Shown here: positions 1 through 64,000 of the stretch, one piece after another
Layout of the letters: every line of letters starts with the position of its first letter
Numbering within the stretch: position 1 is the stretch's first letter
Assembly (NCBI GenBank): GCA_008632985.1
Contig: QPGO01000031.1
Span: 434,001-498,000 of the forward strand
Reading direction: 5' to 3'
Length of the DNA: 64,000 nucleotides
Source: Psammoneis japonica
Taxonomy: Eukaryota
The notes under the pieces: generated by a model
What the model saw: only the letters and a program-made list of their open reading frames with translations
What the model was told of the DNA's origin: nothing
Database searches by the model: none
Program-made: the position numbers and the translations under genes

Positions 1-2022
1 AATTTTTGATTCATCCATTGTGGATTGTACATTTTTATTCTTGATCTCCAAGGCATCTTGGCAGAGACGTTTCAAGTCTGATAATTCCATGACATTGTTG
101 CCGGGCAACGAAGACTGCCATCGTCTCGTAAGTTCAATCCGGTTCAATCGATTCTTTTGCTGAACGACGCGATTTCTGAGGGTAGGAAGAAACGATCGTT
201 TGGGTTGAAAGAAACGAGTCCCACCAAAAGCCAAGACTCGTATTCTATGGGACTGTAGAAGAAACAACATGGAAACGAGACGTAGAAAGAGAAGCAAGGA
301 CTGCGCCATGACGACGGCAACAACACAATAGCGGTATCAACAAGACATGCAATGTGCGATGTATCGTCATACTGAAATTGTCGGTCGTCAAATTCGGACG
401 GACGCCGGATGGACACACGCATCTTCCATCTGCACTGACTGTGCTGTCCGTCTTCATTTCTTTGCTCTCCCGGGCAAACCCACAACGCGGGAAAAACACA
501 GTGAGTCGCGAAGTTTGTCAGGCACACAGGGCCAGTGATCCTCGATCTCGACACTCAGCACCAGATGGCACCGCGTGTTGATGAGCATGAAGCTGGTCAG
601 CACCACATGGGTGCAAAACACACAACGTTGGTCGACGATGGGACACTCTCTGTGCTGCTGGTGCGTTGCTGCCACCCCGAGAGACTCAGAGCCAGTGAGC
701 AGCCTGGATCAGCACATCACATGATTGTCAGTGAACTCCAGCAAGCTCAGATCATGATTTTGGTGCAGACATGCAGACTCAGGTGGGTTGTTTTCCAGCA
801 GCAGTGCAGCACACTTGAGTGCTTCGTGGGCATTGAGAGATTGCAGCTCCTTTGTCAGTGCAGAGGTTGGATGACATGGAGAAAGAGACACATGCCACCA
901 TGCCAGCCAAACAATTGTGGCAGCATCAGAGTGCACGACATCGTAATGTCTGCACACATGACAAAAATGTGTTGCTGTGTTGCAAAATCTGCTTGTCTGC
1001 ACATGGTGGTTTTTGCCATTCAGTCAGTTGTCAATCTCCTGCTGTTCTTCATGTTTGAACACAGGTGCTTTTTAATTTTTGTGCTCAGCCTTTTTCACAA
1101 CTGCTGACGATCTTTAACGACAAGCCAAACATTGCAATTGCATGCAATGAAATTTTCATCATGTGAAGTGTGCACCAATTGTTCAACCAATGACTGTGCT
1201 CCAATTGGCCTGTTCGTCCGCATCGTCCTCTTCATTCCATGTGTCTTGTCCGCTCTCTTGCAAGAATTTCAAACACACATGCCGCTGCCATGTTGGATGT
1301 TTCCTCGTCACTGTTCCAAAAAAGCCACACTGCATTTCTTGCATTTGGGCGAACATCATCGAGAGGAAGAGGTCCCTCGAAACGCAGAATCGTGTCGCTG
1401 CTCCCCTCTTGACGTCGTGTCATCTGCTTCTTTTTCTCTTTCTTCATTTTTCCCATCCTGTTTTTCTCTTCCTTCTTCGTCTTGGCGCTGCCTGTTTTCA
1501 CCGTCTCCGGCATCTTTCCATCCGAATCCTTCTTTTTCATTGATCCTGTCACCGTCACCTTCATCGTGTGTGACTTTGTTTTGGATCCATGTTTCTGACT
1601 TCTCTCTGTGCTGTCCCCATTTCCGAATGTTTCTTTGTGATTGTTCGCATGCGTCACTTGAAGGCACCCATGTGTTCTTCATGCACCTTAACGCGCATGT
1701 AGAAATCCATGTTGTTTTCCAGCACATGCACCCTTTCTCCTGATGCTGTTCCATGCAACATTTTCTTCCATCAATTCTACACTCCGCACTGCCCTTTCCC
1801 GGTGCAATCTCACGCAGGATTTCTCTGGGAGAAGTTGCGTGCGCGTCTGGTGGGTTTTTGTGTGTGAAACTCCAAATCCTGCCAGGCGCGTGTGTGACTT
1901 CTCCCACGCACCACTCTGGTGTGTTTCTGCAGAAACCAGAATTTTGTGACTGACGCACGACCAATCTGGTGAATGCAATGGCGGACCCACGACCACAACA
2001 ATCAGAGCATTAGAAGAAAACC

Positions 2023-2990
2023 ATGTCAGATGAACTCTGTCCATCCGCTGCTCAGGATTTCCATCACCGGATGATGGAGACAGTTGATGGTTTTGTTCAT
2101 GCTGACGCTGCTCGTTGTTCGGAGGAACAGAGAGCAAAGGATGCAAAGGCTGCTGTGTCAAGATCGGTGGAAGCAATGGCAGAAGCCCGTTGTGCCACTG
2201 TGGCTGCAACGACCACACTTGACAGTGCTTTGTTAAATCCAGCAACAACCACTCGCAAATTTAAGCACATCTGTGCGCAGTTGATTGAGTCATCGATCGA
2301 GACACACCATTCAGACAATGACTGTGTTGCCGCAGTGGAAAATTGCAGCGAAGCGGAAATGAGTTTCCAATGCTTTCTTCATGGTGACGCATTTGACGCA
2401 AAAGAATTGGGGCTCCCAATCTCCGTTGTGGACATCAAAAATCAGAGTTGAGGCTGCACATGCTGCACAGCTGTGACTCGACGTTGCTTCTGAGAAGCCT
2501 CAGGGCAAATTCTGACACAGATGCCAACAGAGTGGTGGAGAGGGAGCAATCTGCGATTGACAGCATCAACAAATCCATCCACCGCCGTGCCGTGCCACTC
2601 CTTCGAAGGCAACATCTAACACAGCCGCTGCGCATCCTGAAGGCTGCAATCACATTGCTCCATGGGGCCCTTGACGATTTGAGAAGGAAAGACGTTGCCT
2701 TGCAGTGACAGTGGCAAGCTTTGCATGTTCTGTGGCCAGGCACAGATCAAATGCGGGGAGGGACATGGACCGCGATCTGGGCTGTGGATGAAGAAGCCGT
2801 GGCAAGAGAAAGGGTCCTGCAGTTGGCATCGCAAATCGAGGCACAATTGGTGGCTGTCAACCAGCCTGACCACAGTGCCGACTTTCAGCAGGCAATTGTG
2901 GCTGCCAGGGAACATTTCATGGCGCAGGATGACCAAATGGACCGCGCAAGTGGACACTGCATAGAATCCACGAGGAAGCAATTGCTCTAA
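2023..2990 (+). pseudogene. Unidentified helical ORF fragments inside the transposon
   Basis: ORFs 2023-2451 and 2721-2990 read as protein-like, converge on the transposase 3' end and lack Tyr. No family recognised. Confidence 0.3.
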
Positions 2991-5900
2991 AAATGCACAC
3001 ACTGTGAGCGAAATGACAGATTGAAGCGCGCATCCTGTTTTAGAAACAAATCTGACCAACACTTCCTTCTGTCCTGTGCAGCCCAAACAAATGGGGCCTT
3101 TTCTTGCGCTTCTGCCACTCCTGGACATTCTTCATGAACCAAAACATTGTCCCCAATTGCTTCGACAGGGACAACACGCAACTCAGGTGAGTGCTGAGTC
3201 TTCTCAGGCGTTGACAGCCAGTTGTTTTGTTTGTGATCAAGCTGCCAGCGACTGACCAAGTCTGCATGCTGACACCGTTGCCTCATGGTTCTCTGGTCAG
3301 CTTGACAAGCAGTTGGATGGACAACTGCAAAAATTGATCCTGTGTGTTCCTGTTCAAAGAAACACAGCAAACGGGAGGGGAAACTGTTGATCGCCCTTTT
3401 GTGTGCCAAAGGTCACACAGGCAAAGTCATGCCATGGTCCTTCGCTTTTGAAATCGGGGTGCGCACGGTGCGCATCCCTCCCGTTTGCATTGTAAAACTC
3501 TGTCTTACAAGTCGGGTGTGCATTTTCACTGTCTTCACCAACACAATCCTCCCACTTTTCCGACATGAAGTTTGGCAACACAGGATGAACTTGGCAACGA
3601 GTGTGCTCGCTGTTCCACTCAAACGTCACAGCGCCAATCCCTCGGTTGCAGGTGAGAGTGAACGTGCTTCCTCCCAGCGTGTGATTGTCCATCCTGACTC
3701 TTGATGATTCCTTTTTCCCAGTTGGCAAAATCCAACCATTGGCTGAAATTGCGGCGTTGAGCCTCATTTGGTCCTCCATGCGCGACACGACCTGCTTCAG
3801 AAAACTGTCGAGGTTGCATTGTTGTGTGGTGGATGACGGCAGCTTGAAAAAGTCTTTCAAGAGACACCCCCCCAAGCCTGCGTCAAAGTTCATCGCATGT
3901 TGGCAACAACAAAGAAACACTGGGAGATGGAGTGTTTCATGAAGCTTTCGAAGCTTCCACCCGCATCCTTCTGTTCGCGGGACGAACTGCACTGTCCGGT
4001 CAATGAGGAGACGGATTTTCTTGTTCATTTTCTGAATGGATGAACTGGGAGTTGCGCTTGTGATGGGTGGATCGCCCAGCCTGTGCCATGCGTGGAAGAC
4101 AAGAAGGTCCTCGAGCAATTGAATGAATTGCCGGACGCTGCAGCCGAGTCTTTTCCCTTGCATTTTTTCTTTTTTTGGTTGTCGTCACCATCCTCAGCCT
4201 CACTCTCCTCTTTCTCATCCTCATTTTCGTCCCAGTCACCCTCTTCGGACTCCTCCGACCTTTCATCGTCAGAGTCGTCCAAGTGCTCACTGGGTTGGCA
4301 GCAACTCTCAAAGTTTGCTTTGGGTGTCTTGCGATTCTCTGGAACAATGGGTTCGTCTGTGTCCTCGTCAAGGAAGCATGACTCACATGTGTTTCGTCCC
4401 TCGCTGGTTGACAGGAGAAGGTAGAAAACAAAAGCCATTCCAGCCCAGTGGTGAGAGTTGAGGAAGGCAAGCGACGTTGCTCCTCCTTTGAAGTTTGTTC
4501 GCAAAAAGGATGCTTTGCAAGTTGACTGGTGATTGCTGAAAATCCTTTCCACTGTGCTGTCCACCTCACTTGCGACCACAGGTGTCATGCTGTCTACAAA
4601 TGAATTGATCACCCTTTTCAAGGTGCCGTTTTCAAAGAGATGCATCATGTCGCTTGCTGTCGCAAGGGTGACGCCGCATGGTTGTGCGCCAAAGTCTGCC
4701 TCAAAAAGACAGTTGGCAGGTGCATTGTGTTGCTTGAGGCAATGCAAGATGCCCAACCAGTGCTTCCTTTCTTGGTCTGATCTGTCATCGTCGTTGGCCT
4801 TAGTTTGCACTTGGTGGAGATCCAGTCCTTGGACAAACTCGCATTCAATCCATGGGTCGTCCAGTTTGTTGAAGCCAGTCAGGCAAAAACGACGCAACGT
4901 TGATGACAGTTGTGACCTCCGCATCGTCCGACGAGACAGTCGCCGCTTTTTGCGTCTCCTGTGATGAGAACAATCAGCGGGATCATGTGGAGGTGTCGCA
5001 TCTCATCCCCTCGTCGCACGCATGTTTTCATGCCTCCTTTTCTCATGACTTCCAAAAGTGGCTCCAAAATGACACGCAAGCAAGTGTGGCAGTCTCTTGA
5101 CGAGCGTCCCTTCTCCGCCTTGCGATTGTTTGAGAGATTCTTTGCCGCAGATGACGACATCTTTTCCAAATCCGGGAGATGACCAAGAGGTTTCCAGACA
5201 CTCTTGTCCGACCATTTGTTGAAGGCAACATGCGCAGAGGTCATGATCACTGGTTCTCCGCAATGTGATCCCATCCCTTGTGTCCTGCCAGTCTTGTTGA
5301 GGTAAATGACATTGCACTCGAGAAATTGTTTCTCCGGGTCAGTTGTCCGTTCTTCGTAACTACGCCTGCACCACTCACCTGCCAAAAGGCACTTGTCATC
5401 CGGTCCCTTTGCTTTGTGCTTCCCAAAAGGATTGTCTGGATCGGCCATGTTCTCTCTGCTGCACCACAGGTGAGGATCGAGCAAAAACTGTTCCCAAACC
5501 TTTGTGAAATCCCATCTTGGCACTGACACTCGTTTTGGCAAACCGGTTTTGAAATTTTTGGTTTCTAGAGTGACAGGAATAGACTCGCTGGGTGGAAGAG
5601 GGAAATGCTTGGTTAAGGTGCGCATCAACTCTTTTCTCCTTGGCAGAACTGCACCAAGCTCAATGTTGCTGTCACCAGTGTGCCTCTCAATGAAATCAAC
5701 AATGTGATCGCACAATTCCAGGGGAGCACCACGTGTGTCCATGAGCTTCTTGCACAACTCTACGCAAGCTCCGTCAAGATTTGTCAAAGAGGGAGTAGAA
5801 GCCAAGGCCTCTTCTGCAGGAGCATCACACCTGCTCCCCAAACGTTGATCCTCATCGTCAATGTCCTCTTCCTCCTCCATTGTCACGTCCAACACTGCAG

Positions 5901-6345
5901 CAAAGGATTGACCACCGCCAACATCCAACTTGTTCATTGCCAAAAGTTCAACTCCTTGCATGCTGTGGTTTGATGAAATGGAGGACATGTCGTCCATTCC
6001 GTGCGGCGCGTCATCCAGGGGAGGGGAACAAGGGGCTGCTGCTTGGATCACTCGTTGAAGATCTTGGGAATCTGCTGCGAGTTGATCGCCTGGGATGGGA
6101 TTCGTCATCATCAGAGGACAAAGAGGAAGAACTGCCACTTTCTTCTGGTGGCCCCTCTGTTGTGGCAGGAATGTCGCTTTGATCTGGGACCAGATCTTGG
6201 GTTTGCAACTCTTGGGCAACTGAGCAACACGTCGGTGAGCATCTCCAATGGCAGGCCATTCGCAAAAAACTTTGGTCACAACTGGGACAGAGAAGAGGGT
6301 TTCCGTCCATTGTAAATCAGACAATGTTGACAGGGCCTTCATCAA
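2987..6345 (-). pseudogene. Plavaka-family transposase, frameshifted and hypermutated
   Basis: Consecutive ORFs 4879-6345, 4025-4924, 3354-4163 and 2987-3409 carry motifs I recognise from this family: 'IPLIVLITGDAKSGDCLVGRCGGH', 'DMMHLFENG', 'KLRKLHETLHLP...NFDAG', 'AHRAHPDFKSEGPWHDFACV' (family pattern YRAHP..GPWYD). Confidence 0.75.
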
Positions 6346-6762
6346 GACTCATGCTTGTCGTCCTTGTCTTGTGGATGAGAAGGGGAAAAAAGAACAACAC
6401 GCAAAAAATGGTTGGGAAATTGGCAAACATTACATTGTCTTCCAGATTGGGATGATTCTTGCAGGTGTGACGCATCTGCATTTTGATTTTTTATCTGGCA
6501 TCCACAATGAATGTTGTGCTTTTTATTCACTGTCAAAATGCAGGACATTGTCTCCGTTGAAACGCAATGACAGCCATGTCAAAAAGCAAGTTGGACTGTT
6601 CGTTGTCATGTGCAAATGTGTTTTCAAATTTCAATGTTGCTGACAACAATTTGTGCAATGTCACAGAGAAAAACAGAGTGCCTGGCTGTCTCAACACGAC
6701 CCAAACGACGGTTGCACTGTCGAACAGCACCACTCCTCTCGTTGTTGCCGTGAAAAGATCAA

Positions 6763-7972
6763 GATGTCGTCTCCAGCACAACCGGCAAAGAAGAGAAAGA
6801 AAAATGAGACTGTTGAGCCAATGAGCCCGAGACTTCAGGCAGTGTTGAAGAGAACAGGCACGCAGCAGCGCATGGTGCATTGAAATCAGAAGCAGGGAAG
6901 GTGGCCAGAAATGATCTCTTTCCACAGGTGAAGTTTCTCAGTCCATCTGAGTTGGCAAGCAATGGGAGCGTCTCAATGTTTGTCAAGAAACAGATTGCTG
7001 GTGGCAACATGGACACTTCAAATCGGTCAGGAACTTGGGAGGAATGGGCAAAAAAGGCGGCAAAAGGCAAATTGACAATCGCAGATGTTCGGCTGTTGGG
7101 GCGGAGGCAATGGCACGCAAGTCAAGTGACCAATGTGTGTGATTCGAGAGTTGCGCGCATCTCACAAGAAGATGAAGGTGATGCTTTGTCTGTGTGGGCG
7201 TTGTCACTGAGGAAGAGGGAAAGGAAAAAGAAAAGAAACTCAAGGCGGCAGACAGGAGGAAAAAGAGGAAAAAGTCAAGCCGTGACAAGAATGAAGAGAA
7301 TGACATCCCGTTTGTGCCGACATGGGATCCGTTCAGCCTGGACACTGTCACCGGCGGTAAACGAAGGAACAAGCAGGCATGCAAGTGGTTCTGTGATCAC
7401 ATCCTGCCTCAAACCAAGCAAAAGCAGGCATGGAGCAGCACCGTCAAAACTGGGAACGCACAGGTCTCACAGTTGTTTATGGTCGGTGACGAAGCTTTGG
7501 CACTGTTGGCCATGGAGAGTCATTGGCAGGTGTGGGCATGCAGGAACAAGGAGGAGGCGGTGGAAGAATTGGGTGAGGAAATGGAGCCCGAAGAACAAGG
7601 CCTGCCCCTCGGTGCACGAAGCCAAAGAAACAATGAGTGTCTTGGGGAGACGACGGAATCAATCAGTTCAACGATTTGTGCAAAGAGGTGACGAAAGACA
7701 GAGACTCCAAGGAGGGCAAGGAGTTTGAAAAGTGGCATGCAGAGATCAAGAAAAGCGAGTGCGAGAAGTCCGGAGAAGCAAAAAAGAAGAAAAAGAAAGC
7801 ACCGGCCGGTGATGCAGACAAGGTGAAGGCAATGAACAGCCCAATGGTGGAGAGCAGCAGGGATGATGACAGCAACAACGATGAGCAGGAGGAAGGCGCA
7901 AAAGGCAAAACGGATGACAGAGGAGACGAGTCCGATGGAGACGAGTCCGATGATGATCGTCAGCTTGGTTGA
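6763..7972 (+). pseudogene. Transposon accessory ORF, divergent from the transposase, frameshifted
   Basis: 'FMVGDEALALLAMESHW' and 'SWGDDGINQFNDLCKEVTKDR' match the DEAFALL..EN.W / W..EGI..FN.L...V..DR pattern of accessory ORFs in such elements. Acidic and Lys-rich tails. Confidence 0.55.
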
Positions 7973-9460
7973 GAGAGTTGCAGCAAGAAAATGTGCACAC
8001 AGTTTACACAGCACTCGGTCATTGCACTGCAGACGCAACAAGGGATTGACTTAACCAATGAAATGCTTTTCTCGTTTAAGATGGTGTTTGCGAAAATTGA
8101 CAAACCAAGGATTGTGTGGAAATGCAACCACGCACTGGCATGTGGCAACAAGGTGGAGGCAGACACAGTGATGTGGACACAGTGAAAAACAGCGTGCATG
8201 ATTCTCAACGAGTCATTGCAATGTTGGTGTGGCAAACTTGTGACCAGAGGTTGGCCTTTCATCACATGACAATGATGTTTTGCAACATTTTGATGAATCA
8301 TCATCATGCAAATCTACACATTTTTGACATTTCGTGCACTCTGATGAGGAGGCTCCCATTCTGGTTGTTGACAAGCAGCTGGCTGCTCGTCTGGTTTCAC
8401 GTGCTGAACAAAGCTTTGGCCACTTGCCTTGTGTGCTGCCTGGTTGTGCAGGCCCTTCTTGAGACTGGCCACCCATTCAGGAGAGGAGCAGCTCAACACT
8501 GCGGCCCTGCTGCAGCCTTGGTTCCAGCCACATTGGTGCACTGCTGAGCTGACCCCCAGCGGCGCGCAGCATTTCTTCCTGTGGGCAGGGCACACAAGGC
8601 CAAGACTTGACTCTGTTGTGAACACCTTTCATTTTGGCAGGTTCCAGAAGCTCCAGGTGACAGGCAATGCATGAGTGCAATCATCAAATGTGGCCAACTT
8701 CACTGTCCCACAAACTTCTTCTTCAAGCTTGGTTTTTTCCAAAGCTGAGGTGCAAGCACACACAAGAATTTTTTGTGCAGCCGTGCTCCAATTTGTTTTG
8801 TGGGTTTCCAAATGGGAGTTTCAGGAAAGGTGTTAAGCTGCGATTGATGGATTTTTGGTTTCTCAGGAAAGGTGGTGAGCCCTGCTTGATGGATTTTTGG
8901 TTTCTCACCTGGGGCTGGAACAAGCAAGCCTTTCTTTGGAGTTTTGATGTGCAACCACTTGTGCCTGTGATGTCAAGTTTGGATTCAAGGAGTTGACTTT
9001 TGGAGTGGTCACAAGCAATGCTGTTCATGTCCTCACAACCAAAAAGTGAGAGCAGCCAGACTCTTGTTGCGCTTTGCTCTCATTCTGTGACAGCGTGCAG
9101 AGCAGCAGAAAACAGCCAAGCTGCAAATGCCAGCCACAGCAGCAGGGCGGTGATGAGGAAGAGTGCAAAAGAGTGCATGGTGTTAAAAAAACAGGTGGAG
9201 GGGGGCGCACAAGGAGATGGAAGATGCACTCCAAATCTTCTTTGCTGTTTGCAGTGAAGGGGGGGTTCAAGAGCGGCGGCTGATGACATCGCACCAAATT
9301 TGGCGCGCTTCAATTTTCGCGAGCTGCACCTCTCGCCTGGCTGCCCGTCTTGGATCTTCTGGGCGATGCAGTGTTGATGGCCTCATCATTCTTCCGGTCG
9401 GTATCTTCTATCATAGGGCCCTCCCTGCAGACAGTGCATGCTGTGTAACTTTCAGGACCG

Positions 9461-9910
9461 ATGATTTTGATAATTCGTAATGGTGTCGTTATGATGTTGA
9501 TTGGTTTAATTTACGGTGCCGCTGTCCACGATGCTCCGTACCCTATGCTTGCCGTTGGTACTCATCAACAAATGGTGTTAAACGGCATGTACATTCTCTT
9601 GTTGGGAATGCTTATCGAATTGAATATTTCACGTATCGGTGAGGGCGGTTGGAAATGGGCGATTGTAAAGATAACTTGTGGACCCTATATATGGGTAATG
9701 GTGGTTTTTGAGGTGCTGACCTCCCACTATGGATGTAAAGAATTCCTCAAGATACGGGCCGAAAGCGCAAATGCTCCGGGCTGTAATGCGACATTGGAAA
9801 AGGTATCAGAGGTTGGAATAGTCTCTGCCGGTGTTGGGCTGCTACTTGCAACAGCGATTGTTTTGTATGGTACATTCTGTTCTCCACAAAGGATTGAAAA
9901 GAAGGAATAG
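9461..9910 (+). CDS. Small 4-TM membrane protein, styrene-oxide isomerase (StyC)-like
   Basis: Four hydrophobic segments. 'PYPMLAVGTHQQMVLNG' resembles the StyC-family AH....LNG motif. Normal TpA content. Confidence 0.55.
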   Translation: MILIIRNGVVMMLIGLIYGAAVHDAPYPMLAVGTHQQMVLNGMYILLLGMLIELNISRIGEGGWKWAIVKITCGPYIWVMVVFEVLTSHYGCKEFLKIRAESANAPGCNATLEKVSEVGIVSAGVGLLLATAIVLYGTFCSPQRIEKKE

Positions 9911-10384
9911 CTTTTCTTGGCTTGGATGAGCGTGTTGATGCTGGCTAGCTAGTGCACTCTTAGGGTGCACTTTCTTGGTTGTGGGTTCGTGGCTTATAAG
10001 GACACCTTTTGATTTTTTCAGAAGCAGAACTAGAGAATATTCGTGCAAAGCAGGTCAAGGAGCTAAGAGACAACTGTACGAAGCACTTCGGTAGTCGTAG
10101 AGCTAGCCAGAGATGTAGGTATGCATGTTGATCTATGTAAAAACAAAAGTACAATAAATAGCCAACACTGATGAAGGTTGGCGAACAAATCCGGAATCAG
10201 TGAAAGAACCTAGACGCCTTCCGGTGCAAGTGACGCGGGGGCGAATTCTTCTTCCTCTTCCAATAATGGATCCAACGATCCCACCATTTATTTCGCGACT
10301 TTAACATCGAGAGGTTGTACATTCGGCCGCGCTAGCTACTCCTACTTCACGCTTTTGCTTGAGGAGAACCTCAACATCTCATGT

Positions 10385-11200
10385 CTAGGCAGATCCCTCA
10401 ACGTCAAGCTCCACTTCGTCCACATCGATCTCTTCACCCTGGTCATTCTCGTCTACCTTTGCTTCGCTATTCTGAAGTTCCTTGTCTTCTCCTTCTCTGG
10501 TTCTATTGCGCCCCAAAGCAAAAACCGTGAGTCTGGCCTTCTTGACCTTGAAGTTACTCTTCACCTTGCCGGTTGTCTTCGTTTTCTCTCGCTTCTCTTT
10601 TTTCTTGAAAGGCACATTCTCTTGATTCTTTTCTTCCTCTTTCGTCGCTTCCTTTTCGTCGTAGTTCTTTGCATCCTTGGTCGAATTTTTGGTGTTGACA
10701 CCGGACAAGTCCTTGATGCGAACATCTAGAGGTCGCTGCCATGTCGTTTCGTGAGTCACCTTATTGTAGTAGTAGACTCGATTGGTGTTGGAGTCCATGT
10801 AGGATCTCCAGATGGTCTTAGGTTTCTTCAATTTTTTGCCATTCGCCTCGAAGCCTTCGTTGTTGTCGTTGTCCTTCTTGTGAGGTTGCTCTCGACTATT
10901 ACAAGTAGAATTTTCCTTGCTCTCAACAGGTTCCTCTTTTGGTTCTCTTTCGGAGACATCACCCTTTTTAGTCTTATCCTTCTTGGTGTTAAGCACAAAC
11001 GAAGACAAAACCACACGAGTGGAAGGAGCGCCCCTCGATTCCCCAATCGTTCTGTGGTCCGACTCGTGCTTGTTTCGATCCGCCACCGTTGTCTGCAGAA
11101 GAACAGCTTCAATTCCATTTTCGTCTTCGTCGTTGTAGCCTTGTGATTTAGCCTCCTCGAGAGGCACTTCGGTGGTAGGTGTATCTTCGTTGCACATCAT
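10385..11200 (-). CDS. WW-domain protein, paralog 1 (C-terminally truncated)
   Basis: WW motif 'WRSYMDSNTNRVYYYNKVTHETTWQRP'. Collinear similarity with 13048-13941. Confidence 0.75.
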   Translation of the reverse strand: MMCNEDTPTTEVPLEEAKSQGYNDEDENGIEAVLLQTTVADRNKHESDHRTIGESRGAPSTRVVLSSFVLNTKKDKTKKGDVSEREPKEEPVESKENSTCNSREQPHKKDNDNNEGFEANGKKLKKPKTIWRSYMDSNTNRVYYYNKVTHETTWQRPLDVRIKDLSGVNTKNSTKDAKNYDEKEATKEEEKNQENVPFKKKEKREKTKTTGKVKSNFKVKKARLTVFALGRNRTREGEDKELQNSEAKVDENDQGEEIDVDEVELDVEGSA

Positions 11201-11378
11201 GTTCGACCGGTGTTCTCAACATCTGGCGTGGAGTCACTTTGAGCCTTTTGACATTCATTCCGTGTAGTGTGATAACTTGTTTGTGTTCTGATTTTTATGT
11301 CCCGGATCGTGTTTTTTGCGCGAATGGGTCGCGTGTCGGCGCCAGTCACGCCACGCAGGTCATGAGCTGGCTCTTTTT

Positions 11379-12653
11379 TGTAACGGCAGCTTTGGGCGGG
11401 ACGGGGGACTGACCGACCCGTCCTTCAATTTTTCGACGCGAAATGGCAGTGCACGGCGCACCGGACTCTCTGTTGCCGCCGCTGACGTCCAGTGACCACC
11501 GACGATGCAATGGTGAACTTCAGCCAGCACAAGTTTGCTCTTGACCTTCATTGTTTTTTTCTCTTGTTGTGCACCATTGCCGCAAGAACAGCGAGGCTCG
11601 AACAGCTGTTTTCCTGCTGGTGATTGACTCCTCCTGTGGTCGATTGACAACATGTCGCTCAGCGGCCACACCTGCAAACAAGCACTGCCTTTCTGTTGAG
11701 AACATCTTGAGCAGTGTGCTGTTGTGGTCCTTTCCAGCACCCCGCCAAACTGCCAATTTTGTGCTGGCGCACGGAGCCAAGCAAAAGCCGGTCTCTCAAG
11801 ATCTCTGGTGCACACAGACACTTTTTGGGAGTTGTCAAAGCTGGCAGAAATGAAAAAGGCTTGGCAGTGCAAGCTCCTCACACACCTCTCCTGTTTGGGG
11901 GCACTTGGTCAGGAAGACCAAGCAAATGAGGCAGCTTCTCAAGAAAACGGTCTGTGTGCAGAGTTGCTGTGTGCTGCACAGTGCCTTGTGGCTGCTGCAC
12001 AATGAGCAGAAAAATGGATTCATTTGAAGGAAAACACAGAATTTTTAGAAAGAGGCAGCCAACAAGTGCAAAACTGTGAAGGTGCTTGTTGTCTTTCCTT
12101 CAAGGTGTGGATTTTTGAAAGTGCAAAAAGCACAAATTTGTGGCTGAGGCCAGAAGCCACGCTGCAGCACCCTTTTGCAAACCACTCTGCTGAGACTTGT
12201 TCTCTCTGCATCTGCATCAAAAGTTCTTTGCCAGCTCAACAAACTCTCTCTGAGAAGGAGGAAATGACAAGCCACAACATCACTGCTTGCGCTGTTGTTT
12301 GCACACTTGAATGTGATGCGCCAGAAGCAACCCCATCATTTGCAAATTGGATTTTTCTTCCGGTTGTTGTCATGTGGTGCATCAGAAGATTTCTCTGGCC
12401 ATTTGTGTGTGTTTTCTGCAAAGCACCTTCACATTTATGGATGAGAATGACTTGTGGATGAGAATGACTCTCACCAAAAATTCAAGGGCAGAAGACAGCA
12501 CCCGGCAACAGAAGTGCAGTGCTTGGCCCGGGCGCTGCCCCAGCACACTTGTTCCCACAATCTGCACCACTTTTCCCACCCTGCAAAATGACAAGGGGTG
12601 CAACTTCACCACAACCACTGTCAAGAAATGCCAACTAGATCAGTGATGTTACA
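11379..12653. mobile_element. Degenerate non-coding repeat or TE remnant (TpA-depleted tract 2)
   Basis: TpA- and partly CpG-poor segment bounded by TGTAAC (11379) and GTTACA (12653). No TSD and no recognisable ORF. Confidence 0.4.
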
Positions 12654-13047
12654 CACCAATTCAGCGCTACGACAAAACAAATTTCATCCCCGAAAAACGA
12701 AAGAAACTCCCTTGAGGACGAGAACTGGTCAAAAAATCAAAATGTCATCATCTGACATATCTAACTCGCAATGAAAAAAGGACACGGCATTGAGATGCAA
12801 CGCTCGCAATGACCTTCAATGTCAAATGGGCACCCGCGTCGATTCTTGGACTGAAAGTTCAAATCATCCAAAGCAAAACTCGCCCTGAGACGATAGATCC
12901 ATCATCGCCAACCGTGACAACTGTTGAAACCGGTCGAAAGAGAGTAGCGTGCCCCGTTTTTTGGCAACAGTAGAGTCAAAAAAAGTGCAGAAAAATTCAC
13001 GTCTATGTTGGCCTATTTGAAGATACAATCATTGTGTAGCATGGGAG

Positions 13048-13941
13048 TTACAGGCAGGCAGATGCCGGTGAAACTCCGGTCGTGGCGGATTCATTGTCTT
13101 CTTCCACCACAGGGTGCAACACCGCCACCTTGCTGCGCGATTTGAACATAGAAAGATGTTTCATTCTCAATCCCTTCTTTCTCTTGGGTGTTTTCTTGAA
13201 AAGTACCTCACCATCGGATGTCATGGCAGATCCCTCAATATCTAGCTCCACGTCATCAACATCGATTTCTTCATCCTCCTCGATCTTTTCCTCCGTGACC
13301 TTGGGTTTCGTGTCTTGTTCCTCCATGGTTCTATCGCGTCCCAGGGCAAACACAGTGAGTCCAGCCTTCTTCTCTCTAAAATTGCTATTCACCTTAGCAG
13401 CCGTCTTCGCTTTCTTCGCTTGCTTCTCTCCTTCCTCTTCGGTTTCTTCCTTTTTCTCTTCTGTCTTGGCCCGCTTGTTGGTCAAGTCCTTGATGCGGAC
13501 ACCTTGAGGTCGCTCCCACGAAGTTTCGCGAGTCTCCTTGTTGTAGTAATAGACTCGATTGGTGTTGGGGTCCATGTAGGATCTCCAGACGGTCTTGGTC
13601 TTGGGTTTCTTGGTTTCGTTTTTCTCGGCTTCTTGCTCTCGACTGCCCGCATCCTCCTTGCGCGCAACTGGTTGTTCCTCTACTGGCTCACGGTCGGCTA
13701 CATCATCCTTTGTCTCTTCGTTGGTGTCAAATACACAAGAAGACAAAACCACTCGTGTTGAGCTGGCACTGCTACTGCTGGATTTCCCTATCGATTTGAG
13801 GACCGACTTGAGCTTCATTCGATTCGTCTTTGTCGTTTGCACAAGAACAGCTTCAAGTCCTTCGTCTCCGCTGTCGCATTCTTGTGATTTCTCCTCCTCG
13901 ACACGAACGGCAAATGGGGTCTCTTCCTTGCACATGGTCAT
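13048..13941 (-). CDS. WW-domain protein, paralog 2
   Basis: WW motif 'WRSYMDPNTNRVYYYNKETRETSWERP'; intact 297-aa ORF. Confidence 0.8.
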   Translation of the reverse strand: MTMCKEETPFAVRVEEEKSQECDSGDEGLEAVLVQTTKTNRMKLKSVLKSIGKSSSSSASSTRVVLSSCVFDTNEETKDDVADREPVEEQPVARKEDAGSREQEAEKNETKKPKTKTVWRSYMDPNTNRVYYYNKETRETSWERPQGVRIKDLTNKRAKTEEKKEETEEEGEKQAKKAKTAAKVNSNFREKKAGLTVFALGRDRTMEEQDTKPKVTEEKIEEDEEIDVDDVELDIEGSAMTSDGEVLFKKTPKRKKGLRMKHLSMFKSRSKVAVLHPVVEEDNESATTGVSPASACL

Positions 13942-14501
13942 TTTTCTATCGTTTTTGTGGCCTCAATAACAAGAGTGTGTTGCATTCGTGTTGTTGTTCT
14001 TCTGTCTTGTTGCAAATCGTGTTGGCTCATTATTTGGCGCGACACGAGCTGCCCCGATCTTTTAATAACTTATTATTTACGAATATCTGCAATGATATTT
14101 CGATATTAGCGAATTAATAAATCAAATATGAATTTGGCGCGATAAAGGGTATCTTGTTAAAAAGATATATTATTAGGACATTAATACTAAATTGAATTTT
14201 CTAATAATCTTGTCTACACAATTTCTGCTACTGATCCGCGCATGTAGATTTCAACGGAAATTCCCCGTACAATCGACAAGACTGAACATCATAGTGACCT
14301 TACAGTACCTTCAGTAGGGGCCCTACTGAAATGATACCGGTAGCGAACACATGGGCGGGCGGAATCCAGATACCGGTACGGTACACCCACAAGTTCAAGC
14401 GCCAGCGTCGCGGATGACGATGAGGAACGGCGGGTTTTGAGCGTGCGCATTGAACATCCACTAGTACGCCATACAGGAGTTAGAAGACTTTTAGTTCAGC
14501 C

Positions 14502-16009
14502 ATGGCATCGTTTCAGCTATTATCCCGCGTGACTGTACTGTTGCTGCTGGCGGTGACAGCATTTGCTGCAAAAGAACCGAGAACCGGCATTTCGTTTCCA
14601 GATACCTACAAGAAATTTCCCTTGACAAAGCTAGGCGTTCGAACAAAGGGTCCGTTCAAAGTATATGCTGTTGGACAGTTCAAATCAGTATTTATGCTGA
14701 AACTCAACATGGGTGTATCGGCCGAGAAAATGTCCTCTGCTCTAGTTGATGCACTAAAACCACGATGTGAAAAGTTGGGCTGTGGAGAGGGAGATATCAG
14801 CGAGTTTGAATCTGTTCTGCTAGAGGGGCTTCCCAACGGTGCATCAAAAGGAACTACTTTGGTATTCGGTACAGGTGGTGGAAAGTTAACGATAACTGTC
14901 AACGACAAATCAATCGGAAAAGTATCTTCCAAGAAGCTTGCAACCGCGTTTGAAGGTGTATATACGGATAAGAATGCCGTTTGCAAACTAAACTCTGTAG
15001 AAATAACACAAGACGAAGGCGAAGAATCCAGCTTTCTGACGTTTGATGTATGGGCTGCTCTGGGCGTCATTGTTGTAACAAACTTGGTTTTATTGGTATG
15101 GATTGTGAACTCCAAGGTTGCAGTTTGCGAATTAAACATTTATCCCATAAAGTCATGCGCTCAACAAAGCGTATTGACCGCTAAAGTTATGGCTCGTGGA
15201 TTTGAGGGTGATCGCATCATGCAAGTCGTTGACATGAATGGAGAAGCTTGTACGCCACGCGATACCGACAAGGCGCGTCTGTTTCATGTACAACCGACTC
15301 TAAATGAAACGTACCTAACGCTAAATGCACCCCACATGCCATCCCTTGAAATGAACCTTGCTGCAAACAGCACAACAACACGCACGGTTGGGCTGAATGA
15401 GGTGCCGGATAAGAAATTCCAGCTGCAAGACTACGGTAGCATTGCGGCAGAATGGATGCAGCAGGCAACGGGTATTCCAAAGTGTCGAGTCACGGGCATG
15501 CCACCCGACTTTGATCGGCAAGCCCAAGTAAACCCAGCCCAAGGCGACCCCGTTCCGGGTCCTGCGCTCGTGTCCTTGGCGGACGAAGCGCCCTTTTTGC
15601 TAACAAACACGGCTTCTCTACGAGATTTGAACCGTCGATTGAAACAACGCGAAAAGGATCCGGTCGATATGCGTCGGTTTCGTCCCAACATTGTCGTGAA
15701 TGGTCTCAAACCGTGGGAAGAAGACTCTCTAAAGAGAATCAAAATTGGAATTGCGAGTTTCACGTATGGCAACGGTGTGGCCGCTGTAGCATGACTACGA
15801 TTGATCGTGATTCCTTGGTTCGTTCTGGAGAACCCCTGGCGACGCTCAACACCTTTCGGGAGCGTGCCAACGGCATGAGAAACTTTGGAATGCATCTTGT
15901 GCCCGTCATTGATGACGTTGCTGATGCCAATATCTCTGTGGGATCCAAGGTGGAGATTCTAGAATACGATGAAGATCGTCGTGCGGAATGGAAGGAGCTA
16001 TTTGGATAA
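14502..16009 (+). CDS. Chalcone-isomerase-fold + TM + MOSC-domain fusion protein (frameshift at ~15748)
   Basis: Signal peptide, then CHI-like 'KEPRTGISFP...GVRTKGPFKVYAVG', a TM helix, MOSC_N 'ELNIYPIKSC..GFEGDR' and MOSC 'RRFRPNIVV'. 'CGRCSMTTID..EPLATL' continues in another frame. Confidence 0.8.
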
Positions 16010-16605
16010 ACGTGTGAATTTATGTGTACCGTAGCAGGCTGCTTGTCTCAAAGTGCTATTTTCGAAGACCATAATGCCATTTGCGAAACTACAAAAGACG
16101 AGCAGAAGCTGCAATAAGAGAAAAGTAAAGCAGAGTTGCCGCCCGGGAACTGAATTGTCGCAAAACATTGTAACGCATTGGCGTCGTTCCAGCATTTGCA
16201 TCTAGCTATAATTCATCCTGACAAGATATGTTCATTGCTTTAAAGTAGTTACTGGGCGTCAGCAAGAAGACTCTAGCTAGCGAGAGACACTCGACCAGCC
16301 TTCCTGAATCGTGTTGGAATTGTGCCAAGCCAGCTTGCCTCTCTTAAAAACGAGTAGCACATCGGCTGGTCATTGTGTGGGGGAAGAAAATCAAAAGTGG
16401 AATGCAACTTTCTGTCCGATCTTTTTACACTTCTCCGACCATCCTGTGGGACCAGAACCATAAAGTTCCTTCGTGTCTGAATAAATATTTTGAAAAAGAT
16501 TCTTTTGTTGCGGCGATCTTTTGACACTTCTCCGCGAACGGCGATGAACACACGGCGCTTTACGTATTGGTGTCACAAGATTCATTGCGGTTATTGCGAT
16601 AAGCG

Positions 16606-18232
16606 ATGACAGCAGTGTTTCTCACAAGGTCTTTCAGATCCACTTTGGTGCGTGCATCTCGTCATAAGCTTTTCATGTCGTCGTCGACTAATACGGAACA
16701 CCACGATGTGGTGGTTGTAGGTGGAGGAATCGCTGGTCTGTTTGCGGCAAGGAAACTCTTGGCTTCAGGAATCAACGATGTCGTCGTACTCGAATCTCGT
16801 CAGTGGCTCGGAGGCAGAGTATTTACGACTCGCGAGGGTGGTAGTCCCATGGCGGATGAGGATCCACCCCGCTTCAACGACTTTGCCTGGCGAGTGTCGG
16901 AAGACAACAAGATGATGTTGGAACTTGCCAAGGAGCTGGGATTGAAGCTCAAGGAACAAACGACGGTCGACCCTCAGACTGGTTCGGGTGTTGCAATTCC
17001 CAAACTAGAAGAGCGGGAGACTCCAGCAAAACGTGCGCCGTTGTCACTCTATGCGCGCCATGTCCTCGAGTCAGCGAGTCAGGGTGATGCAGTCGATCGT
17101 AATTCGGGTTACGCCGGCCGTATCGCGCAGGTTTCGTTTCCTGGAGATGCTCATGGTGATAGGCATTGGATCGTGGAGAAAGGAATGAACGCATTCGCGA
17201 CCGGCAATGGCCAAGGAGCTTCCCGATGGTATGATCCGGTTGTACACTCGGGCTTCAGATGTGAAGAGGGCTGAGGACGGCACGTACAATGTCGCCATTG
17301 TGGCTCCAGTCAACCCTGACTATTCCTTCAGTGGCGATATCCAAGAAAATCCTACAAAGATGCTCACTTGCAACAACGTGATTCTCGCGGTGCCGCCGTA
17401 TGCAGCCAGGCAGTTCACTGTTGCCAAGGACATGATGCCCGCTCTCTACGCTGTTCACGAACGCCGCCTGGGACACGCCTATGTTCAAATGAAGAAGGGA
17501 ACTCCTAACGTCCCTGACACGTCTGATGGCGAGGACCGCATCTTTCGCTTTCTTCCTGACTCTGCCTTGCAGCAGCTCATTTCTGGTGATTATGGCAAGG
17601 GTGTCTTCCAGGCGGCCTACGCATGCGATCGCTTTGAGCGCGTTTGGCGTGAAATCGCCTTTCACGGCCCAGATCATTTCAAGGCCGAGATCCAACGTCA
17701 GCTCGCCAAGGTACCCGACTTTCGTCCTAAAGGATGGGAGGATGCCATTGAGGAGGCGTACCTTCGCATAGGCTTTGTTCATCGGTGGCAAATTGAAGCC
17801 CACGTCAATGGCAAGACCAAGCAAGATCTGAGCTTGCAGGCCATTACGCCGAATCCAGCTCGTCTTCCTGGATTGTACCTTGTAGGGGAGGCTTTTTCGC
17901 CATTTCAAGGGTGGACTGAGGGAGCATTGTGGACGTCAGATCAGGCTGTTAAGATCCTTGTTGCGTCCAGGGCTGCTTCCACCCCGTATGATGTCGGCGT
18001 CATTTCGCCCAGTGCGATCCCGACCGATGCTTCTCAGATCGACAGCGACAGCATCCTGTATCGTGGACTTGTAGTGGACATTTCTGAGTGGAAAGAGAGA
18101 CACCCGGGGGGTGCGAGGCCGATTGGCTGGATCAGCGGCAAGGATGCATCTGAGATCATCGATCTATACCACATGGGATGGCCGGCAGTTCTCGCAACCC
18201 TATTTGGTATGCAAAAGGGGAGTACTTTGTAG
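16606..18232 (+). CDS. Flavin amine oxidase-family protein with C-terminal cytochrome b5-like domain (frameshift at ~17203)
   Basis: FAD motif 'VVVGGGIAGLFAA..LE..GGRV', C-terminal 'LYLVGEAFSPFQGWTEGAL', and b5 motif 'VVDISEWKERHPGG...GKDAS..H'. Confidence 0.8.
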
Positions 18233-18414
18233 TCGCCCGGTTAGTATTATGAGTGAGGTGCAAACTTGTCAATCAATCTATGTTAATGTGTAAATAGTCT
18301 TAGTGCATTTTTCTTGAGTTGCTGTGTGGTAGACCAAACCTTCGTTTGGCTCCTCGAGTCGTACAGCACTACTTTAAAGCCGTCATGCTTTTGATGCTGC
18401 TTTTCGTTTTGCTT

Positions 18415-20085
18415 TTATTTCTCATCTTTCGAATCATCAATGGGTTCAAGGCCGCTATGGGACGAATTGCCTGAGCTGTTACTTTCTTGTTTTGTTATCT
18501 CAGTATTTTCATCAAGTGGTGCGAAGAATTCAAAAGTACTAGCAATGGCATCGCTTGGCCGCGACGACCGCTGCATTTTGCATTTTTGCTTGGAATAACC
18601 CGTGGAGACACTCGAAATCAAAACCGTATGTGGCGATAAAGAGTCATAGTGTGGCAGCGGCTTGTCAGCTATACTTTTGATCGAGGCATTGGGCTCTGGA
18701 GTTCTTGGCATAATGTGAACGTCATGAAACATATGCATCTCAACTGACTCAATATGAAGGCACGGTCGGAATGCTGCATCGGAATGCCATACAATGTCTT
18801 CAATGCGATACGATTGCAAAGCCTGAAAGGACCCAGACACTTTTGTGCAGCGACAGCGAATACTAGAAGTTGAGAATGCCTGTGCAATGCAACAATCGTA
18901 GTCTTTTGACTTCACTTACTCAGTGGGTCGAGGGCTTCAAACACGCAGATTACTTCCGACACATTGTCCTCGAAATATTTGCGCAAGACCTCCATATCAT
19001 GAATCGGCTCTAGTTCTCGCTTCATTTCTTCACAGTCTTTGTCCATCAATTCCAAATGAGTTCCAATACGCGGATATTCACCTTTTTCCTCTACAATTTT
19101 CTGAAAATTGACATGTTTCATCCAGCGCTCATAGTCTCCGTATGATCACCACACACTGGGCATATCACCTCCTCTCTGCTTGCAGTCGGCGAGTCTGACT
19201 GTCTCAGCACGAGTCCTGATTGCAACACAGGTGGTAGGCTCGTATCATGTGGATGGAGCAGACTGTAAAGGTCGATATGGTGAGAAATTACTGTTGGCCA
19301 ACTGCAAAAGAGCATTGCACCAAGTTCATCATCAGGTTGCAAAATTCTAAGAGGTCTAGGAACGGGACGGTCCTTCAAAACAACATACAACCGAACATGT
19401 GCTTCCACCACAGGGTGCTCTGCGTCAGCGTCGTAGATCCGAACTTGGAACCTCACTTGGTCCGACTCGGGATGATATGATACAACTGCCTTCGACGAAA
19501 AGACGACCTGATTCCCTCGAGCAGCGCATTTGGAAATCCCAGAATACAGAAAAGCAAAAAGAAATGCATTGAACAGCATACTCCAGACCATCTGGAAGTA
19601 GATGACGACCTGCAAAGCTCGGCAGTTCTCAAAAAAGGCATTGGTGCCGCTCGGTTACCCGTATCCTACGGTGGTACAAGTTTCGAGAGAAAAGGCGAAA
19701 GAGGCGCCAAACTGAATGGGATCGCCCGCCGCTCCCAGCCCACACTCTACTTCAGGATCTCCGTGATCGACGGCTTCGTAAACAAGAGCGAAAAATATAA
19801 GCATCAGAGTCCAAACGATGAGAAGACCAAGCATTGATTGATAAATGGGTAAACGCAATAGGACGTGGAACATATCATGGCGAATGAGCTTAAATATCTG
19901 CCAGCCAAGGTTGTGTTTCACAGAGATCCGGTTTTGGGACTGCTTGAAAGGCAGAGTTCGGGGAACTAGTCGTGGCAGATCCGGCATCTCTGTTTCCTCA
20001 AGCGTACCGCATGGTGATCAGGTGGAGGTGGTGCCAGATCCATGAATGCACCAGAGGAATCATGCCTCTTCGTCGGTTCCGTCAT
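18415..20085 (-). pseudogene. Inward-rectifier (Kir-like) potassium channel, disrupted
   Basis: Pore motif 'FAFSLETCTTVGYG' and cytoplasmic 'VVFSSKAVV', 'VVEAHVRL', 'ISHHID..S.L', 'FQALQSY'. In-frame TAA right after GYG (~19655), frameshifts at ~19145 and ~19990, intron ~18841-18917. Confidence 0.75.
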
Positions 20086-21645
20086 CGTGTAATTTTTAGG
20101 ATTGATAGATGATGTCTTGTCACTTTCTGTCTTCCTGGGTTCTCGTTGCAGCGGTTTGCTTCTAAAAATTTCTCGGAGTTTTCTTCCTGGTTTTCCTTCC
20201 TTTCTTTTATTGACTAATTTATAAAATGATTCAGAAATGCTTTTTATTAATGTCCATATGCGTGTGTAACCTCATCGTTTCGCAATGAGAACACACCAAA
20301 ATGGGCACATCCCATCTGCTCAGATGCGGGGAGCTCGCTTTGTCCTCGCTCTGCCGTCAGGCGGCAACAGATGCTGCAATCTTGACAACAACTGAAACAA
20401 GACTTGGTTTGAGGCCTGCCCCTGCGCATCCCAGTGCAACTGCTCGTCCTCCGGAGAGTTCCCAGCTCCATGCTCCCGCCAACTGCCCTCTCAACTGCAG
20501 CCAACGTGCGACTTCTCTCACCCGGGGTTCAAACAAAAAAAGTCAAGATGAAAGCGATTGGCGTGCAGCTGATTGGGCCACCCAAGAGCTGGTGGACACT
20601 TGCTGTGCTCTCGCACGTGTGGACGAATGCAGCCAAAACTTGTGTTCCTCTGCGGAAATCATTTTTTAAGAACAATCAAAACAAACTGTGAAAGTGAGTC
20701 AAGTGCCTGCACAAATGAAATGAAAGCAAGGATGCATGCTGTCAACCCAAGTGGCAGCTGGAGTGAGACCAGCTCAAAGACCTGGGCACACCCAGCTGAG
20801 TCAGCTCATGTGCTGCCAGCTGGAAGCCAGCTGTTGTGTCTGAGGACAGCAACATTCCCAAAGAGAGTGCAATCAGCCAAAGCTTGAAACCCTCAAATCA
20901 GGCAGCTTTAACTTGCAGCCAGTTTTCTTGGATGAAGTCATGAATGAAGTTGCAGCAATGAGCTGGGCTGATGCCACCAAGCTCTTGACCAAGTGCTGCA
21001 AGCTCCTCGCGCCTTTGGAGAGCCAGTGCGCTGACAGCAACCACGGCTTGTGTGCATTTCACCTTTTCATCTCTTGTTCACCAACACACTTCCAGCTGCC
21101 AAGCTCCTCATGCCCAAATGTCTGCAGTCACAAACTTCACAGGAGAGCTGCTTCCCCCACTCTGTGTTGCAACAGCTTGCAGCAAAAAGGTCAGCACTGT
21201 CAATCAAGAGCAAGTTCCTCAGCAAGGTGGTTGTGCCTGTCAACAAGGCACCTTTTCCATCAACCCCAGAGCCCAGCATCGAGGCCCACTTGTGTGCAGT
21301 CAAAGACTCACGTGTGCGAGTGGCGCTGCTTCACTTGCCAGCATCACCAGCATGGCATGTGCGCAGGTGTGCTGACAGCCATTTGTGTGGGAAACAAACC
21401 TGCCAAATGCCCCTCTTGGATGCCCCCCCCCCCCCCCCCCGATTGTGCGCTGCAGCTCCCAGCCACAGCATCCCCATGTGGGGTGAAGCACCAGCCGCAA
21501 GACACTGCAAATCTGCACCCGTTGCGCCGGGTGAGATGCCTCAAATCTTGTCATTGCAAAGTGCCCCACAAATGGTTCCACTGACTGGGTTCATGCTTCT
21601 ATTTTCATTTGCGTCAAACACTCGAGTTGCTCTCTTGGAGACTTG

Positions 21646-21830
21646 TGTCAGTCCACCTGTCGTACGATGGACAGACTGTGTGGATGATGACTGGACCATT
21701 TGGACAGATGAGCAGATCTCTCTGAGATCTGCCTCTCACTTTCTCATCCACTGGTGCTCGTGCTGTCACAGTCCCAGTGCTTGGGGAGTCTTTCATGCCT
21801 CCATCATCATTGACCTTCAGCATTCTGTCA
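21646..21830 (+). repeat. 5' LTR (185 bp)
   Basis: Direct repeat of 28600-28786; starts and ends TGTCA. Confidence 0.95.
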
Positions 21831-22029
21831 GGTTGTGGCCTTGCGCTGTGCCACAGAACTCTGGCAAAGCTTTCCATCTTGATTCATTTGTTTTGTGAGC
21901 CGACCGAGCAAGCCTCGTCATCTGTTCCAACAACAATTTTTTTCTCGTTTTCCCGGCATTTTTCACGATCGTAGAAACACACCAGATTTCTGCGTGTGCA
22001 TGACCAAAAATGCCCTCTCCAAGTGAAAC

Positions 22030-25000
22030 CATGGCATCTCCCGACCTTGCAAAGGCCGCTCAACGTCCATCACAGAGATCCATTGTGAATTTCAAGAACA
22101 TGCAACGACACCTCATTTCCATGCGACCTTGAACAAGACACACACGGATTCAATGTTTGATCTGGACCCGTTCTTTGATGATCCAGAACATGCTCAAGAA
22201 AGATTTTGTTGACACATTTCGAGTTCACCTCATCAACATGGCGTTCCCACCTTGCACGGTTCATCCTGCAGACATGCAGCCTGTCAAGACGATTGTGGAT
22301 GAAGCTGCGTTCCGCATTGTTGACTCTGCCAGGCCTCGTGCAACCCGCATGATGCCCGCATCTCTCTCATCGATCATCAAGACCAATCTCCGGAACCACA
22401 ATCAAATCACATGTGTTGTCATCTCTACACACCACATCAACGTTGACCCCGACATGATGTGGAACTGTGAGGATTGGAAGGAGTTCTCCCTCATGCCCTG
22501 CCTGCAGAACCCACAGCCCACACCATCATCTACGACTGGTTCAGGACCCACAACAGCTGGTGTGAATGACTCAATCACGCCCTCAACAAGTTTGTGTCAA
22601 GCCACGCTCCGCCTTCTGCTGCCTCTGGCAAGACCTCTGGAACCCCTGCAACTTCCACAGCATCCAAACATCTCTTCAATCCCAACACCTGCAAAGAAAG
22701 TGGTGCCGTCACCCTGAAGAGCTCTCTGGTCCCTTGTGACATGGATTCCGCCACTGTGTTGATGCATCAGACCGCATCATTCTCAATGATGGTGCCCCAT
22801 TCATCATGAGCTCAGCCCCCAACCAGAAGATGCCATTCAGAGAACCTCGATCTGCCATGACGATTCTCCCGCTGGGACACGTGCATGGCACCAAAATTTT
22901 CAACGTCACTCCTTTGACTCGGGACACTGTGTGCATCCTTTGTGGTGCTTTCCAAGGACCACGGTGGTGAGAAGGGTTTTGAGATTGGCAATGGCAAAGA
23001 TGATGACTCACCCCAACGAATGTATGTTCATTGTAAAGAAGCACAAAGTTCCCTTCACAAGACACTTTCCAAGTCGGACATGTTCCCCAAGAACAGCAAG
23101 TGTCATCGGATTGTTGCATCATGCTGTGGCAACGGCTGCAAGGCTCTCAAGCAAATTGTCTGTGAGAACCACCCAGCTTTCACCACGAAGCTGCTGGGTT
23201 GGTAGATTCCCACCCTGTTCAAGGAAATCTGTCCTTGACGGACTGTCACTTGCGTTTCAAGGATTTTCTACAGCTGCGCGCTTGTGTCTTTAATGTGGAC
23301 TCTACGTTGGATGACTCTCGAGAGATGACTGTTTTCATCAAGAACACCAAATGCTCCAAGTTCTCACCCCATGCTGCTGGAGATGAAAGGAAGTCCCCTG
23401 CTGTGCTCAAGAAGTGCACGGATGCACAGATTGTTGAGACCCCATCTGACTTCCTTTGTCAGTCGGATGGCCATCTCTTGCAACTCACACGAATCCTCGC
23501 AATCCACACCGCACATGGGATCGACACCCAGGGGACACACATTGCACAACTGCCGATGTCAATTCCTTGACTGTCCCGGATGTCCCTCCCATTGCAGAGG
23601 ACACTGATGAGCCACCTTCACCGATCACTCCCCCGAGGACACCTTTGACTCCCTCTGTGCTGAATTGCATGACCTTGACATGCCTTCTGCAGATGAAGAT
23701 CGTCTTCTTCATCATGTTTGCTCTGCTTTGGCACACAAACTCAAGGTTGCTCCCACAGAGGCCTCCAAGAAACCATGCCTTGTTTGTTCTGAAGAACACT
23801 TGTTCCACGAGTGTCCTGTCTTGAATGACAACCCGCCATCAAGGGCTTCCACACACGTTTTTGTCAATTCTTGAAGTGTGAAGCGGCCATGCGAGCCTCT
23901 GGATTTCAAGGACCACAAGGTTTGTTGCCGCCTCATCAAGGACCATCTGATTCTCGCCCAGTGCTGGTGTCCAGTCTCCGGATTTTCAATCGGGACATCG
24001 CAGCTGGTTTTGGATCTCCGACGCAGCCCATTCTCTGCCCACCAAGACAAGACCAATGTCAGCGGGATGACTGTGAAAGAGGGACCAAACGTCTCGTCAT
24101 CTGCCGCTGTGCTGCCTCTTTCTTTGACGACTGATGTGGACTGCATCCCTGACTCGAAGGTCTCTCCTGACACCATCAAGTTGCCTGATGATGATCCTGT
24201 TTCTCCCTGATGGCACATTGGAGACTGATCCTGTTCTGGACTCTTTAGAACAGGGGAGGGAAGATTTAGAGGAATGTGAATTTGCCAAGTTTGTTGATCT
24301 TGCCTGTGATGACATTGCTGTTGAGGACGGTTTTGCCACAGTGAATTCTGTCCGCGTTTCCCCACTTGTCCCACTGCACGATGATGATTGGATCCACCAG
24401 ATCTGCTCCGCACTGCCTGCGCTGTCAATGGTGTCAAGTTTGCCCCAAATGAGCAATGTGCTCAACTTGACACTGGTGTGCTGATGTTGCTTGTGCTGGA
24501 GATTGTGATCTCCTGCATCAATGCCAGGCATTTGCTCCTTCCGCCCCGTGCCCGCTTGCTGCCAATCCAGCTCTTGGACATGAAGCTGTCCCAGTCGGCT
24601 TTGGATGTCTTCGCATCCCTGCGGAGAACTCCGATGGCCATGTTGAGATTCGTGCATGTCACCACCCCACAGCTCCAATCCACCTTGGTTGATGAGCATT
24701 TGCTGCTCCGTCAGAATGGCGCCCGTCACATGGATTGCAATGTTGATTGCATCCTCAAGTTCCATGATCTTGGCACTTGCAAGTTTGTTGTGCACGGCAT
24801 CATTTGCGCAAGAGTCAGGATGTTGTTGTTCATGGGAAACTGATCAATGGCAAGTGTCACACTCACCCACTCATTCTCCCAGAATCACATGATGAGCCAG
24901 ACGCATCAATCGAGCGCCTCAAGGCAAGTGACCCCTCCTTTGCGGATGAATGTGAAGCAGTCTCAGCCCACATGATTGAAACACATCGTGAACACCAACA

Positions 25001-28000
25001 TGATGCTCTCTGCATGGAACGAAAGTTGATCCCCTGAGCATGTCAAGACATCCCGTTTGAGCAGCACGCCAAGAAGAACACTCCCGTTCAATCCCTCAAG
25101 GCTGGTGCGGAACGCCTTTTATGGCATCAACGTCTTGGACACCCCAGTGATCACTGTCTTTGCCATGCTCACGAACATGTTGATGGTGTCCCCAAGTTTG
25201 CACATGGCACATCCCCCCTTGACACTTGCCCCACATGCATCCGGGCCAAACAGATGAAGGAACCTGCTGGACCCAATGCTGCTTTGACAGCCACCCAACC
25301 CCACCAAGGTCTCACCGTAGACTTTTCTTTTTCTGGTCTCCGCTCCAGGAACACTGAGCATGTCAAAGACTGTGTTGGGTTGAATGGTGAGACGTGTTGG
25401 ATCACCGTTTATGATCATGCAACGAAGCACCTCCATGGTGCGACTCGTGTCTCAAAGGCCACCCCCTTGAATTGGATTCGCCACTTTCTGGAGGAGCACT
25501 CGCCAAAATGTCCTGATGAACATGTTTTTCTGGATCAAGGAGGTGAACTGTGTGACAATCCGGTGGTTCGGCGACTCTTTGAGGATGACTTTCATTGTGC
25601 AATTTGTCCCACTGGCAAAGATGCTTCAAATCAGAGTGGCCCAGTTGAACGGAGTCATTTGACCATTGCCAATGCCATTCGGGCGATGCTTGTCAGTGCC
25701 AATTTACCCGTCAAGTTCTGGCCCCATGCTTTCCATCACTTTGTTCGGATCAAGAATGCTGTGCCATCCCGGGGGCAGACTGCTGCTCCGATTGCACTTG
25801 CTGCTGGTCGGAAGGATGACTTTTGGAACTTCCACACATTTGGTTGTCGCGTTTGGGTGCGTGCTTCGAATCACCGTCCGGCAAAATTCCGGACCGTCTC
25901 ACGCAAAGGGATTTTCTTGGGATGCCTCCCGGATGCCACCAAGAACATTTTATGGCATGACACCGAGACATCGCGTGTCAAGCTGGCCAAGCACATCAGA
26001 TGTGATGAGGGGATGAATGATTTACCCCACGAATCTATTCCCCTGAATGTTGTTCATTTGCAACGTGCTCAGGCTGGTGATGCCCTCCCTGCCGACACTG
26101 AAGAGACCACTGTGGATGAGCTCCACTTTCATGGTAACCCTTTCGCCAAGACCATCACACGCATCATGAAAGGACCTTTCACGGATTCCACTTTTGGCTT
26201 TTCATTGGCTGTGGATGATCCACACCAACGTGTTTTTGTCTTGGACATTAAATGTGGTTCCCCCGCTGCTCGTCTCTTCTCAAACTTGAAGGCAACCCAC
26301 AACAAGATCAAAGGCACACACACAGTGTCGATTGATCATCAACCAGTTTTTACCCATGACGATGCTGTCAAGCATTTCCAGCAGTTGCGTGAGTCTGGCA
26401 AGACACATTTTGAAATTGAATTCATGCCAGAACGTTGCTTGGACTCTCAGGCTCTCCAACGTGCTCTGATGGAACATGACGTGTTCTCCCCCACCCCGGA
26501 CCCTGACGATGAGCATGTCCCGGAGCTTGCACAAGCCGACACACGTGCCATTGCTGCAGTGCGCCATCCGGGTGCTGATTTTGAAGCCATTGACAACAAC
26601 GACGTCCCACCACCTGTCCATGTTGACCGTGACAATGGTGTCATCCATGTCCGTGCGACATCCTCCCATGCAATTGCCCCAGAGCAACAAGCCTTGGGCA
26701 CCTTCACTCGCCATCGACTCAAGAAAATGGACACTTGGCCTGAATGGCATGCGGGCGAATTTAAACAACTTGACCAGTTTCATGAGTTGGGCATGTTTGG
26801 TGCTCCCATCAAACGTCCGAAGGACGCAGTTGCACTGAGACCACACTGGCAATGTGACCTCAAACATGATGGTGCGCGACGCTCTCGTCAGTGTTGTGAC
26901 GGATCCCCTCGTGCTGCATCTGTTCTCCACCGTCTTTGTTCAACATGCTCCTCCTGTGTTGAGCAACCTGTCCAATGGATGTTCTTTGCCCTGGCAGCTA
27001 CGATGGGTTGTCTGGTGCATGGCGGTGATGCCCGCGATGCCTGTGCCCATTCTCCCCGCGCCCATCACATCCTGTCTGCGTTGCCATTGACAATGCATGT
27101 GCGACTTGGCACAAGTCTCGCTTTGGAAAGGAATTGGACAGGAGCACGGCACTTCCCGTGCAACATGCTCTTCAAGGACACCCAGAAGCCGGCGTGCTCT
27201 GGGAGAATCACATTGATGGTGTCTCATCTGATGTGAATCTTTTGTTCCGGAACACTGCTCATGACAAATGCATCTGCTCTGCTGCATTTGAAGGACACAA
27301 AATTTTGCTCCTTCGACAGGTCGATGACTTCGCCATTGCTTGCCCCGAGGAGTCCATTGCCAGGACGATCTATGACAGGATCGGCAAAGCCCTTCAATTG
27401 GACTCAGAAACTGCTCCCCCTTTCAAGCACCTTAGCCTCTTGGAGGAATTCAATGGCGTGGACATCCATCAGCATGATGATTCGATTGGCATTGCCATCC
27501 ACAATTACATTGATCGTGTTTGCCTCTCACACGGTTGGTCTGCACCAAGTGATGACGAACTGCTTGATGACTCCAAGGTGACTCCGATTCCGGTGGACTC
27601 CATTTGAGATCTTTACACTGACATTGGTCCTGCTGAAGGTACACTGGAACATGTGGAGCTGCATCAAGCTGCTGGATTTGGATGCCGTGCCCTCCTTGGT
27701 GAGCTGTTGTGTGCGTGTGTTGTCTGTCGACTCGATGTTGGCTGTGCTGTCACTGCCCTTTCCAAGTTCTCCACTTGCCCTGTGGTGGCACATTGTGATG
27801 CACTCAAGGGTGCATGCAAGCACATCTCCGATGTGCCAAACATTGGGAATTGAACTGCAAGAAATCTAAACGTGACCCGAGCCTCCCTGCCTGTCCGTTT
27901 GAACGCTTGAGCCCCAGCCCGTCTCTCCCGTCATTCCCCACTCCTGAGCATGACCATCAACTTGTTGCCTTCCTTGATGCTGCATGCGGAAATGATCTTC

Positions 28001-28430
28001 GTAATCAACGTTCTACGACGGGACATGCTTGCATGTTGGCTGGTGTGCTGCTGTCTCCTTTCGTTGCAAAACGCAGTCGGTGACCGCTGCGAGTTCCACA
28101 GAAGCGGAATTCCATGCTGCTGGCACCACCGCCAAGCATGTTCTTCACCTTCACCATGTGCTGCATGACCTTGGTTACTCCCAAATGAAGCCAACCCCCT
28201 TGCATGTTGACAACAAATTGGCCATCAAGATCATCAATCATTCGATTCCGACCGAGCGTTCGTGCCACATTGAGACTCAGTTTTTCGCGATTCAACAATG
28301 GAAGGAAGCGGGCAAGATTGTCGCTGGACATGTCCCTGGCATTGTCAACCCCAGCGATGACCTTGCCAAGGCTCTTGGGTGGGTGCTCCACGCTCGCCAT
28401 GCTCGACACATGATGGGACACTGCCGTTGA
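22030..28430 (+). pseudogene. Copia gag-pol, broken
   Basis: Zn knuckle 'CLVCSEEHLFHEC' (~23775), protease DTG(A) (~24465), 'LWHQRLGH..CPTC', integrase 'DQGGEL..GPVER', RT 'ALQGHPE..RQVDD', RNase H 'DAA.GND..SSTEAEF..DN..HIE..NPSDDLAK'. Confidence 0.9.
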
Positions 28431-28599
28431 TGTTTTTTCTGCGGTGGCCTCCCCTGCTGTGCATTGCCCCGTCGTTTGATGCGTGTTGGGCTTGGACACC
28501 TTTGGTGTCCTCTTTCTGGTCGCTCTGTTTACATCATCCCCATTCTTGTTTTGATCTGCACTGTCTTCCATTTTTGAGACATTGCAGATCAGGGGAGGG

Positions 28600-28786
28600 T
28601 GTCAGTCCACCTGTCGTGCGATGGACAGACTGTGTGTGGATGATGACCGGACCATTCAGACAGACGAGCAGATCTCTCTGAGATCTGCCTCTCACTTTCT
28701 CATCTACTGGCACTCGTGTTATCACAGTCCCAGTGCTTGGGGAGTCTTTCACACCTCTGTCATCATTGACTTTCGGCATTCTGTCA
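28600..28786 (+). repeat. 3' LTR (187 bp)
   Basis: Direct repeat of 21646-21830; preceded by a polypurine tract. Confidence 0.95.
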
Positions 28787-29175
28787 ACTTGTCGTCATCT
28801 TGTGGCAAAAGCACGCGCCAACCAAAGAAAAGAGAGAAGACAAGGTGCACATTTTCAAAATTGTAGGCGCTTTTCCATTCAACATTCTTCTCATCAGTCC
28901 ACAACACATTGAGAGACCTGTGACAAATCTAGAGGGCTCCTTTCACACCATGTGCGACGGCGGAGGTTTGGCCTGGGGCACAGGAGAAGTGCTCCTGTGT
29001 TTTCCTGGGCTTTTGCGCGAGAGAACAAAAAATTCGCAAGGACAACGGACTCGGACACGTGAAGTTGCGACAACGACAACCACACAAAATTCCAAAAATA
29101 TGCCACCACAAAAGCGAGACACGGCACTTTGAATTTGCGGAGCCAACTACACTGACCCTACTAAAGTTATTTTCC

Positions 29176-30969
29176 ATGTCGATTAAAGTCTTGTCGTCCT
29201 TAGACTGGCCCTCTGAAGGATCTGATAGTAACATTGCTTCTATTCAATGCGCGGGTGAAGGTTTCTTGGATTACTATTCTCGCAAACTCAAGCATCGAAG
29301 TTTTCACCACGGCTCATCCTTTCACGAAAGTGCCAGCAGCGAAGGAAACGACAATGATGACGACTTGGAGTTATTGGAAAATCAGATTGATTTGCTTTCC
29401 ATTTCACATGAAGAATTTGAAGCCTTGACGTATTATCAAGTCTTGGGCGGTGTTCCCATGCACGCTTCGACGGAACAAGTAAAACGGGCCTATCACAAGG
29501 CGTGTTTATCATACCACCCAGACAAGACGGGACGTGGAGAAGAAGATGAAGTCTTTCTTAAAGTCAAGGCTGCCTTTGATGTGTTGTCTGACCCATCTAA
29601 AAGAAGAGCATATGATTCTAGTATTGATTTCGATGATGCCATTCCAAGAGGTGGAGAAACGGCGTCTGAGTTTTATTCCGTGTACGGTCCAGTGTTTGAA
29701 CGAAACTTGCGATTTGATGCACGCAATGATCCTCAAAGGCAGTCTGGAAAGAAGCAGATGAAACGGAGATCTTCTCAACTCAAGGCACCGCCCAGTCTAG
29801 GAGACGAGAATACACCGGTTGAGGAGGTTCATGCTTTTTATGAGTACTGGATTCACTTTGATTCGTGGCGTGATTTTACTCTTGTAGCACAGGAACAACA
29901 CAAGGACGGACACAATCTGGATGTGGACAATGCAGAATCGCGGTATGAAAAGCGGTGGATTCAAAAAGAACTCGATAAAAAAGCCAAGGCATTGAAAAAG
30001 GAAGAAATGGTTCGCATCACAACCTTGGTCGAGCGTGCCATGGCAGCAGATCCGAGACTCAAAAAGCAGCGGCAGTTGGAAAAGGAAACTAAGGAACGAC
30101 AAGAACGAGAGAGACTACAAAAGGAAGAAGAAGAACGGATTGAGGCGGAACGAAAAGCTGAAGAAGAGGCAAAGCGACTGGCAGAGCAAGAAGCAAAGGA
30201 ACAGGAAGCAAGAGCACAAGCCAAGGCGCAAAAGGAGCGGGAAAAGAAGCAATTGCGAAAGGCGAGACAATCGTTGCGCAAACGTTCCAGTGATGCTTTT
30301 GAAAAGCAAACAGACTACAAATCCATGGAAGATTTGCACGACGACGTGGAACTGCTATGTACGGAATTGTCTGTGGTGGAAATCACGAAATTGGTAGACA
30401 ATGAGAATGGAGCAAATGGTTCCTTTCTGACTAAAGTTCAATCTTTGGCTACGTCGACTCGAGAAGGACTGGCTGAGGCTGCCCAAAAGGAACACCAAGA
30501 AAAGCTAGAACGACGAGCCTCAGCGCTCAAGGAGGAAGAGAAAGCGAAGGCAGCCAAGAGAAACAACAACCCATGGACCAAAGAGGAACTGTCCGCCTTG
30601 GCCAAGGCGGTTAGAAAGTATCCAGCGGGTGGTGCGAATCGATGGGAAACCATTGCCTTGTTTGTCAATAATCTGTGCAAGCCAGAAACGCCGCGAACAA
30701 AAGAAGAATGCATTGAGAAGTACAATCAAGTTGCAAATCAGAAACCTAAACAACAAGAGAAAACAGCCTCGAGCTCAGATGCTTCTACTGCACCGCTGGT
30801 ATGGACGGACGAGCAAGACAAGCAGCTACAGCAAGGGCTTGCCAATTATCCCGCAAGCATGGAGAAGAACGAAAGGTGGACATTGATTGCGAAGGGAGTC
30901 GATGGCAAGGGAAAGAAAGATTGCGTCCAACGCTTCAAGGCGATTCGACAGGCAATCAAGAAGAAGTAG
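29176..30969 (+). CDS. DNAJC2: Zuotin/MPP11-type J-domain ribosome-associated chaperone
   Basis: J domain with HPD, zuotin homology region 'FYEYWIHFDSWRDF..AESRYEKRW', a charged coil and two SANT domains ('WTKEELSAL', 'WTDEQDKQL..ERW'). Confidence 0.92.
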   Translation: MSIKVLSSLDWPSEGSDSNIASIQCAGEGFLDYYSRKLKHRSFHHGSSFHESASSEGNDNDDDLELLENQIDLLSISHEEFEALTYYQVLGGVPMHASTEQVKRAYHKACLSYHPDKTGRGEEDEVFLKVKAAFDVLSDPSKRRAYDSSIDFDDAIPRGGETASEFYSVYGPVFERNLRFDARNDPQRQSGKKQMKRRSSQLKAPPSLGDENTPVEEVHAFYEYWIHFDSWRDFTLVAQEQHKDGHNLDVDNAESRYEKRWIQKELDKKAKALKKEEMVRITTLVERAMAADPRLKKQRQLEKETKERQERERLQKEEEERIEAERKAEEEAKRLAEQEAKEQEARAQAKAQKEREKKQLRKARQSLRKRSSDAFEKQTDYKSMEDLHDDVELLCTELSVVEITKLVDNENGANGSFLTKVQSLATSTREGLAEAAQKEHQEKLERRASALKEEEKAKAAKRNNNPWTKEELSALAKAVRKYPAGGANRWETIALFVNNLCKPETPRTKEECIEKYNQVANQKPKQQEKTASSSDASTAPLVWTDEQDKQLQQGLANYPASMEKNERWTLIAKGVDGKGKKDCVQRFKAIRQAIKKK

Positions 30970-31457
30970 GAGCTGTTGGTAAATGATGATACAGTAAAAT
31001 GATGTTTTTCTAGTAGAGATGGATTGGTGTGCCGTGGTGTGCCACACTTCATTCTGTTGCCACATGATTATAGCATGGAGCTACAGTGTATGGTATGATG
31101 TACTTTACGCTTGAGGCTCTAAGGTAGTTTCTACGTAAAAAGTGTACGAGGCGATCTCCGGAGCGCCATACTTGTAGTTCTTCATTTATCTCAAAATCGA
31201 GATTGCTTTGTTGCTGCTCTACGCGGCGAAAGCTGAAAGCTGCCAATGCAAGTTGGCACTTTCTGTCAGTACAGGAGGGTAGAGAACGGAGACGTCTACT
31301 GAAGAGAGAGGGACGTGGGAGTGCACGAGGGAGAACAAAGACAATCGTCTGAGGATTCATACACTTCATACGAGTACATCCTCTAACTAATTCGGCGCCA
31401 CAACCACCACACTGTCAGCAACGGAAGAAAAGAGCAGCAGTAGTATTGTGTTTACAG

Positions 31458-32789
31458 ATGGGACGCATAATATGGCTAATGCGCAAGAAGAAGATCGCGC
31501 TGCTCCTTTTGTTTGCGTACGACAGAGTCCCTCCAATTCAAGCATTCCAAACTCCTCCCTACCTACAGGGAAAAGGCTTACCGGGGAAGTGGCCTTCCAC
31601 TCATTCGGGGATTGTTGCTTTTCCGGAACCATTTGGCAGCAGGCCACGGGTTGCGACGACACAAACCAGCTTTGGGACGAAGCTCGCCAAGGAAGATGAC
31701 ACCACAGGTGATGACTGGCGTCGTGAACTTCCAGAGTCTCTGCAAGAATACAATCAACATAGCTTCATGAAGATCAGATCCTTTGTGAACTCCACAGCAT
31801 ACAATATATATGTCCTTGGAACGGATCATGTGTTTCCGGATTCTGCCCGGGATGTTCGTCTTTTGTTGGAGTCTATCCGGCCGGATCTCATCTTTCTCGA
31901 AATTTGCTATGGTAGATACCAGGCCATGCGCCAGACCAGCAATACCACAGTCAATGATGTGTTTGAATCGGGGGTCAACGGCAGCATGGGCGCACTCTGG
32001 GCCATGTCAGTAGATCATTTCTTTGCAACAAAGGTATTACGGGCGGAGCACTTATTTGGGGATATGCGCGCCGGGGTGGATTACTGGGCCCAGGAAACAA
32101 AAGAACGTGATCGACCACGTTTGGTTCTGGGAGACAGACCAATCCACATTACACAGGCTCGTTTGGGCGAGGCATTTACAAGATGGGAGAGAATGTCTCC
32201 AATTCTAAAGGGTTGTGGACGTGTTTGCGCAGTGGGGGTTGTTGGTTGGGCATTGCGTCGAATGATTCTTCGCTTGCCGCCGTTACTTCGCGGGCTGTGC
32301 TGCACATTCTGTCTCTTACTGTTAGTTAGAGGCTTGGTTGAGCTCAAGGCCAGAATGGACATTTTCCGTGACAACGAAAATTGGTTCTCTGAACGCTTGA
32401 GAGCTAAACTCAAGCGCGAACGTGAAAGACAACACAAAGCGTCATTTAAAGGAGATGAGAAACTATTTCGTTCAGAACTGTATCGAAAGGGGTCCACGAA
32501 AAACAGAGTCATCATCGAGGAAAGGAACACCTACATGGCTTGCAAACTACGTCAGTCTTTATCTTTATTGCCCCCACACCAAGCAAACGAATCCAGCACA
32601 CATGAATACAACGTTGTGGTCGTCGTAGGACGAGCCCATGTGGTTGGTCTCTGCAAGTGCTTTTCTGAACTCATGGGCCAAGAGCAACCCAACTTTGCGG
32701 CGAAATTGGGTTACCTGTTGATGAGCAAAGAGATGCCTCTCTCATTCGAGGATACATTCCATCTAATCTACGATTGTGTCGTGTTGTGA
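31458..32789 (+). CDS. TraB/PrgY-family domain protein
   Basis: 'YVLGTDHV..SARDV..IRPDLIFLEIC', 'LVLGDRPIHIT..RL', 'IIEERNTYMA', 'VVVVGRAHVVG'. Start codon uncertain. Confidence 0.75.
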   Translation: MGRIIWLMRKKKIALLLLFAYDRVPPIQAFQTPPYLQGKGLPGKWPSTHSGIVAFPEPFGSRPRVATTQTSFGTKLAKEDDTTGDDWRRELPESLQEYNQHSFMKIRSFVNSTAYNIYVLGTDHVFPDSARDVRLLLESIRPDLIFLEICYGRYQAMRQTSNTTVNDVFESGVNGSMGALWAMSVDHFFATKVLRAEHLFGDMRAGVDYWAQETKERDRPRLVLGDRPIHITQARLGEAFTRWERMSPILKGCGRVCAVGVVGWALRRMILRLPPLLRGLCCTFCLLLLVRGLVELKARMDIFRDNENWFSERLRAKLKRERERQHKASFKGDEKLFRSELYRKGSTKNRVIIEERNTYMACKLRQSLSLLPPHQANESSTHEYNVVVVVGRAHVVGLCKCFSELMGQEQPNFAAKLGYLLMSKEMPLSFEDTFHLIYDCVVL

Positions 32790-33049
32790 GCCAAAGGCAT
32801 AGGGTAGAAGAAGTAAGCGTGAAGGCGGCAGAAGAAACGTAGAAAACTTGTAAGACAGTCAAATACTGGAGCTACTAGCAGGGAATAACCTATCTGATGT
32901 ATGGCCACAATGAATTTGTTGTCCACTACACTCACCGACGCGACCCGACCGTCGACGCGACGGAATGCACCGCCACCCACCGATTGCAATGTAGGCTGAG
33001 AACCAAGGCGCAAAAAACACTTGTTCTTGCATGGATTCATACATCAACA

Positions 33050-33691
33050 GTTTTACCCCATGGTTGTTTTTTTTTTGCCATGCAGTGGCAGAGGAGTGCC
33101 TTGCCTGCTCCAGGTGTTGGAACATTAGGGTTAGAGGCAGTCTTTGTTGCACGGAGAAACAGAGTTGCAGCACAAGATGTGCTGACGATTGCGAGGAACA
33201 CGGCAAGTTTGTGTTCATGAGCTTGGATTGAGCTGCGGGTCTTGTGCTCACTTTTTGCTTCTGCACCCAGTTGACACTGCAATGGCCACACTGTGAGTTG
33301 GGAGACAGTGAGACCAAACTCGTGCCCCAGTCGGCAAGCCGAAAAGCTCTGACACAGAATCCAAAGAAAAGTCATGACACAGAACAAGGGCTGGGAAGTG
33401 GAGAAGAATTTGCAGAACAAGGGCTGCAAAGATTGAGACAGGAGTCCAAAGGAAAGTGCCGGGAGGTCAACAGGAATCCTGGGGCAAAGAAATGATCCCT
33501 GGAGGTCCTTGCCATTGTTGAAGAAGCTGTTGAGGGTCTGCTGAAAGAGGGCCAGGGTGCAGCAAGGTTGTGTTGGGGTCAGACAGAGTGCACATCTGTT
33601 GGCAAGCTGTGGAACTTGCACACAAGACCCAGAAAAGATGGGCAAGGACCAGCCACAGCTGAGTGTTCAGAAGCAGAAAAGAATTTAAAGA

Positions 33692-33733
<42 letters not shown>

Positions 33734-36185
33734 TGTGGTGTGTGTGTGTGGTGTGTGTGTGTGGTGTGTGTGTGTGTTGTGTGTGTGGTGTGTGTGTGTG
33801 TGTGTGGTGGTGTGTGTGTGTGTGTGTGATGCCATTTGCTGAGTCAGAATGACAGGCAGATGGACACACAGAAACAACAAGGAGGACCAGTGAGTGCATT
33901 GGAAGAATGTTTGGGACAGAGATGCAGGCATTGGCATCTCTGAGGCAGGAGAGCATGCCAGGAGAACTGGGTTGTCTGTCAAGAGACACCACATTGGAAA
34001 AGGATGTGAGGCAATCTGGGGCAAGAAGTGCCATGATCACCATGTGAAACAAAGTGCAGTCTGCAAGATGCAGAAGGCAAAAGCAGCAGCACTCAATGCA
34101 ATTGTGGGGCAATGTGCAAAGGCTGTGTTCATCACAAGCTTGAAGAAGTGGCAAAGTTTGTGAGAGTCTTGAAGGAGGCAGCGGTGCATGATCTTGGTGG
34201 CACTGCTGAGCACTCTCAAGCCAATCTTGTTCAACGCAAATGAAAAAACAAACCCACACATCCAGTCCCAGGCAGGCAAGGCTTGGAAGCAGTTGGTGCT
34301 CATTTGTCAATGTGAAGGAGCGAGAAGTGCTCCAAGACTGTTGCAGTTGGTTCGCGAGTGTTGTCAAAATGGCAAAAATGTTTCATGGCAGGATCATCCT
34401 GGAAGAAATTGCCAAGAAAGAACATGGGTTCAACAAAAATGTTGAAAACACCCAGAGCAGAGAGAGGAACAAGTCATTGGCTGTGATGCCAATGGAAGGT
34501 GCCAAAGATCATTTTGGCATGTCTTGGAAGACCCACATTGGCAGTTTAGCTGCACTGGGGGGGGGGGGGGGGGGTGTTTGACATGCACCCCAATTCAGCC
34601 AAGGAGGAGGCACCACAGGTGTTGAACATGCATGGGACCAACAAGAAACCTGAGGGAGCAAGTTTTGCACAGAATGACAGCGAACATTGTGCGCTGGAAG
34701 TGCGACAAAGTTGGGCATGTCAGGAGAGATTGTCCTGACAAAGTTGATGTGGCATTGGGTCGCATGGCTTCCCAGTGTCATCCTCCCATGCTTGATGAGC
34801 AAGAGGTCAACAGATTGATGAGTTGTGCAAAGGAGTGTGTTGGAACATTGGCGCCAGAGGCAGATTTCATGATGTGGACAGACAGAGTTGCAGTGCAAGG
34901 CACACTGACAATTGTGGACAATGTGGCAAGTTTACATTCAAAAACTTGGATTGAGTTGCAGGTCTTGCTGTGCTCACTTTTTAGCTTTTGCACCCAGTTG
35001 ACACAGTGATGACAGCCAGCAATGTCAGTTGATGTGTTTGCAAGCCACGCAGCAAGTCAGGAAATGGCAAGACCAAATGCACGCTGGTCAGCAAGCCACA
35101 AAGCTCCAACACCAGGCCATCACCCATCAGGCATCACACACATGATTGGGTGTGATGCTGGCAACACTTTCAGGTGGCAGCAGCAGGCAAAATGAGGGAG
35201 GGGAAAGGAAGGCAGTGGCTTGGCCAATGCAGAGTCAAGAAGTTTGACAAACATGACAGTCATGGAGCTGGCAACACTTTTGAATGGCAGGCAAAATGAT
35301 GGGAAGGAAGTGGTTTGGCTGATGAAGAGTCAAGTTTGATGAGTCATGGAGGCCCCAGAGTGATGTGCCAGGGCAGGGGTGAAGGAGCGGTGCTGCAGCA
35401 GAGCCCAGCTTTAAGGTGGTGTGCCAAAGCTTTGTTGGTTGATTTGCTCTTTGCTCCAAGACTTGGTCAAACCAGCTGGAGCAAGCCTCCTCAGTGTGCC
35501 ATTTTGTGGTTTTTTGGTGTGATCCTTGGCACTTGCCTGCAGGAAAAGAGAGCACATGTGCGGCGCTGCGCTGTCGCGCCAAAGAGAGGAAAGAAGGCAG
35601 TGTCGCCACCAAAGCAGCAACAAGAAGCCATGAGGAGGATTGTCAAAGATTGGGAAGGATGGCTCCACAGATCCACATGTCATCTTCAAGCCTCCTTGAT
35701 TTGATGACCACATGTTTTTTTCATGCAGGATTTTTTGTCAAGAACCTTTTCGCCCCTTCTTTCGTCACTCCAATGTTTTTTGTGTGTTCCCCCAATTTCT
35801 TTGTGCAATGCCCATTTTTTGTCTCTGCCTTCTTTGAACTCTGAAGACCACCCCAAGAAAAGAGCTGTGACTCACAGCCCGGGAAACGATGGCATGCACA
35901 CTGGGCTGCATGTGGCCAGCCGGGGTGCAGACTGGGGCGGGCTCTGGACAGCCAGCAAAAAGCGGTTTTTTGTGACATCGTGTGCCCCACCAGCACAGTT
36001 TTTCCAACACATCCACCCCTTGTTGGAATTCAGTTGAAACTTTCTCACAAAACATGCAGGCGCACATGTGGTGTTTTGCACGGAGGAGATCCTGTGGTGT
36101 GGCGACTTCTGCCATGCAACACTGAATGGCCCCCTTTTTTTGGATGACAGATGCGTGCACGGTGACGAATTTTGACTGGTGTTGC
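33050..36185. mobile_element. Highly decayed repeat or TE (TpA- and CpG-depleted tract 4)
   Basis: Near absence of TA and low CG. Internal diverged duplications (33220-33355 vs 34945-35110; 35157-35225 vs 35267-35320). No recognisable domain. Confidence 0.5.
33694..33828. repeat. Imperfect (TG)n microsatellite with TGG interruptions
   Basis: Directly visible. Confidence 0.95.
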
Positions 36186-36391
36186 AAAGTATCCGGATGT
36201 GGCGCATAACCTGCCGAGTACCGGTACTACGATGGGCCGTACGTGAATAGGTACCGGAGCGAGGCGTTGAACTCTTTTTGGATCATACATCATTGAAAGA
36301 GTCTAAATGCATTGTTAGCCGCCGGGCACAAGCTGGCACGAAACACGCAACGCTCCGCATCACTTCGCCGTTGGCCGAAAAACGAGGCACC

Positions 36392-37714
36392 ATGGCGGAC
36401 GAACAAGATCAAGACATGGCAGAGTCGTCAAGCCCAAAGGCGGAAGAGGGCAAAATAGAAGAGAAGATGGAGGAAGTTACAGGAAGCGCTGCTATGCGTC
36501 CCGTCTTTCTGGGCAATCTCGACCACGGCTTCAACGCTGCTGACGTTATGGAGGTTTTCGAGCGGCCGATGTTGCCTCCCGACTCTCAGATCGACTCTAT
36601 CCCCGTTCCCGTGGATCGCGTGGACCTGAAGAGGGGGTACTGCTTTGTCTTTCTCAAGGATGCATCTTCGCAACAAGAAAAGGATCGCATCGAGCGATTC
36701 GTCTCGGAGATCAACGGCATGTAAGCACCATTCAAGATTCTTCGTGTACAATCTGTACCAGAGTTCTACGCAGCGGCATTTTCTACGTGTAATCGTCGTG
36801 CTTTTTGTTCTTCGAAAAAAGTGGTCCCATCCTGAGGCACTCTTCGTTTCTGTTCTTCTTCGCTGGGCGTTGTCATCGTTTGCCTCTTGTCTCCCACCCC
36901 ATCTACTCCATCTTTTTGAATTTGTACACCTCCGTATTCTTCCCTTCACCATCATCCTTATGTTTTCTACGATGTTTTCTACGTTTTCTTCCTCCGTCCA
37001 CCCATCACCTTCGTCCATCTTCTGCTCTCCGTCTTCTGACTACCATTATTATCTTCCTATTTGTTTTTGAGCAGGGCCGTGGACAGGGTCTCCCGTGCAC
37101 TCCGTGCCGAATTTGCCCGTGGAGATGGTCGGGTGAAGCGTAAGGAGGATGATCGCCGCAAAAAGATTCAGCCTTCGGAAACACTCTTTGTGGTGAATTT
37201 TCACGAGGAAACCACCAAGCGAGAAGATTTGCAAATGCTGTTTGAGCCCTTTGGAGAGCTTGTCCGTATTGACATGAAGCGCAACTATGCTTTTGTTCAA
37301 TTCCGAACCGTTGATGAAGCCAAGACTGCCAAGGAAGCCACCAATGGTGGCAAACTGGACCAGAGCGTCCTGACGGTGGAGTATGTTGCTCGTCAGCGTG
37401 GGGAAGGCGGAGACCGGAGACGCGGCGATCGTGATCGTCGTCGAGGCCCTCCATCCGATTATGGACGCCGTCGGTTTGATGATCGCTACGATGGCCGCCG
37501 GGATGACCGCTACAATGACTACAGAGGACGGTCTCCTCCCCGAGATCGGTACCGCCGCCGCAGCCGAAGCAGGTCAAGGTCGCCTTATTACCGAAGCCGT
37601 AGTCCTCCCCGTGGCGGCAGGGATCGTTATGATGACCGGGATCGTGGGCGTTACGATCGCGATGATTACCGCCGGCGTAGTCCGGACCGTGGGGATCGTG
37701 GGTATCGTCCTTAG
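36392..37714 (+). CDS. Two-RRM serine/arginine-rich splicing factor; intron 36721-37074
   Basis: RRM1 'PVFLGNL..KRGYCFVF', RRM2 'LFVVNF..RNYAFVQF' and an RS/RD tail. The GTAAG..CAG intron joins the frames. Confidence 0.88.
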
Positions 37715-37906
37715 GACACGGCATCACACGTACAGTTTCAGGGGGAAAGCCGAATGTATGTGAGGTTGGCTTGTGTTGCGTAAGGTTGGAAATGGCGTGC
37801 TTATATATCATTTGCGAGATGAACCGGGTGCTTTTACCTGGCAGCGTTAATATTTTGTTTCTATTTGCTCAGTGCGTATTCCTAGTAGCGTTAAAATCAA
37901 AAGTTT

Positions 37907-39307
37907 CTATTTCTTCTTGTCACTATCCCAACGACTCTTCAGCTCTGTTTCGTCCACAACATTGTACCATGAAGGATACTCCTTGCTACTACCTGGACTA
38001 AGTCGGTAGTCATAAAACAGTTCTTCGTTTTCAACATCTTTTATGGCCTGTAGTGCAAGACCATGCATAACGACAACATCTCGATCCATTGCCTTTGGGC
38101 CAAGCATCATGGGTTCCCGTGCATATGTATTTGGGACGTATTGCATCAAATTAGATGCCGACAGCTTCATGGGTTGTGTAAAGTTGATCGGTATCGTTCG
38201 ACAATTTGGTTTCACCGACGGAGGGGGGTGGTTGCACACATGCCCCAGCGCCCAAGGATTGTTGGATCCCTCCTTCTCACTGCTGTTGCCACTCAATACT
38301 GTATATGGCGATTTTCTGGAATCAATACAGACATCATCATAGCGTATACTCAATTGGTAATTCGGATCTTGCTCAAAATACCGCTGAGTTGCCAGCGTCG
38401 GATTCAACAGATACTCCTTGGGCCAGACTTGTCCTGGAAAAAAGGCAAGAATCGATCCAGCCATGGCGTGCCCATCACAAAAAACACCCCGACCAGCACC
38501 TGGAATGGTTGACTTGAGTGCGACTATCGAGTAATCCAGTTCTTTCTTGATCAATGCAGAACGACACAAATTTATCGTTTGGTGTCGCCGAATCTCATTC
38601 ACAATGTCGGCAGATTTTGCCTGGGAAACATTATAACCAAAGTCATCCAAGAGAGAATCCTTTATAGCTTCATTTTTCTCTTGTTCAATAATCTTACTTG
38701 ACTCCTCTTCTTGTGCTCCTTGCTTGTCACCAACACCACCTTCACTCCATCCGTGATGTACTAGGATTGTTTGAAGAGCACCGTGTTTGCGATTCCAGAA
38801 TGCTTTCTCTTTCTCTCCTATGCTATTCTTTTGGGAAAGAGCGCTCACATAATCGTTTCTCAAAATTTTTCTTAGTACGGCATCGAAATCATGTTCCTCT
38901 GCTGACTCGGACGATTGTAAATACCGATCTGCTTTTTCAAAAGCCTCAAACAAGTCCAGTATCTGCGGTTCCAAGACGGCTTGTAATTCATAACGCAATC
39001 CCAACAGCCCCTTATGATCTAAATTGTTCTTCTCCATGATTTCGACTGCTTGATCAATCAATTCTGGTGACGACGGGTTCTCGCTTGCTTTGCGGAGTGC
39101 CAAGTGGGTGGCGGAAAGAATGGACATGTTGACGTCAAATCGTTCTTGTATTGCTCGAGGTGTCTCTTCTCTATCACCAAACAAAGTTTTGGTAACAGAC
39201 ACGACACGAGACCAAAGACTAAACGAGCGAGCGTTTTGTCTTGGAAAAATTGATAGAGGAGTGACGCGTCTCATCTTGTGGACGGTGTTTGAAGCCAAAC
39301 ATGCCAT
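37907..39307 (-). CDS. SET-domain protein, SETD9/C5orf35-like
   Basis: 'STIPGAGRGVF', 'NPWALGHVCNHP', 'EELFYDYR'. Confidence 0.75.
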   Translation of the reverse strand: MACLASNTVHKMRRVTPLSIFPRQNARSFSLWSRVVSVTKTLFGDREETPRAIQERFDVNMSILSATHLALRKASENPSSPELIDQAVEIMEKNNLDHKGLLGLRYELQAVLEPQILDLFEAFEKADRYLQSSESAEEHDFDAVLRKILRNDYVSALSQKNSIGEKEKAFWNRKHGALQTILVHHGWSEGGVGDKQGAQEEESSKIIEQEKNEAIKDSLLDDFGYNVSQAKSADIVNEIRRHQTINLCRSALIKKELDYSIVALKSTIPGAGRGVFCDGHAMAGSILAFFPGQVWPKEYLLNPTLATQRYFEQDPNYQLSIRYDDVCIDSRKSPYTVLSGNSSEKEGSNNPWALGHVCNHPPPSVKPNCRTIPINFTQPMKLSASNLMQYVPNTYAREPMMLGPKAMDRDVVVMHGLALQAIKDVENEELFYDYRLSPGSSKEYPSWYNVVDETELKSRWDSDKKK

Positions 39308-39908
39308 GGTGTTGCCGGTTCAGGACAGCTCGTCTCGCGCCAGACGAATTGAATTCGCTCTATAGTATTTCACAGCGCAATCAACGAAATGTAAACCTAG
39401 CTATGTGCAAGAATTGCCACTCAACCTCGACGGACGCTCCACCACCAATTACAGATTCAATTGTCGCCATAGCCGATAGCTTGTGAATGAAAGCTTTTTT
39501 CAACAGACTCGCAAATCAATCAAACTTGTTGGATATTTCGTCTGGGCGTCGATCGTCGTGGCTCTTTCACACTGATCCTCAATCCATCATCACCGTACTA
39601 GCTAGGCTGGGTTCCTCTTTTGGTTTGTCTGGTGTCTAAGCTAGCTAAAGGACAGCAGAGAACTGCTAGCTGTCTACATATCTGATGATTCGTGGGTGGT
39701 CATCGCCAATCTCTTAGAGGCTCTCGCTCTAGCTACTAGAGTAGCTCTCCAGAGAGCGTCAGGAGCCATTTTGATCTGGGTCCATGAAACTACTGCATTC
39801 AACTACACAAAAATACTTGGACTACCATTCTTGTTGTTGTCGGGTGTGGGAACTTTGGCCTTTTTCTGATTTCCCAGTCTGTGTGACCAGCTCACACTAA
39901 CAATCAGA

Positions 39909-42305
39909 TCACGTCGTGTTGTCTTTGCCGCTAAACAATTCAGGTGAAGCGCATGCAAGATCCTCTGCCTTTGCTGCGGCTCCCCAATTCGTATAAGATA
40001 CATGAGCCTGTCGAAGATAGCTCGTTGCGGAGTCCTCATTTCCACGAATGCGCATAAATCTTGCTGCTCGCTCACAAGCAACAGAAAGGACAACCAAATC
40101 ATCCACCTGGGTTGCACAACTAATGGCATATCTGAATTTTCTGCTTGCCAAATCATGCTTCCCTTTGACAGCAGCCAACTCTGCCTCAAGTAGCAGCATT
40201 TTGTGTAGACAATTCTTCGGTGAGTGTTGAGCAAAGGCATCAAGCTTCCGGCAGCAACGTTTTGCAGTAGCAAGCAGCTGCCTATTGCGGAGTCCGCGCC
40301 GCCCGTAGCTTGCTGCTACGGCAGCTAAGCCGCGAAACAACACTGGGAAAGCCAAACCTGGATGCAAATATGGAGGATTTATCAGGGTTTCAAGGTGTTT
40401 GGCTTCTTTTTCCGCTTTGTCGAACTTTTCAAAGATGTAGGCCAGCATTACCCGATGAAAATGATAGAAACCTACAGAAAGCTCGTCTCGAGATTCCATT
40501 ATTGACAAGACATCCGACGTATCGCTCCACATTTCACCGTTGAGACGGAGCGGATCCTCGCTCTTTCCCATCAAGTTTTGTATCAATTGCAATCCTGGAC
40601 GCATGAGAAGCAAGGCAGCATCCTGTTGGTGCTCAACCATTTCGTCAAAGAAAACCATGGCCTCGGCCTCAATCTCTGCCAGTTTGTATCCTGATGATAT
40701 TTTGTACAAGGTGTAAATGTTCGAAGCGAGCATTGCATACTGTACACAAAACAAGAACATGGATAGTGGATAGTGTAAGGCACATTACAATAATCATATG
40801 GTACCAGAAATTAGGAAGAGACAAACCTCAATGTCACCACTTTCTAGCCCAACACGAGAGGCATGATGGAGATGCGGGATTAGTTCTTGTAGGGGGTGTT
40901 TGTATGTGTGCGTATTGCCGTAGACACAAACATACGTTCGTGGAATCCACTGAACAGCTTGAAACTTGTCCAGTAAATCCAATGACAGCCGCCCGTAGTT
41001 GTAGCCTTCGTCTTTGTCCTTGGAAAGTGAACACACCATGGTTCCATAAACGGAGAATCCAGCGGAAGACACTGCACTCAATCCATGCTTCACAGTCAAT
41101 CGCAGCAATTGCATGACAAGCAACACGTACAGATTGGGATTTGTCTGATATGCGTTCAATAACAAAAGGTTCAGCATATGAACTGTTGCGAGCTTGTCGG
41201 GGTCCTTCATGAGAGGCATTCGCAGTATCATTTCATTGCTCTTTCCTTGCAGCAACCGCCTTGTCCTCAGAAATTCAAGCACAACGTGAATCTTTCGGGG
41301 ATGGGAAGGAAACCGTTGTCCCAAAGATCGTAACACTTCCAAACCTTCTTTCAAGGCATCCCCCTTTCTGTACCTTGAACCCAAGGAAAAGACTCTGGTG
41401 GATCTTGCATGCAATGTGTCTCGATAGCATCTACTATTCTGTATAATTTCTGCAACCAACTCATCGGTGCGTTCGTAGTGGCCCATACAGTATTCCACCT
41501 CGGCAGCAGCATTGTACAGAGCTACACGGAATTCATACTCCTCTGCTTTCCAGTCAGTACCCATCAGCTCGATCCCAAACTCCAAGTAATTGCACGCTGC
41601 GCAAAAGTCAGACATTGCCATTGCCTTTTTGCCAGCTTGGAGACAGAGAGAAGCAACCGCATTGCGTTCAGTCCCATCCTGTATTTCACTCTTTCCGTGA
41701 TGAAACTGAGAGAGGACCGTGAAGTAGTTGTTCTCAATTTGTTGTATAGTCAAATTTTGGACAAGCCTGCGTCCAAGCGCTAAATGTAGGAGAGATCTCT
41801 CTTTGTCATCGCGAAAGAGTTTGTAATAGACTGCGGATTGTACATGGTTGTGAACAAATCTGTACCCTCTTTTCTCATCCAACACAAGTGAACCCTTCTC
41901 AACGGAGTCATCAAGAAGATGAGATGTTTCCATTGAAAAGCAACTAGCTGAAACAACTTCATTCAACGATCCGAGACACGAGACTGCTTTGAGTACCTCT
42001 TTGGATTCGTCTGGTAATTCCAGTAGCATGGTCGAGTAGTCTGTTTCATCCTTTCCTGCGGAATAACCATCCGAATCTTGATGATCCACTAACGAAACTT
42101 TTAACTTCCAATTATCTACACCATCTGTAATCGGTTGTGAATCGTCTTTTCCTCGGAAAGAAAGACGTTTTTTCCTCTCGATGAGGCTGAAATCCATCGA
42201 CACGGATGCGTTGTCTGGGCAGAATGAGTCTGACGACGCGACGCCAAACGTGTCGCTGCTATAAAGTGGTCGTTGCTCCTGTAATCTCGACGAAACATCC
42301 TGCAT
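39909..42305 (-). CDS. TPR-like C-terminal part of a STAND/AAA ATPase-family protein; intron 40740-40826; no P-loop visible
   Basis: 'LKAVSCLG', 'YRFVHNHVQSAVY', 'LCLQAGKKAM..SDF', 'YGRLSL', 'ACERAA', 'YTNWGAAAKA'. Confidence 0.65.
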
Positions 42306-42699
42306 CTTTGTCTTTTTCGTTTAGGGTGTTAATGAACACAAAGCTTGATGTGAATCGCAGTGCCTCGGTGTGTACGATCTCTGAATCGTGGTTACAATAC
42401 AGCATCATGGCGCGAAGTTCCGATCTTCTGAGCAGTCTCAAGATTTCGGATTTCGGCCATCACATGCACCGGCCGATGCCGACGACCCGCGCAACGTTGG
42501 AGCACAGGACACAACCGGCGATCGTCCAACAGCGAATTTGAAATTTCTCATTCCTTCACTTACTAACTACCGGTAGAGCTGAAGCTAAGAGATTGTGTAG
42601 AAGCATGTGATTACTCGTAGTTTTTACATTGGAATCGATGTAGAGTACTGTGTGGTTCACGGAATAGAAGATTGCTTGTTTGCAAAGTTATTCTTAACA

Positions 42700-45308
42700 T
42701 TATGCTGGTGCCAATCTTTGTGTTGCCCATGTCAGCCCGCGCGAAATGCTTTTCTCTGTCAATCGTGTGACAAGAAGAGTTCCAAAGTCACGGAGTTGTG
42801 GGGCGTATTCCTGAGCAACTGGAATGAGCTGACGAAGTCGTTCGTTATTCGCTCGTAGTTGCTGGGCTCTGCCACCGACAGATGGATCGGGCCTTCCTAG
42901 TGCTCCTTCAAAATCACCCAAAAGGAACTCCACCAGTATTCCTATTTGCTGTATCACCTGGCGATCTTCGGTGCTCAATGCAGGATTCAAAGCTCTTAGC
43001 AGGGATGGAACCGGAAAGTTTCCAAGTCCAAGCGTTCGTAAGAGCTCTCGCAAACCTTCTCGGCTAGAGGCGTCAACAACTGTGACAATCTCCTCCAACA
43101 TAAAGTCTCGAAAGACACTGCCTTCGGGACTGAAGAAGAAACGAAGCGCCTCTCGCACTGTCTCTTGATCCTCTGCTGTCTGTGCAGCTTTACTCTCGGC
43201 GTCACTGACAAGACTGGATCCCGCCGTAACGCGGAACCGACCACCTCCCACATCTGTGTCGCGGTCCGACGTATCAACAGCCTGGGAACCAACAAAGTCA
43301 CCCGCAGATCCGACAACACGCGACCCACGGACTCCATCTTGTTTATATGCCGATCCATCTCCCTCGTCTCGAACAGCCTTGAACTTTTCTAGCGCCTCTA
43401 ACAGATCAATAAGTCTCTCAGCATCGAAGACTCCCTCCGGTCCGTACACCATATATCGGAGTGCTGCTCGAAGTCGCGGGGAATCATCCGTCATTAAACG
43501 ACGGGCAATGTACGGAAAGGCTTCGTCAATAATTGCAAAATCGGGATTTCCGACGAGGGCAATTCCCTCGAGAGTTGAAATGGCACGAATAATCAACGCA
43601 ACTGTTTTCAAAAAAGTGAGTTACTGTACAAGCGTTTGTGATCAGCTTTTGTTTCATGATGGTGTTTACTTACAATAGGATGGTAGTCGACTGCAGCAGG
43701 GACGAAAAAAAAAAGAATACCAACCATGAGTTATGAGACAACAGAAAAAAAGAATATGAGCTAGTTGCTGGTCGTACTTACAATGGGTACTCATACGTGA
43801 TCACGGCCAAGTCAGCGGCCAGCTCTTGAAAGTTGATACTCTTAGCTCCGCCTCCGGCAAGAGCCACGTCAAAGACTTTCGTCAAGGCAGGCACAATCGG
43901 GGTGGTGTCTGTCCCTTCCGGGATGAAACCAAGGTTGATAAAGTCTTGTCCGATCTCGCTGTAGTCGCGGTTGATCAAATGCGCAATAGCCTCAATCATA
44001 CCATACTTTTGCTCGTCCGTAACTTCCGTCATGAGGCCAAAGTCAAGAATGACAAGGTTCCCTTCTTCGTCTCTCATCATGTTGCCCGGGTGAGGATCTT
44101 ATCGCGAAACAAGAAATGATGAGAATTTGGACAGAACAATGGCACTTGGAGGATAGCAAGAGGTTCTCACCTGCATGAAAGAAGCCACTTTCCAGCAATT
44201 GTGTCAGATAAGCAATGACTCCCAAGTTGACGAGAGCACCGACGTCATCAGCTTTACTCTGTGACAGCTTTTCTCCCTCGATCCACTGCGCTACGTGCAC
44301 ACGCCTGGATGTGTACTCAGGGTAATTTTTCGGAATTACAACCATGGGGAGCACACTCATTTCTTTTTCCATACGAATTCCGTTATCGCACTCCACATTA
44401 TAATCAAGTTCCTGGTAAAATCTGTACGCAAACTCATCCAGCAATTCGACAGCATCCAAACGTTCGACGAGAAAGGGGAAGTTGCGAGCAAGTTGACCGA
44501 GCTCTCGAGCGAGATAGAGATCCAGTGACACTGTCTCCAAGACTGCTGGTCTCTGAACTTTGACGGCGACGACGTCGCCTGTGTCGCGAAGTGTGGCCTT
44601 GTAGACTTGGCCTAGACTGGCGGCCGCAACCGGCTCCGGTGTTATCTCGGAGAAAAGGTCTTCGACCGAACGGCCTAACTCTTTCTCAATAGTTGCAAAA
44701 GCAATCTTTGAATCGAAACTCGGGACTTTGTCGCATAGTTTCTGCATTTCTACCATACTTCGCGGGCTCAGAATATCGGGACGAATGGACAGTGCTTGAC
44801 CGAGCTTAATAAAAAACGGTCCGAGCGACGTAATTGTGTCTCGGAGCTCCCCAGCACGCTGAACTTCTAGTTCAGGGGTCATGCGCCCACTCAGGTTGTC
44901 CAATGCAGTTTTAAACACAGTCGAGCCTCCAACGGCAAGTACCTGAAGAATACGAGTAACGACAGCACCAGGGCGCTTGGAAAAGAATTGTTTCAGCGCT
45001 GCCGGGTCGTAGTCATAAGGCAGTGCGTCGCCAGAAGTTCCCTCCACGTCCACCAGCCTCATCTTGAGCCCTTGCACAGCGGCATCATCATCATTAACTC
45101 CTTTTCCTCGCAAAGCTTCCATCATTAGTTGAACTTCCTCGTTCTCTGCCATTTGATCTCTCATTTCCTTCATCATTCGAGAGGTATCCGACACTGTGGA
45201 AAAAAGTGGAGCTTGCGCTGTTGCTCGCTCTAGTGCTGGTCGCGGTGCTACGAATGCATCGGCATTCCGGACCGCAAGAAGCGCCACGAGTGCAGCAGAT
45301 AACTTCAT
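42700..45308 (-). CDS. Plastid-targeted ABC1 atypical kinase, multi-exon
   Basis: Signal 'MKLSAALVALLAVRNADAFVAP', then 'LGPFFIKLGQALSIRPD', 'AAASLGQVYKA', 'VAVKVQRP', 'FFHA|DPHPGN', 'ILDFGL'. Introns near 44100-44170, ~43692-43778 and ~43603-43670. Confidence 0.9.
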
Positions 45309-45792
45309 TGTTGCTGCTCTGGACTCTCTCTTTCCTAAATAGCTCAATTAGAGCGGCAACGTTGTGTTCCAGAGAACAGAAATGGCGCTGACGAGAAAAG
45401 AGGATCATCACGCACCATCATCACACAGCTTCGCATCGTCAGTCCCGCGCGCCCCAAAATCATGAGTCAGTGTAGGACCCGGAGATGATAAAACGACTCA
45501 CTCGAACAAACATTTTGGAATTTTTGGACATGCTCGACCAAATTCGACTCTGATGAATAATTCATTCTCAAATCCTCGTGATCGAAAAAGAAGTGAGGCA
45601 ATGATGTCTGTGGGCGATAGATCGGGACCCCCCAATCTCTCAAAAAGAACTTGAGTCCCATAGAAGTGACGCCAATGAACTAGTTTCCCTCGGTTGTTGG
45701 CTAGCTGAAAGGTAGATTCCTAAGCTCTACTTCTTGTAGACAAATGATTTACCGTAGGTGTCTTACGGAGTAATTCATTTTAAAAGAAGACA

Positions 45793-47253
45793 CTAAACGC
45801 AACAGCACGAGAACTCTTCCCGAGGATAGGTCTCTCGAGTCATGATTCCGCTTCTCATCTCAGCCATCAGACCAAGATGCGGATAGATAAAGAGTGAGGT
45901 AAGCACCAAACCAACAATTGCACTAGAAAAGGGGCTGCGGATATCATCATTTCCTTCGTACTTTTCATCATAATCATTGTATGCCATGAACAAGAGCACG
46001 GTACCAGCCGTGTAAGATGCGACATACCACAGCACACCGACTGCAACGGCCCAAATGTTAAACATGACGGTACCAAAAATCACAGGCACCAGAACAACGA
46101 TACCAACGCCAGCAACAATGGCTTGGTCTTTGTACAAGTCTCTCAACACATCGTCGCCAGGTTCGTTGCCTACGTTTGCTCCGTTCGATATAGCGTAAAT
46201 GACGGAAAACACGTTGAGCACAATATTGATATTGTTCACAATCACTGTAGCGCGAAGCATATCGCAGCAGCAACCACAACACTTGACTCCCAGCTTGGGT
46301 TCTCCGGTGGGTATGCGCAAGGGAGCTGTCCGAGTGCCGTCGGCATTGGCCTTGTGATACACAAGACCTCGGTGGTGACCAAACACTTGTACTTTTGAAT
46401 CTTCTGTATCGGCTCCTTCTTCTTCTTGCGGGAATTGTTCCGTGACTTTTTCCTTTACCAAGGTTCCACCCGAGATGTAATCAAAATCAGAAGAAAATTC
46501 CATGATGAAGCGCCAGTTCTCAGCTCCTTCAACACCGGCCTAGAAAGTTCATGCATAAATAATGTGCACAGTCAATAAGTTGGACCATTCAACTCTCAAA
46601 GCTAAGAACAGAATCTCGAACCTTACCTGATTGCACGCTTCATCCCAATTGAGTTCTCCATGAAAGGTTCTGGATTGATCGTGATAATGTGATCCCTCCT
46701 GAAAATATTTACAATTGGTTCCATCCTCCAACGGAGTGTCGCGACGACCAAAGCGAATATGTGACAAGGGACGTCCGTGTGAATCGACTCGGAGGTTATT
46801 CGTCGCTGTTGCACGAGGAAAATGAACACTAAAGCTGTTTTGTTCCTGTCCGACATAGGCTAGTCCCGCTATTGGAGAATCTTGGACTTCGAAATTCTTT
46901 TCCACAAAAGGAAGACCCAAAGCGTCGTCTTGCTTTGTCAAATCAAAATAACTCAGTTCAGCACGGCAAATCGGACAACGCCCAAGCGTTGGAGCTAATA
47001 AATGAGCATCTTGATCTCGATCTGGATTGTACGTGGGCTGAAGAGGAGGCTTCCCCAAGAGAATCCGTTCCATGCACGGTACACAAACCGAATGACCGCA
47101 CGGTCCCGCAACGGCAACCTTGGGTACAATCAGGCATACAGGACAGCAAGAGTCGTCGTTGTGGTGTTCTTCTTCTTCGTCATCGTGTTGTTGTGCCTCC
47201 AAGTCTGAAGCAACGGCACCCTGCGGCGTCAATTCCATTGTACTTTTTTCCAT
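45793..47253 (-). CDS. RING-finger membrane protein; one gene joined by intron 46540-46626
   Basis: RING 'CPVC..CGHSVCVPC..CPICR'. The GTAAG..TAG intron joins 'DEACNQ' in frame to 'AGVEGAENWRFIMEFSSDF', followed by CCGCCC and about 4 TM segments. Confidence 0.75.
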
Positions 47254-47855
47254 ATTGACAAACTGGTATATCTCTGTATCAAACACAACTCTGCTTTAGA
47301 CAGCAATAGGGAAACACAGCGCCTCGGGAGTCGACAGTGTCGCGTTTTGCTTTGCTCTTTTTGATGTTCGCTTTTGTTCGCTTTTTTTGTTTTTTTTTTT
47401 TGCAGGATGACGTTGCGTGTCTGTCGTTCATCCGCCCTACCGGTATATCATACGACCTTGAGACCAGAGAGTGAGAGGAGAGATGCTAATATAATGTGAG
47501 AGAGTGGCGCCAGCTGGGTAACTTTTTTTGTTTCTCAGAGCCGCCAGCGGAAGAGTCAAGTCTCTGACCTGATGAATCGGTTGTGCTTTAGATCTTTTAT
47601 ATTAGCTAGCTAGTAAGCAACATCAGGCCGTGACTACTTCTAGACTTTAAAACCGTCAATACTTATTGAAGAAAGCGAGCACGAGAGTCAACTCTCTGAC
47701 CCAAGGAATCTGTTGTCCTTTAGATACTGTAAGCACGACGCAAGCCGAACTGCAAAAGTCGCGACAGCAATACGTAGATCATCATTGTGATAGCTAGGCT
47801 ACATTCATGCGGTAGCAGCGCATTCCCCGGGGTATAATGCTTTTAGCAAGCAGGC

Positions 47856-48970
47856 CTAAGCGGTAGACACTTGATCTGCTTTAGTCATCCACCGCCAGTC
47901 ACACAAGCTTTCGTTTTTCGCCCAATCATCAAACAGGGATTCAATTTCGTGTCGATTGTATACATTGTCCAGGACACTTTTGTGTTGTCGTTTACCAATC
48001 CCAACGCGACGCATTTCCTCCATAATGAGCTTGTCTTGTGGTTCAATGCCCCATCTCCTCAAGAGGGTCTTCCAATCCGAAAAGCTCTGGTTAAACCCCT
48101 CTAAACCTTCATATTGAAAGGCCTCCAGACTTTCCAACGCAAAACGAGGGTAGCGCTCTGCGTATCCTGACACATTCATCATGACTTTATCTAATGTCTG
48201 CTTTAATACCGGATCGCGCAATCCCTCTTTGCAGCCGTGTTGCTGCACAAGCGCTTGCATGGTCTCGGAAAACATTTGCCTGTCAATGTTTGCGAGAACG
48301 TTCAAGTGAGAGTTTCGCCGACGATCGAAGCAAAGGGTACATCTTGTTCCGTTTTCAACATTGCAGTGTGCTTGTGCTTGGTTTCCTTCAATTCGAAGCA
48401 ATCTCTGACATTGCATACCGTCCGTCTCAGTAGATTTCTTCGGTACGTTACCACGAATTTGGCTCCCAACTGCTTCAAGCCTTTAATGACACCACGATTC
48501 AGATTCTCAACGAGGATTTTGGGAACCATAATTTGTGACTTGTTGCGCAAAATCATGTCATGGGTTGTAAAAACCATTTGTTTTGATGCACTGAATCGGC
48601 CCATTTCCTCCTCCAACGTGACATTATAGCGGTTGTTGATTTTCGTTTTCTTTCTTAGATCCAAGTATTCATCAACCATCTTGTCGCCAAACGAGACAAA
48701 CGGGTCCAAGCCCGTGTGTCGCAACACGAGATTCTTGGCAAAATTTAACAAAAACGTAGTGCCAAAACAGCCTCTAGATATCAACACCAACGGAACATGC
48801 CGAGCATCAGTCCTGTTATCTGTTTGTATTATTTGATAATTCTGCATGTTGGAAATCAAAACCTCAGATACGACGGGAGTATCTAGATTTTTCCATGCGG
48901 CATAAATCGAATGGAAGCACCAACATAAACTAAGAGATGAAGTGAGAAAAATGGCATAGTGACTCTTCAT
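47856..48970 (-). CDS. Type II membrane protein, possibly sulfotransferase-like (frameshift at ~48350-48385)
   Basis: N-terminal TM, 'LVLISRGCFGTT', 'VVTYRRNLL...C.VRDCF'; continues in the overlapping ORF 47856-48416. Confidence 0.5.
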
Positions 48971-49517
48971 TTTGGGGGCGGAACCGCGATTGTATGTTTT
49001 GTACAGTTGGGCAATTCAAGATGGTAAAACTCCCAGTTCTTCCTGTGGTATCTCCGCAACGTTTCCCTTACGTCGTCGCGGTACCACGGCACAGCGGTAG
49101 TGTAACAATGTGATCGAAATCGATCCACGGCACTGTTGTTGGTAGAACAATTGGTTTCGTGATGCAGCGAGGGGAAACGAAAGGCAGAAATTTTGGAATT
49201 TTGCTTCGAATTGCCCCATCAGATTTTGTCACGGGATATCAAGACCTTACATAATTCGTATCCGGATAAAAAGAATGCTCAGATTTTGAAACGCCAGAAG
49301 CTCCCTCCACTATCTGTCGCGCGATCTCGCGCGGTTTGACGAAAGGACGAGCTCAATCGCCGTGTACGCAACGCATCATCTCTTCGGCTGCTCCCCTCTA
49401 GTCGACCATTACTGTAGCACTATTCAGTAGATTTTAGAGTAAGTTAGAAGGAAACAGTATTAAAGTTCCAAATTGATGGTCGACACTACCTCCTCAGGCT
49501 CATCCATTGCTTCAAAA

Positions 49518-50678
49518 TCAAGCTGAAATGTTGCCCTTTTCAAGATCTGTTTCGTTTTCGGCAATGTCTTCATTGGCTTTTTTGGCTTCCGCATGATTGT
49601 TGGTGCCAAAGGAGCTTGATTCCGTGCGTCTCGCGCCTACTCGAGAAGACCATCTACGCAACAAACTTGTCGAGGATCGTTTATTCGAGGGTCTGCCATG
49701 GAAATGCGGGAGAGGGATTTCCCTTGAATCTCGTTGCTGTTTTTGAGGCGGAGGAGGCAGTAGAGTTTGTCGGATACCAGTCAAATGTCCGCCAAAAGGC
49801 CATGGTAAAGAAAGACGGTGTTGAATATAATACCAGAGATGTGAAAGAGGTTTCTTGAGAGCTGAGCCGGACCCAGAGAGGTTGGGGGATGGGAGCTCCC
49901 AGTCCTCGAGAGGTTTGAAAATGGCATCACACTCGGTTTCCTTTAGTTTGACACCATCCTCTTTATTCATCCAAAATTCAATTATAAAAGACAAATTGTT
50001 TACCAAAAGCGATTGCCAAACACCCTTGGCAAGCGATTCATTTGCCATTTTTGTCATGTGCGGTTTCGAGAACCGGAATAGCTTGGTGTGGTTGATGCTT
50101 TCACAAGATATTGAATGCGTATTAAACACATCATCCTCTCTCTTGTACATGCCCAAATGTTTGAGATCAAACATTTGACCTGACGCTGTCTCCCGAGTCG
50201 CCACGACTGTGCCATCCCTCACTATCTGCATTTTTACAGATCCAGTGTACAGAATGTAGAAGTATTCTTTGGTAGGAATCTTTTCCCCTGGTTTAAACTC
50301 GACTACCTCAAGATGTACAGCAACAATACTCTTGAAGAGACGCTCCGAAAGACCCCCAGTTCGATAGAACATTCGCCAGAGTGCTGCTTCGTCTTCCGTC
50401 ATTTTCACTTGTTTCTCGTCGAGGATCAAACAAATAAGTGACGCTCCGTGCACGTAGATCCCGATAATTGCCCAAATTAGACTATCAAGAAACAAAATGT
50501 CTGGGTTGGACGCATCACCCCACAATGGAGACCCCAACGACGCATTCACAAGAAGCATAACGTAGGCTAGGAACAAAAAGAGTCGAATCAGCAACAGGTC
50601 TCCGTAGACTCCCGAAACAGTGAAAAAGGCGCTCGCCAGCTGGATCCAGACGGACAACGGCTGTACGACTTGAACCAT
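49518..50678 (-). CDS. Popeye-domain-like (cNMP-binding fold) membrane protein
   Basis: Three TM segments with 'DLLLIRL', then 'EKQVKMTEDEAALWRMFY..GLS..F' and a cNMP-like beta region. Confidence 0.65.
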   Translation of the reverse strand: MVQVVQPLSVWIQLASAFFTVSGVYGDLLLIRLFLFLAYVMLLVNASLGSPLWGDASNPDILFLDSLIWAIIGIYVHGASLICLILDEKQVKMTEDEAALWRMFYRTGGLSERLFKSIVAVHLEVVEFKPGEKIPTKEYFYILYTGSVKMQIVRDGTVVATRETASGQMFDLKHLGMYKREDDVFNTHSISCESINHTKLFRFSKPHMTKMANESLAKGVWQSLLVNNLSFIIEFWMNKEDGVKLKETECDAIFKPLEDWELPSPNLSGSGSALKKPLSHLWYYIQHRLSLPWPFGGHLTGIRQTLLPPPPQKQQRDSREIPLPHFHGRPSNKRSSTSLLRRWSSRVGARRTESSSFGTNNHAEAKKANEDIAENETDLEKGNISA

Positions 50679-51190
50679 TGTGGTTTCAATGTATCATTTA
50701 TGGGAGCACGTGGATCATTGGAACAACAACGAGCTTTTCGGTGTTCCAGTCGAGAATGCAGTTGCATCGAAAATCGAAGCGCGGTGTCGGGTGTCGGAGG
50801 CATGTTTTGACAAAGCAACGTCAAACGGACACACAAACGAAAAACTCCATGACAAAGAGACACCGCAGCAGTCAACAAAAAATCCAACACAACAATCCGA
50901 GCTCTGATCGCCAGTGCGTTTGGGGGTTTTCCCAGTACATTTTGTACGCGCAAGAAAACACGTAGGATCTGTCCAGAGGTCCCAAATACCCAATCGCACT
51001 GATTGACAGACTGTTTTAGTACAAATTCTACGTAACTTTCTTCGACAGTCTCACTTCCGAAGACGTCCCCCAGATACGCACGCACAAAATAACACAAACA
51101 CAAACAGCAATAAGGATCGTTTGTTTGGTTTGACGCAAAAACCTTGACATTACCCCTCGTTTCTATTTTCAATCGTTGAACGACACCATC

Positions 51191-51508
51191 ATGAGTAGCA
51201 TTGACGAAGAATCCGATGCAACGTACGTCAAATTGATTTCTGCCGAAGGATTTGAGTTTTTCATGAGTCGAGACGTGGCCATTGCGGGATCCGGCACCAT
51301 CAAAACCATGTTGGAAGGTCAGTTTCGTGAATCCAAAGACAACATTATCGTCCTACCCGATATTTCTGGATATATATTGGAAAAGATTGTTTCGTACTTG
51401 CACTACAAGGCACAATATTCGCATTCAACGAGTCGTATTCCAGAGTTTCCCATTGAACCGGAAGTCGCATTGGAGTTAATGATTGCTGCCAAGTATTTGG
51501 ATTGCTGA
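51191..51508 (+). CDS. ELOC: Elongin C
   Basis: 'YVKLISAEGFEF..SGTIKTML.GQF.ES..LEKIVSYLHYK..IPEFPIEPEVALELMIAAKYLDC'. Confidence 0.95.
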   Translation: MSSIDEESDATYVKLISAEGFEFFMSRDVAIAGSGTIKTMLEGQFRESKDNIIVLPDISGYILEKIVSYLHYKAQYSHSTSRIPEFPIEPEVALELMIAAKYLDC

Positions 51509-51873
51509 GCAAAAGACGCAGTTGGGATATTTTTTGCTTTGTTCAGGAACTTTATGGTACGAGGGGGGCAATGTTTTTTCCGAGAGAGCGTCTTTTCTGT
51601 CTCGGCAATGTTGAAATTGGACTCAGCAAAATCATGAAGGGCGCCCATAAAGCATTGAATTGTAGCCGCTACCATGAAATGATAAATAGCAGCCATCAAT
51701 TTATATGATTGAGATTTCTCTATTCGTCTTTTTCATATCGTTTCCATTTTAGCGCAAAGCTGGTTCTGGGGCGTAGCGTTTCTTCCCAATTCTTCTCTAA
51801 GTCTGCCGTTGTCTTATCGTTACTGTAGCATTGCTACTACACCGACTCGCGCGTTCATGTATTCTGCACCATC

Positions 51874-52368
51874 TCATTGTGGTTTTGTCACAGACTCAAC
51901 TTTGGTGTCGGATATCTTGAGTACATCGCGTTGAAAGGCCAAGAGGGATTGATGCACATACCAGTCGTAGTTTGGGATTGAAATCCCCATTACGTTCATC
52001 TTGGGAATGGACCAACGATTTGGCGGGCGTTTGTACGAGTAGCTTTTAGCGACGGCCTGCTGTTTACGGAGAGTCTCAATGACGTCTCGTCCTTTGGCAC
52101 CAAGTCCTAGCTGTTCAATCACGTCGTCACAAGAGTTACGACCCAGCAAGCCCTCAAGACCATCCGGTTTGATAAAATCTTCCGCTGGTGAAAGAAGTGA
52201 AACTGGTGTGGTCACTTCTGTACCTGTGTCAAGCAATGGAATTGTAACGGATATGCCTTGAATGCCTACCGGTAGATCTGGAGCTTTCTCGAGTCGTCCG
52301 TAGACATGGAATCTTCTCGCTCCCAAATCTCTACCATACTGTTGCTGCTGAGGGACATAATGTCGCAC
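51874..52368 (-). CDS. Hypothetical protein fragment (upstream part broken or spliced)
   Basis: Protein-like 164-aa ORF with normal composition; no family recognised. Confidence 0.3.
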   Translation of the reverse strand: MRHYVPQQQQYGRDLGARRFHVYGRLEKAPDLPVGIQGISVTIPLLDTGTEVTTPVSLLSPAEDFIKPDGLEGLLGRNSCDDVIEQLGLGAKGRDVIETLRKQQAVAKSYSYKRPPNRWSIPKMNVMGISIPNYDWYVHQSLLAFQRDVLKISDTKVESVTKPQ

Positions 52369-53361
52369 ACACCACCCAACACGCTTCCTGTGACAGTTTC
52401 CTCACATGATTCTTTGCCAGGACCTCAGAGGATTTGAAGAAGTTACAAAGCTATGGTTCTCCTCTTCTTTTCAAACGCAACTTCTTCTTCATGATAATCA
52501 TTGCCTATAGAATTCTGATCGGAAGGAGGACGAGTTCCTGACTTACTCTCCTCGCTGGGTTCGCCAGAAGACGCAAACCTTGAGACTGACTTGTCTCGAG
52601 CGTCCTTCAAACGTCGAATGATCGAGCCGCTCGCTTGATCAAAGACGACTTTCTATCACCACTGTTTTCTCGTCCAGGAGAAGTCGGCCGCACGTGCTTT
52701 TGAATCATCAGTGCGAATGATTCTTTGAAAGCAGAGCGGGATATCTTTTCCCTCACATGACTACCCGTGACCTTGGGTGAAGGCCATCGGTTCTATAGGT
52801 TGCTTTTCAATAGCTGAGGTCGAGCGGAATGCATGGATGATTCTTCAATCGCATCTTTTGCACGCAGCTCTTCTTCTGAAGACTGTTTCGAGTCGTCACG
52901 AGCACCCATCATATCAACCTTCAAAACAAATGACATTACTTCTATGGCTCAGGGCTGCTCTTTGTCATTGAGATGGACCGCCTCACAACCTCGAACGGCG
53001 AAACCGGCATGACAACGTCGTGTCATTGTCGAGGCGAGAAGCACAGAAAAAAGGCGCGCCAACTCGCGTTGGCAGGAGGAATCTGGAATTTCAAAACGCG
53101 ATGCCATAGGGCCCTAGGGGACAGCAGATTGGCCGTTACCAGGGACGAAGCGCGATTTCGCGCGTTTCATTCGTCGTTGAACTCGCGAGCGGTATCTTTG
53201 GGTCGGCGGCGACCAAAAATGACGCCACCCCGATTATACTGCCAGCACGTAGAATTGTACGTAAGACGGGGATCAACGACTTCAACCTTGCGAAGGTGTT
53301 GACATCTGCACGGCATTGATCACGAGAGTTATTATTCTTATTACCAGGAACAATCATCAAG

Positions 53362-54222
53362 ATGAAGACTGCCGCCGCTCTCCTTGCCATCGCCGCTTCG
53401 GCATCCGCTTTTGCCCCTTCCACCAAGTCCACCCGGGCTTCGGTTGCCGTCAGTGAGACCAAGGCCGATCTTGAGGAGATGGCAAAGAAGCTCAACCCCG
53501 TCGTTGGCTTTTTTGACCCTCTCAACCTTGCTGAGGCTGAGTTCTGGGGTGCCTCCAACGAAGCTACCATTGGCTTCCTTCGTCATGCCGAGATCAAGCA
53601 CGGACGTATTGCTATGTTCGCTTTCGTCGGGTACATTGTCCACGCCAACGGCATTAAGGTACGACAAACGAACTATTGTACGATGCAAATCTGGCGTTAG
53701 TTACGTATTTATGAAGCTAATCCTCGTTCGGTTTCGTTTCAACTGAATTAGTTCCCTTGGGCAATGGAAATGGATGGAACTCCCTTCCCTACTGAGACCA
53801 ACCCTCCTGCTCTTTGGGACACTATCAGCGATGCCGCCAAGTGGCAAATCTTTGGTGTTATTGCCTTCCTTGAATTCTGGAGTGAGCTCTCCACCCCTAA
53901 CCACAAGCACTACATGGCCGGTGGCAAGCCAGGTGACTTCCCCGACTTCACCACTGGACCTGATGGAATTCCGCACCCAGTTCCTTTCAACTTTTACGAT
54001 CCCTTCAAGTTCTCCAAGAATATGAGCGAGGAGAAGAAAGAATCCCGCCTCCGTGCTGAAATCAACAACGGCCGACTTGCCCAGATTGGTATCCTTGGAT
54101 TCCTCGCCGAACAAACCACACCCGGATCTGTTCCTCTCCTATCTGGGGTTGTCCAACCTTACGATGGCGAGCCCATGGCTCCCTTCACGCACAACGTGAT
54201 TGGTGAGCCCTTTGGCCTTTAA
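53362..54222 (+). CDS. Fucoxanthin-chlorophyll light-harvesting protein (LHC/FCP); intron 53659-53751
   Basis: ASAFAP transit motif, 'GFFDPLNL', '[12 protein letters not shown]', '[13 protein letters not shown]'. Confidence 0.95.
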
Positions 54223-54431
54223 GTACTAGGACATAGTACGAAGAAAAGGTCTCTGTATGGAGATTGTGAGCAAGCCCGTTTTACCTTTTGTACTCGGGAA
54301 TTCTTTGCGGGTGAAGTATCGTTCAATATAGACATATCCTCTCAACTAAGTTATTGTTGTACCTCCATCAAATTCACTTTAGTGGAATAATGTAGTTGCT
54401 GTCTTGCCTTTAAGTCAACTCAGCACGAGCG

Positions 54432-57400
54432 TTAAAACGTTCTCCGGTATAGGCAAAACTTCTTCGTTTTAGTTCGTCTCGGTACCAATCCTGAAGCAAA
54501 CATAGAAATTGAAACAGCATGAGGCACACAATAAAATTCAATGGTAGTGAAAGTTGCACCAAATAATGCACATACCCTTATTTGATTGTAAGTCTTGTCA
54601 ACAAGCACATCCGAATGACTTTGAATCTTTACAAAGTCTCTCCCAAAGTGCTTTACTCCATCTAAGATAGCTTCTTTCTCTTCATTGCTAAAAGGATAGT
54701 TCACGCGACGAGATTTCTTTTCCTCCGCAACTCTTGCTGTGTAGGCATCATGAAGTACTTGTGGGATGTTCAGGCCCATGAGCGATAACCACACGAGACA
54801 CTTCCATTCGTCGCAGTCAATTTCTGGTTTGTCAGAATCAACTTTAAGGCAATACTCCTGTGCCAGGTGCCAGACACAATTCGCAATATTGGGATGCATC
54901 ACGTCGCTCACATGACAAGTCAAGATCAATTTATACAAAAGGTATTCCAACTCCGTGCCGCGTTGAGTGTCACTCAAAACGAGGGCAGGCAGCTGCCCAT
55001 AGCTTTGAGCCTCTATCGAGCTTCCTGAAAGCGTTGACGCAGCTTGCGGTAGGTCTGTATCACGGACTGAATCATCTGATACCCCGTCCTCTTTCTTTAT
55101 GGGTGTATTGGCTGCTTTGACATGAACTCCGCGCCAACTCTCTGTTTCGCTATCAGACTCGTCGTCATTTAGAGGAGTATAGATTCGCATCCAGTTGGTG
55201 TCCACAACCTGCGTAGAAGCTACACCTACAGCCGGTGATTGCAGTTCCATCGAGAGCAACTTATCTCTCCTACTGTAATCATTCGATGAAAGTTCAGTGC
55301 AATCTCTAAGTCGTTTCTCCACCACCGCACTGACCTCGAAAATCGTGTCAGCAGTTGCCTGATCCGGAGACAATATCCACGACGGCGGCTTGAGTATTTG
55401 TGTGTCCCACCAACGACGCCCTTCGCCCCACCAACCACACACGTCCTTTCGCGTCTTCAGTACTTCGTGGTCGATGTTCAAACCTTTTCTAAGTCTCTTG
55501 CATCCACTACACTTCATTTTTCTACACATTCGCCGTTGCGTCTTCGTGACTTTGCACCCGACGGCTCCGAGGACACGCACCAGTCTCTGCCAATGACGGC
55601 GATCGGAAGGGTCATTCTCAAGAATACCGGCGGCAACTGCTGCGGGGGCGTCAACAGTGACCTCGTTTCTGCAAAATAAATCATCGATTCGACGTAAGCA
55701 GAGCCTGGAATTCTCCCTAATCGCCCACTGGACACTATGGTATGCATGCAATCTTCGTGCTTGTTGACAAGAAGTCTTCACGAGTGATTTCGCATGAGCT
55801 TTACGTCCTGGAGGCCCAATTATCAACGCAACCACTTCACTCCACTCTAGCAACGAAGAGAGTGCGAGGTGCGGTCTTGATGCTTCCCTGTTCTGAGGCC
55901 TCTTCGTGAGCTCGATAAGGGCGAGAATGGCATCCGCCAAAAGCTTTCGAACTTCCTCAAACTTTTCCATCTTTTGCCTCTTTTCTTGCGTGAAAGAAGA
56001 CGAGTCCTGAGAAAGTAACATTTGATAGCCAGATTCTTCAGCCTTGGACGACGGCCGGCATCGAGCCCCGCTTCCAATGGCATTGCCGGAGCACAACAAC
56101 AAACTCGAAGCTAAAGCAGCAATGTACCATTCGTGATGAGTCACTTCTGCATCATCTGCCTCCAGGCAGCGACTAAAGACTTCACAAGAAAGGTGCAAAG
56201 TGTGTTCGAGCTGCCCAACATTGACGGCTTCTCCCTCTGAAAACAGAATGTTGGCGTCCACCAGAAGGTTCTTTTGTTCCATGAGTTCCAACGCGGAACG
56301 CATGAGTTCAAAGGGAGTCCGATCACCGTTGACATCACAGGAGCGACAAACAATCTCGGCAGCCATTGGTGGCAAGTTCATGACAATACGAGCTATTCCA
56401 ACTGTAAGATTTACCGCTGGAAAAGCCGCGAGCCGCTTATCGGCGACGAATCCTTCGCATTGATCGTAAATAAGCCGGGCGAGGACGTCCGCCGTGGCGA
56501 CTTTTCCATCATTCGAGCTGGCGTCTTCATCATCAGAAATGTCATCGGGGTTGAAAGGATCTATAAAGTCCGAATATGGGAGAGTGCTGTCTGCCTTTTC
56601 CGGGTCAAGTAAGGCACCACCGTTGGCAATGTAACTGCAGTATCCCATGACAGCCATGTACAAAGAAACGATGGGTAGATCGTGGGTTGTCATCCACAAC
56701 ATTTTGGTATTCTCAAGGGTGATGGGGCTTATTGTCTTGACGGTTCGCTCGAGATACGCCTTTATGTGATCCTGAGCCTTTCTGATACCAATCTTATTAT
56801 GGTGCGCTACAGCTAAGCGGCTCAGCAATACAGATATTGTAAGCGCATAGACGGTTGGGTCTACATCTGACGCGTGGTGCGTCCATGCATTCTTGTCGGC
56901 GGGACCAAAAACAAAGTTATACTCGTCCAGTGGAAAGTTAGGAACAGGTGGATTCGTTCCTGGCACATGGGAATATTCACTAGTGGCTGGTATGCAAATC
57001 TCGTCCTGATAAACAACTCCGGCTTGAGATGTGTCATCCAGAAATTCGTCGTCGCTCTCCTGTTCAGCTTCCGGCAGAACGGTGGAGTTTTCATCAGTCT
57101 CCATATCACCATCGTTCAAACTGTTTTGGCTTGATGATGGCTGTTGAGCATTCGGCAGAACGGTGGAGTTTTCATCAGTCTCCATATCATCATCGTTCAA
57201 ACTGTTTTGGCTTGATGATGGCTTTTGAGCATTCGGTAGAACGAGGGAGTTCTGATCAGTCTCCATATCACCATCCTTCAAACTGTTTTGGCTTGATGAT
57301 GGTGACACAAGACTTTTGCGTTTCTTTGTTGTGCTCGCTGATTTGTCGCCTTCCGCCTTGACTTCAAGGTTCTTGATGACGCGACGGCGGTGCGTTTGTC

Positions 57401-58496
57401 TCATTTTATAAACCGAATCCTGTTTCAAAGAAGTATGGACCCAATTTGGAGAACCCAAATGTTCAAACACGGGCCCTACTCCAAACTCACGCATGGCGAC
57501 CGACCTAGATTTCCACTTGTGTTGATGAAAGGTCTCAAAATCAATAGCTCGTTCTCGAGCCTGACATTGCAACAAGCGGACACGATGAGCTTCACGGTTT
57601 GACTTGTGATGAAGTGCCTTGATGAGTCGGTCTTGTAATTGACAATCTTGTGCGCCTGGGTTGGAACACATGCAACACCTAGCCGCCATGAGCATGAGGT
57701 TGCGTTGATGAAAAAAGGTCCCGTGTGTAGGGCATTTCGTGGCATGGCGAAACGGGAAAAAGTAAAACGGATCATTTGGTCTGGCAGGACGGTCAGCCTT
57801 TAGTAGGGTTGCACGAATCTTTCTATGGGGAGATTCTTGCGCTTTGGTAGTCTCGGTTTCTGCCGTGGACGCTGCAGTCAAGAGAATCGGCGGAGCGTCG
57901 TCATCATTCTCTTCGTTCTGCGCTTTACTTCCGTAACTGAAGGCTAGTCGCTCCGGTGGCGCACTGTACCCCTTGGTCCAGTAATCCATCTTATCAAAAT
58001 CAAGTGCATGGCTTGGTACCTCATTTGGCTTGGCCACTGCAGCAGCAGCTTCCGGTGGTTTTAACAAACTCCCCAATTGTTCTTCATCCGATGAGTCAAC
58101 ATAGGTCAACACTTGCTGTTGCTCTGGTTCTTTTGGGCGCTCCACAACTTTTTCAGCCACATGCTGTACAGCGCCACCATAGTCCACTTCATTGCGCAAA
58201 TCATACTTTCTCTTTTTCCATCGCCTTCGTATGTTTTGCCACTGTGTATTTTTTCGTTGCTTGAATATCCGTTCTTCCTTTTGTGATTCGGTCTCTCCTT
58301 GATTCAAGAGGGAGACTCGTTTGCGCTTCTTTCTCTTCTCTTCTTGAGCATGCTCCTCCTCAGGAGGTTCAATTTCTTCTTCTTCTTGTTTGTAAAAGGC
58401 ATGTAAAGCGTCCCTCTCCGTCGCCGGTGATCCTTCTTGTTCATGTGCTTCCGTTTGAGAAGACTGTGAATAGATCAAATCATGGAGGGACGACAT
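54432..58496 (-). CDS. Large hypothetical nuclear protein with C-terminal SANT/Myb-like domain
   Basis: ORF of about 1350 aa with basic NLS-like stretches and 'FSNEEKEAILDGVKHFGRDFVKIQ'. Probable intron starting ~54574, so the true end is uncertain. Confidence 0.7.
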   Translation of the reverse strand: MSSLHDLIYSQSSQTEAHEQEGSPATERDALHAFYKQEEEEIEPPEEEHAQEEKRKKRKRVSLLNQGETESQKEERIFKQRKNTQWQNIRRRWKKRKYDLRNEVDYGGAVQHVAEKVVERPKEPEQQQVLTYVDSSDEEQLGSLLKPPEAAAAVAKPNEVPSHALDFDKMDYWTKGYSAPPERLAFSYGSKAQNEENDDDAPPILLTAASTAETETTKAQESPHRKIRATLLKADRPARPNDPFYFFPFRHATKCPTHGTFFHQRNLMLMAARCCMCSNPGAQDCQLQDRLIKALHHKSNREAHRVRLLQCQARERAIDFETFHQHKWKSRSVAMREFGVGPVFEHLGSPNWVHTSLKQDSVYKMRQTHRRRVIKNLEVKAEGDKSASTTKKRKSLVSPSSSQNSLKDGDMETDQNSLVLPNAQKPSSSQNSLNDDDMETDENSTVLPNAQQPSSSQNSLNDGDMETDENSTVLPEAEQESDDEFLDDTSQAGVVYQDEICIPATSEYSHVPGTNPPVPNFPLDEYNFVFGPADKNAWTHHASDVDPTVYALTISVLLSRLAVAHHNKIGIRKAQDHIKAYLERTVKTISPITLENTKMLWMTTHDLPIVSLYMAVMGYCSYIANGGALLDPEKADSTLPYSDFIDPFNPDDISDDEDASSNDGKVATADVLARLIYDQCEGFVADKRLAAFPAVNLTVGIARIVMNLPPMAAEIVCRSCDVNGDRTPFELMRSALELMEQKNLLVDANILFSEGEAVNVGQLEHTLHLSCEVFSRCLEADDAEVTHHEWYIAALASSLLLCSGNAIGSGARCRPSSKAEESGYQMLLSQDSSSFTQEKRQKMEKFEEVRKLLADAILALIELTKRPQNREASRPHLALSSLLEWSEVVALIIGPPGRKAHAKSLVKTSCQQARRLHAYHSVQWAIRENSRLCLRRIDDLFCRNEVTVDAPAAVAAGILENDPSDRRHWQRLVRVLGAVGCKVTKTQRRMCRKMKCSGCKRLRKGLNIDHEVLKTRKDVCGWWGEGRRWWDTQILKPPSWILSPDQATADTIFEVSAVVEKRLRDCTELSSNDYSRRDKLLSMELQSPAVGVASTQVVDTNWMRIYTPLNDDESDSETESWRGVHVKAANTPIKKEDGVSDDSVRDTDLPQAASTLSGSSIEAQSYGQLPALVLSDTQRGTELEYLLYKLILTCHVSDVMHPNIANCVWHLAQEYCLKVDSDKPEIDCDEWKCLVWLSLMGLNIPQVLHDAYTARVAEEKKSRRVNYPFSNEEKEAILDGVKHFGRDFVKIQSHSDVLVDKTYNQIRVCALFGATFTTIEFYCVPHAVSISMFASGLVPRRTKTKKFCLYRRTF
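57060..57303 (-). repeat. Three coding tandem repeats of 81 bp (27 aa)
   Basis: Unit 'PSSSQNSLNDxDMETDENSTVLPNAQx' occurs three times. Confidence 0.9.
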
Positions 58497-58915
58497 TCTG
58501 AGTTCTAGTGAAGACCTCTCGATAGAAGGATACACAGGAAGCAATAATATAGTAGGTGAGGTTGGTTCAGAGCGATCAAGGCCAAAGACACGAGGTTACA
58601 GCGACCAGCGACGGCTTTGTCAGCCATTGCGATCGAAACTCCGATCCTGGAGCACTGAGCACTGAGCACTGAGCAGGTTCTGAGTGCTCTGTCAAAAAAG
58701 GCGGCCAGACTGCAAGTGAGGACGTTATTGTGACGTCATCATGCGCTTGCGCGCGATGATTTCGCAAGCTGGCTGGGCGCGAAAAAAAGGGGGTTTCCAA
58801 CGCATCAACGCACCGGTGCAGGCACCTCATTCACTGTCAGAACGAAGAATTCAGAAGGCATTTTAGCAACCCAGACAACGCTATTATCACTCACAAGTCT
58901 CTCTTATACACAGCT

Positions 58916-60655
58916 ATGGACATGTCTGAAGATTCCATGACGAGAGTCCATCCTCTCGAAATGTTTATCCTTTCTCAGGACAATCTGTTTGGAACACGCA
59001 TCGATCAAACGATAAACAAGCCGGGATGGTCGGCGCGTCCCTCTCGCAACGAAAGCACCAGTGCCAATGACCGTCAAGCATTGAAGGAATTGTGCCGTAA
59101 GGGTATACCACCACCTCTACGGTGTGCCACTTGGGTCACCAATGTTACGTGGACGACTCATCCCGAAATGACCAAACAAGAAGCGGACGAACACGGTACT
59201 CTGAAACGTGTGCAAGTGTTAGAACACGGATGGGATTATGTGATGAAATCGTGCTTTCCCGATGAATCCGACGAACGTGATGCGGCCATTCCTGATTTTG
59301 GTTTGGGAAAGGAGCACTTGGAAACGCTCCAGAGTCGAGATCATGGAGGTGCTATTCCTGAAAAAGGACTCAAGTCTCTGAAACGGGTCTTGTATGCTGC
59401 AAACCAGTCATTGGGAATCGAGTACTGTCCCTTGCTGCCTGATATTACTGCAATCTTGTTAACTGTAATGGAAGAGTCGTATGCATATGCCGTGATTCGA
59501 GAAATGCTACACGGTGATTCGTCAAGATACTTTGGTCTGACAAGGGTAGAGCACGTGGCCTGGTGCAAGACCTTTGGAGATCTTGTCAAGAGACGGTATC
59601 CTCAGACATATTATGCAATGGAAGGAATTGGTGCATTAAAGCCCAGTGCGTTGGATCCAATCTTTAAACGATTTTTTGTGACGGTATTGAAGAAGGAACA
59701 CGTGCTTCGGATAATGGATCTTTACACGCTGGAAGGAGCAAAAGTTCTGCTGCGAATCGGAGTCGCATTGGTGAGCCTGTATCATGCGCACATGCTAGAC
59801 TACAATATTCAAGATGCTACATCATGGTGGACAGGAGTGAGCAAGTTTGCGTACTCCAAGGATTTCAACTTTGAAATATTTTTACAACATCAAGCCTATT
59901 GGGTAAAGAGTGGCAGCAGTTTCTTTAGTCGAGCACCCTTTCCCACTCGGTCCTCGATTGAACGGATGCTTTCAAAGAATGAGGAATGGGCAAAGGAGAA
60001 TCCATCGTATCAAGCTACAATTGAACGAGAAACCCCAATTGGCTTTGTGGAGAATGAAGTTCCTGTTGTTCTCGCAAAGCATTCTGCCGACCGAGCCGTT
60101 CTCACAGAGTGGTTGCCTGCGTCTCTCAAGTCCACGAAACTGGACTTGATTTACTCCTCCAATGTGGACGGCAGATCTGTGGAATTGTTTTACACGCATT
60201 GTGCAAGAACTAGACATACCATTACTCTCTTGGAGGTACTCGGAACGGATAAGATATTGGGAATGTTTGCGACACACACGTGGCACAACAATGCTCGCGG
60301 CTACGGAGACGGAGAATGCTTTCTCTTTCGATTACACCCCGATCCGGTATGTTATAAATGGAATCCACCCGCGGCGGGCGACACAAAGGCACAAATGGCG
60401 GATCAATTCATGATAAGTGGTGACAATTTCATTTCCATGGGTGTCGGCAAGGACGGCGCTAGTGGATTGAGACTCAATGACGATTTGACTAGTGCCACGT
60501 CATCCCCAGCAATGGGCTTTGGCGATGCAAGCCTCCTCGGAAACGATGGACAGGTCTTTGATGTTGGTTTGGTGGAAGTGTATCGTCTTGTACGTGAAGT
60601 AGACGGCAAGCCAATTGATGGCGGAGAGGAGGACTGGAAGGCAATGTTTGACTAG
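58916..60655 (+). CDS. Rab-GAP TBC + TLDc domain protein (TBC1D24-like architecture)
   Basis: 'LKELCRKGIPPPLR..W', 'YCPLLPDI'; TLDc 'LIYSSNVDGRS..FY..LGMFA..YGDGECFLF..VEVY'. Confidence 0.85.
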   Translation: MDMSEDSMTRVHPLEMFILSQDNLFGTRIDQTINKPGWSARPSRNESTSANDRQALKELCRKGIPPPLRCATWVTNVTWTTHPEMTKQEADEHGTLKRVQVLEHGWDYVMKSCFPDESDERDAAIPDFGLGKEHLETLQSRDHGGAIPEKGLKSLKRVLYAANQSLGIEYCPLLPDITAILLTVMEESYAYAVIREMLHGDSSRYFGLTRVEHVAWCKTFGDLVKRRYPQTYYAMEGIGALKPSALDPIFKRFFVTVLKKEHVLRIMDLYTLEGAKVLLRIGVALVSLYHAHMLDYNIQDATSWWTGVSKFAYSKDFNFEIFLQHQAYWVKSGSSFFSRAPFPTRSSIERMLSKNEEWAKENPSYQATIERETPIGFVENEVPVVLAKHSADRAVLTEWLPASLKSTKLDLIYSSNVDGRSVELFYTHCARTRHTITLLEVLGTDKILGMFATHTWHNNARGYGDGECFLFRLHPDPVCYKWNPPAAGDTKAQMADQFMISGDNFISMGVGKDGASGLRLNDDLTSATSSPAMGFGDASLLGNDGQVFDVGLVEVYRLVREVDGKPIDGGEEDWKAMFD

Positions 60656-62041
60656 TCCGTCATGGACAACCGTACGCATGAACACTCTCTGTTGTCAATA
60701 CTTCGAAGCCAGCTGCCGATGATAGTAGACAGTCGCTATTATTTTTAAAATAGCTTGTCTAATCGAAATGAATGTGCTATTCTTTATTCTCTCTATCTGT
60801 ACCAAGATTATTCTCTAGAGACTAATCGATCAGCACCCCCGTGCTTTTACGTCTATGAGTCAGTCCGTCTCGCCATGAATATGACTTCTTTTTTTTGCTC
60901 TGCATTGTTGTTGACTATTGACGATGATGAGGTTGCGGCGATTTTTTTTATGTTGGACCTCCACGCTTCGGCCTCCTCAATTTAGCATTTCTTTCGTTCA
61001 AAATCACCTTCCTCTCCGTTACCAGAACGAATGCGTGGGCCGAATACTGATCCATTTCGACGTTTGTTTCAGTCGCGTAAGGAGGTGTAAAATTCCACGT
61101 AGGTGGAAATCTTGTCCTTCTGATGACATTGTCCTTTTTTAGAAGTTTGAGGAACATAACCATCGACTTCACTCACGATGGAAGCTCGAAAGGTCGTGCA
61201 ATCGACACTCGAGAATCGAGAAAGCACAGATCCACCTACATGCGTTCTTGAGGCGGAGGCCGTACCAAGGTTTGCTGTGATGATGGCGGCACAAGCAATT
61301 TCTTAGAGATCATTTTTCTCGGCTGTACAAAAAAGACTAAGAGAATTGGAATGATTACCATCGCAGGAAAGCGAGACTGCCGATTGACCGTTGCGTTCCG
61401 TCTCATTGAGTTACAGTCCTGCAGTCCCACCACGACCACTTCCCTTCGCCCAGCGATTGCGTCATTTCTTCATCATATCATGCTAACTAACAGAACAAAC
61501 TATCAATCACGACGAGTTTGACGAAAGAACAAAGCACAAGTCAGGGACAGACAGTGCGGATCATTCGGCGATGATACAATCTCCAGTGCGCCATACATAA
61601 AAATGTGAGCTCATCCGCGAAAAGGGCACAAGTAAAATCTTGTTGGGGCTTTTATCGTGAGGCGTGTTGGGCATAATAAATATTTCGTGAGGTCCTTATC
61701 CTCCTGTTGGAATTTGTATATAATATTGATTAGTACTATTGTGAAAATCTACTAAAAATTTACACCTAACGCATATTCCTTAAGTAAAACTATGACCGCC
61801 CGACAATGGATCACTTTTTCGAAATCCTGCGCTTGAGGGTGAAAAGAATGCCCAACAGGTTTCCACATTTGCGATTCAAATTTTAGATGAACCGCACTCG
61901 AATGTTGAGGTGATTTCTCGATTCAACGCTCGATTTGCAAATAACAAGACTCCATTGTGGCCACGGTGTGTGATTTGGAGACTTCACACAACTTTCCTTT
62001 TGCACGAGCGTAAACTCGCTAATCACAGCACAGTCATCACC

Positions 62042-62830
62042 ATGTATCACAAACTCTGGAATAGCATGTTTGAACGCCTGGAAAGGTACAAGTCCGTCCA
62101 CGGCCATTGCAGGGTTCCACCTCACTACGCTGAAGAGCCCAAGCTTGGTACGTGGGTGAGATTTACATCTTGTTCATTGTGTTTTTGTGTAAATTAATGT
62201 GCTCACATTCATTTATGTATTTGCACACAAATGCCTCAACGAAGGGACGTGGGTGATGAATCAAAGAACTAACAAGAAAAAGAAGCGTCTCACACAAGAA
62301 CGGATTGATCGACTGGAGTCTATTGGTTTTGAATGGAGTGTTCGACAACAAGAAACATGGGATTCTGTTTTCGAGAGGCTCGTGGAGTATAAACAGAAAT
62401 ACGGGGATTGCCTCGTGCCTACTGAATACTCACAGGATCCTAAATTAGGTAATTGGGTCAAGTCCATGACCGTGGACGCGATTTCGCCTGAAACACTCAC
62501 TCATACACGCTTGCTTCTTTTGTGCTTCTAGCGAGATGGGTCAAAATGCAAAGGTATCGCAAAGCCCTCTTGAGTAATGAGAGAATCGAACGACTCGATG
62601 CAATCGGATTTCAATGGAGCGTGCGACACCAGAAAGAAACTTGGAATGGCATGTACGAGAAGCTAGTCAAGTGGAAGAACGAAAAAGGGACTTGCAGAGT
62701 TCGTCAGGGTGAAAATCAAAAGCTTGGAAGTTGGGTGTCGGATCAAAGATACAAGAAGAAAAAGGGGCGGTTGTCTCCCGATCGGGTCAGCCTTTTGAAT
62801 TCTATTGGATTCGACTGGGGAACTAGCTAG
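62042..62830 (+). CDS. Helicase-associated (HA) repeat protein, 3 repeats, 2 introns
   Basis: Repeats of 'W..MFERL..YK..HG.C.VP..Y...PKLG.WV..QR....L..ERI.RL..IGF.W'. 5' end uncertain. Confidence 0.8.
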
Positions 62831-63240
62831 AGAGTAGCAGTACCGTTTAATATATATATATACATAAAAGGGACTTGCGTACATATTTCATCATTGCCAG
62901 TCCCAAATTTAGAATTGTTTCCGATTTTAAAGAGTGCAGTCAAACCACTTTCTATACCACCTTGTACTACTCTCCGCTGGTAAAGAGTGATTCCTGCGTT
63001 GTGATGCAACTAACGATGTCGCCATCATCTGTCCATTCCACGTTTCACGAACAGATTTGTCGCAGGAGGGGCGGTCAATGACCACAATAGGAATCAGGAA
63101 TGTCACTTTGAATGCTTCGTTGCATCCCGAGCTCACGCGCCAAAAAAGCTCTCACCCGTTATTGCGCGTGCAACGTGCGTGCAACACTCCAACGACAACC
63201 AAGTCACATCACGCATCAGCGTACCGGTACCGGTGTTCAT

Positions 63241-63900
63241 ATGACACGATCCACGATGGAGACTCCCGCCGCTACAGGACAGCAATACAAGCTGCCTTGC
63301 CCTCGCCGCATGTTTGTCAGTGACGCTCATACCGTTGAATCAGCTTCTCAGACTCTGGTACGAATCATGGGCTGCGTCGTGGACGTGTCGGAACAAACTG
63401 TGGATACTGTAGAAAAAATGTGGTGGCTCTCTCTGGATGATGGGACGGGACGGTTGCTGCGGACGACTTGTTCCCTGGAAATGGTGACACAACTTGTACC
63501 GAAAGCGCAACAATTACTTGGTAAAACTTTGGATTGTGTGGGGACAATTCAGGAAGAAAGAGAATCACAAGAGCGAGTTCTCGTTGCAGAAACTGTGGCA
63601 ATCGTGGGCGATGTGCATGCTCAGTACTTGCGATGGCTTGAAATTTGTCTGCAAGCCAAGACTGATAATACATTCCAGGATAAGTCTGTTTTCATGGCAG
63701 GTGGGTATGAGCCCCCATCACTTTGTGCAGCAGATGTGGCTCGTTTTATTCGAGTGGGTGCATCTGATGGTGGGGTGACTTTAGAAGATTTAGCGTTGGT
63801 GGGTGGAGTCGACGAAAGTACAATGCGAGACTTAGTTCAAGAGCTGCAAGTCAACGGAGAGATATATCAGCATCGACGCGGCACTTACATGCCTCTATAG
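63241..63900 (+). CDS. OB-fold + winged-helix protein, RPA32/STN1-like
   Basis: 'VRIMGCVV..LSLDDGTG..LDCVG..RWLE', then wHTH 'GVTLEDL..LVQELQVNGEIY..Y'. Confidence 0.65.
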   Translation: MTRSTMETPAATGQQYKLPCPRRMFVSDAHTVESASQTLVRIMGCVVDVSEQTVDTVEKMWWLSLDDGTGRLLRTTCSLEMVTQLVPKAQQLLGKTLDCVGTIQEERESQERVLVAETVAIVGDVHAQYLRWLEICLQAKTDNTFQDKSVFMAGGYEPPSLCAADVARFIRVGASDGGVTLEDLALVGGVDESTMRDLVQELQVNGEIYQHRRGTYMPL

Positions 63901-64000
63901 AAGGCCGAGGGAGTTTTCCTGGCTTTGAAAACTATTCATAATCTCATACGTTAGTTCATGTCACAAACAATAGACAAGAAATCTAGCATAGCAGGTTAAG

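What the first reader, a model, noticed from the sequence alone, without database searches (positions are those of the whole stretch)
373..9345. The same TpA erasure in an unrelated DNA transposon, with sharp borders
Hand count: 2 TA dinucleotides in 7021-7980 (960 bp) versus about 26 in 9481-9900 (420 bp) of the adjacent host gene. Plavaka motifs show the same Tyr->His/Cys changes (AHRAHP..GPWHDFACV; GRCGGH). TA is common up to ~372 and again from ~9400. A class II element has no RNA intermediate, so the process acts on DNA and is not specific to one TE class.
Basis: partly seen in the sequence, partly recalled or inferred. Interest (0 to 1): 0.9.

Follow-up and report, generated by a model that had tools for sequence, protein, structure and literature searches.

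The report
TpA erasure in diatom transposon islands
In this diatom genome piece, transposon-bearing stretches have lost nearly all their TA dinucleotides to CA or TG through a mutation process that acts on DNA, the same signature so far reported only in a distantly related alga.

Summary
A two-state segmentation finds four TA-poor blocks (371-9401, 11297-12635, 20268-29098, 33133-36189). TA observed/expected is 0.03-0.08 there against 0.53-0.64 in the four host segments of 1.9 kb or more. CA+TG is in excess and CpG is depleted in the same blocks. Lost TA plus lost CG (0.056 of dinucleotides) about equals gained CA+TG (0.060).

Block 1 holds a Plavaka-family DNA transposon (924-8346, exact 15-nt inverted ends). 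Tyr is 0.3-0.4% in its transposase pieces against 2.97% in 150 homologs, replaced mainly by His and Cys. All 27 metagenomic relatives have normal TA, so the family is not natively TA-free.

The two LTRs of a Copia element in block 3 show DNA-level action after insertion. Of 12 differing sites, 4 are TG versus CA at the same dinucleotide and 3 are TA versus TG or CA.

Two corrections. The TpA steps lie 553 and 1,055 bp outside the transposon ends, in single-copy DNA. The many other copies share this copy's CA/TG states, so most of its loss was inherited.

The host is a diatom. The same TpA-only hypermutation was reported in 2026 for Bigelowiella natans, so this is a new member of a known kind.

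The parts
371..9401 (.). TA-poor, CpG-poor block 1: 38 TA in 9,031 bp; TA O/E 0.067, CA+TG O/E 1.57, CpG O/E 0.60
   Evidence: Viterbi segmentation and dinucleotide counts
924..8346 (-). Multi-copy Plavaka-family DNA transposon copy bounded by inverted ends (7,423 bp); no clear target-site duplication (AG/AG at most)
   Evidence: The exact 15-nt inverted termini are the only two matches in the window. Summed read-contig depth is 4,753-25,681 against about 57 for single-copy DNA. Unique contigs end at 951 and start at 8354.
924..941 (+). Left terminal inverted repeat
8329..8346 (-). Right terminal inverted repeat (17 of 18 complementary to the left one)
3044..5838 (-). Transposase remnant in four frame pieces, covering residues 191-1151 of homolog P0004. 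Frameshifts near 4893 and 3377 are private to this copy. Tyr 0.3-0.4%.
   Evidence: tblastn E 1.6e-106 and 4e-60; Pfam PF18759 on homologs; indels in other copies
371..923 (.). Left flank: single-copy by read depth yet with 0 TA in 553 bp; CpG O/E 0.58
   Evidence: no Pfam hit
8347..9401 (.). Right flank: single-copy by read depth yet with 2 TA in 1,055 bp; CpG O/E 0.34
   Evidence: no Pfam hit
11297..12635 (.). TA-poor block 2 (3 TA in 1,339 bp), single-copy by depth, between two TA-normal WW-domain gene paralogs
20268..29098 (.). TA-poor block 3 (41 TA in 8,831 bp)
21646..28786 (+). Ty1/Copia LTR retrotransposon with LTRs 21646-21830 and 28600-28786 and a 5-bp target-site duplication ACTTG on both sides
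   Evidence: Pfam gag_pre-integrs, SH3_retrovirus, RVT_2
33133..36189 (.). TA-poor block 4 (5 TA in 3,057 bp; CpG O/E 0.23). An internal direct repeat pair (33114-33300 and 34837-35031) shows many CA/TG swaps.

Best explanation
A heritable mutation process acting on double-stranded DNA converts TpA to CpA or TpG (A:T to G:C at TpA) in defined domains of this diatom genome. The domains hold transposons together with up to about 1.4 kb of adjoining DNA. Neighbouring genes are spared, and the domain edges are sharp to within tens of bases. The same domains have lost CpG, which is the expected trace of cytosine methylation, so the targeting signal is most likely a silent or methylated chromatin state rather than sequence repetition. 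This targeting step is inferred. The chemistry is also inferred. The leading candidate is enzymatic adenine deamination to inosine on either strand by a TadA/ADAT-like deaminase, whose natural tRNA substrate is an A preceded by U (recalled, not from a call). The Plavaka-family copy at 924-8346 carries the signature, but it inherited most of it. Its family became TA-poor first and then reached roughly 80-450 copy equivalents.
For: Shown: TA O/E is 0.026-0.079 in the four blocks against 0.53-0.64 in the four host segments of 1.9 kb or more (0.41 in the 370-bp segment at the window start), with steps sharp to tens of bases. The dinucleotide budget balances: TA falls from 0.0389 to 0.0039 and CG from 0.0544 to 0.0332 (a loss of 0.0562), while CA+TG rises from 0.1440 to 0.2037 (a gain of 0.0597). 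The direction of change is TA to CA/TG. Of 28 Tyr of homolog P0004 that align to the window, 7 are Cys, 6 His and 2 Tyr, while overall identity is 353 of 852. Pooled over up to 150 homologs, a homolog Tyr meets window Tyr 9.6%, His 16.8%, Cys 15.9% (2,220 pairs). The control against P0004 gives 40.7%, 3.2%, 1.3% (2,795 pairs). At conserved columns Tyr is kept in 1 of 7 and other residues in 152 of 185 (Fisher P 3e-4). All 27 metagenomic loci that encode relatives have TA O/E 0.40-0.67 in the gene. Action is on DNA and after integration. The Copia LTRs differ at 12 substitution sites: 4 TG versus CA, 3 TA versus TG or CA, 3 CpG versus TpG or CpA, and 2 other. The simulated chance of 4 or more TG/CA doubles is 4e-5. 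A second repeat pair in block 4 shows the same swaps. Both strands are hit equally: CA versus TG is 866/904, 133/140, 871/920 and 319/381, and the runs test gives z between +0.9 and -1.9. The process does not follow repetition. Single-copy flanks and block 2 are TA-poor, while a tandem gene duplicate (about 800 bp, 73-88% identical) has normal TA. There is a context effect: 17 of the 87 surviving TA are TTAA and none is ATAT. A precedent exists in mutation-accumulation lines of Bigelowiella natans, which show de novo A:T to G:C changes at TpA only, in integrated viral DNA (abstract, Results and Discussion read).
Against: No enzyme, base modification or methylation was observed; chromatin targeting and deamination are both inferences. 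Because TA is its own reverse complement, T to C by thymine modification gives the same pattern. For the transposon named in the finding there is no direct proof of mutation at this locus. Other copies share its CA/TG states, and none of the 21 displayed read differences inside 924-8346 is 'window CA/TG versus reads TA' (only 40 of 138 differing places were displayed). The family reached high copy number while already TA-poor, so the process did not stop its spread. Whether the TA-poor single-copy flanks are mutated host DNA or old relics is undecided. Only one 64-kb window was available because no genome is held.
Confidence: 0.75

Rival explanations
1. The domains and the mutation spectrum are the same, but the chemistry acts on thymine. 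A TET/JBP-type dioxygenase makes 5-hydroxymethyluracil, or a further oxidised form, at TpA in silenced transposons. This base mispairs with G or is mis-repaired and gives T to C.
For: TA is self-complementary, so T to C on one strand equals A to G on the other, and every count here fits equally well. In dinoflagellates, also members of Sar, 5hmU preferentially replaces thymine in the dinucleotides TA and TC, and its enzyme helps to silence transposons (PMC11572971; search-listing abstract, Discussion passage seen). That oxidised thymine derivatives are mutagenic toward T to C is recalled, not from a call.
Against: No TC to CC signature was looked for or seen. No 5hmU is known to me in diatoms (recalled). 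No TET/JBP domain was found in the window ORFs scanned.
Confidence: 0.15
2. The low TA is a native or selected property of the elements, for example avoidance of a TA-recognising host factor, and not mutational decay.
For: The near-identical family copies in the same genome share the TA-poor state, and the majority of copies carry frame-restoring indels at two of this copy's frameshifts. A TA-poor element therefore did amplify.
Against: Conserved Tyr residues are lost (kept in 1 of 7) while other conserved residues are kept (152 of 185). 27 of 27 relatives elsewhere have normal TA. Non-coding LTRs, single-copy flanks and unrelated elements show the same loss. The two LTRs of one insertion diverged by TA to CA and TA to TG after integration, where selection on the element cannot act.
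Confidence: 0.05
3. A-to-I editing of transposon RNA (ADAR-like or ADAT-like) was fixed through an RNA intermediate.
For: Editing enzymes of this kind usually prefer a U before the edited A (stated in the Discussion of the B. natans preprint).
Against: A cut-and-paste transposon has no RNA intermediate. Editing of one RNA strand would give TG only on the sense strand, yet CA and TG are balanced and Tyr goes to His as often as to Cys. LTRs are copied from one template, so the differences between them arose after integration. Single-copy non-coding flanks are also affected.
Confidence: 0.02
4. Assembly artefact: heavily modified bases in transposon DNA were systematically miscalled by long-read base-calling.
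For: Random CA or TG at each TA is what strand-specific miscalls of a symmetrically modified TA could produce (reasoning, not from a call).
Against: Contigs built from accurate reads of a public run (k-mer depth about 57) reproduce the TA-poor single-copy parts: 1-951 with 1 other letter and 8354-12281 with 16 other letters. That run may be the sample the window was assembled from. Its sequencing platform is not on record.
Confidence: 0.03

Closest known systems
TpA-restricted hypermutation of integrated viral DNA in Bigelowiella natans (Mettrop et al., bioRxiv 10.64898/2026.01.13.699255; abstract, Results and Discussion read)
   Same: The changes are exclusively TpA to TpG or CpA. [quoted passage not shown] The process acts on single-copy DNA. 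TpA-depleted coding sequences are enriched for DDE-endonuclease and reverse-transcriptase domains. The long-term trace is low TpA with high CpA+TpG.
   Different: The host here is a diatom (Stramenopiles), not a chlorarachniophyte (Rhizaria). Erasure is near saturation (O/E 0.03-0.08, against Rho 0.45 for the B. natans giant-virus region). The targets seen are transposons of both classes plus adjoining DNA. CpG is lost in the same domains. A flanking-base effect is visible (TTAA survives). No de novo mutations were observed here, only the fixed trace.
Repeat-induced point mutation (RIP) of ascomycete fungi (recalled; described in the abstracts listed, e.g. PMC7296669)
   Same: It is a DNA-level, dinucleotide-specific transition hypermutation that degrades transposons, and (recalled) it can reach beyond the repeat into flanking DNA.
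   Different: The direction is opposite. RIP turns CpA into TpA and makes AT-rich, TA-rich DNA; here TA is destroyed and GC rises (0.50-0.52 against 0.46-0.48). RIP needs duplicated sequence, whereas here single-copy tracts are hit and a tandem gene duplicate is spared.
Methylation-driven CpG decay in transposons
   Same: The target is a self-complementary dinucleotide, the products are TpG/CpA, and the effect is confined to silenced elements. It is present here as well: CpG O/E is 0.52 in the pooled blocks against 0.98 in the host, and 10 of the 21 displayed differences inside the element are window TG/CA against reads CG.
   Different: CpG decay cannot remove TA. The TA loss (0.035 of dinucleotides) is larger than the CG loss (0.021).
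Plavaka transposases (Pfam PF18759)
   Same: The window's ORF pieces align over residues 191-1151 of a 1,154-aa protein that passes the PF18759 cut-off. The element has inverted ends and internally deleted derivatives.
   Different: The window's own ORF scores 19.0 bits, under the cut-off of 26.3. It is frameshifted and nearly Tyr-free. No clear target-site duplication is present.

Membership tests
TpA-restricted A:T to G:C hypermutation of foreign DNA (B. natans type) | Changes are TpA to TpG or CpA, to the near exclusion of other contexts | tested here: met
   In the LTR pair, 7 of 12 differing sites derive from TA, 3 from CpG and 2 are other. The dinucleotide budget balances. Tyr goes to His or Cys.
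TpA-restricted A:T to G:C hypermutation of foreign DNA (B. natans type) | Confined to foreign or mobile DNA regions, with host genes spared | tested here: met
   There are four blocks, of which two hold identified transposons. No TA-poor tract was called in 41.7 kb of host sequence. The origin of the flanks and of blocks 2 and 4 is unidentified.
TpA-restricted A:T to G:C hypermutation of foreign DNA (B. natans type) | Acts on DNA in place and does not depend on repetition | tested here: met
   The LTRs diverged after integration. Single-copy tracts are TA-poor, while a tandem gene duplicate is TA-normal.
TpA-restricted A:T to G:C hypermutation of foreign DNA (B. natans type) | De novo mutation rate raised by orders of magnitude in the region | not testable with these tools
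   This needs mutation-accumulation or pedigree sequencing. The only indirect figure is from the LTRs: 11 of 14 visible TA copies mutated, against 2 other substitutions in about 370 bases.
Fungal RIP | C to T at CpA, which raises TpA and AT content in repeats | tested here: not met
   TA O/E is 0.06 and GC is raised in the blocks.
Plavaka transposase (PF18759) | Score above the Pfam gathering cut-off | tested here: not met
   19.0 bits against a cut-off of 26.3, E 9e-4
Plavaka transposase (PF18759) | Full-length homology to proteins that pass the cut-off | tested here: met
   tblastn E 1.6e-106 to P0004 (28.4 bits on PF18759). P0008, P0012, P0020, P0023 and P0026 also pass.
Plavaka transposase (PF18759) | Terminal inverted repeats and a target-site duplication | tested here: inconclusive
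   The exact 15-nt inverted ends at 924 and 8346 coincide with the multi-copy boundaries. The only possible duplication is the 2-bp AG.
RNA editing (ADAR/ADAT type) fixed through an RNA copy | A to G on the transcribed strand only | tested here: not met
   CA and TG are balanced in every block. Homolog Tyr meets window His 16.8% and Cys 15.9%.

The most novel reading that the evidence does not exclude
Diatoms and chlorarachniophytes, and so perhaps Sar as a whole, share an old base-editing defence guided by chromatin state. It rewrites TpA to CpA/TpG across silenced domains, and in diatoms it runs to saturation alongside cytosine methylation. Some transposon families have answered by becoming almost TA-free. 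In that state they are no longer a substrate, and they can still multiply, as this family did (roughly 80-450 copy equivalents, with the majority of copies restoring two of this copy's frameshifts).
Probability: 0.3. Interest if true: 0.9.

Novelty: new member of a known kind. Interest (0 to 1): 0.72.

Why it matters
Until the 2026 Bigelowiella natans preprint, no targeted A:T to G:C hypermutation of genomic DNA was in the literature held here. My six full-text searches returned that preprint and nothing on diatoms.

A second, distant lineage with a much stronger and cleaner trace would do several things:
- It suggests the process is widespread among algae of the Sar group.
- It gives an internal assay for DNA-level action, namely TG versus CA at the same position in LTR pairs, which can be run on any assembly.
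- It ties the process to CpG-depleted, presumably methylated, domains.
- It shows that transposons can still amplify after erasure.

It also matters for annotation. TA-free DNA has no TAA or TAG stop codons, so it throws up long false ORFs on both strands (29 stop-to-stop ORFs of 120 aa or more overlapping 1-10500). Tyr-free pseudo-proteins also fall below family cut-offs.

Tried and rejected
- Whole-genome search: no genome is held for this window, so empty-site alleles and family-wide alignments could not be made.
- Terminal repeats at the edges of the TA-poor block (371 and 9401): none were found. A loose similarity of the host sequence just outside both edges (361-371 and 9401-9415) is too weak to count as a target-site duplication.
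- A long inverted repeat across 780-1100 and 8190-8500: only the 18-nt ends and an 11-nt subterminal match align.
- Closer relatives of the transposase: the word-indexed searches gave none among longer proteins and one (38% identity) among similar lengths. The exhaustive search gave at best 40% identity. No unmutated near-identical copy was therefore available.
- Protein domains in the flanks and in blocks 2 and 4: no Pfam hit in 53 ORFs, apart from one sub-threshold zinc knuckle. The longer flank ORFs scanned earlier also gave none.
- First metagenome scan with a 15-sequence alignment: it failed for lack of a conserved stretch. It was repeated with 5 sequences.
- Strand-coordinated clusters of CA or TG: none beyond host variation.
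- Earlier notes of this scan: three look-ups returned nothing.
- Public runs: all three listed come from one sample, which may be the assembly's own source, so they give no independent strain. Run X3 laid nothing.
- A fungal host, my first guess from the Plavaka hit, was rejected. The ABC1-kinase exon is 77-79% identical to three named diatom proteins, of Cylindrotheca, Epithemia and Leptocylindrus; taxonomy was looked up for Cylindrotheca and Leptocylindrus.


Full report
**1. The observation**

The hand counts are exact. There are 2 TA in 7021-7980 and 26 TA in 9481-9900. The last TA before the tract is at 370, the next is at 944, and dense TA resumes at 9402.

A two-state Viterbi segmentation of TA occurrence over the whole window gives four TA-poor blocks:

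| Block | Length (bp) | TA count | TA O/E | CA+TG O/E | CpG O/E |
|---|---|---|---|---|---|
| 371-9401 | 9,031 | 38 | 0.067 | 1.57 | 0.60 |
| 11297-12635 | 1,339 | 3 | 0.037 | 1.63 | 0.52 |
| 20268-29098 | 8,831 | 41 | 0.079 | 1.63 | 0.55 |
| 33133-36189 | 3,057 | 5 | 0.026 | 1.86 | 0.23 |

The other 41.7 kb fall in five host segments. The four of 1.9 kb or more have TA O/E 0.53-0.64, CA+TG O/E 1.07-1.20 and CpG O/E 0.87-1.0. The 370-bp segment at the window start has 0.41, 1.19 and 1.25.

At the host rate of 0.0389 TA per base, block 1 should hold about 351 TA (Poisson P about 3e-101).

The dinucleotide budget balances. TA falls from 0.0389 to 0.0039 and CG from 0.0544 to 0.0332, a combined loss of 0.0562. 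CA+TG rises from 0.1440 to 0.2037, a gain of 0.0597. GC is 0.50-0.52 in the blocks and 0.46-0.48 in the four larger host segments.

**2. It is not an assembly artefact**

Contigs of a public run built from accurate reads (single-copy k-mer depth about 57) cover 1-951 with 1 other letter. They cover 8354-12281 with 16 other letters and 7 gaps. These spans include TA-poor sequence. The run may be the sample the window was assembled from, and its platform is not on record. All three runs listed come from one sample.

**3. What block 1 holds**

- *Transposase.* On the minus strand, 5838 down to 3044, four pieces in three frames align to residues 191-1151 of a 1,154-aa protein, P0004 (tblastn E 1.6e-106 and 4e-60; 34-47% identity per piece).
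- *Family.* The window's own ORF scores below the Pfam cut-off for Plavaka (PF18759: 19.0 bits against 26.3). P0004, P0008, P0012, P0020, P0023 and P0026 pass it.
- *Ends.* Exact 15-nt inverted ends sit at 924-938 and 8332-8346, the only two matches in the window. They extend to 17 of 18 bases.
- *Copy number.* Summed read-contig depth is 4,753-25,681 in the 467-bp bins between 935 and 8406, against about 57 on either side. Unique contigs end at 951 and begin at 8354. Several contigs join across internal deletions.

The element is therefore 924-8346, a member of a family present at roughly 80-450 copy equivalents, with deletion derivatives. I found no clear target-site duplication; AG on both sides is the most there is.

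**4. The host**

An ABC1-kinase exon (44043-45347, minus strand) is 77-79% identical to proteins named from the diatoms Cylindrotheca fusiformis, Epithemia clementina and Leptocylindrus danicus. Taxonomy was looked up for the first and third. The window is from a diatom, not a fungus.

**5. The direction of change is TA to CA/TG**

- *Composition.* Tyr is 0.3-0.4% in the three long transposase pieces and 2.97% pooled over 150 homologs. His is 3.5-4.6% against 3.25%, and Cys 4.0-4.3% against 2.25%.
- *Closest homolog.* Of the 28 Tyr of P0004 that align to the window, 7 are Cys, 6 are His and 2 are Tyr. Overall identity is 353 of 852.
- *Pooled homologs.* A homolog Tyr meets window Tyr 9.6%, His 16.8%, Cys 15.9% (2,220 aligned pairs, which are not independent). 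In the control the same homologs aligned to P0004 give 40.7%, 3.2%, 1.3% (2,795 pairs).
- *Conserved columns.* Where at least 60% of 8 or more homologs agree, Tyr is kept in 1 of 7 columns and other residues in 152 of 185 (Fisher P 3e-4).
- *Other TA-containing codons.* Ile to Thr is 9.1% against 3.4% in the control, and Asn to Asp 16.8% against 9.3%.
- *Relatives at DNA level.* 27 of 27 metagenomic loci that encode relatives have TA O/E 0.40-0.67 in the gene.

The family is not natively TA-free.

**6. Proof of DNA-level action after integration**

This proof comes from block 3, not block 1. Block 3 holds a Ty1/Copia element (gag_pre-integrs, SH3_retrovirus and RVT_2 domains). Its LTRs lie at 21646-21830 and 28600-28786, with TG..CA ends and an identical 5-bp target-site duplication on both sides.

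LTRs are copied from one template, so any difference between them arose in the chromosome. They differ at 12 substitution sites and one 2-bp indel:

| Kind of difference | Sites |
|---|---|
| TG versus CA at the same dinucleotide | 4 |
| TA versus TG or CA | 3 |
| CpG versus TpG or CpA | 3 |
| Other C/T | 2 |

With 16 random transitions placed on this LTR, 4 or more TG/CA doubles occur in 4e-5 of 100,000 trials. Eleven of the 14 visible ancestral TA copies have mutated, against 2 other substitutions in about 370 bases. That puts the rate per TA site some hundredfold above background; this is a rough figure from small counts.

A second direct-repeat pair, in block 4, shows the same CA/TG swaps.

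Where the read contigs differ from the window at single-copy depth, one site in block 2 (12003-12004) is again TG versus CA.

**7. Both strands are hit alike**

CA versus TG counts are 866/904, 133/140, 871/920 and 319/381 in the four blocks. They are balanced in nearly all 500-bp windows of block 1 and more variable in block 3. A runs test finds no strand-coordinated clusters beyond host variation (z +0.9 to -1.9).

This balance, together with the LTR result, rules out editing of a single RNA strand.

**8. Flanking-base effect**

Of the 87 surviving TA in the four blocks, 17 are TTAA. That is 5.8 times the host share of TTAA among TA. None is ATAT and one is ATAC/GTAT. Read on one strand, A followed by A (equivalently, T preceded by T) is refractory, and TAT is the most susceptible context.

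**9. Where the borders lie**

The TpA steps are not the element's ends.

- *Flanks of block 1.* The left flank 371-923 has 0 TA in 553 bp, where 21.5 are expected. The right flank 8347-9401 has 2 TA in 1,055 bp, where 41 are expected. Both are CpG-poor (O/E 0.58 and 0.34) and single-copy by depth.
- *Block 3.* The Copia element likewise sits inside a wider TA-poor block, which extends 1,378 bp to its left and 312 bp to its right.
- *Block 2.* It is single-copy by depth too.
- *No gradient.* TA density is normal from the first bases outside each block.
- *Distance to genes.* Block 3 ends 78 bp before the first in-frame Met (upstream of the DnaJ domain) of a zuotin-like ORF. Block 1 ends 48 bp before the next long ORF.
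- *Origin of the flanks.* They have no Pfam hits and no similarity to each other or to the rest of the window.

I could not decide between two accounts. The elements may have landed in older TA-poor relics. Alternatively, the process may spread from the insertion until it meets functional sequence.

A tandem duplicate of a WW-domain gene (10353-11160 and 13191-13901, 73-88% identical) has normal TA and CpG. Repetition alone is therefore not the trigger.

**10. Inheritance within the family**

Over the 14 kb laid, only 138 places show another letter in 10% or more of the depth. Forty of them were displayed.

Of the 21 displayed rows inside 924-8346:

| Kind of row | Rows |
|---|---|
| Window TG/CA versus reads CG | 10 |
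| Window CG versus reads TG | 2 |
| The two TG/CA doubles | 4 |
| Other | 5 |
| Window CA/TG versus reads TA | 0 |

If each copy had lost its TA independently, about half of some 300 former TA sites should show the alternative product at high share. They do not. Most of the loss therefore predates the family's amplification.

The LTR pair shows that outcomes at a site are not predetermined, so shared states mean shared descent.

Most other copies carry an extra base after 4893 (depth 1,076 of 1,208). All contigs laid at 3377 (depth 3,420) lack one base there. These are exactly where this copy's frames shift, so those frameshifts are private to this copy.

A TA-poor, nearly Tyr-free progenitor therefore still multiplied, either by its own transposase or through one supplied in trans. 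Contigs drop rare variants, so a few TA-rich master copies cannot be excluded.

**11. Mechanism**

Shown:
- a TpA-specific A:T to G:C process;
- acting on chromosomal DNA and on both strands;
- in bounded domains that also lose CpG;
- independent of copy number.

Inferred:
- Targeting is by a silent or methylated chromatin state.
- The chemistry is either adenine deamination to inosine or thymine oxidation.

A TadA/ADAT-like enzyme is proposed for B. natans in the preprint. That its tRNA substrate is an A preceded by U is recalled, not from a call. For thymine oxidation, 5hmU preferentially replaces thymine at TA and TC and helps to silence transposons in dinoflagellates (PMC11572971; listing abstract, Discussion passage).

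Sequence alone cannot separate the two chemistries, because TA is its own reverse complement.

**12. What is known**

Six full-text searches found one report of this signature: Mettrop et al., bioRxiv 2026 (abstract, Results and Discussion read).

In mutation-accumulation lines of Bigelowiella natans, 231 of 302 new mutations fell in two integrated viral regions. There they were almost all A to G or T to C, and all of these fell on TpA. TpA-depleted coding sequences were enriched for DDE-endonuclease and reverse-transcriptase domains.

Nothing on diatoms was found.

The present case is the same kind of process in a different Sar lineage. It is far closer to saturation, it affects both transposon classes and adjoining DNA, it is coupled to CpG loss, and it shows a flanking-base effect. 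It is the mirror image of fungal RIP, not a form of it.

**13. Verdict**

This is a new member of a known kind. It is of high interest for algal genome defence and for the annotation of TA-free pseudo-ORFs.

Noticed in passing
window 10385-11215 (-) and 13048-13962 (-): Two tandem paralogs of a WW-domain gene (DNA 73-88% identical over about 800 bp) flank TA-poor block 2. Both copies keep normal TA and CpG.
   Followed up: partly
window 1-14000, read contigs of run X1: The single-copy parts differ from the read contigs at about 0.4% (16 letters and 7 gaps in 3.9 kb). Of the 15 displayed differing places in single-copy TA-poor DNA, 6 are CpG versus TpG or CpA. This suggests ongoing CpG decay or a second haplotype.
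   Followed up: partly
window 924-8346: Read contigs join across internal deletions (for example 1445 to 2655, 5823 to 6146, 7401 to 8088). Depth is highest in 935-1868 and 6539-8406 and lower in the transposase region (2336-6071), as expected if deletion derivatives that keep the outer parts of the element outnumber full copies.
   Followed up: no
window 54432-58595 (-): An uninterrupted 1,387-aa ORF in TA-normal host DNA has no Pfam domain. It holds an internal 81-bp tandem repeat (57060-57302).
   Followed up: no
window 33694-33831: A short GT-rich tandem array lies inside TA-poor block 4, the block with the lowest CpG (O/E 0.23). One ORF there has a sub-threshold zinc-knuckle hit (34626-35006).
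   Followed up: no
window 1-10500: TA-free DNA cannot contain TAA or TAG stop codons, so stop-to-stop ORFs of 120-489 aa appear on both strands throughout the block. Most are not genes.
   Followed up: partly
L020-L026 (metagenome loci): Several metagenomic Plavaka relatives have very low CpG (O/E 0.12-0.21 in L022, L023, L024, L026) with normal TA. CpG decay therefore occurs without TpA erasure in other hosts.
   Followed up: no

Follow-up and report, generated by a model that had tools for sequence, protein, structure and literature searches.

Flank-dependent loss of about 90% of TpA steps in four tracts of a diatom genome

The window analysed here, a stretch of 64,000 nucleotides from the diatom Psammoneis japonica, contains tracts from which the dinucleotide TpA has almost disappeared, which raises the question of what process removed it and why a few copies were left. 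To our knowledge, fungal RIP, which acts on cytosine, is the only well-understood genome defence in which mobile DNA is altered one base at a time. A mirror-image process acting on adenine was first reported in 2026, in a single rhizarian alga and, in the main text of that report, without an established enzyme or a rule beyond TpA. The pattern in the tracts looks like the fingerprint of this DNA-editing defence, so far described in that one unrelated alga only.

Four depleted tracts, with a total length of 22,173 bp, hold 86 TpA (3.9/kb), compared with 38.8/kb in the remaining window:

371..9401, no strand assigned: tract T1, 9,031 bp with 38 TpA, which appears to be degraded mobile-element DNA
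11382..12635, no strand assigned: tract T2, 1,254 bp with 2 TpA, both in TTA
20268..29098, no strand assigned: tract T3, 8,831 bp with 41 TpA
33133..36189, no strand assigned: tract T4, 3,057 bp with 5 TpA, all in TTTA

About 90% of the T-A steps in these tracts have been rewritten to C-A or T-G. The observed/expected ratio (O/E) of TpA is 0.02–0.15 in fully depleted tract kilobases and ~0.4–0.9 elsewhere in the window, while that of CA+TG reaches 1.43–1.94 in the tracts. The loss is restricted to TpA, since the AT dinucleotide has an O/E of 0.54–1.24 in tract kilobases, and the tract edges are sharp, being resolved to within 200 bp. T1 includes an open reading frame on the minus strand (4879–6348, 489 aa) that has a single database homologue and a match to Plavaka transposases under the curated cutoff (E=9e-4). 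T2 is flanked on both sides by WW-domain gene paralogues of near-normal TpA density, and a gene paralogue pair of 76–88% identity in the window is unaffected by the depletion. T3 consists of ~1.4 kb of upstream flank (20268–21644), a Copia element and ~300 bp past its 3' LTR. T4 has a CpG O/E of 0.18–0.26 and includes an element that has direct repeats at its ends (33114–33244 and 34837–34967); no retroelement signature was seen in T1, T2 or T4 among the window reading frames scanned.

The surviving TpA sites are far from a random sample. They lie in TTA, TAA, TCTA or TAGA in 80 of 86 cases, as against 713 of 1,459 background TpA (49%; Fisher p=9.6e-18), so that their contexts do not match those of TA steps in general; with two alternative baselines, both taken from Copia relatives that are not depleted, p is 3e-21 and 6e-24. 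The first-pass annotation of this DNA had claimed by eye that nearly all survivors between ~380 and 9300 belong to this set, and 37 of the 38 in 371–9401 do, the lone exception being 5361 (acTAcg); its five example sites were also recovered within 1 base (1115, 1778, 2962, 5566 and 5796). Its extension of the rule to the Copia tract holds as well (36/41 in 20268–29098), but its estimate of about three exceptions was too low, as 27640 (ggTAca) and 28864 (tgTAgg) have to be added to 21663, 23023 and 26999. All survivors in T2 (2/2) and T4 (5/5) obey the same rule. Moreover, TCTA/TAGA differ from the rest among VTAB sites alone (p=4.9e-13). When the rule is applied to the other 15 dinucleotides of the tracts, the fraction in these flanks is 0.26–0.73, far below the 0.93 found for TA, and the composition of the flanks is thus not the explanation of the sparing.

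This sparing is a matter of degree. Presuming that the original TpA contexts resembled those of the background or of unmutated relatives, survival relative to background density is 0.60 for TTAA, 0.27 for TCTA/TAGA, 0.13 for one-sided TTA/TAA and 0.014 for other contexts. Sites of the form ATAAB/VTTAT survive at the level of unprotected sites (0.012; 1 survivor vs 139 in the background), and the strongest protective half-sites are TAAA and TAGA. R-TA-Y contexts (ATAT, ATAC/GTAT and GTAC) have been nearly eliminated, while TTAA, TAAA/TTTA and TAGA/TCTA have been lost several-fold more slowly, and adding a context term to the survival model yields a likelihood-ratio statistic of 70.5 (3 df). The spared classes therefore exhibit graded relative survival and are mostly still lost. 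The earlier description of these contexts as spared stands as a relative enrichment, but not as absolute protection, and its TAA class was too general. In the products, the 4-mers GCAC/GTGC are up 2.18-fold over background and TCAA/TTGA and ACAA only 1.07–1.13-fold, the expected direction, although this balance is confounded by CpG decay and original composition and serves as supporting colour only.

It had also been argued that the reverse-complement symmetry of the spared set points to recognition of a duplex motif or DNA shape. This argument fails, because TpA is self-complementary and is lost if either of its adenines is mutated, so that any strand-symmetric process leaves symmetric survivors. 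Owing to the same symmetry, effects of the -2 and +1 positions are inseparable from window survivors alone, and models with only one or the other fit identically (nll -80.32 each). Two weak results nevertheless allow a flank that shields both adenines in the window: the flank effects are fitted better by a multiplicative than by an additive model (deviance 23.8, p=0.07, vs 34.1; 15 df), and the products at one-sided window sites are split 5:4. Recognition of the duplex or of its shape may therefore still apply in the window.

The direction and timing of the changes can be read from the Copia element, in which the following features were delimited:

21645..21836, plus strand: Copia 5' LTR, aligned core, from the LTR alignment
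28599..28792, plus strand: Copia 3' LTR, aligned core, from the LTR alignment
24494..28500, plus strand: coding region for gag-pre-integrase, integrase and reverse transcriptase, in several frames, from domain matches and homologue comparison

The two LTRs are identical at 174 of 194 aligned columns, and their 13 difference events include four TG<->CA doublets and three sites with TA in one copy and TG or CA in the other; one TTAGA and one TCTAT site are mutated in both copies. In the Copia reading frame, all 10 conserved Tyr columns examined are changed, to His in three (CAT), Cys in six (TGY) and Phe in one, while 64–100% of the other residues are kept. Across 462 conserved columns of the coding region, 35 TA->CA/TG changes were inferred, of which 23 alter Tyr, 14 to Cys and nine to His, so the strands are affected about equally (p=0.40). 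Among Tyr codons, four TTAY were mutated and two or three retained, compared with 19 VTAY mutated and one retained (TCTAT; p=0.04 or 0.12). Since the surviving TpA in the coding region mostly match the conserved residue, most of them have persisted from the ancestral sequence; one that arose later is the TA at 27433, where other copies and homologues indicate G. LTRs are identical at insertion, and these now carry TG vs CA at four sites, which places the mutation on the DNA in situ. Moreover, the depletion reaches beyond the element into flanks that are single-copy in X1, a sequencing run whose contigs span the stretch (a second run, X2, covers only 29147–32881), and this indicates action on the chromosome. 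Thus, the TA->CA/TG changes are true DNA mutations made in place after insertion. Depth in X1 is 52–56 over 20268–21329, close to the single-copy level of ~55–63, and 800–6,300 within the Copia element, which is accordingly multi-copy. Both 20268–21329 and 35136–36189 are single-copy in this run at a likeness of at least 80% and yet depleted; they may be old repeats whose copies have diverged past recognition.

Related Copia elements in metagenome assemblies carry the same mutation class at all stages of completion, with TpA O/E ranging from 0.01 to 0.81 over 80 loci. At one locus (L076), 114 ancestral TA have given 60 TG and 43 CA (103/114) and none is retained. The A>G rate per adenine in this family is 0.478 at TpA and 0.056–0.132 following other bases, and it depends on the +1 base (likelihood-ratio statistic 66, p=3e-14). 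Products are TG:CA 118:61 at YTAY and 12:31 at RTAR; the rate of each TpA adenine tracks the neighbours on its own strand, hence a strand-wise reading in this family. Polarised by relatives, its flank rule is that the mutated adenine favours a 3' pyrimidine and that TAG/CTA protects more than TAA. The spared set of the window is not reproduced in this family (66/178 retained inside the set vs 97/297 outside, p=0.37), and the rule is therefore either lineage-specific or partly not the product of a shared enzyme. The metagenome loci display no strand-coordinated runs of products (187 runs vs 193.5 expected), which leaves processive single-strand action unsupported. A third small family (L033, L052 and L077 compared with L043) has too few sites for a flank rule.

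The direction of the change, its restriction to TpA, its action on DNA after insertion and, across the four tracts, its graded dependence on the flanks are thus shown. The reading preferred here, with a probability of roughly 0.7, is that a TpA-specific mutator of the A:T->G:C kind, which is probably an adenine deaminase, acts in place on silenced transposon-derived diatom DNA. The tracts would be transposon-derived and probably silenced, and the mutator would convert TpA to TpG or CpA on the chromosome, on either strand, until ~90% is gone. The survivors would then be slow substrates, with a per-site loss set by the bases adjoining TpA, and the flank rule would reflect the sequence preference of the mutator itself. 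The chemistry suggested is deamination, with a polynucleotide deaminase drawn to silenced or foreign DNA turning adenine into inosine.

An unlikely contender takes the thymine of TpA as the substrate, oxidised by a TET/JBP-type enzyme to 5-hydroxymethyl- or 5-formyl-uracil and miscopied as C. This would show as TA->CA where the thymine of the strand being read is altered and as TA->TG where that of the complementary strand is, with R-T-A around the thymine as the flank rule. Every sequence result fits equally well, since a T->C change appears as A->G on the complementary strand, and the two lesions, leaving the same outcome, would be inseparable by sequence alone. Oxidised thymines of this kind are mutagenic towards T->C and TET/JBP genes accompany some transposon families, to which the sub-threshold Plavaka-type match in T1 may be added. 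However, the 48 window reading frames scanned contain no TET/JBP domain, nor a deaminase domain, and near-complete, almost pure transitions would be more typical of deamination. In addition, the sole experimental precedent proposes in its main text an ADAT2-like deaminase, itself a candidate.

It is quite improbable that the flank rule arose from protection or regeneration of sites and not from a preference of the mutator, through proteins or nucleosomes bound to A/T-rich steps, base modification at TAA/TAGA, or new TpA formed by C->T. The unlike spared sets of the window and the metagenome family, the derived TA at 27433 and the only moderate flank fit quoted above would all suit this explanation. 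On the other hand, the rule is identical across four unrelated tracts and most coding survivors in the Copia element are retained. Furthermore, the TG/CA choice in the metagenome family tracks the own-strand neighbours of the mutated adenine, which is predicted by enzyme preference and not by site protection.

Editing before integration, namely ADAR- or ADAT-like A->G changes in retroelement RNA or cDNA fixed by reverse transcription, is very unlikely overall and is already contradicted at the Copia locus. It draws on the fact that the best-studied tract is a retrotransposon and on the resemblance of A->G changes with a 5' U/T preference to ADAR-type editing, noted in the main text of the Bigelowiella preprint (bioRxiv 10.64898/2026.01.13.699255). 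Its expectation of alike LTRs and intact flanks failed, given the four TG<->CA doublets between the LTRs and a depletion that extends 1.4 kb upstream and ~300 bp downstream of the element, single-copy parts included; the roughly equal mutation of both strands and the retroelement-free reading frames of T1, T2 and T4 also argue against it.

Scarcely credible, and already contradicted, is the explanation that no dedicated system exists and that neutral decay, GC-biased gene conversion, selection against UpA/TpA or an assembly artefact produced the tracts, for although the ordinary window is also TpA-poor (O/E ~0.55) and tract GC is slightly up (0.47–0.53 vs 0.43–0.55), the loss goes ~10-fold past background and affects TpA only, the edges are sharp, CA and TG are the only products, the independent run X1 repeats the tract sequence and unrelated metagenome assemblies carry a matching signature. 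The first-pass preference for a directed footprint over drift or GC-biased conversion is borne out by the same exclusive loss of TpA, by its products and by its dependence on context.

The closest relative of the proposed TpA mutator comes from the chlorarachniophyte Bigelowiella natans, in which the TpA steps of integrated giant-virus and virophage DNA are hypermutated, as described in the main text of a preprint (Mettrop et al., bioRxiv 10.64898/2026.01.13.699255). According to that text, mutation-accumulation lines of B. natans acquire changes de novo, at 231 sites, exclusively of the TpA->TpG/CpA type, the mutation rate being elevated ~1000-fold, and only episodically, in culture lines. 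The changes stay within certain regions of foreign or mobile-element origin, single-copy DNA among them, and the long-term trace consists of TpA-poor, CpA+TpG-rich clusters enriched in reverse-transcriptase and DDE-transposase domains; an ADAT2-like adenine deaminase is proposed as a candidate (same preprint). Here too, the mutations are almost wholly A->G/T->C and fall on TpA, and discrete regions of mobile origin, the four tracts, are TpA-poor and CpA+TpG-rich. However, the host is a diatom (Stramenopiles) and not a rhizarian, the depletion is deeper (O/E 0.02–0.15 in LTR-retrotransposon and repeat tracts vs 0.45 in the B. natans virus region, as given there) and CpG is lost alongside TpA. 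Moreover, a flank rule is described here, whereas the main text of the preprint gives no flanking context, and the mutations measured de novo in B. natans are read here from sequence traces. In the full-text literature searched, this preprint was the only account of DNA-level TpA hypermutation and no report on a diatom was found; the SPLASH paper, which combines diatoms with the term 'hypermutation', uses the latter for antibodies.

With RIP, the process shares mobile DNA riddled in place by one dinucleotide-specific class of transitions on both strands, which leaves skewed dinucleotides and dead frames. In ascomycete fungi, RIP changes C->T at CpA, creates TpA and lowers GC, and it requires duplication and a premeiotic stage. 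The process described here is its mirror image, since A:T->G:C changes destroy TpA, gain CpA/TpG and raise GC. RIP requires duplicated sequence, whereas here stretches that have a single copy in X1, although perhaps old repeats with diverged copies, are depleted and the 76–88% paralogue pair is left alone. ADAR and TadA/ADAT2–ADAT3 also convert A to I, read as G, and favour U/T 5' of the edited adenine, but their substrate is RNA, while here the doublets between the LTRs and the depletion of the flanks indicate action on chromosomal DNA. The neighbour preferences of polynucleotide deaminases, including ADAR and TadA, typically extend one or two bases. APOBEC3 enzymes are single-strand DNA cytosine deaminases that restrict retroelements by hypermutating cDNA before integration, with strand-coordinated changes. 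They resemble the proposed mutator, as does DddA, in that they deaminate DNA within short motifs of fixed neighbours, the 5'-TC of this double-stranded-DNA deaminase toxin being read via the minor groove (PMC10442228). However, both target cytosine instead of adenine, and in contrast to APOBEC3 the action here follows insertion and leaves no strand runs at the metagenome loci.

A broader proposal is held tentatively, at somewhat less than even odds: diatoms may possess a natural adenine deaminase of chromosomal DNA that acts at TpA, is targeted to transposon domains under silencing and leaves a footprint of 4–5 bases that can be tuned by lineage. As part of this proposal, the footprint would be V-TA-B in the window, with TAAA/TAGA resistant, and R-TA-Y in a related benthic lineage, with TAG resistant. 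Together with Bigelowiella, this would amount to an 'adenine RIP', a genome defence widespread in the SAR supergroup. What is new here is a TpA-erasing signature near completion in diatoms, a major group of marine primary producers, together with field metagenomes that capture every stage in related elements and flank rules that provide a biochemical fingerprint for testing candidate deaminases. There are consequences for annotation as well. TAA and TAG stops vanish from the tracts, which therefore contain long false reading frames, and Tyr is turned into His or Cys, so that the elements escape homology searches; diatom annotation and the dating of repeats are biased by both effects. Current adenine base editors are built on laboratory-evolved TadA. 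If the proposal is true, diatoms would hold natural, guide-free DNA adenine editors, and a natural DNA adenine deaminase would be of interest for base editing.

The tract sequence is reproduced by the independent run X1 with 0–6 differences per contig piece among those listed. In the single-copy part of T3, nine differences between X1 and the window are among those listed, and one of them is a TA->CA change (20909).

The window holds 1,713 TpA dinucleotides in total and, in 1-kb steps, their observed/expected ratio (O/E) is about 0.4–0.9 over most of its length and 0.02–0.15 in four blocks, where the O/E of CA+TG rises to 1.43–1.94 and that of CpG falls to 0.18–0.77. The limits of these tracts were drawn from single-TpA positions (T1, 371–9401; T2, 11382–12635; T3, 20268–29098; T4, 33133–36189) and together they contain 86 TpA in 22,173 bp (3.9/kb), versus 38.8/kb in a background set of 37,602 bp (13701–20100, 29300–32900, and 36400–64000), with borderline zones kept outside both sets (1–370, 9402–11381, 12636–13700, 20101–20267, 29099–29299, 32901–33132, and 36190–36399). 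In T3, the depletion reaches 1.4 kb upstream and ~300 bp downstream of a Copia element, an LTR retrotransposon. In the public sequencing run X1, depth is that of single-copy DNA (52–61) at 20268–21329 and 35136–36189, and amounts to 800–2,600 in the Copia interior and 6,300 in the LTR bin. Since depletion spans both the Copia flanks and single-copy parts, what is targeted must be a chromosomal domain extending beyond the repeat alone.

Several features accompany these tracts. TAA and TAG stops are gone from T1, T3, and T4, leaving TGA as the sole stop. Both strands are therefore rich in long, often overlapping open frames (34 stop-to-stop frames of at least 110 aa in T1), almost none of them with a family match; gene callers would over-predict genes in these tracts. 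WW-domain gene paralogues flank T2 (10354–11116 and 13191–13860), with aligned blocks 76–88% identical, and they keep a near-normal TpA density, so the mutator has not been drawn by this duplication. At 20268–21612, part of which is single-copy in X1, the contigs of this run differ from the window at nine listed places, one being TA→CA at a TTAA site (20909), which resembles strain-level polymorphism and is not enough to demonstrate ongoing activity. T4 carries terminal direct repeats (33114–33244 and 34837–34967) that lie ~1.7 kb apart and are 71% identical, and over these repeats and 33950–34970 the X1 contigs contain many joints skipping 75–200 bp or the whole 1.7–1.8 kb, suggesting solo-repeat and internally repetitive, minisatellite-like variants of the element elsewhere in the genome.

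The fate of the lost TpA can be followed in the Copia open reading frame (25254–27236), aligned with 17 database homologues picked from the 37 found. All ten conserved Tyr columns are changed, three to His (CAT), six to Cys (TGT/TGC), and one to Phe; other residue types are retained in 64–100% of their conserved columns. With all 37 homologues, tblastn across the element gave 462 conserved codon columns and 35 sites where reverting CA or TG to TA gives back the consensus residue, 23 of which are Tyr codons. Arg→His and Arg→Trp changes in the same frame point to ordinary CpG decay besides TpA loss. About a dozen codons of the coding region that still contain TA encode the conserved residue, and the survivors there are mostly old; the TA at 27433 is new, because other genomic copies and homologues indicate G. 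The direction of change is also recorded in the LTR cores:

21645–21836: 5' LTR, 174/194 identical to 28599–28792
28599–28792: 3' LTR, 174/194 identical to 21645–21836

The two LTRs of a retrotransposon are copied from one template at insertion. This pair differs by four adjacent TG-versus-CA doublets (21701, 21755, 21796, and 21802), three TA-versus-TG/CA sites, three CpG-type changes, two C/T changes, one GG/AC doublet, and one 2-bp indel. Each TG/CA doublet therefore reflects one ancestral TA that, after insertion, received separate hits in the two LTRs, on one strand in the first and on the other strand in the second. A run of ~18 C is located at about 21430–21447, immediately upstream of the 5' LTR.

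The first-pass annotation had stated that the surviving TpA lie in TTA, TAA, TCTA, or TAGA (the spared set), with about one exception in 380–9300 and about three in the Copia element. The former count holds, 37 of 38 survivors in T1 belonging to the set and 5361 being the exception; in T3, 36 of 41 do so, and the exceptions number five, two more than noted (21663, 23023, 26999, 27640, and 28864). In T2 and T4, which had not been used for that statement, the set includes 2/2 and 5/5 survivors. Over all tracts, 80 of 86 survivors fall in the set versus 713 of 1,459 background TpA (Fisher p = 9.6e-18), so that surviving contexts do differ from the background distribution; among VTAB sites only, TCTA/TAGA versus the rest gives p = 4.9e-13. 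Because TpA in genes might not serve well as a baseline, the test was redone with non-depleted Copia relatives from metagenome contigs, where the class outside the set accounts for 0.556 or 0.587 of sites (p = 3e-21 and 6e-24). As a control, the remaining 15 dinucleotides in the tracts were scored by the same flank rule and yield 0.26–0.73, near background, against 0.93 for TA. The observation is thus confirmed.

The sparing is graded. Survival, defined as surviving TpA per context relative to background density, is 0.60 for TTAA, 0.27 for TCTA/TAGA, 0.13 for one-sided TTA/TAA, and 0.014 for the remaining contexts and, hence, being spared means slower loss and not immunity; a TTAGA and a TCTAT site are mutated in both LTR copies. 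Half-site enrichment in survivors is 3.06 for TAAA, 2.96 for TAGA, 1.9 for TAAC, 1.68 for TAAG, 0.87 for TAAT, 0.17 for TAGG, and 0 for TATA, and five-base survival runs from TTAAB (0.59), GTAGA (0.41), and GTAAA (0.31) through ATAAA (0.165) and GTAAB (0.12) to GTAGB (0.036) and ATAAB (0.012). Protection is strongest when A-A or G-A follows TA, and is abolished by an A 5' of TA, which places a T 3' of the adenine on the opposite strand. The best substrates are ATAT (0 survivors versus 112 background sites' worth), ATAC/GTAT (0.007), and GTAC (0.027). A rule of TA followed by A is therefore over-general. In a small, baseline-free test on Copia Tyr codons, TTAY sites were mutated in four cases and retained in two or three, and VTAY sites were mutated in 19 and retained in one (a TCTAT); retained sites were called from 4–8 homologues only, and a one-sided Fisher test gives p = 0.04 or 0.12, as set by one ambiguous site.

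The reverse-complement symmetry of the spared set had been taken to suggest duplex recognition. This argument is invalid, since TpA is palindromic and is lost when either adenine is hit, so that any process without strand bias leaves symmetric survivors. In a per-adenine rate model of the window survivors, the base 5' of TpA (−2) and the base 3' of the hit adenine (+1) perform equally when used alone (nll −80.32 each, versus −45.07 with no context), and both flanks together (−82.72) are not significantly better (p = 0.19). For six half-site classes, a multiplicative model gives a deviance of 23.8 (15 df, p = 0.07) versus 34.1 for an additive, strand-independent one (p = 0.003). Among nine one-sided sites with a known product, the protective base lies 3' of the hit adenine five times and 5' four times. 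The better fit of the multiplicative model and these products hint weakly that in the window a flank may slow both adenines.

Scanning metagenome contigs with the Copia alignment gave 80 loci, with TpA O/E from 0.01 (L076, 4 TpA in 5,501 bp) to 0.6–0.8 and a dozen at 0.15–0.45; 59 of the 80 form one family at ≥80% identity, outside which the window element lies. With the ancestral state taken as the majority of at least three relatives with TpA O/E ≥ 0.55, 103 of 114 ancestral TA in L076 have become TG (60) or CA (43) with zero retained, L072 has 113 mutated and 19 retained, and less depleted loci retain most (L074: 92 retained, 9 CA, 5 TG). The A>G rate per adenine after T versus other bases is 0.478 versus 0.056–0.132 in L076, 0.318 versus 0.024–0.056 in six partly mutated loci (L072, L020, L034, L046, L049, and L060, the near-duplicates L030, L036, L045, and L050 having been dropped), and 0.084 versus 0.030–0.040 in normal copies. 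Thus, the process is real, TpA-specific, and present at all stages in field populations. In the family (L006–L080), even the normal copies (TpA O/E 0.55–0.7) have a twofold A>G excess at TpA and CA+TG O/E of 1.2–1.4, and light hits seem to have been present already when the family spread.

The six partly mutated loci do not show the sparing of this set (66/178 retained inside versus 97/297 outside, p = 0.37). The rule is not universal and needs refining into a graded preference. In these loci, retention is highest at CTAG (0.73) and CTAA/TTAG (0.61) and lowest at ATAT (0.13), GTAC (0.15), and ATAC/GTAT (0.16), and late survivors in the metagenome loci are chiefly CTA. The base 3' of the hit adenine is C in 151 cases, T in 136, G in 67, and A in 40. 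Own-strand neighbours influence the product, with TG:CA ratios of 118:61 (YTAY) and 12:31 (RTAR), and this family is read strand-wise. A joint likelihood gives relative +1 rates of T 1.0, C 1.05, A 0.36, and G 0.29 (LR statistic 66, p = 3e-14) and −2 rates of A 1.0, G 0.76, T 0.69, and C 0.48 (further 18.4, p = 4e-4). R-TA-Y is most susceptible in both window and family, and a 3' purine generally protects, the protective context being A and G-A in the window versus G in the family; related mutators with different fine specificity probably account for this, or else part of the window's flank rule could be non-enzymatic. Strand-coordinated product runs are absent from the metagenome loci (187 versus 193.5 expected). 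A mild excess of TG over CA (229:165, p = 0.0015; L076 and the six loci, ORF on +), i.e., more hits on the sense-strand adenine, largely tracks YTAY/RTAR composition, with no clear transcription-strand effect at RTAY sites (78:60, p = 0.15).

The loss is a TpA-specific A:T→G:C process on the chromosomal DNA of mobile-element domains, with a graded footprint of ~4–5 bases. The enzyme-like footprint proposed earlier is supported; the interpretation offered there is, as a whole, partly supported. Polynucleotide deaminases show short neighbour motifs, and enzymatic deamination of adenine to inosine is the probable mechanism. A thymine-directed lesion would yield identical sequences and is considered unlikely; neither deaminase nor TET/JBP domains were found among the scanned ORFs of the window. 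The LTR doublets and the depleted flanks rule out an origin by editing of retroelement RNA or cDNA. The window tracts are also low in CpG, which in diatoms usually points to transposon cytosine methylation. Recruitment of the TpA process via silent chromatin is plausible, if hypothetical. In the metagenome family, mutated and unmutated members have comparable CpG O/E (0.54–0.86) and, thus, the TpA process does not follow from methylation alone.

Full-text literature searches returned one work on DNA-level TpA hypermutation, a preprint on Bigelowiella natans, and no report for diatoms. Its main text describes 231 of 302 mutations in mutation-accumulation lines as lying in integrated giant-virus and virophage regions, all but one being A→G/T→C on TpA, with hypermutation in some lines only, 124 TpA-poor, CpA+TpG-rich genomic clusters, and an ADAT2-like candidate (Mettrop et al., bioRxiv 10.64898/2026.01.13.699255). 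Adenine deamination to inosine is proposed there, the same reading that we infer for the window. The terms "context", "flanking", "trinucleotide", and "neighbo" do not occur in that main text, mutated sites being listed in supplements. The window therefore adds another lineage, distant from B. natans, in which a process of this kind has come close to saturating transposons and, compared with the preprint's main text, the first description of flank rules.

Protein similarity shows the host to be a diatom: every named relative of the Copia protein comes from this group (Cylindrotheca, Nitzschia, and Fragilaria), and the same holds for those of an intron-free zuotin-type gene (29059–30969), which are at most 54% identical (Thalassiosira, Chaetoceros, Cyclotella, Mayamaea, Pseudo-nitzschia, and others). 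Several long frames, 37907–39307 and 40794–42305 among them, have no family match, and the only match of a 1,370-aa open frame (54432–58544, minus strand) is a sub-threshold Myb-like one. T1 contains a 42-bp tandem duplication (8821–8904, 86% identical). Contigs of X2, a second run from the same sample, match the zuotin-type and TraB-family genes collinearly (29147–31023 and 31201–32881), reach no further within the stretch compared, and show both genes as apparently intron-free.

Follow-up and report, generated by a model that had tools for sequence, protein, structure and literature searches.

The locus at 21646-28786 of the window, the whole stretch of 64,000 nucleotides that was analysed, raises the question of which process can strip a retrotransposon of its TpA dinucleotides, and with them of its tyrosine codons. 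The earlier note on this DNA had read the pattern as mutagenesis for genome defence, a reading that is supported by the direction of the changes, their presence on both strands and their timing after insertion. Very probably, a targeted TpA-erasing hypermutation resembling a genome defence acted on the element once it had inserted.

A dead Copia element with a single tyrosine in its 660-aa ORF

Psammoneis japonica 21646-28786 (+) is a Ty1/Copia-type LTR retrotransposon that is full-length but dead. LTRs with TG...CA ends and a 5-bp target site duplication (TSD), as expected of Ty1/Copia (diatom CoDi-like) elements, are both there, and LTR ends and TSD agree exactly with the element limits given in the earlier note. 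Also, the pol order, integrase followed by an RVT_2-type reverse transcriptase, is that of Ty1/Copia. In Pfam searches an upstream ORF matched SH3_retrovirus (E 1.2e-8), and a downstream RVT_2 match had E 2.4e-6 and 27.8 bits, under the cutoff of 31.6 bits. In tblastn comparisons the region was colinear with diatom Copia polyproteins of 1000-1100 aa carrying PF13976, PF25597 and PF07727. The pol frame is broken at least three times, near 27053-27056, 27823-27847 and 28047-28056, and the ORFs of 21831-25100 gave no Pfam match when gag and protease were looked for. No second Copia copy occurs within the 64-kb window, close copies are absent from the protein collection (best match 57-62% identity, near and shorter length classes), and no RNA run is among the sequencing runs listed as containing the element. 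The retrotransposon would have come in by ordinary transposition, its 5-bp target duplication being intact.

Table 1. Features of the analysed window (positions refer to the whole stretch)
Feature	Position	Strand	Remarks
5' LTR	21646..21830	+	185 nt, TG...CA ends
3' LTR	28600..28786	+	187 nt
TSD, left copy	21641..21645	+	ACTTG, 5 bp
TSD, right copy	28787..28791	+	ACTTG, 5 bp
Polypurine tract	28591..28599	+	purine run AGGGGAGGG adjoining 3' LTR; read directly, assigned by position
pol (pre-integrase/integrase SH3, RVT_2 reverse transcriptase, C-terminal RNase H region)	25086..28421	+	homology
660-aa ORF	25254..27236	+	1 Tyr (0.2%), His 7.1%, Cys 3.2%
Block A	371..9402	.	38 TA vs 570 expected from base composition
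Plavaka-like DNA-transposase relic, inside block A	4879..6348	-	protein similarity
Block B	20268..29098	.	41 TA vs 517 expected from base composition
Block C	33133..36189	.	5 TA vs 190 expected from base composition
Direct-repeat pair of block C	33114..33355 (first copy); partner 34837-35112	+ (first copy)	

That the 660-aa ORF has only one Tyr, as noted earlier, is borne out, and 15 aligned relatives have 1.9-4.1% Tyr. At the 12 columns that are Tyr in at least half of these relatives, the ORF has Cys six times, His four times, Phe twice and Tyr never. One motif previously counted as a lost Tyr site, IFLGC, has to be struck from the list, the relatives' consensus being Phe at this position. 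Whole pol (25086-28421) was compared with 76 of 100 relatives, after 24 with less than 2% Tyr had been dropped, and its 21 consensus-Tyr columns now read Cys (10), His (8) or Phe (2), with Tyr kept in one. Among 90 differences at 424 conserved pol columns, 71 have a single-base path, and in 31 of the 90 the sole such path is TA>TG (20) or TA>CA (11). The replacement of Tyr by His or Cys, together with the polarised spectrum of a related metagenome family (see below), supports the proposed direction from TA to CA or TG.

A different origin of such a composition would be inheritance of low TpA within element families, by selection or ancestral composition, or CpG deamination alone, with TpA loss as its by-product. 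Most genomes avoid UpA to a mild degree, and CpG decay is real at this locus and also feeds CA and TG. However, the relatives have a normal Tyr content and TpA observed/expected ratios (O/E) of 0.55-0.8. Moreover, conserved Tyr residues are replaced, frames are broken, three unrelated sequence types have low TpA in common, and CpG deamination is unable to remove TpA. Inherited composition is already contradicted by these observations, and we consider it extremely unlikely.

TpA is erased in sharply bounded blocks

Over the whole element, the strand-symmetric TpA O/E is 0.09, with values of 1.62 for CA/TG and 0.57 for CpG; in the 660-aa ORF TpA O/E is 0.10. The genic 2-kb bins at 36-64 kb of the window have TpA O/E of 0.49-0.62. 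Three blocks (Table 1) together reach 0.07 (84 TA in 20.9 kb); outside the blocks the value is 0.51 for long ORFs and 0.60 for the rest of the DNA. Block edges are sharp to tens of bases, so that erasure is found in local domains and neighbouring DNA is normal. Also, CpG O/E amounts to 0.52 inside and 0.96 outside the blocks.

Block A harbours the relic of a Plavaka-like DNA transposase with 0.4% Tyr, compared with 1.8-4.1% in 20 relatives. Its eight Tyr-majority columns read His (2), Cys (2), Tyr (2), Glu (1) and Phe (1). The claim that a DNA transposon is affected too therefore stands, on thinner data, with four of the eight columns His or Cys.

Block B starts about 1.4 kb before the element and ends about 0.3 kb beyond it, and both flanks have single-copy depth in the contigs of sequencing run X1. 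The left flank is as thoroughly erased as the element yet has single-copy depth, which leaves the label 'repeat-targeted' of the earlier note unsupported; the target may therefore be silenced or foreign DNA and not repetition itself. In our view the domains would be chosen by silent chromatin or foreignness rather than by repeat number. The left flank could also be an ancient repeat that is no longer recognisable, and not unique DNA.

Block C is a repeat that matches no Pfam family at cutoff, with a weak zinc-knuckle match below cutoff at 34626-35006. In its 2-kb bin at 34001 CpG O/E falls to 0.22. The differences within its repeat pair include eight CA/TG doubles, seven CG versus CA/TG and one TA versus CA/TG. 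Across 39 ORFs of both flanks and block C, no Pfam family scored above its cutoff, and neither the flanks nor block C resembled the metagenome loci. When they were compared with the window, the internal repeats of block C were the only similarity.

The two LTRs diverged by the same changes after insertion

The 3' LTR differs from the 5' LTR by 16 mismatches and a 2-nt gap. Four CA/TG doubles, three cases of TA versus CA/TG, three of CG versus CA/TG and two other changes account for the mismatches, and 14 of the 16 mismatched bases are interchanges among TA, CG, CA and TG. No TpA and three CpG are common to both LTRs. From CpG decay alone about 0.4 doubles would be expected (P(≥4) = 6e-4), and the four CA-versus-TG doubles therefore indicate that most change took place after insertion, on genomic DNA. 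Per LTR, change would then have reached about 84% at TpA, about 33% at CpG and about 0.6% at other bases, which amounts to a roughly 100-fold rate per base at TpA, a figure with only two background events behind it. Much of the TpA loss is private to this insertion, in a comparison that spans only 185 nt.

Polarised substitutions in a related Copia family

The window element's own family offered no further copy that was readable base by base, and substitutions were polarised in another Copia family, with 52 copies from short-read environmental metagenomes, whose amino-acid identity with the element is about 50-55%. Tabulation of consensus-polarised substitutions by dinucleotide, which the earlier note had suggested, revealed the TpA transition excess in this related family. 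In the most affected copy (L076), T>C occurred at 53/134 and A>G at 87/154 of the TpA positions, compared with 80/799 and 57/871 elsewhere; CpG transitions were at 0.10-0.13 and transversions at 0.02. Its 172 consensus TA sites now read TG (95), CA (62), CG (3), other (10), TA (1) or gap (1), meaning that 160 of 171 TpA sites were converted to TG, CA or CG. Were T and A hit independently, 38 CG would be expected, and only three were observed. TpA-specific A>G and T>C change was encountered in the rates of this family, in the Tyr columns of the window and in the differences between its LTRs.

The same site has different outcomes in different copies of the family, and the events are therefore independent. 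No strand runs were detected in L076 (77 runs versus 76 expected), and no kataegis-like strand-coordinated clustering in 13 copies. Several copies have more TG than CA (95:62 in L076, p = 0.01; 46:16 in L045, p = 2e-4), and this excess may be a context or strand effect.

These data bear on an origin from RNA or cDNA during retrotransposition, in which ADAR-like A-to-I editing or reverse-transcriptase errors were copied into the genome. The TG excess on the sense strand of several copies would suit this origin, as would the preference of ADAR-type enzymes for a 5' U, which is mentioned in the Discussion of a preprint on Bigelowiella natans (Mettrop et al. 2026, bioRxiv 10.64898/2026.01.13.699255). 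In contrast, both mirror products occur interleaved in every copy, the LTRs of one insertion differ at TpA-derived sites, and the erasure extends to the DNA-transposon relic and to flanks outside the element. The LTR and DNA-transposon data refute an RNA or cDNA origin for most of the signal, and as a general account it has hardly any probability left. The interleaved products and the LTR differences also support the earlier argument that two mirror products within one copy point to a lesion on genomic duplex DNA.

Among family copies with CpG O/E of about 0.6-0.8, TpA O/E ranges from 0.01 to 0.7. CpG decay and TpA loss are uncoupled, because copies of similar CpG O/E vary so widely in TpA O/E. 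This speaks against biased repair, in which a T:G-mismatch activity directed against 5mC deamination might remove T in methylated domains and so fix replication-error T:G mismatches at TpA as C:G. Very-short-patch repair of E. coli, which depletes CTAG, offers an analogy, the CpG depletion of the TpA-poor blocks is expected of methylated DNA, and polymerase error rates before repair could conceivably give the roughly 100-fold excess. However, we know of no eukaryotic T:G glycosylase that works in a TpA context. In B. natans the rate turns on and off between lines and therefore looks regulated (Mettrop et al. 2026). Biased repair thus appears quite improbable.

Sequence context of the mutated adenine

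Rates by context were obtained from eight partly mutated copies of the metagenome family. With a 5' T, A>G reached 430/1344 (0.320), as opposed to 113/2241 (0.050) with a 5' A, 194/2968 with a 5' C and 96/2918 with a 5' G (0.033-0.065 for G or C). By 3' base the rate was 0.44 for C, 0.38 for T, 0.20 for A and 0.19 for G. The TpA surviving in the blocks of the window are the mirror image of this preference, with RTAY at 4/85 versus 502/1628 outside and TTAA at 17/85 (chi-square p = 4e-8). Polymerase eta raises A>G at ApA as well as at TpA (WA motif), and mutagenesis of this type was rejected, A>G being at 0.050 with a 5' A against 0.320 with a 5' T.

As to chemistry, the best candidate, which we put forward tentatively, is an ADAT/TadA-like deaminase that works on DNA and attacks adenine in a T-A context. 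With the same targeting, the thymine of TpA might instead be modified to 5-hydroxymethyluracil or a base-J-like product by a TET/JBP-type hydroxylase, and then mispair with G or be excised opposite G, giving T to C. The data fix the dinucleotide and the transition only, so that either base of the pair might be the target, and T in TpA-type contexts is the preferred site of both 5-hydroxymethyluracil in dinoflagellates and base J in kinetoplastids. However, the literature found on 5-hydroxymethyluracil, in the portions available, concerns dinoflagellates, and none of it links the base to diatoms. The obligatory 5' T fits instead the substrate context of ADAT/TadA enzymes, which is U33-A34. Thymine modification is therefore unlikely, and adenine deamination by an ADAT is also what the B. 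natans preprint suggests (Mettrop et al. 2026).

Differences among contigs of run X1

Run X1 was compared as contigs and is possibly the window's own source sample, and for both reasons it is weak as an independent check. Of the 31-mers sampled from the element, 54% lie in its contigs at a k-mer depth of about 50-60, and among 1827 aligned contigs 386 agree to at least 99%. In the single-copy flank at 20006-21440, X1 contigs differ at 4/28 TpA bases, all of them TA to CA or TG, and at 9/1406 other bases (p = 7e-5); haplotype or strain differences are 26-fold enriched at TpA. The process is probably recent or ongoing. The 348 differences between copies comprised 66 A>G, 73 T>C, 80 C>T, 81 G>A and 48 transversions. 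Among 40 of the 348, those within the element were mostly CpG-related (CA>CG 7, TG>CG 4, classed singly) and few kept TA in other copies, so that part of the TpA loss could be shared by descent.

The agreement of these contigs with the window also speaks against a sequencing or assembly artefact, for instance the misreading of a modified base in long-read basecalling. The run may stem from the same sample and was compared as contigs, which would leave some room for such an error. However, the same signature is present in independent metagenome assemblies, is coherent at the codon level and is absent from adjacent genes. The B. natans process was measured experimentally with Illumina reads (Mettrop et al. 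2026). We therefore regard an artefact as highly implausible.

Discussion

The process described here is specific and directional, acted after insertion, is organised in domains, and recurs in copies independent of one another and in elements of diatom type from the environment. In the mechanism that we propose, the chromosomal palindromic step 5'-TA-3' would be converted to TG or CA by A to G change on either strand. A T directly 5' of the mutated A is required and a 3' pyrimidine favoured (TAC and TAT over TAA and TAG). The strand is chosen independently at each site, and the reaction stops once one hit has destroyed the TpA, reaching near saturation at TpA while other sites hardly change. 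Its domains are sharply bounded, covering the element, the DNA-transposon relic, the third repeat and some flanking DNA, and also undergo the CpG decay typical of methylated, silenced DNA. As an outcome, Tyr codons and TAA and TAG stops would be lost and the elements irreversibly inactivated.

Among known systems, the earlier note had set aside RNA editing, reverse-transcriptase error, RIP and 5mC deamination, and the pattern is indeed none of theirs, although CpG decay runs alongside. Like ascomycete RIP, the process makes dinucleotide-specific transitions, permanently inactivates mobile DNA, may spill over into flanking DNA and can be traced in base composition. Unlike it, TpA is destroyed and GC goes up, whereas RIP changes C to T mainly at CpA, makes TpA and lowers GC. 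RIP needs duplication and a sexual phase, whereas one affected flank here has single-copy depth. Fungal RIP was rejected, its direction being opposite to a TpA O/E of 0.09 with CA/TG at 1.62. Deamination of 5mC at CpG shares the products TpG and CpA and is active in the same blocks (CpG O/E 0.52; CG versus CA/TG differences between LTRs). In contrast to it, TpA is removed here and Tyr becomes His or Cys, and the CpG process is several-fold slower (about 33% versus about 84% of sites in the LTRs). Animal APOBEC3, acting on cDNA, and ADAR, acting on dsRNA, likewise hypermutate retroelements in a context-dependent way, and ADAR also favours a 5' U. However, theirs is strand-asymmetric, clustered and pre-integration, on single-stranded cDNA or RNA, whereas here both strands are hit without clustering and after integration, in a DNA transposon too. 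Strand-asymmetric editing before integration, as by ADAR or APOBEC, was rejected on the strand runs, the LTR differences and the DNA transposon.

The closest counterpart is found in B. natans. In mutation accumulation lines of this alga, about 6e-7 changes per site and generation were recorded in integrated viral DNA, all of them A>G/T>C at TpA, and its TpA-depleted coding sequences are enriched for RT and DDE domains (Mettrop et al. 2026). The two cases have in common A>G/T>C confined to TpA, both mirror products, local domains of foreign and partly silent DNA, TpA-depleted and CpA- and TpG-enriched sequences with RT and DDE, a possible single-copy target and an uneven activity, there between lines and here between copies. 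They differ in host, a diatom here and a chlorarachniophyte (Rhizaria) there. For B. natans there is a direct measurement of the rate, and TpA is mildly depleted (Rho TpA 0.45, NCLDV region), whereas here we have a historical footprint only, which is near saturation (0.01-0.09) and lies in LTR retrotransposons as well as a DNA transposon. Compared with the cited text of the preprint, we add the 3'-pyrimidine motif, the independence of sites and the CpG decay that accompanies TpA loss.

In a search of literature that includes few subscription journals, no account of TpA-directed hypermutation in a diatom turned up. The earlier statement that no description in diatoms was known holds to this extent, but the signature itself is in print for a chlorarachniophyte (Mettrop et al. 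2026). To judge from this search, it had until now been seen only in this one distantly related alga. It is conceivable, though for now a speculation, that diatoms and chlorarachniophytes have in common an ancient defence, a chromatin- or RNA-guided DNA adenine deaminase with a 5'-T-A-Y motif that would be the A:T counterpart of fungal RIP and perhaps widespread in SAR algae. A natural adenine base editor would then rewrite TpA in silenced mobile or viral DNA until it is dead.

The TpA-erasing process shapes a third of the 64-kb window, and TpA O/E combined with CA/TG O/E offers a simple genome-wide marker of silenced or foreign DNA in diatoms. With TAA and TAG gone, diatom repeats can resemble long ORFs in all six frames, and such repeats mislead gene callers. 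The search for the enzyme is constrained by the obligatory 5' T, the 3' pyrimidine preference, the inactivation of a site by a single hit and the lack of strand processivity, and a natural enzyme that converts A:T to G:C on the chromosome would interest the base-editing field. If the process is the same as in Bigelowiella, it would be a defence across at least two SAR lineages and not the curiosity of one alga.

Structure of the Copia element

The interval 21646-28786 singled out in the earlier note coincides with the bounds of one complete LTR retrotransposon of the Ty1/Copia type, whose LTR pair is bordered on each outer side by the five bases ACTTG and whose 3' LTR is adjoined by a purine run. 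A Pfam search of the open reading frames (ORFs) revealed a retroviral-integrase SH3 domain (E 1.2e-8) in the internal region and, downstream of it, a reverse transcriptase of the RVT_2 type (E 2.4e-6, short of the Pfam cutoff); it recognised neither a gag nor a protease domain. The pol region is colinear with diatom Copia polyproteins of 1000-1100 amino acids in four pieces, indicating that the reading frame changes near 27053-27056, 27823-47 and 28047-56. The nearest relatives come from pennate diatoms (Cylindrotheca, Nitzschia, Fragilaria) and metagenomes, with identities of at most 62%. In contigs of the sequencing run X1, the element has a k-mer depth of 370-4400 versus about 50-63 for its flanks, and its Copia family is therefore multi-copy.

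Features of the window and their positions
Feature	Position	Strand	Remarks
Block A	371-9402		TpA-poor
Plavaka-type DNA-transposase relic	4879-6348	minus	in block A; weak Pfam match and homologues
Tandem repeat	8821-8904		42-nt unit, two copies 86% alike; near right end of block A
WW-domain ORF	10385-11215	minus	one WW domain
WW-domain ORF	13048-13962	minus	one WW domain; neighbour of the preceding ORF
Block B	20268-29098		TpA-poor; holds the Copia element
5' LTR	21646-21830		185 nt, TG start, CA end
pol region	25086-28421		
3' LTR	28600-28786		187 nt, TG start, CA end
Zuotin/ZRF1-like gene	29059-30969		DnaJ, zuotin-homology and two Myb domains; directly beside the element
Block C	33133-36189		TpA-poor
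Direct repeats	33114-33355, 34837-35112		block C
zf-CCHC zinc-knuckle match	34626-35006	plus	block C, between the direct repeats; weak, E 0.002, below cutoff
1387-aa open frame	54432-58595	minus	normal TpA content; no Pfam family at E <= 0.001

Loss of TpA and its effect on codons

The strand-symmetric observed/expected ratio (O/E) of TpA is 0.09 in the element and 0.49-0.62 in all 2-kb bins from 36 to 64 kb; O/E of CA/TG in the element is 1.62 and that of CpG 0.57. Among residues, tyrosine shows the loss most clearly: the 660-aa ORF of the element has one Tyr (0.2%), 7.1% His and 3.2% Cys, and Tyr amounts to 1.9-4.1% in fifteen aligned relatives (15 of 38 matches). For a comparison across the whole of pol, 76 of 100 relatives were kept, the 24 with less than 2% Tyr being left out as possibly affected themselves, and codons counted as conserved when six or more relatives could be compared and no fewer than 70% of them agreed. 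The window departs from its relatives at 90 of 424 such codons, and at the 21 positions with a Tyr consensus it encodes Cys (10), His (8), Phe (2) or Tyr (1). For 71 differences a single-base path is available, TA>TG being the sole path in 20 and TA>CA in 11; the others comprise 7 CG>CA and 1-2 CG>TG, along with 12 further transitions and some 18 transversions, and 19 differences need more than one change. With 18 of the 21 consensus-Tyr codons reading His or Cys in a TpA-poor element, the replacement of Tyr by His or Cys proposed in the earlier note is borne out; its motif IFLGC was misread as a lost Tyr, the relatives' consensus there being Phe.

TAA and TAG occur at 1.7 and 1.1 per kb versus 8.4 and 8.3 in the genic part, making them about six-fold rarer, and it is this scarcity that leaves overlapping ORFs in all frames of the region. 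Three predicted Copia proteins from metagenomes (P0025, P0037 and P0069; 354-549 aa) have no Tyr at all and 7.8-9.3% His plus Cys; gene callers translate hypermutated relics such as these into proteins.

TpA-poor blocks beyond the element

The positions of TA mark three blocks with abrupt edges, which jointly cover 20.9 kb with 84 TA, a TpA O/E of 0.07 and a CpG O/E of 0.52. Outside them, TpA O/E is 0.51 in long ORFs and 0.60 in the remaining, mostly non-coding DNA (CpG 0.96), and since non-coding DNA reaches 0.60, lack of selection alone is insufficient to produce the pattern. The transposase relic of block A has 453 relatives at E <= 0.001 (phmmer), and all five top relatives tested match Plavaka. 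Its Tyr content is 0.4% versus 1.8-4.1% in 20 aligned relatives, and at eight Tyr-majority columns it has two His, two Cys, two Tyr, one Glu and one Phe, in line with the claim that a DNA transposon is affected too.

To the left of the Copia element, block B continues for another 1.4 kb; to the right it goes on for 0.3 kb, up to the start of the zuotin-like gene. The two flanks have single-copy depth in X1 and may represent an ancient repeat or, alternatively, unique DNA into which the erasure spread. The TpA-poor zone at 28787-29098 covers about 300 bp upstream of this gene and ends at its beginning. In block C, the zinc-knuckle match may be what is left of gag from a small element of the LTR type. 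The two WW-domain ORFs are possibly paralogous, and TpA O/E is intermediate (0.24-0.38) in the bins around both.

Differences between the LTRs

LTRs of a single insertion are identical at integration, and the 16 differing bases and the 2-nt gap between the 5' and 3' LTR therefore arose on the chromosome. They comprise four adjacent CA-versus-TG doubles, three cases of TA versus CA/TG, three of CG versus CA/TG and two others; common to both LTRs are three CpG and no TpA. A double could stem from an ancestral TA or CG with opposite strands struck in the two LTRs. From three intact and three singly changed CpGs, about 0.4 doubles are expected by the CpG route (P(>=4) = 6e-4), which argues that most doubles are former TpAs. 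The implied change per LTR is about 84% of TpA, 33% of CpG and 0.6% of other bases, a roughly hundred-fold per-base excess at TpA over a background of only two events. The repeat pair of block C shows the same class of difference as the LTR pair, its 55 mismatched bases including 8 CA/TG doubles, 7 differences related to CG and 1 related to TA.

The LTR differences, the occurrence of changes on both strands and the presence of a DNA transposon among the affected sequences rule out editing of RNA or cDNA as the source of most of the signal; the earlier note had likewise argued against RNA editing. It was also correct that neither RIP nor 5mC deamination explains the loss: RIP runs in the opposite direction, and CpG deamination is present in the region, yet incapable of removing TpA.

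Polarised changes in a related family

A scan of metagenome contigs yielded 80 related loci with TpA O/E of 0.01-0.81, the majority at 0.55-0.8, and 56 of them form one family with 76-89% DNA identity to locus L076. After removal of four near-duplicates, 52 copies were aligned, and the majority base among the 33 copies with TpA O/E >= 0.55 was taken as ancestral. L076 (5501 bases) has a TpA O/E of 0.01; its sister copies, which belong to the same series of samples, have a normal value of about 0.6. At TpA it changed T>C at 53/134 and A>G at 87/154 sites, compared to 80/799 and 57/871 elsewhere, which is the TpA-specific transition excess expected from the earlier note, here found in a related family. 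CpG transitions amounted to 18/142 and 15/143, other C>T/G>A changes to 0.05-0.06 and transversions to 0.02. Changes at TpA were graded in L030, L045, L072, L034, L049, L020, L050 and L060, and reached 0.01-0.10 in normal copies. As TpA O/E varies widely among copies at similar CpG O/E, decay of the two dinucleotides is uncoupled.

At 172 consensus TpA sites, L076 reads TG (95), CA (62), CG (3), TA (1), a gap (1) or something else (10). Since about 38 CG would be expected if T and A were struck independently, a single change abolishes the target. The order of TG and CA along L076 is random (77 runs versus 76 expected), as it is in 12 other copies (lowest P = 0.05, L020), and thus lacks a processive single-strand signature. 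Outcomes at one site vary among copies, indicating independent events; the three pairs with shared patterns (L072/L030, L049/L050 and L038/L040) each represent one lineage. Sense-strand TG is favoured in most copies, and the imbalance can take opposite directions (TG 46 : CA 16 in L045, TG 6 : CA 14 in L060); context or a true strand effect may account for it.

Sequence motif

In eight partly mutated copies, with strands collapsed, A>G occurred at 430/1344 sites with a 5' T, 113/2241 with a 5' A, 194/2968 with a 5' C and 96/2918 with a 5' G. The low value after A rules out a polymerase-eta-like WA motif. Rates according to the base 3' of TA were 0.44 for C, 0.38 for T, 0.20 for A and 0.19 for G. 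The context of TpA surviving in the window blocks independently agrees with this motif (chi-square p = 4e-8): the doubly favourable RTAY accounts for 4 of 85 survivors versus 502/1628 outside, the doubly unfavourable YTAR for 30/85 versus 282/1628, and TTAA for 17/85.

Comparison with X1 and timing

Of the element's sampled 31-mers, 54% occur in X1 contigs with a k-mer depth of about 55, and 386 of 1827 aligned X1 contigs are at least 99% alike, although X1 may derive from the very sample that was assembled. A basecalling artefact is very unlikely, since metagenome assemblies made independently carry the signature as well and it is coherent at the codon level.

In the single-copy flank 20006-21440, X1 and the window differ at 13 bases, involving 4 of 28 TpA bases versus 9 of 1406 others (p = 7e-5). 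All four are TpA in the window and CA/TG in X1, three of them at the very edge of block B. With polarity assumed, this comparison hints at a recent or ongoing process. Within 20245-20270, an X1 contig has CA/TG for the window's TA at 20248, 20257 and 20267/8, as if the erased domain were about 20 bp longer at its left edge in another haplotype or strain. Among the 40 differences listed out of 348, those in the element interior are mostly CG in other copies and CA/TG in the window, with few sites where other copies keep TA; part of the TpA loss may be older than the insertion.

Possible mechanism and relation to known systems

The process is specific for one dinucleotide, has one direction, acts on both strands of chromosomal DNA, is restricted to domains and strikes sites independently; direction, strands and substrate support the reading of TA>CA/TG hypermutation on genomic duplex DNA put forward in the earlier note. 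Substrates of ADAT/TadA enzymes have a U33-A34 context. Because the obligatory 5' T resembles it, deamination of adenine in a T-A context would be our tentative choice of chemistry, and the authors of a study on Bigelowiella natans suggest likewise, proposing an ADAT2-like deaminase in their preprint (10.64898/2026.01.13.699255). Thymine modification and biased T:G repair are less probable alternatives. Targeting by silent chromatin or foreignness seems more likely than targeting by copy number.

According to that preprint, two integrated viral regions in B. natans mutation-accumulation lines mutate about 1000-fold above the rest of the genome, with almost only A>G/T>C changes, all at TpA, and TpA-depleted coding sequences are enriched in reverse-transcriptase and DDE domains (10.64898/2026.01.13.699255). 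The signature in the window is alike, but concerns a different lineage, transposons and near saturation. Diatoms or stramenopiles are not mentioned in the accessible text of this 2026 preprint, and passages of the methylation papers PMC9998398 and PMC12344493 do not treat TpA, the former describing diatom DNMT4 enzymes, of unknown function, as akin to the fungal RIP enzyme RID. The earlier note knew of no description in diatoms, and no report of TpA-directed hypermutation in diatoms was found in the literature searched; yet the signature itself has been published for B. natans (10.64898/2026.01.13.699255). The signature in the window is thus not categorically new and is a notable extension of a kind described very recently in B. 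natans; what the present analysis contributes is the motif, the loss of the target after one hit, and the dating of the changes to after insertion.

Follow-up and report, generated by a model that had tools for sequence, protein, structure and literature searches.

Transition-only differences between the LTRs of a diatom Ty1/copia element, probably caused by TpA-specific hypermutation after integration

A dead Ty1/copia-type retrotransposon of the diatom Psammoneis japonica carries two LTRs that differ by transitions only. This pair is probably explained by A:T-to-G:C hypermutation specific to TpA, acting after integration, together with a slower decay of CpG. The element lies in a stretch of 64,000 nucleotides (GenBank assembly GCA_008632985.1, contig QPGO01000031.1, positions 434,001 to 498,000 of the forward strand), the whole of which is called the window here. 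From the window and from diatom copia elements in metagenomes we demonstrate a mutational signature and the direction of its changes, a preference for certain flanking bases, targeting block by block and copy by copy, and independence from CpG decay.

The element and the TpA-poor blocks of the window

Both LTRs are the ends of one single Ty1/copia insertion, because ACTTG stands on both sides, the termini are TG...CA and a polypurine tract adjoins the 3′ LTR (Table 1). The LTRs are direct and 90% alike. Like their TG...CA ends and the short target-site duplication, the position of the integrase 5′ of the reverse transcriptase and the copia-type domains (with an RVT_2 match below the Pfam cut-off) are those of a Ty1/copia element. 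No tRNA primer-binding site was recognised by eye 3′ of the 5′ LTR. The pol frame has 6515 homologues at E <= 0.001; its closest named relatives come from Nitzschia, Cylindrotheca, Fragilaria and Pseudo-nitzschia, and its identity to any public protein is only 52-59%. No second copy or solo LTR was found within the 64-kb window, and an exact 30-base LTR word gave 0 matches in the genome contigs and viral contigs searched.

Table 1. Features of the element and TpA-poor blocks, in window coordinates
Feature	Position	Strand	Basis or remark
Second TpA-poor block	371..9401	.	4.2 TA per kb; CpG observed/expected 0.62
Third TpA-poor block	11297..12635	.	2.3 TA per kb; no recognisable protein domain
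TpA-poor domain: the element plus 1378 bp of left and 361 bp of right flank	20268..29147	.	sharp edges
Left target-site duplication, ACTTG (5 bp)	21641..21645	.	sequence read, identical to 28787-28791
Full-length Ty1/copia-type LTR retrotransposon, dead, 7141 bp	21646..28786	+	
5′ LTR, 185 bp	21646..21830	+	TG...CA termini; one TA (21663); three CpG common with the 3′ LTR
pol remnant, open over 732 codons (GAG-pre-integrase, integrase region, SH3-like domain)	25038..27236	+	PF13976, PF25597; 1 Tyr only
Reverse-transcriptase (RVT_2) remnant, different frame	27029..27607	+	PF07727, 27.8 bits; Pfam cut-off of 31.6 not reached
Polypurine tract AGGGGAGGG adjoining the 3′ LTR	28591..28599	+	sequence read
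3′ LTR, 187 bp	28600..28786	+	two TA (28705, 28720)
Right target-site duplication, ACTTG	28787..28791	.	sequence read
Fourth TpA-poor block	33133..36189	.	2.0 TA per kb; CpG observed/expected 0.20

The element contains 36 TA, 268 CG, 763 TG and 683 CA dinucleotides, with observed/expected ratios of 0.086 for TpA, 0.576 for CpG, 1.75 for TpG and 1.53 for CpA; the genes have about 0.55 for TpA and about 1.0 for CpG. Among the 16 dinucleotides TA and CG alone are depleted and CA/TG alone enriched, AA and AT being normal. G+C is 0.51 in the element and 0.47-0.49 in its surroundings.

The window holds four such TpA-poor blocks, 22.1 kb in sum, where TA density is 2.0-4.8 per kb (36-45 outside) and the edges are abrupt; the genes lying between them have normal composition. 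CpG observed/expected across the four blocks is 0.20-0.69. An HMM places the domain of the element at 20301-29100 (4.8 TA per kb), and its left extension is single copy in the run contigs. The TpA-poor DNA beyond the LTRs could reflect spreading, or an older relic into which the element inserted.

Transposon identity is demonstrable for one of the four blocks, and the remaining ones have weak domain traces at most. The second block shows only a weak Plavaka-transposase-like trace (4882-6348, minus strand), and a repeat search of positions 1-13000 found no LTR and no inverted terminal repeats, only one 42-bp duplication. The fourth, which includes a (GT)n array at 33694-33828, has multiple copies among the run contigs. 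A Pfam search with 41 frames from the blocks besides the element's own gave four weak matches below their cut-offs (Plavaka, NOA36, Mucin and zf-CCHC).

Differences between the two LTRs

The original prediction, made by manual alignment, had listed one 2-bp TG indel and 16 substitutions, every one a transition. When 21646-21830 (185 bp) and 28600-28786 (187 bp) are aligned globally, exactly this set appears, with 0 transversions; the alignment recovers every sequence context that had been quoted and places the indel within a (TG)n run. The LTRs differ as TA/TG at 21664 and 21765, as CA/TA at 21749, as CG versus TG or CA at 21692, 21709 and 21819, and as TG/CA doublets at 21701-2, 21755-6, 21796-7 and 21802-3. 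The C/T differences at 21763 and 21815 are not in Y-R steps and match neither a TA nor a CpG process. When 16 random transitions were put on LTR1 in 200,000 simulations, TG/CA doublets averaged 0.29 (4 observed; P(>=4) = 4.5e-5) and substitutions within Y-R steps 7.8 (14 observed; P = 9e-4). The probability that 16 of 16 substitutions are transitions is 0.013, even using the transition share among paralogous contigs (1412/1849).

The doublets had been said to be derivable from TA or CG alike. Both routes lead to them, and TA is favoured: TpA is nearly erased from the element, CpG is about 40% down, and Tyr codons have become CAY or TGY (see below). Within the pair, no TA is common to both LTRs and three are kept in a single LTR, while three CpG are common to both and three kept in a single one; the doublets are better explained by TA because no TA but three CpGs are intact in both LTRs. 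In a hand calculation from few sites, which takes the probability of TA loss from the internal region as about 0.85, TA should yield about 4.2 discordant doublets and CpG 0.4-0.6, against 4 observed. How the doublets divide between the two origins is a model estimate from few sites. On it, 11 of the 16 differences would be best assigned to the TA process (the three single TA/TG or TA/CA sites and the four doublets) and 3 of the 16 to CpG decay. In each doublet both LTRs would have been struck at the same TA, on opposite strands. The rate of the TA process in the LTR pair may be roughly 140-fold that of non-Y-R sites per base, in a rough hand calculation with very wide error.

The prediction also held that the changes postdate insertion and struck the two LTRs independently, on either strand, which agrees with the intact target duplication and with a TpA-poor domain that overruns both LTRs. 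Editing before integration, either of retrotransposon RNA by an ADAR-like activity or of single-stranded cDNA by an APOBEC-like activity on adenine, would have to account for the same facts and is most improbable. ADAR-type enzymes do favour U 5′ of the edited A (Discussion of bioRxiv 10.64898/2026.01.13.699255), and minus-strand cDNA editing past plus-strand strong-stop synthesis might yield unequal LTRs. But edited RNA would give identical LTRs, and if a single strand were edited, a single outcome would be expected, whereas TG and CA occur 763 and 683 times in the element and 89 and 60 times at the ancestral TA steps of a metagenome copy, in random order. Moreover, the TpA-poor domain overshoots the LTRs by 1378 bp and 361 bp, and blocks without retroelement features are affected equally.

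Ectopic gene conversion from differently mutated family copies, in place of hits on these LTRs themselves, could also make the two unequal. The family is multi-copy, with 3259 contig pieces aligned and a summed depth on the element at 15-57 times flank level (a ratio not to be read as copy number), and donors would bring alternative TG/CA states. Conversion nevertheless merely shifts the differences to another copy, where the TA process is still required, and the differences span the entire LTR with no single tract; we rate it as rather improbable.

LTR divergence overstates the age of the insertion, as had been predicted. The naive distance is 0.086, against 2/95 = 0.021 outside Y-R steps, and an age from LTR divergence would come out about four-fold or more too old for such an element.

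Direction of change, flank motif and copy-by-copy activity

A single Tyr is left among the 732 residues of the pol frame, whereas the median Tyr content of 150 homologues is 3.2%. None of eight conserved Tyr columns is kept (four have become His encoded by CAY, two Cys encoded by TGY, one Trp and one Phe). Other conserved residues are kept in 15 of 19 cases for Arg, 15 of 15 for Asp, 10 of 10 for His and 8 of 8 for Trp. By an HMM-based count, Tyr is kept at 0 of 7 columns, all 7 having turned into His or Cys, and the remaining conserved columns at 170 of 198. Because Tyr was lost to CAY and TGY codons and Arg was mostly kept, this comparison with outgroup proteins shows that, at the level of the element, TA is the ancestral state and has turned into TG or CA on either strand. 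Among the sites listed in the comparison with paralogous contigs, all of them outside the LTRs, 23063 is CA in the window and TA in 17 of 17 covering contigs, 22144 and 24364 are CA in the window and CG in all covering contigs, and 20248, 20257, 20268 and 20909 are TA in the window and CA or TG in the run contig. The last four sites hint at de novo change, as does the rough rate ratio of the LTR pair.

Deamination of methylated CpG might alternatively be held responsible for all the LTR differences, with the doublets derived from CpG and the TA states from later CpA-to-TpA changes. Three LTR sites are plainly CG versus TG or CA, CpG is down in the element (observed/expected 0.58) and strongly so in the fourth block, sites 22144 and 24364 fit as well, and transposons of Phaeodactylum are CpG-methylated (main text of PMC2806351). 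Against this, the three CpG intact in both LTRs set the probability of loss at about 0.33, from which about 0.4 doublets are expected rather than 4; a TpA ratio of 0.086 goes unexplained, as does the replacement of all 8 conserved Tyr where 15 of 19 Arg are kept; and in a metagenome family with equal CpG decay, TA loss ranges from 3% to 99%. A purely CpG-derived set of differences with derived TA states, named beforehand as the outcome that would overturn the TA reading, is contradicted at the element-wide level, and we consider it highly unlikely.

That metagenome family shows how unevenly the TA process acts. Among 80 metagenome loci rho(TpA) spans 0.01-0.81. In the copia family of L073, this copy keeps 1 of 170 ancestral TA (89 are now TG, 60 CA and 20 other), and its relatives L042, L037 and L032 keep 49 of 167, 109 of 146 and 115 of 148. 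Copies within the family have lost between about 3% and 99% of their TA, with no relation to their transversion load, and CpG transitions are uniform over eight copies (0.12-0.14 per base). The TA process is copy-specific and not clock-like, because copy L021 equals L073 in transversions (132 vs 137), yet its change per TA base is only 7.7%. TG and CA outcomes are in random order along copies (runs z = -0.63 for L073 and 0.53). The same signature is found in the public proteins P0307, P0129, P0161 and P0212, with 0 conserved Tyr kept.

Such recurrence bears on whether the signature could be a sequencing or assembly artefact, for example miscalled modified bases of silenced DNA. The library of the matching run is not on record. 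However, the contigs of run X1, possibly the assembly's own source, contain 65% of the 31-letter words sampled from 21000-30900; since the flanks account for only 28% of this interval, the run confirms no less than half of the words of the element itself. A set of 434 aligned contig pieces is at least 99% alike, the signature occurs in metagenome contigs of other projects and in public proteins, and it arises de novo in Illumina data from Bigelowiella natans (main text of bioRxiv 10.64898/2026.01.13.699255). An artefact is therefore scarcely credible. The contigs of run X2 cover genic parts only, and no contigs of run X3 aligned to the window.

The bases flanking TA also matter. Surviving TA in the TpA-poor blocks divide into 4 RTAY, 19 RTAR, 34 YTAY and 31 YTAR, against 496, 423, 411 and 281 in normal DNA (chi-square P = 1e-8). 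In the metagenome copy L042, TA followed by C is mutated in a share of 0.47, and TA followed by T, A and G in shares of 0.41, 0.18 and 0.19. TA followed by a pyrimidine (5′-TAY-3′) is the preferred target, independently in the window and in metagenome copies.

Since TA is palindromic, T-to-C on one strand equals A-to-G on the other, where TAY reads RTA, and the motif can also be read as T-centred chemistry: the thymine of TpA would be modified in silenced DNA, for instance to 5-hydroxymethyluracil, and then mispaired or misrepaired. In dinoflagellates 5-hydroxymethyluracil is enriched at TpA and TpC, which counts for this reading. We judge it unlikely, as evidence for modified thymine in diatoms was not found and the U-A(-C) context of TadA/ADAT enzymes favours A-centred chemistry. 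Three further candidates were rejected: a polymerase-eta-like WA signature, as ApA is not depleted, and GC-biased gene conversion and UV photoproducts, both by the TA specificity, the sharp block edges and the copy-to-copy variation.

Mechanism, significance and known systems

In our proposed mechanism, the target would be the integrated DNA of the Ty1/copia element together with its sharply bounded domain of about 8.9 kb. Each TA would become TG (top-strand A changed) or CA (bottom-strand A changed), chosen independently per site, with some 85% of TA steps lost. A second, slower and independent process would turn CpG, presumably methylated, into TpG or CpA, removing around 35-40% of CpG. We infer that the TA process is enzymatic, and a TadA/ADAT-like adenine deaminase acting on DNA is the most plausible agent; the natural targets of TadA/ADAT deaminases lie in a U-A(-C) context. 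We know of no enzyme of TpA-specific hypermutation. The effect would be one of genome defence, in which mobile DNA is killed without new stop codons as Tyr codons, TATA motifs and AATAAA signals are erased.

We put forward tentatively, as a possibility that we hold to be short of probable, that diatoms run a programmed, deaminase-based defence resembling RIP in reverse, shared with Rhizaria and old within SAR. A DNA adenine deaminase with TadA/ADAT-like 5′-TAY-3′ specificity would erase TA to saturation on both strands, with chromatin state or small RNA directing it to entire, sharp-bordered domains of mobile DNA. If this is true, the defence would be old within the SAR supergroup, because the same system would run in diatoms and in Bigelowiella, and every LTR-based dating of diatom transposons would carry an unrecognised bias. 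Diatom LTR insertions are dated from sequence identity with one genome-wide rate (e.g. main text of bioRxiv 10.1101/2025.10.24.684338).

The full signature in diatoms, with its flank motif, its domains of sharp outline and its switching from copy to copy, extends TpA hypermutation to major marine primary producers. Some diatoms offer knock-out genetics, methylomes and mutation-accumulation lines, in which the search for the enzyme and for what guides it can be put to the test. Hypermutated copies also evade annotation, with their domain signal lost and long open frames kept in all six frames.

RIP of ascomycetes is likewise a transition-only hypermutation at the DNA level that is dinucleotide-specific, acts on both strands, kills repeated mobile DNA, can enter adjacent sequence and inflates LTR divergence. 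It differs in changing C to T at CpA, which creates TpA and stop codons, whereas here TpA is destroyed, G+C goes slightly up and no stop codon can be created. Identity with RIP was rejected, TpA observed/expected being 0.09, with no TpA excess and with G+C higher than in the surroundings. The decay of methylated CpG in vertebrates, plants and diatoms similarly turns a self-complementary Y-R step into TG or CA, whichever strand is hit. Here it is the minor component, visible as depleted CpG and gained TpG/CpA, and accounts for 3 of the 16 LTR differences, but it cannot remove TA, is several-fold slower than the TA process and is uncoupled from it in the metagenome family. Among transposons, the diatom CoDi copia elements (Maumus et al. 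2009, main text of PMC2806351) resemble the element in domain order, short LTR and 5-bp target duplication; the copy here differs in being dead and in having a pol 52-59% identical to any public protein.

In the literature searched, at the level of main texts (including PMC2806351, PMC6604790, PMC9998398 and bioRxiv 10.1101/2025.10.24.684338), we found TpA hypermutation reported neither for diatoms nor for other stramenopiles. The sole described parallel found there is a 2026 preprint on the chlorarachniophyte Bigelowiella natans (Mettrop et al., bioRxiv 10.64898/2026.01.13.699255), whose main text does not contain the words diatom, trinucleotide, flanking or LTR. According to that main text, hypermutation restricted to TpA affects integrated giant-virus and virophage DNA, and TpA-to-TpG/CpA changes arise de novo in Illumina-sequenced mutation-accumulation lines. 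In both cases nearly all changes are A-to-G and T-to-C, all at TpA and yielding TpG or CpA, and they are restricted to blocks of foreign or mobile DNA, seen arising de novo there and in standing sequences here. The long-term trace is alike, namely TpA depletion, CpA and TpG gain, and clustered 1-kb windows in which domains of reverse transcriptase and DDE type are enriched. Activity varies from line to line there and from copy to copy here, and the diatom sequences show TpA-to-TpG/CpA changes, discrete blocks and a switch-like, copy-wise activity of the B. natans type. The differences lie in the host (Rhizaria there, a diatom of the Stramenopila here), in the targets (viral insertions in the B. 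natans main text, LTR retrotransposons and other repeats here) and in the extent, rho being 0.45 in the giant-virus region described there and 0.01-0.15, near saturation, here. In the diatom, CpG decay co-occurs, and a TAY preference and razor-sharp domain edges are found.

The LTR pair and its element

The sequence ACTTG (5 bases) lies immediately 5′ of the first LTR and immediately 3′ of the second, the LTRs start with TG and finish with CA, and a polypurine tract adjoins the second LTR; these features mark a single insertion with its two LTRs. A 732-codon open frame of the element encodes GAG-pre-integrase and retroviral SH3-like domains, and a reverse-transcriptase (RVT_2) remnant lies downstream. 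Since integrase comes ahead of reverse transcriptase, the order is that of Ty1/copia. A library search yielded 6515 pol homologues, the nearest named ones (at most 52-59% identity) being from the diatoms Nitzschia inconspicua, Cylindrotheca fusiformis, Fragilaria crotonensis and Pseudo-nitzschia. Top matches to the zuotin/DnaJC2 gene near the element are also from diatoms (45-54%), and together these matches identify the host as a diatom. The public protein P0278, whose label places it in a metagenome-assembled genome of a Flammeovirgaceae bacterium, shares 51% identity with the element's pol over 94% of its length; its source is probably a eukaryotic contig wrongly binned with bacterial sequence.

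Of the 31-letter words sampled from 21000-30900 (a stretch of which the flanks make up just 28%), 65% are present in contigs of sequencing run X1, and 434 aligned contig pieces are at least 99% alike to the window, although the run may be the source of the assembly and its agreement is not independent proof. The element family is multi-copy, with 3259 contig pieces aligned at 80% or more; depth sums to 925-3443 over the element and ~60 on the flanks, which is no measure of copy number. The aligned contigs, which include paralogous copies, differ by 1412 transitions to 437 transversions.

Global alignment of the LTRs (21646-21830, 185 bp, and 28600-28786, 187 bp) shows 16 substitutions, 16/16 transitions and 0 transversions, and one indel, a 2-bp TG within a short (TG)n run (after 21676, 28631-28632). 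The all-transition pair with four TG/CA doublets described in the original prediction is therefore present. When 16 random transitions were placed on the 5′ LTR (200,000 repeats), the mean number of doublets was 0.29, against 4 observed (P(>=4) = 4.5e-5), and changes in pyrimidine-purine (Y-R) steps averaged 7.8, where the real pair has 14 (P = 9e-4).

Features of the window (LTR differences are from the global alignment, numbered on the 5′ LTR)
Feature	Position	Remarks
LTR differences, TA/TG	21664, 21765	
LTR difference, CA/TA	21749	
LTR differences, CG vs TG or CA	21692, 21709, 21819	
LTR adjacent double differences, TG vs CA	21701-2, 21755-6, 21796-7, 21802-3	n=4
LTR C/T differences outside any pyrimidine-purine step	21763, 21815	n=2
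TpA-poor block 1	371-9401 (HMM 401-9400)	weak Plavaka-transposase-like trace 4882-6348, minus strand
Tandem duplication near right end of block 1	8821-8904	42-bp unit, copies 86% alike
TpA-poor block 2	11297-12635 (HMM 11301-12600)	
TpA-poor block 3	20268-29147 (HMM 20301-29100)	holds the element
Left overhang of block 3	20268-21645	1378 bp
Right overhang of block 3	28787-29147	361 bp
732-codon open frame	25038-27236	
RVT_2 remnant	27029-27607	
TpA-poor block 4	33133-36189 (HMM 33201-36200)	CpG observed/expected 0.20; multi-copy in run contigs
(GT)n microsatellite within block 4	33694-33828	~71 units

Loss of TpA and its direction

In the element, observed/expected ratios are 0.086 for TpA (36 TA in 7141 bp), 0.58 for CpG, 1.75 for TpG and 1.53 for CpA; those of the whole window are 0.40 for TpA and 0.80 for CpG. 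In symmetrised counts of the 16 dinucleotides, TA and CG are the only ones depleted and CA/TG the only ones enriched, while AA, AT and the remainder are normal. A polymerase-eta-like WA pattern was ruled out, as ApA is normal.

The direction of change can be read from the protein. Tyr accounts for 1/732 residues of the pol frame (0.1%; the median of 150 homologues is 3.2%), whereas Cys (3.6% versus 2.0%) and His (7.5% versus 4.0%) are raised. In an alignment with 45 homologues (260 conserved columns) 0/8 conserved Tyr are kept, four being now His (CAT/CAC), two Cys (TGT/TGC), one Trp and one Phe, while Asp (15/15), His (10/10), Trp (8/8) and Arg (15/19; the lost ones are now His in two cases, Trp in one and Leu in one) largely persist. 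In a profile-based count over 195 proteins, all seven conserved Tyr of the element have become His or Cys (0/7 kept), while 170/198 remaining conserved columns are kept; the median Tyr share kept by the other proteins is 0.82. Since TAY to CAY or TGY equals TA to CA or TG, TA is the ancestral state, undergoing destruction. RIP fails as an explanation because its direction is the opposite, the element losing TA. Pure CpG decay behind all LTR differences fails as well, contradicted by the TA loss and the Tyr evidence; CpG decay in the element is real but partial. Paralogous contigs polarise three sites: CA at 23063 of the window is TA in 17/17 covering contigs, and CA at 22144 and 24364 is CG in every contig that covers the site (11 and 4, respectively).

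The two LTRs share no intact TA, and three are intact in one of them; for CpG, three are intact in both and three in one. We calculated by hand a model with independent loss per LTR at probability p, TG or CA being equally likely, in which the ratio of discordant doublets to single survivors is p/(4(1-p)). With p(TA) ~0.85, taken from the internal region (~1 - 0.086/0.6), TA origin predicts ~4.2 doublets for three singles, against 4 observed, while CpG origin (p ~0.33-0.43) predicts 0.4-0.6. Of the two ancestries proposed for the doublets, TA or CG, the rates thus favour TA. By these predictions, which rely on rates rather than on outgroup copies, about 11 of the 16 LTR differences come from a TpA-specific A:T-to-G:C hypermutation (the TA process) and 3 from CpG decay, with 2 left unassigned. 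Some of the differences may have arisen by gene conversion from other copies, but the TA process is needed all the same. The LTR distance is 0.086 (0.092 corrected), against 2/95 = 0.021 outside Y-R steps, with 0 transversions; as anticipated in the original prediction, LTR dating would overstate the age of the element, about four-fold or more.

A 1-kb profile and a two-state HMM over the window delimit four TpA-poor blocks, 22.1 kb in all, with 2.0-4.8 TA per kb, against 36-45 per kb in genic stretches, where CpG is near 1.0. The three blocks besides that of the element have sharp bounds, are rich in CpA/TpG (2.0-4.2 TA per kb) and are almost without recognisable protein domains. The element's block also has abrupt edges. 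On its left, TA occurs each 10-40 bp up to 20267, then just at 20667, 20909 and 21600 before the element; on the right it occurs at 28864, 28930 and 29099 and is dense again from 29148. The poor domain therefore overhangs the element on both sides, reflecting either a process that spread past the element or an older relic into which the element landed. In run X1 the left overhang (20002-21335) is covered at the single-copy level (depth 55-64). At the left edge of the poor domain, the single-copy X1 contig has CA or TG at the window TA sites 20248, 20257, 20268 and 20909, 4/14 among the differences listed for 20196-21612; this possibly hints at recent activity or a polymorphic extension of hypermutation, and may be just allelic variation.

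Metagenome copies and public proteins

Metagenome contigs were scanned with the pol alignment: 488 stretches matched, of which 257 code for a relative; 80 were retained. Observed/expected TpA is 0.55-0.81 in the main group of loci, 0.30 in L023, L045 and L048, 0.16 in L012, 0.15 in L040 and 0.01 in L073 (5501 bp), the most extreme seen. L073 is 79-83% identical to seven other copies over 4.5-5.5 kb. Its sister copies, in contigs of its own series (Ga01631xx) and of ENA ORBV01, are untouched. Polarised against the majority of little-changed copies, ancestral TA is kept at 1/170 sites in L073 (TG 89, CA 60, other 20), 49/167 in L042 (TG 53, CA 48), 109/146 in L037 and 115/148 in L032, and L029, L028 and L022 show just 2-3% change per TA base. 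CpG transitions are equal across all eight copies (0.12-0.14 per base), and L021 matches L073 in transversions (132 vs 137), yet its TA loss is small. The TA process is thus copy-specific and switch-like, independent of CpG decay and age.

TG and CA outcomes follow one another at random along a copy (runs z = -0.63 in L073, 0.53 in L042), which speaks against long strand-coordinated tracts. RNA or cDNA editing prior to integration fails on this random order of both strand outcomes, on the extension of the TpA-poor domain past the LTR ends, and on blocks without retroelement features being hit as well.

Repeat pairs within contig L043 show TA/TG, TA/CA and CA/TG doublets as in the window LTRs, with few CG sites. 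In L012, from a different family and a different project, Tyr is 0.7% and 3/5 conserved Tyr are now His or Cys; public proteins P0307, P0129, P0161 and P0212 keep 0 of 4-7 conserved Tyr, while intact metagenome copies keep 7/7 (L001, L007) or 6/7 (L005). This replication in other diatoms is independent proof that the sequence of the window is real. Three independent kinds of data make a sequencing or assembly artefact unlikely.

Target motif, consequences and known systems

Partly mutated metagenome copies more often have a pyrimidine 3′ of the changed A: the mutated share in L042 is 0.47 before C and 0.41 before T, against 0.18 before A and 0.19 before G, with the same order in L037 and L032. 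In the window, surviving TA in the poor blocks number 4 RTAY, 19 RTAR, 34 YTAY and 31 YTAR, against 496, 423, 411 and 281 in normal DNA, giving survival indices of 0.015, 0.085, 0.157 and 0.209 (chi-square P = 1e-8); almost no TA with the favoured context on both strands (RTAY) is left. Both biases indicate the target 5′-TAY-3′ (A changed), equivalently 5′-RTA-3′ (T changed). The tRNA adenosine deaminases TadA/ADAT naturally act on U-A, often U-A-C, and early TadA-derived DNA base editors share this context. Because the TA step is palindromic, a T-centred chemistry on modified thymine at TpA would give the same outcome as adenine deamination; we regard it as rather improbable.

No sense codon can become a stop through A-to-G or T-to-C changes, but they do remove TAA and TAG. 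These occur at 1.7 and 0.9 per kb per strand in the poor blocks, against 8.2 and 8.6 elsewhere (a 5- to 10-fold reduction), with TGA unchanged. Loss of stops without new ones accounts for the 48 stop-free stretches of at least 80 codons that overlap the 7.1-kb element, and for the 732-codon frame that the dead pol still presents. Long stop-free frames occur in all six frames of the poor blocks and could mislead gene finders. TATA is absent from both strands of the 22.1 kb of poor blocks (1.6 per kb elsewhere) and AATAAA occurs 0.02 times per kb (0.23 elsewhere); without these promoter and polyadenylation words the element copy would be silenced.

The accessible parts of the literature, including papers on diatom copia elements, DNA methyltransferases, mutation rates and 2025 transposon dating, yielded no report of TpA hypermutation in diatoms. 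A Phaeodactylum mutation-accumulation study describes, in its accessible part, a GC-to-AT bias with CG the most mutable context. Within these sources, the TpA signature is described solely in a 2026 preprint that deals with Bigelowiella natans (bioRxiv 10.64898/2026.01.13.699255), whose main text, as accessible, lacks the words diatom, Phaeodactylum, trinucleotide, flanking and LTR. According to that text, two integrated viral regions mutate ~1000x faster than the remaining genome in some, and only some, of the Illumina-sequenced mutation-accumulation lines; 230/231 changes there are A-to-G or T-to-C, every one of these on TpA. TpA-poor, CpA+TpG-rich windows form 124 clusters in the B. natans genome, TpA-depleted coding sequences are enriched in reverse-transcriptase and DDE domains, and the enzyme proposed in the preprint is an ADAT2-like DNA adenine deaminase (bioRxiv 10.64898/2026.01.13.699255). 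The diatom case belongs with this newly described signature, which it extends to another host lineage and to retrotransposon targets; near-saturation, the TAY motif, domains with sharp borders and independence from CpG decay are further additions.
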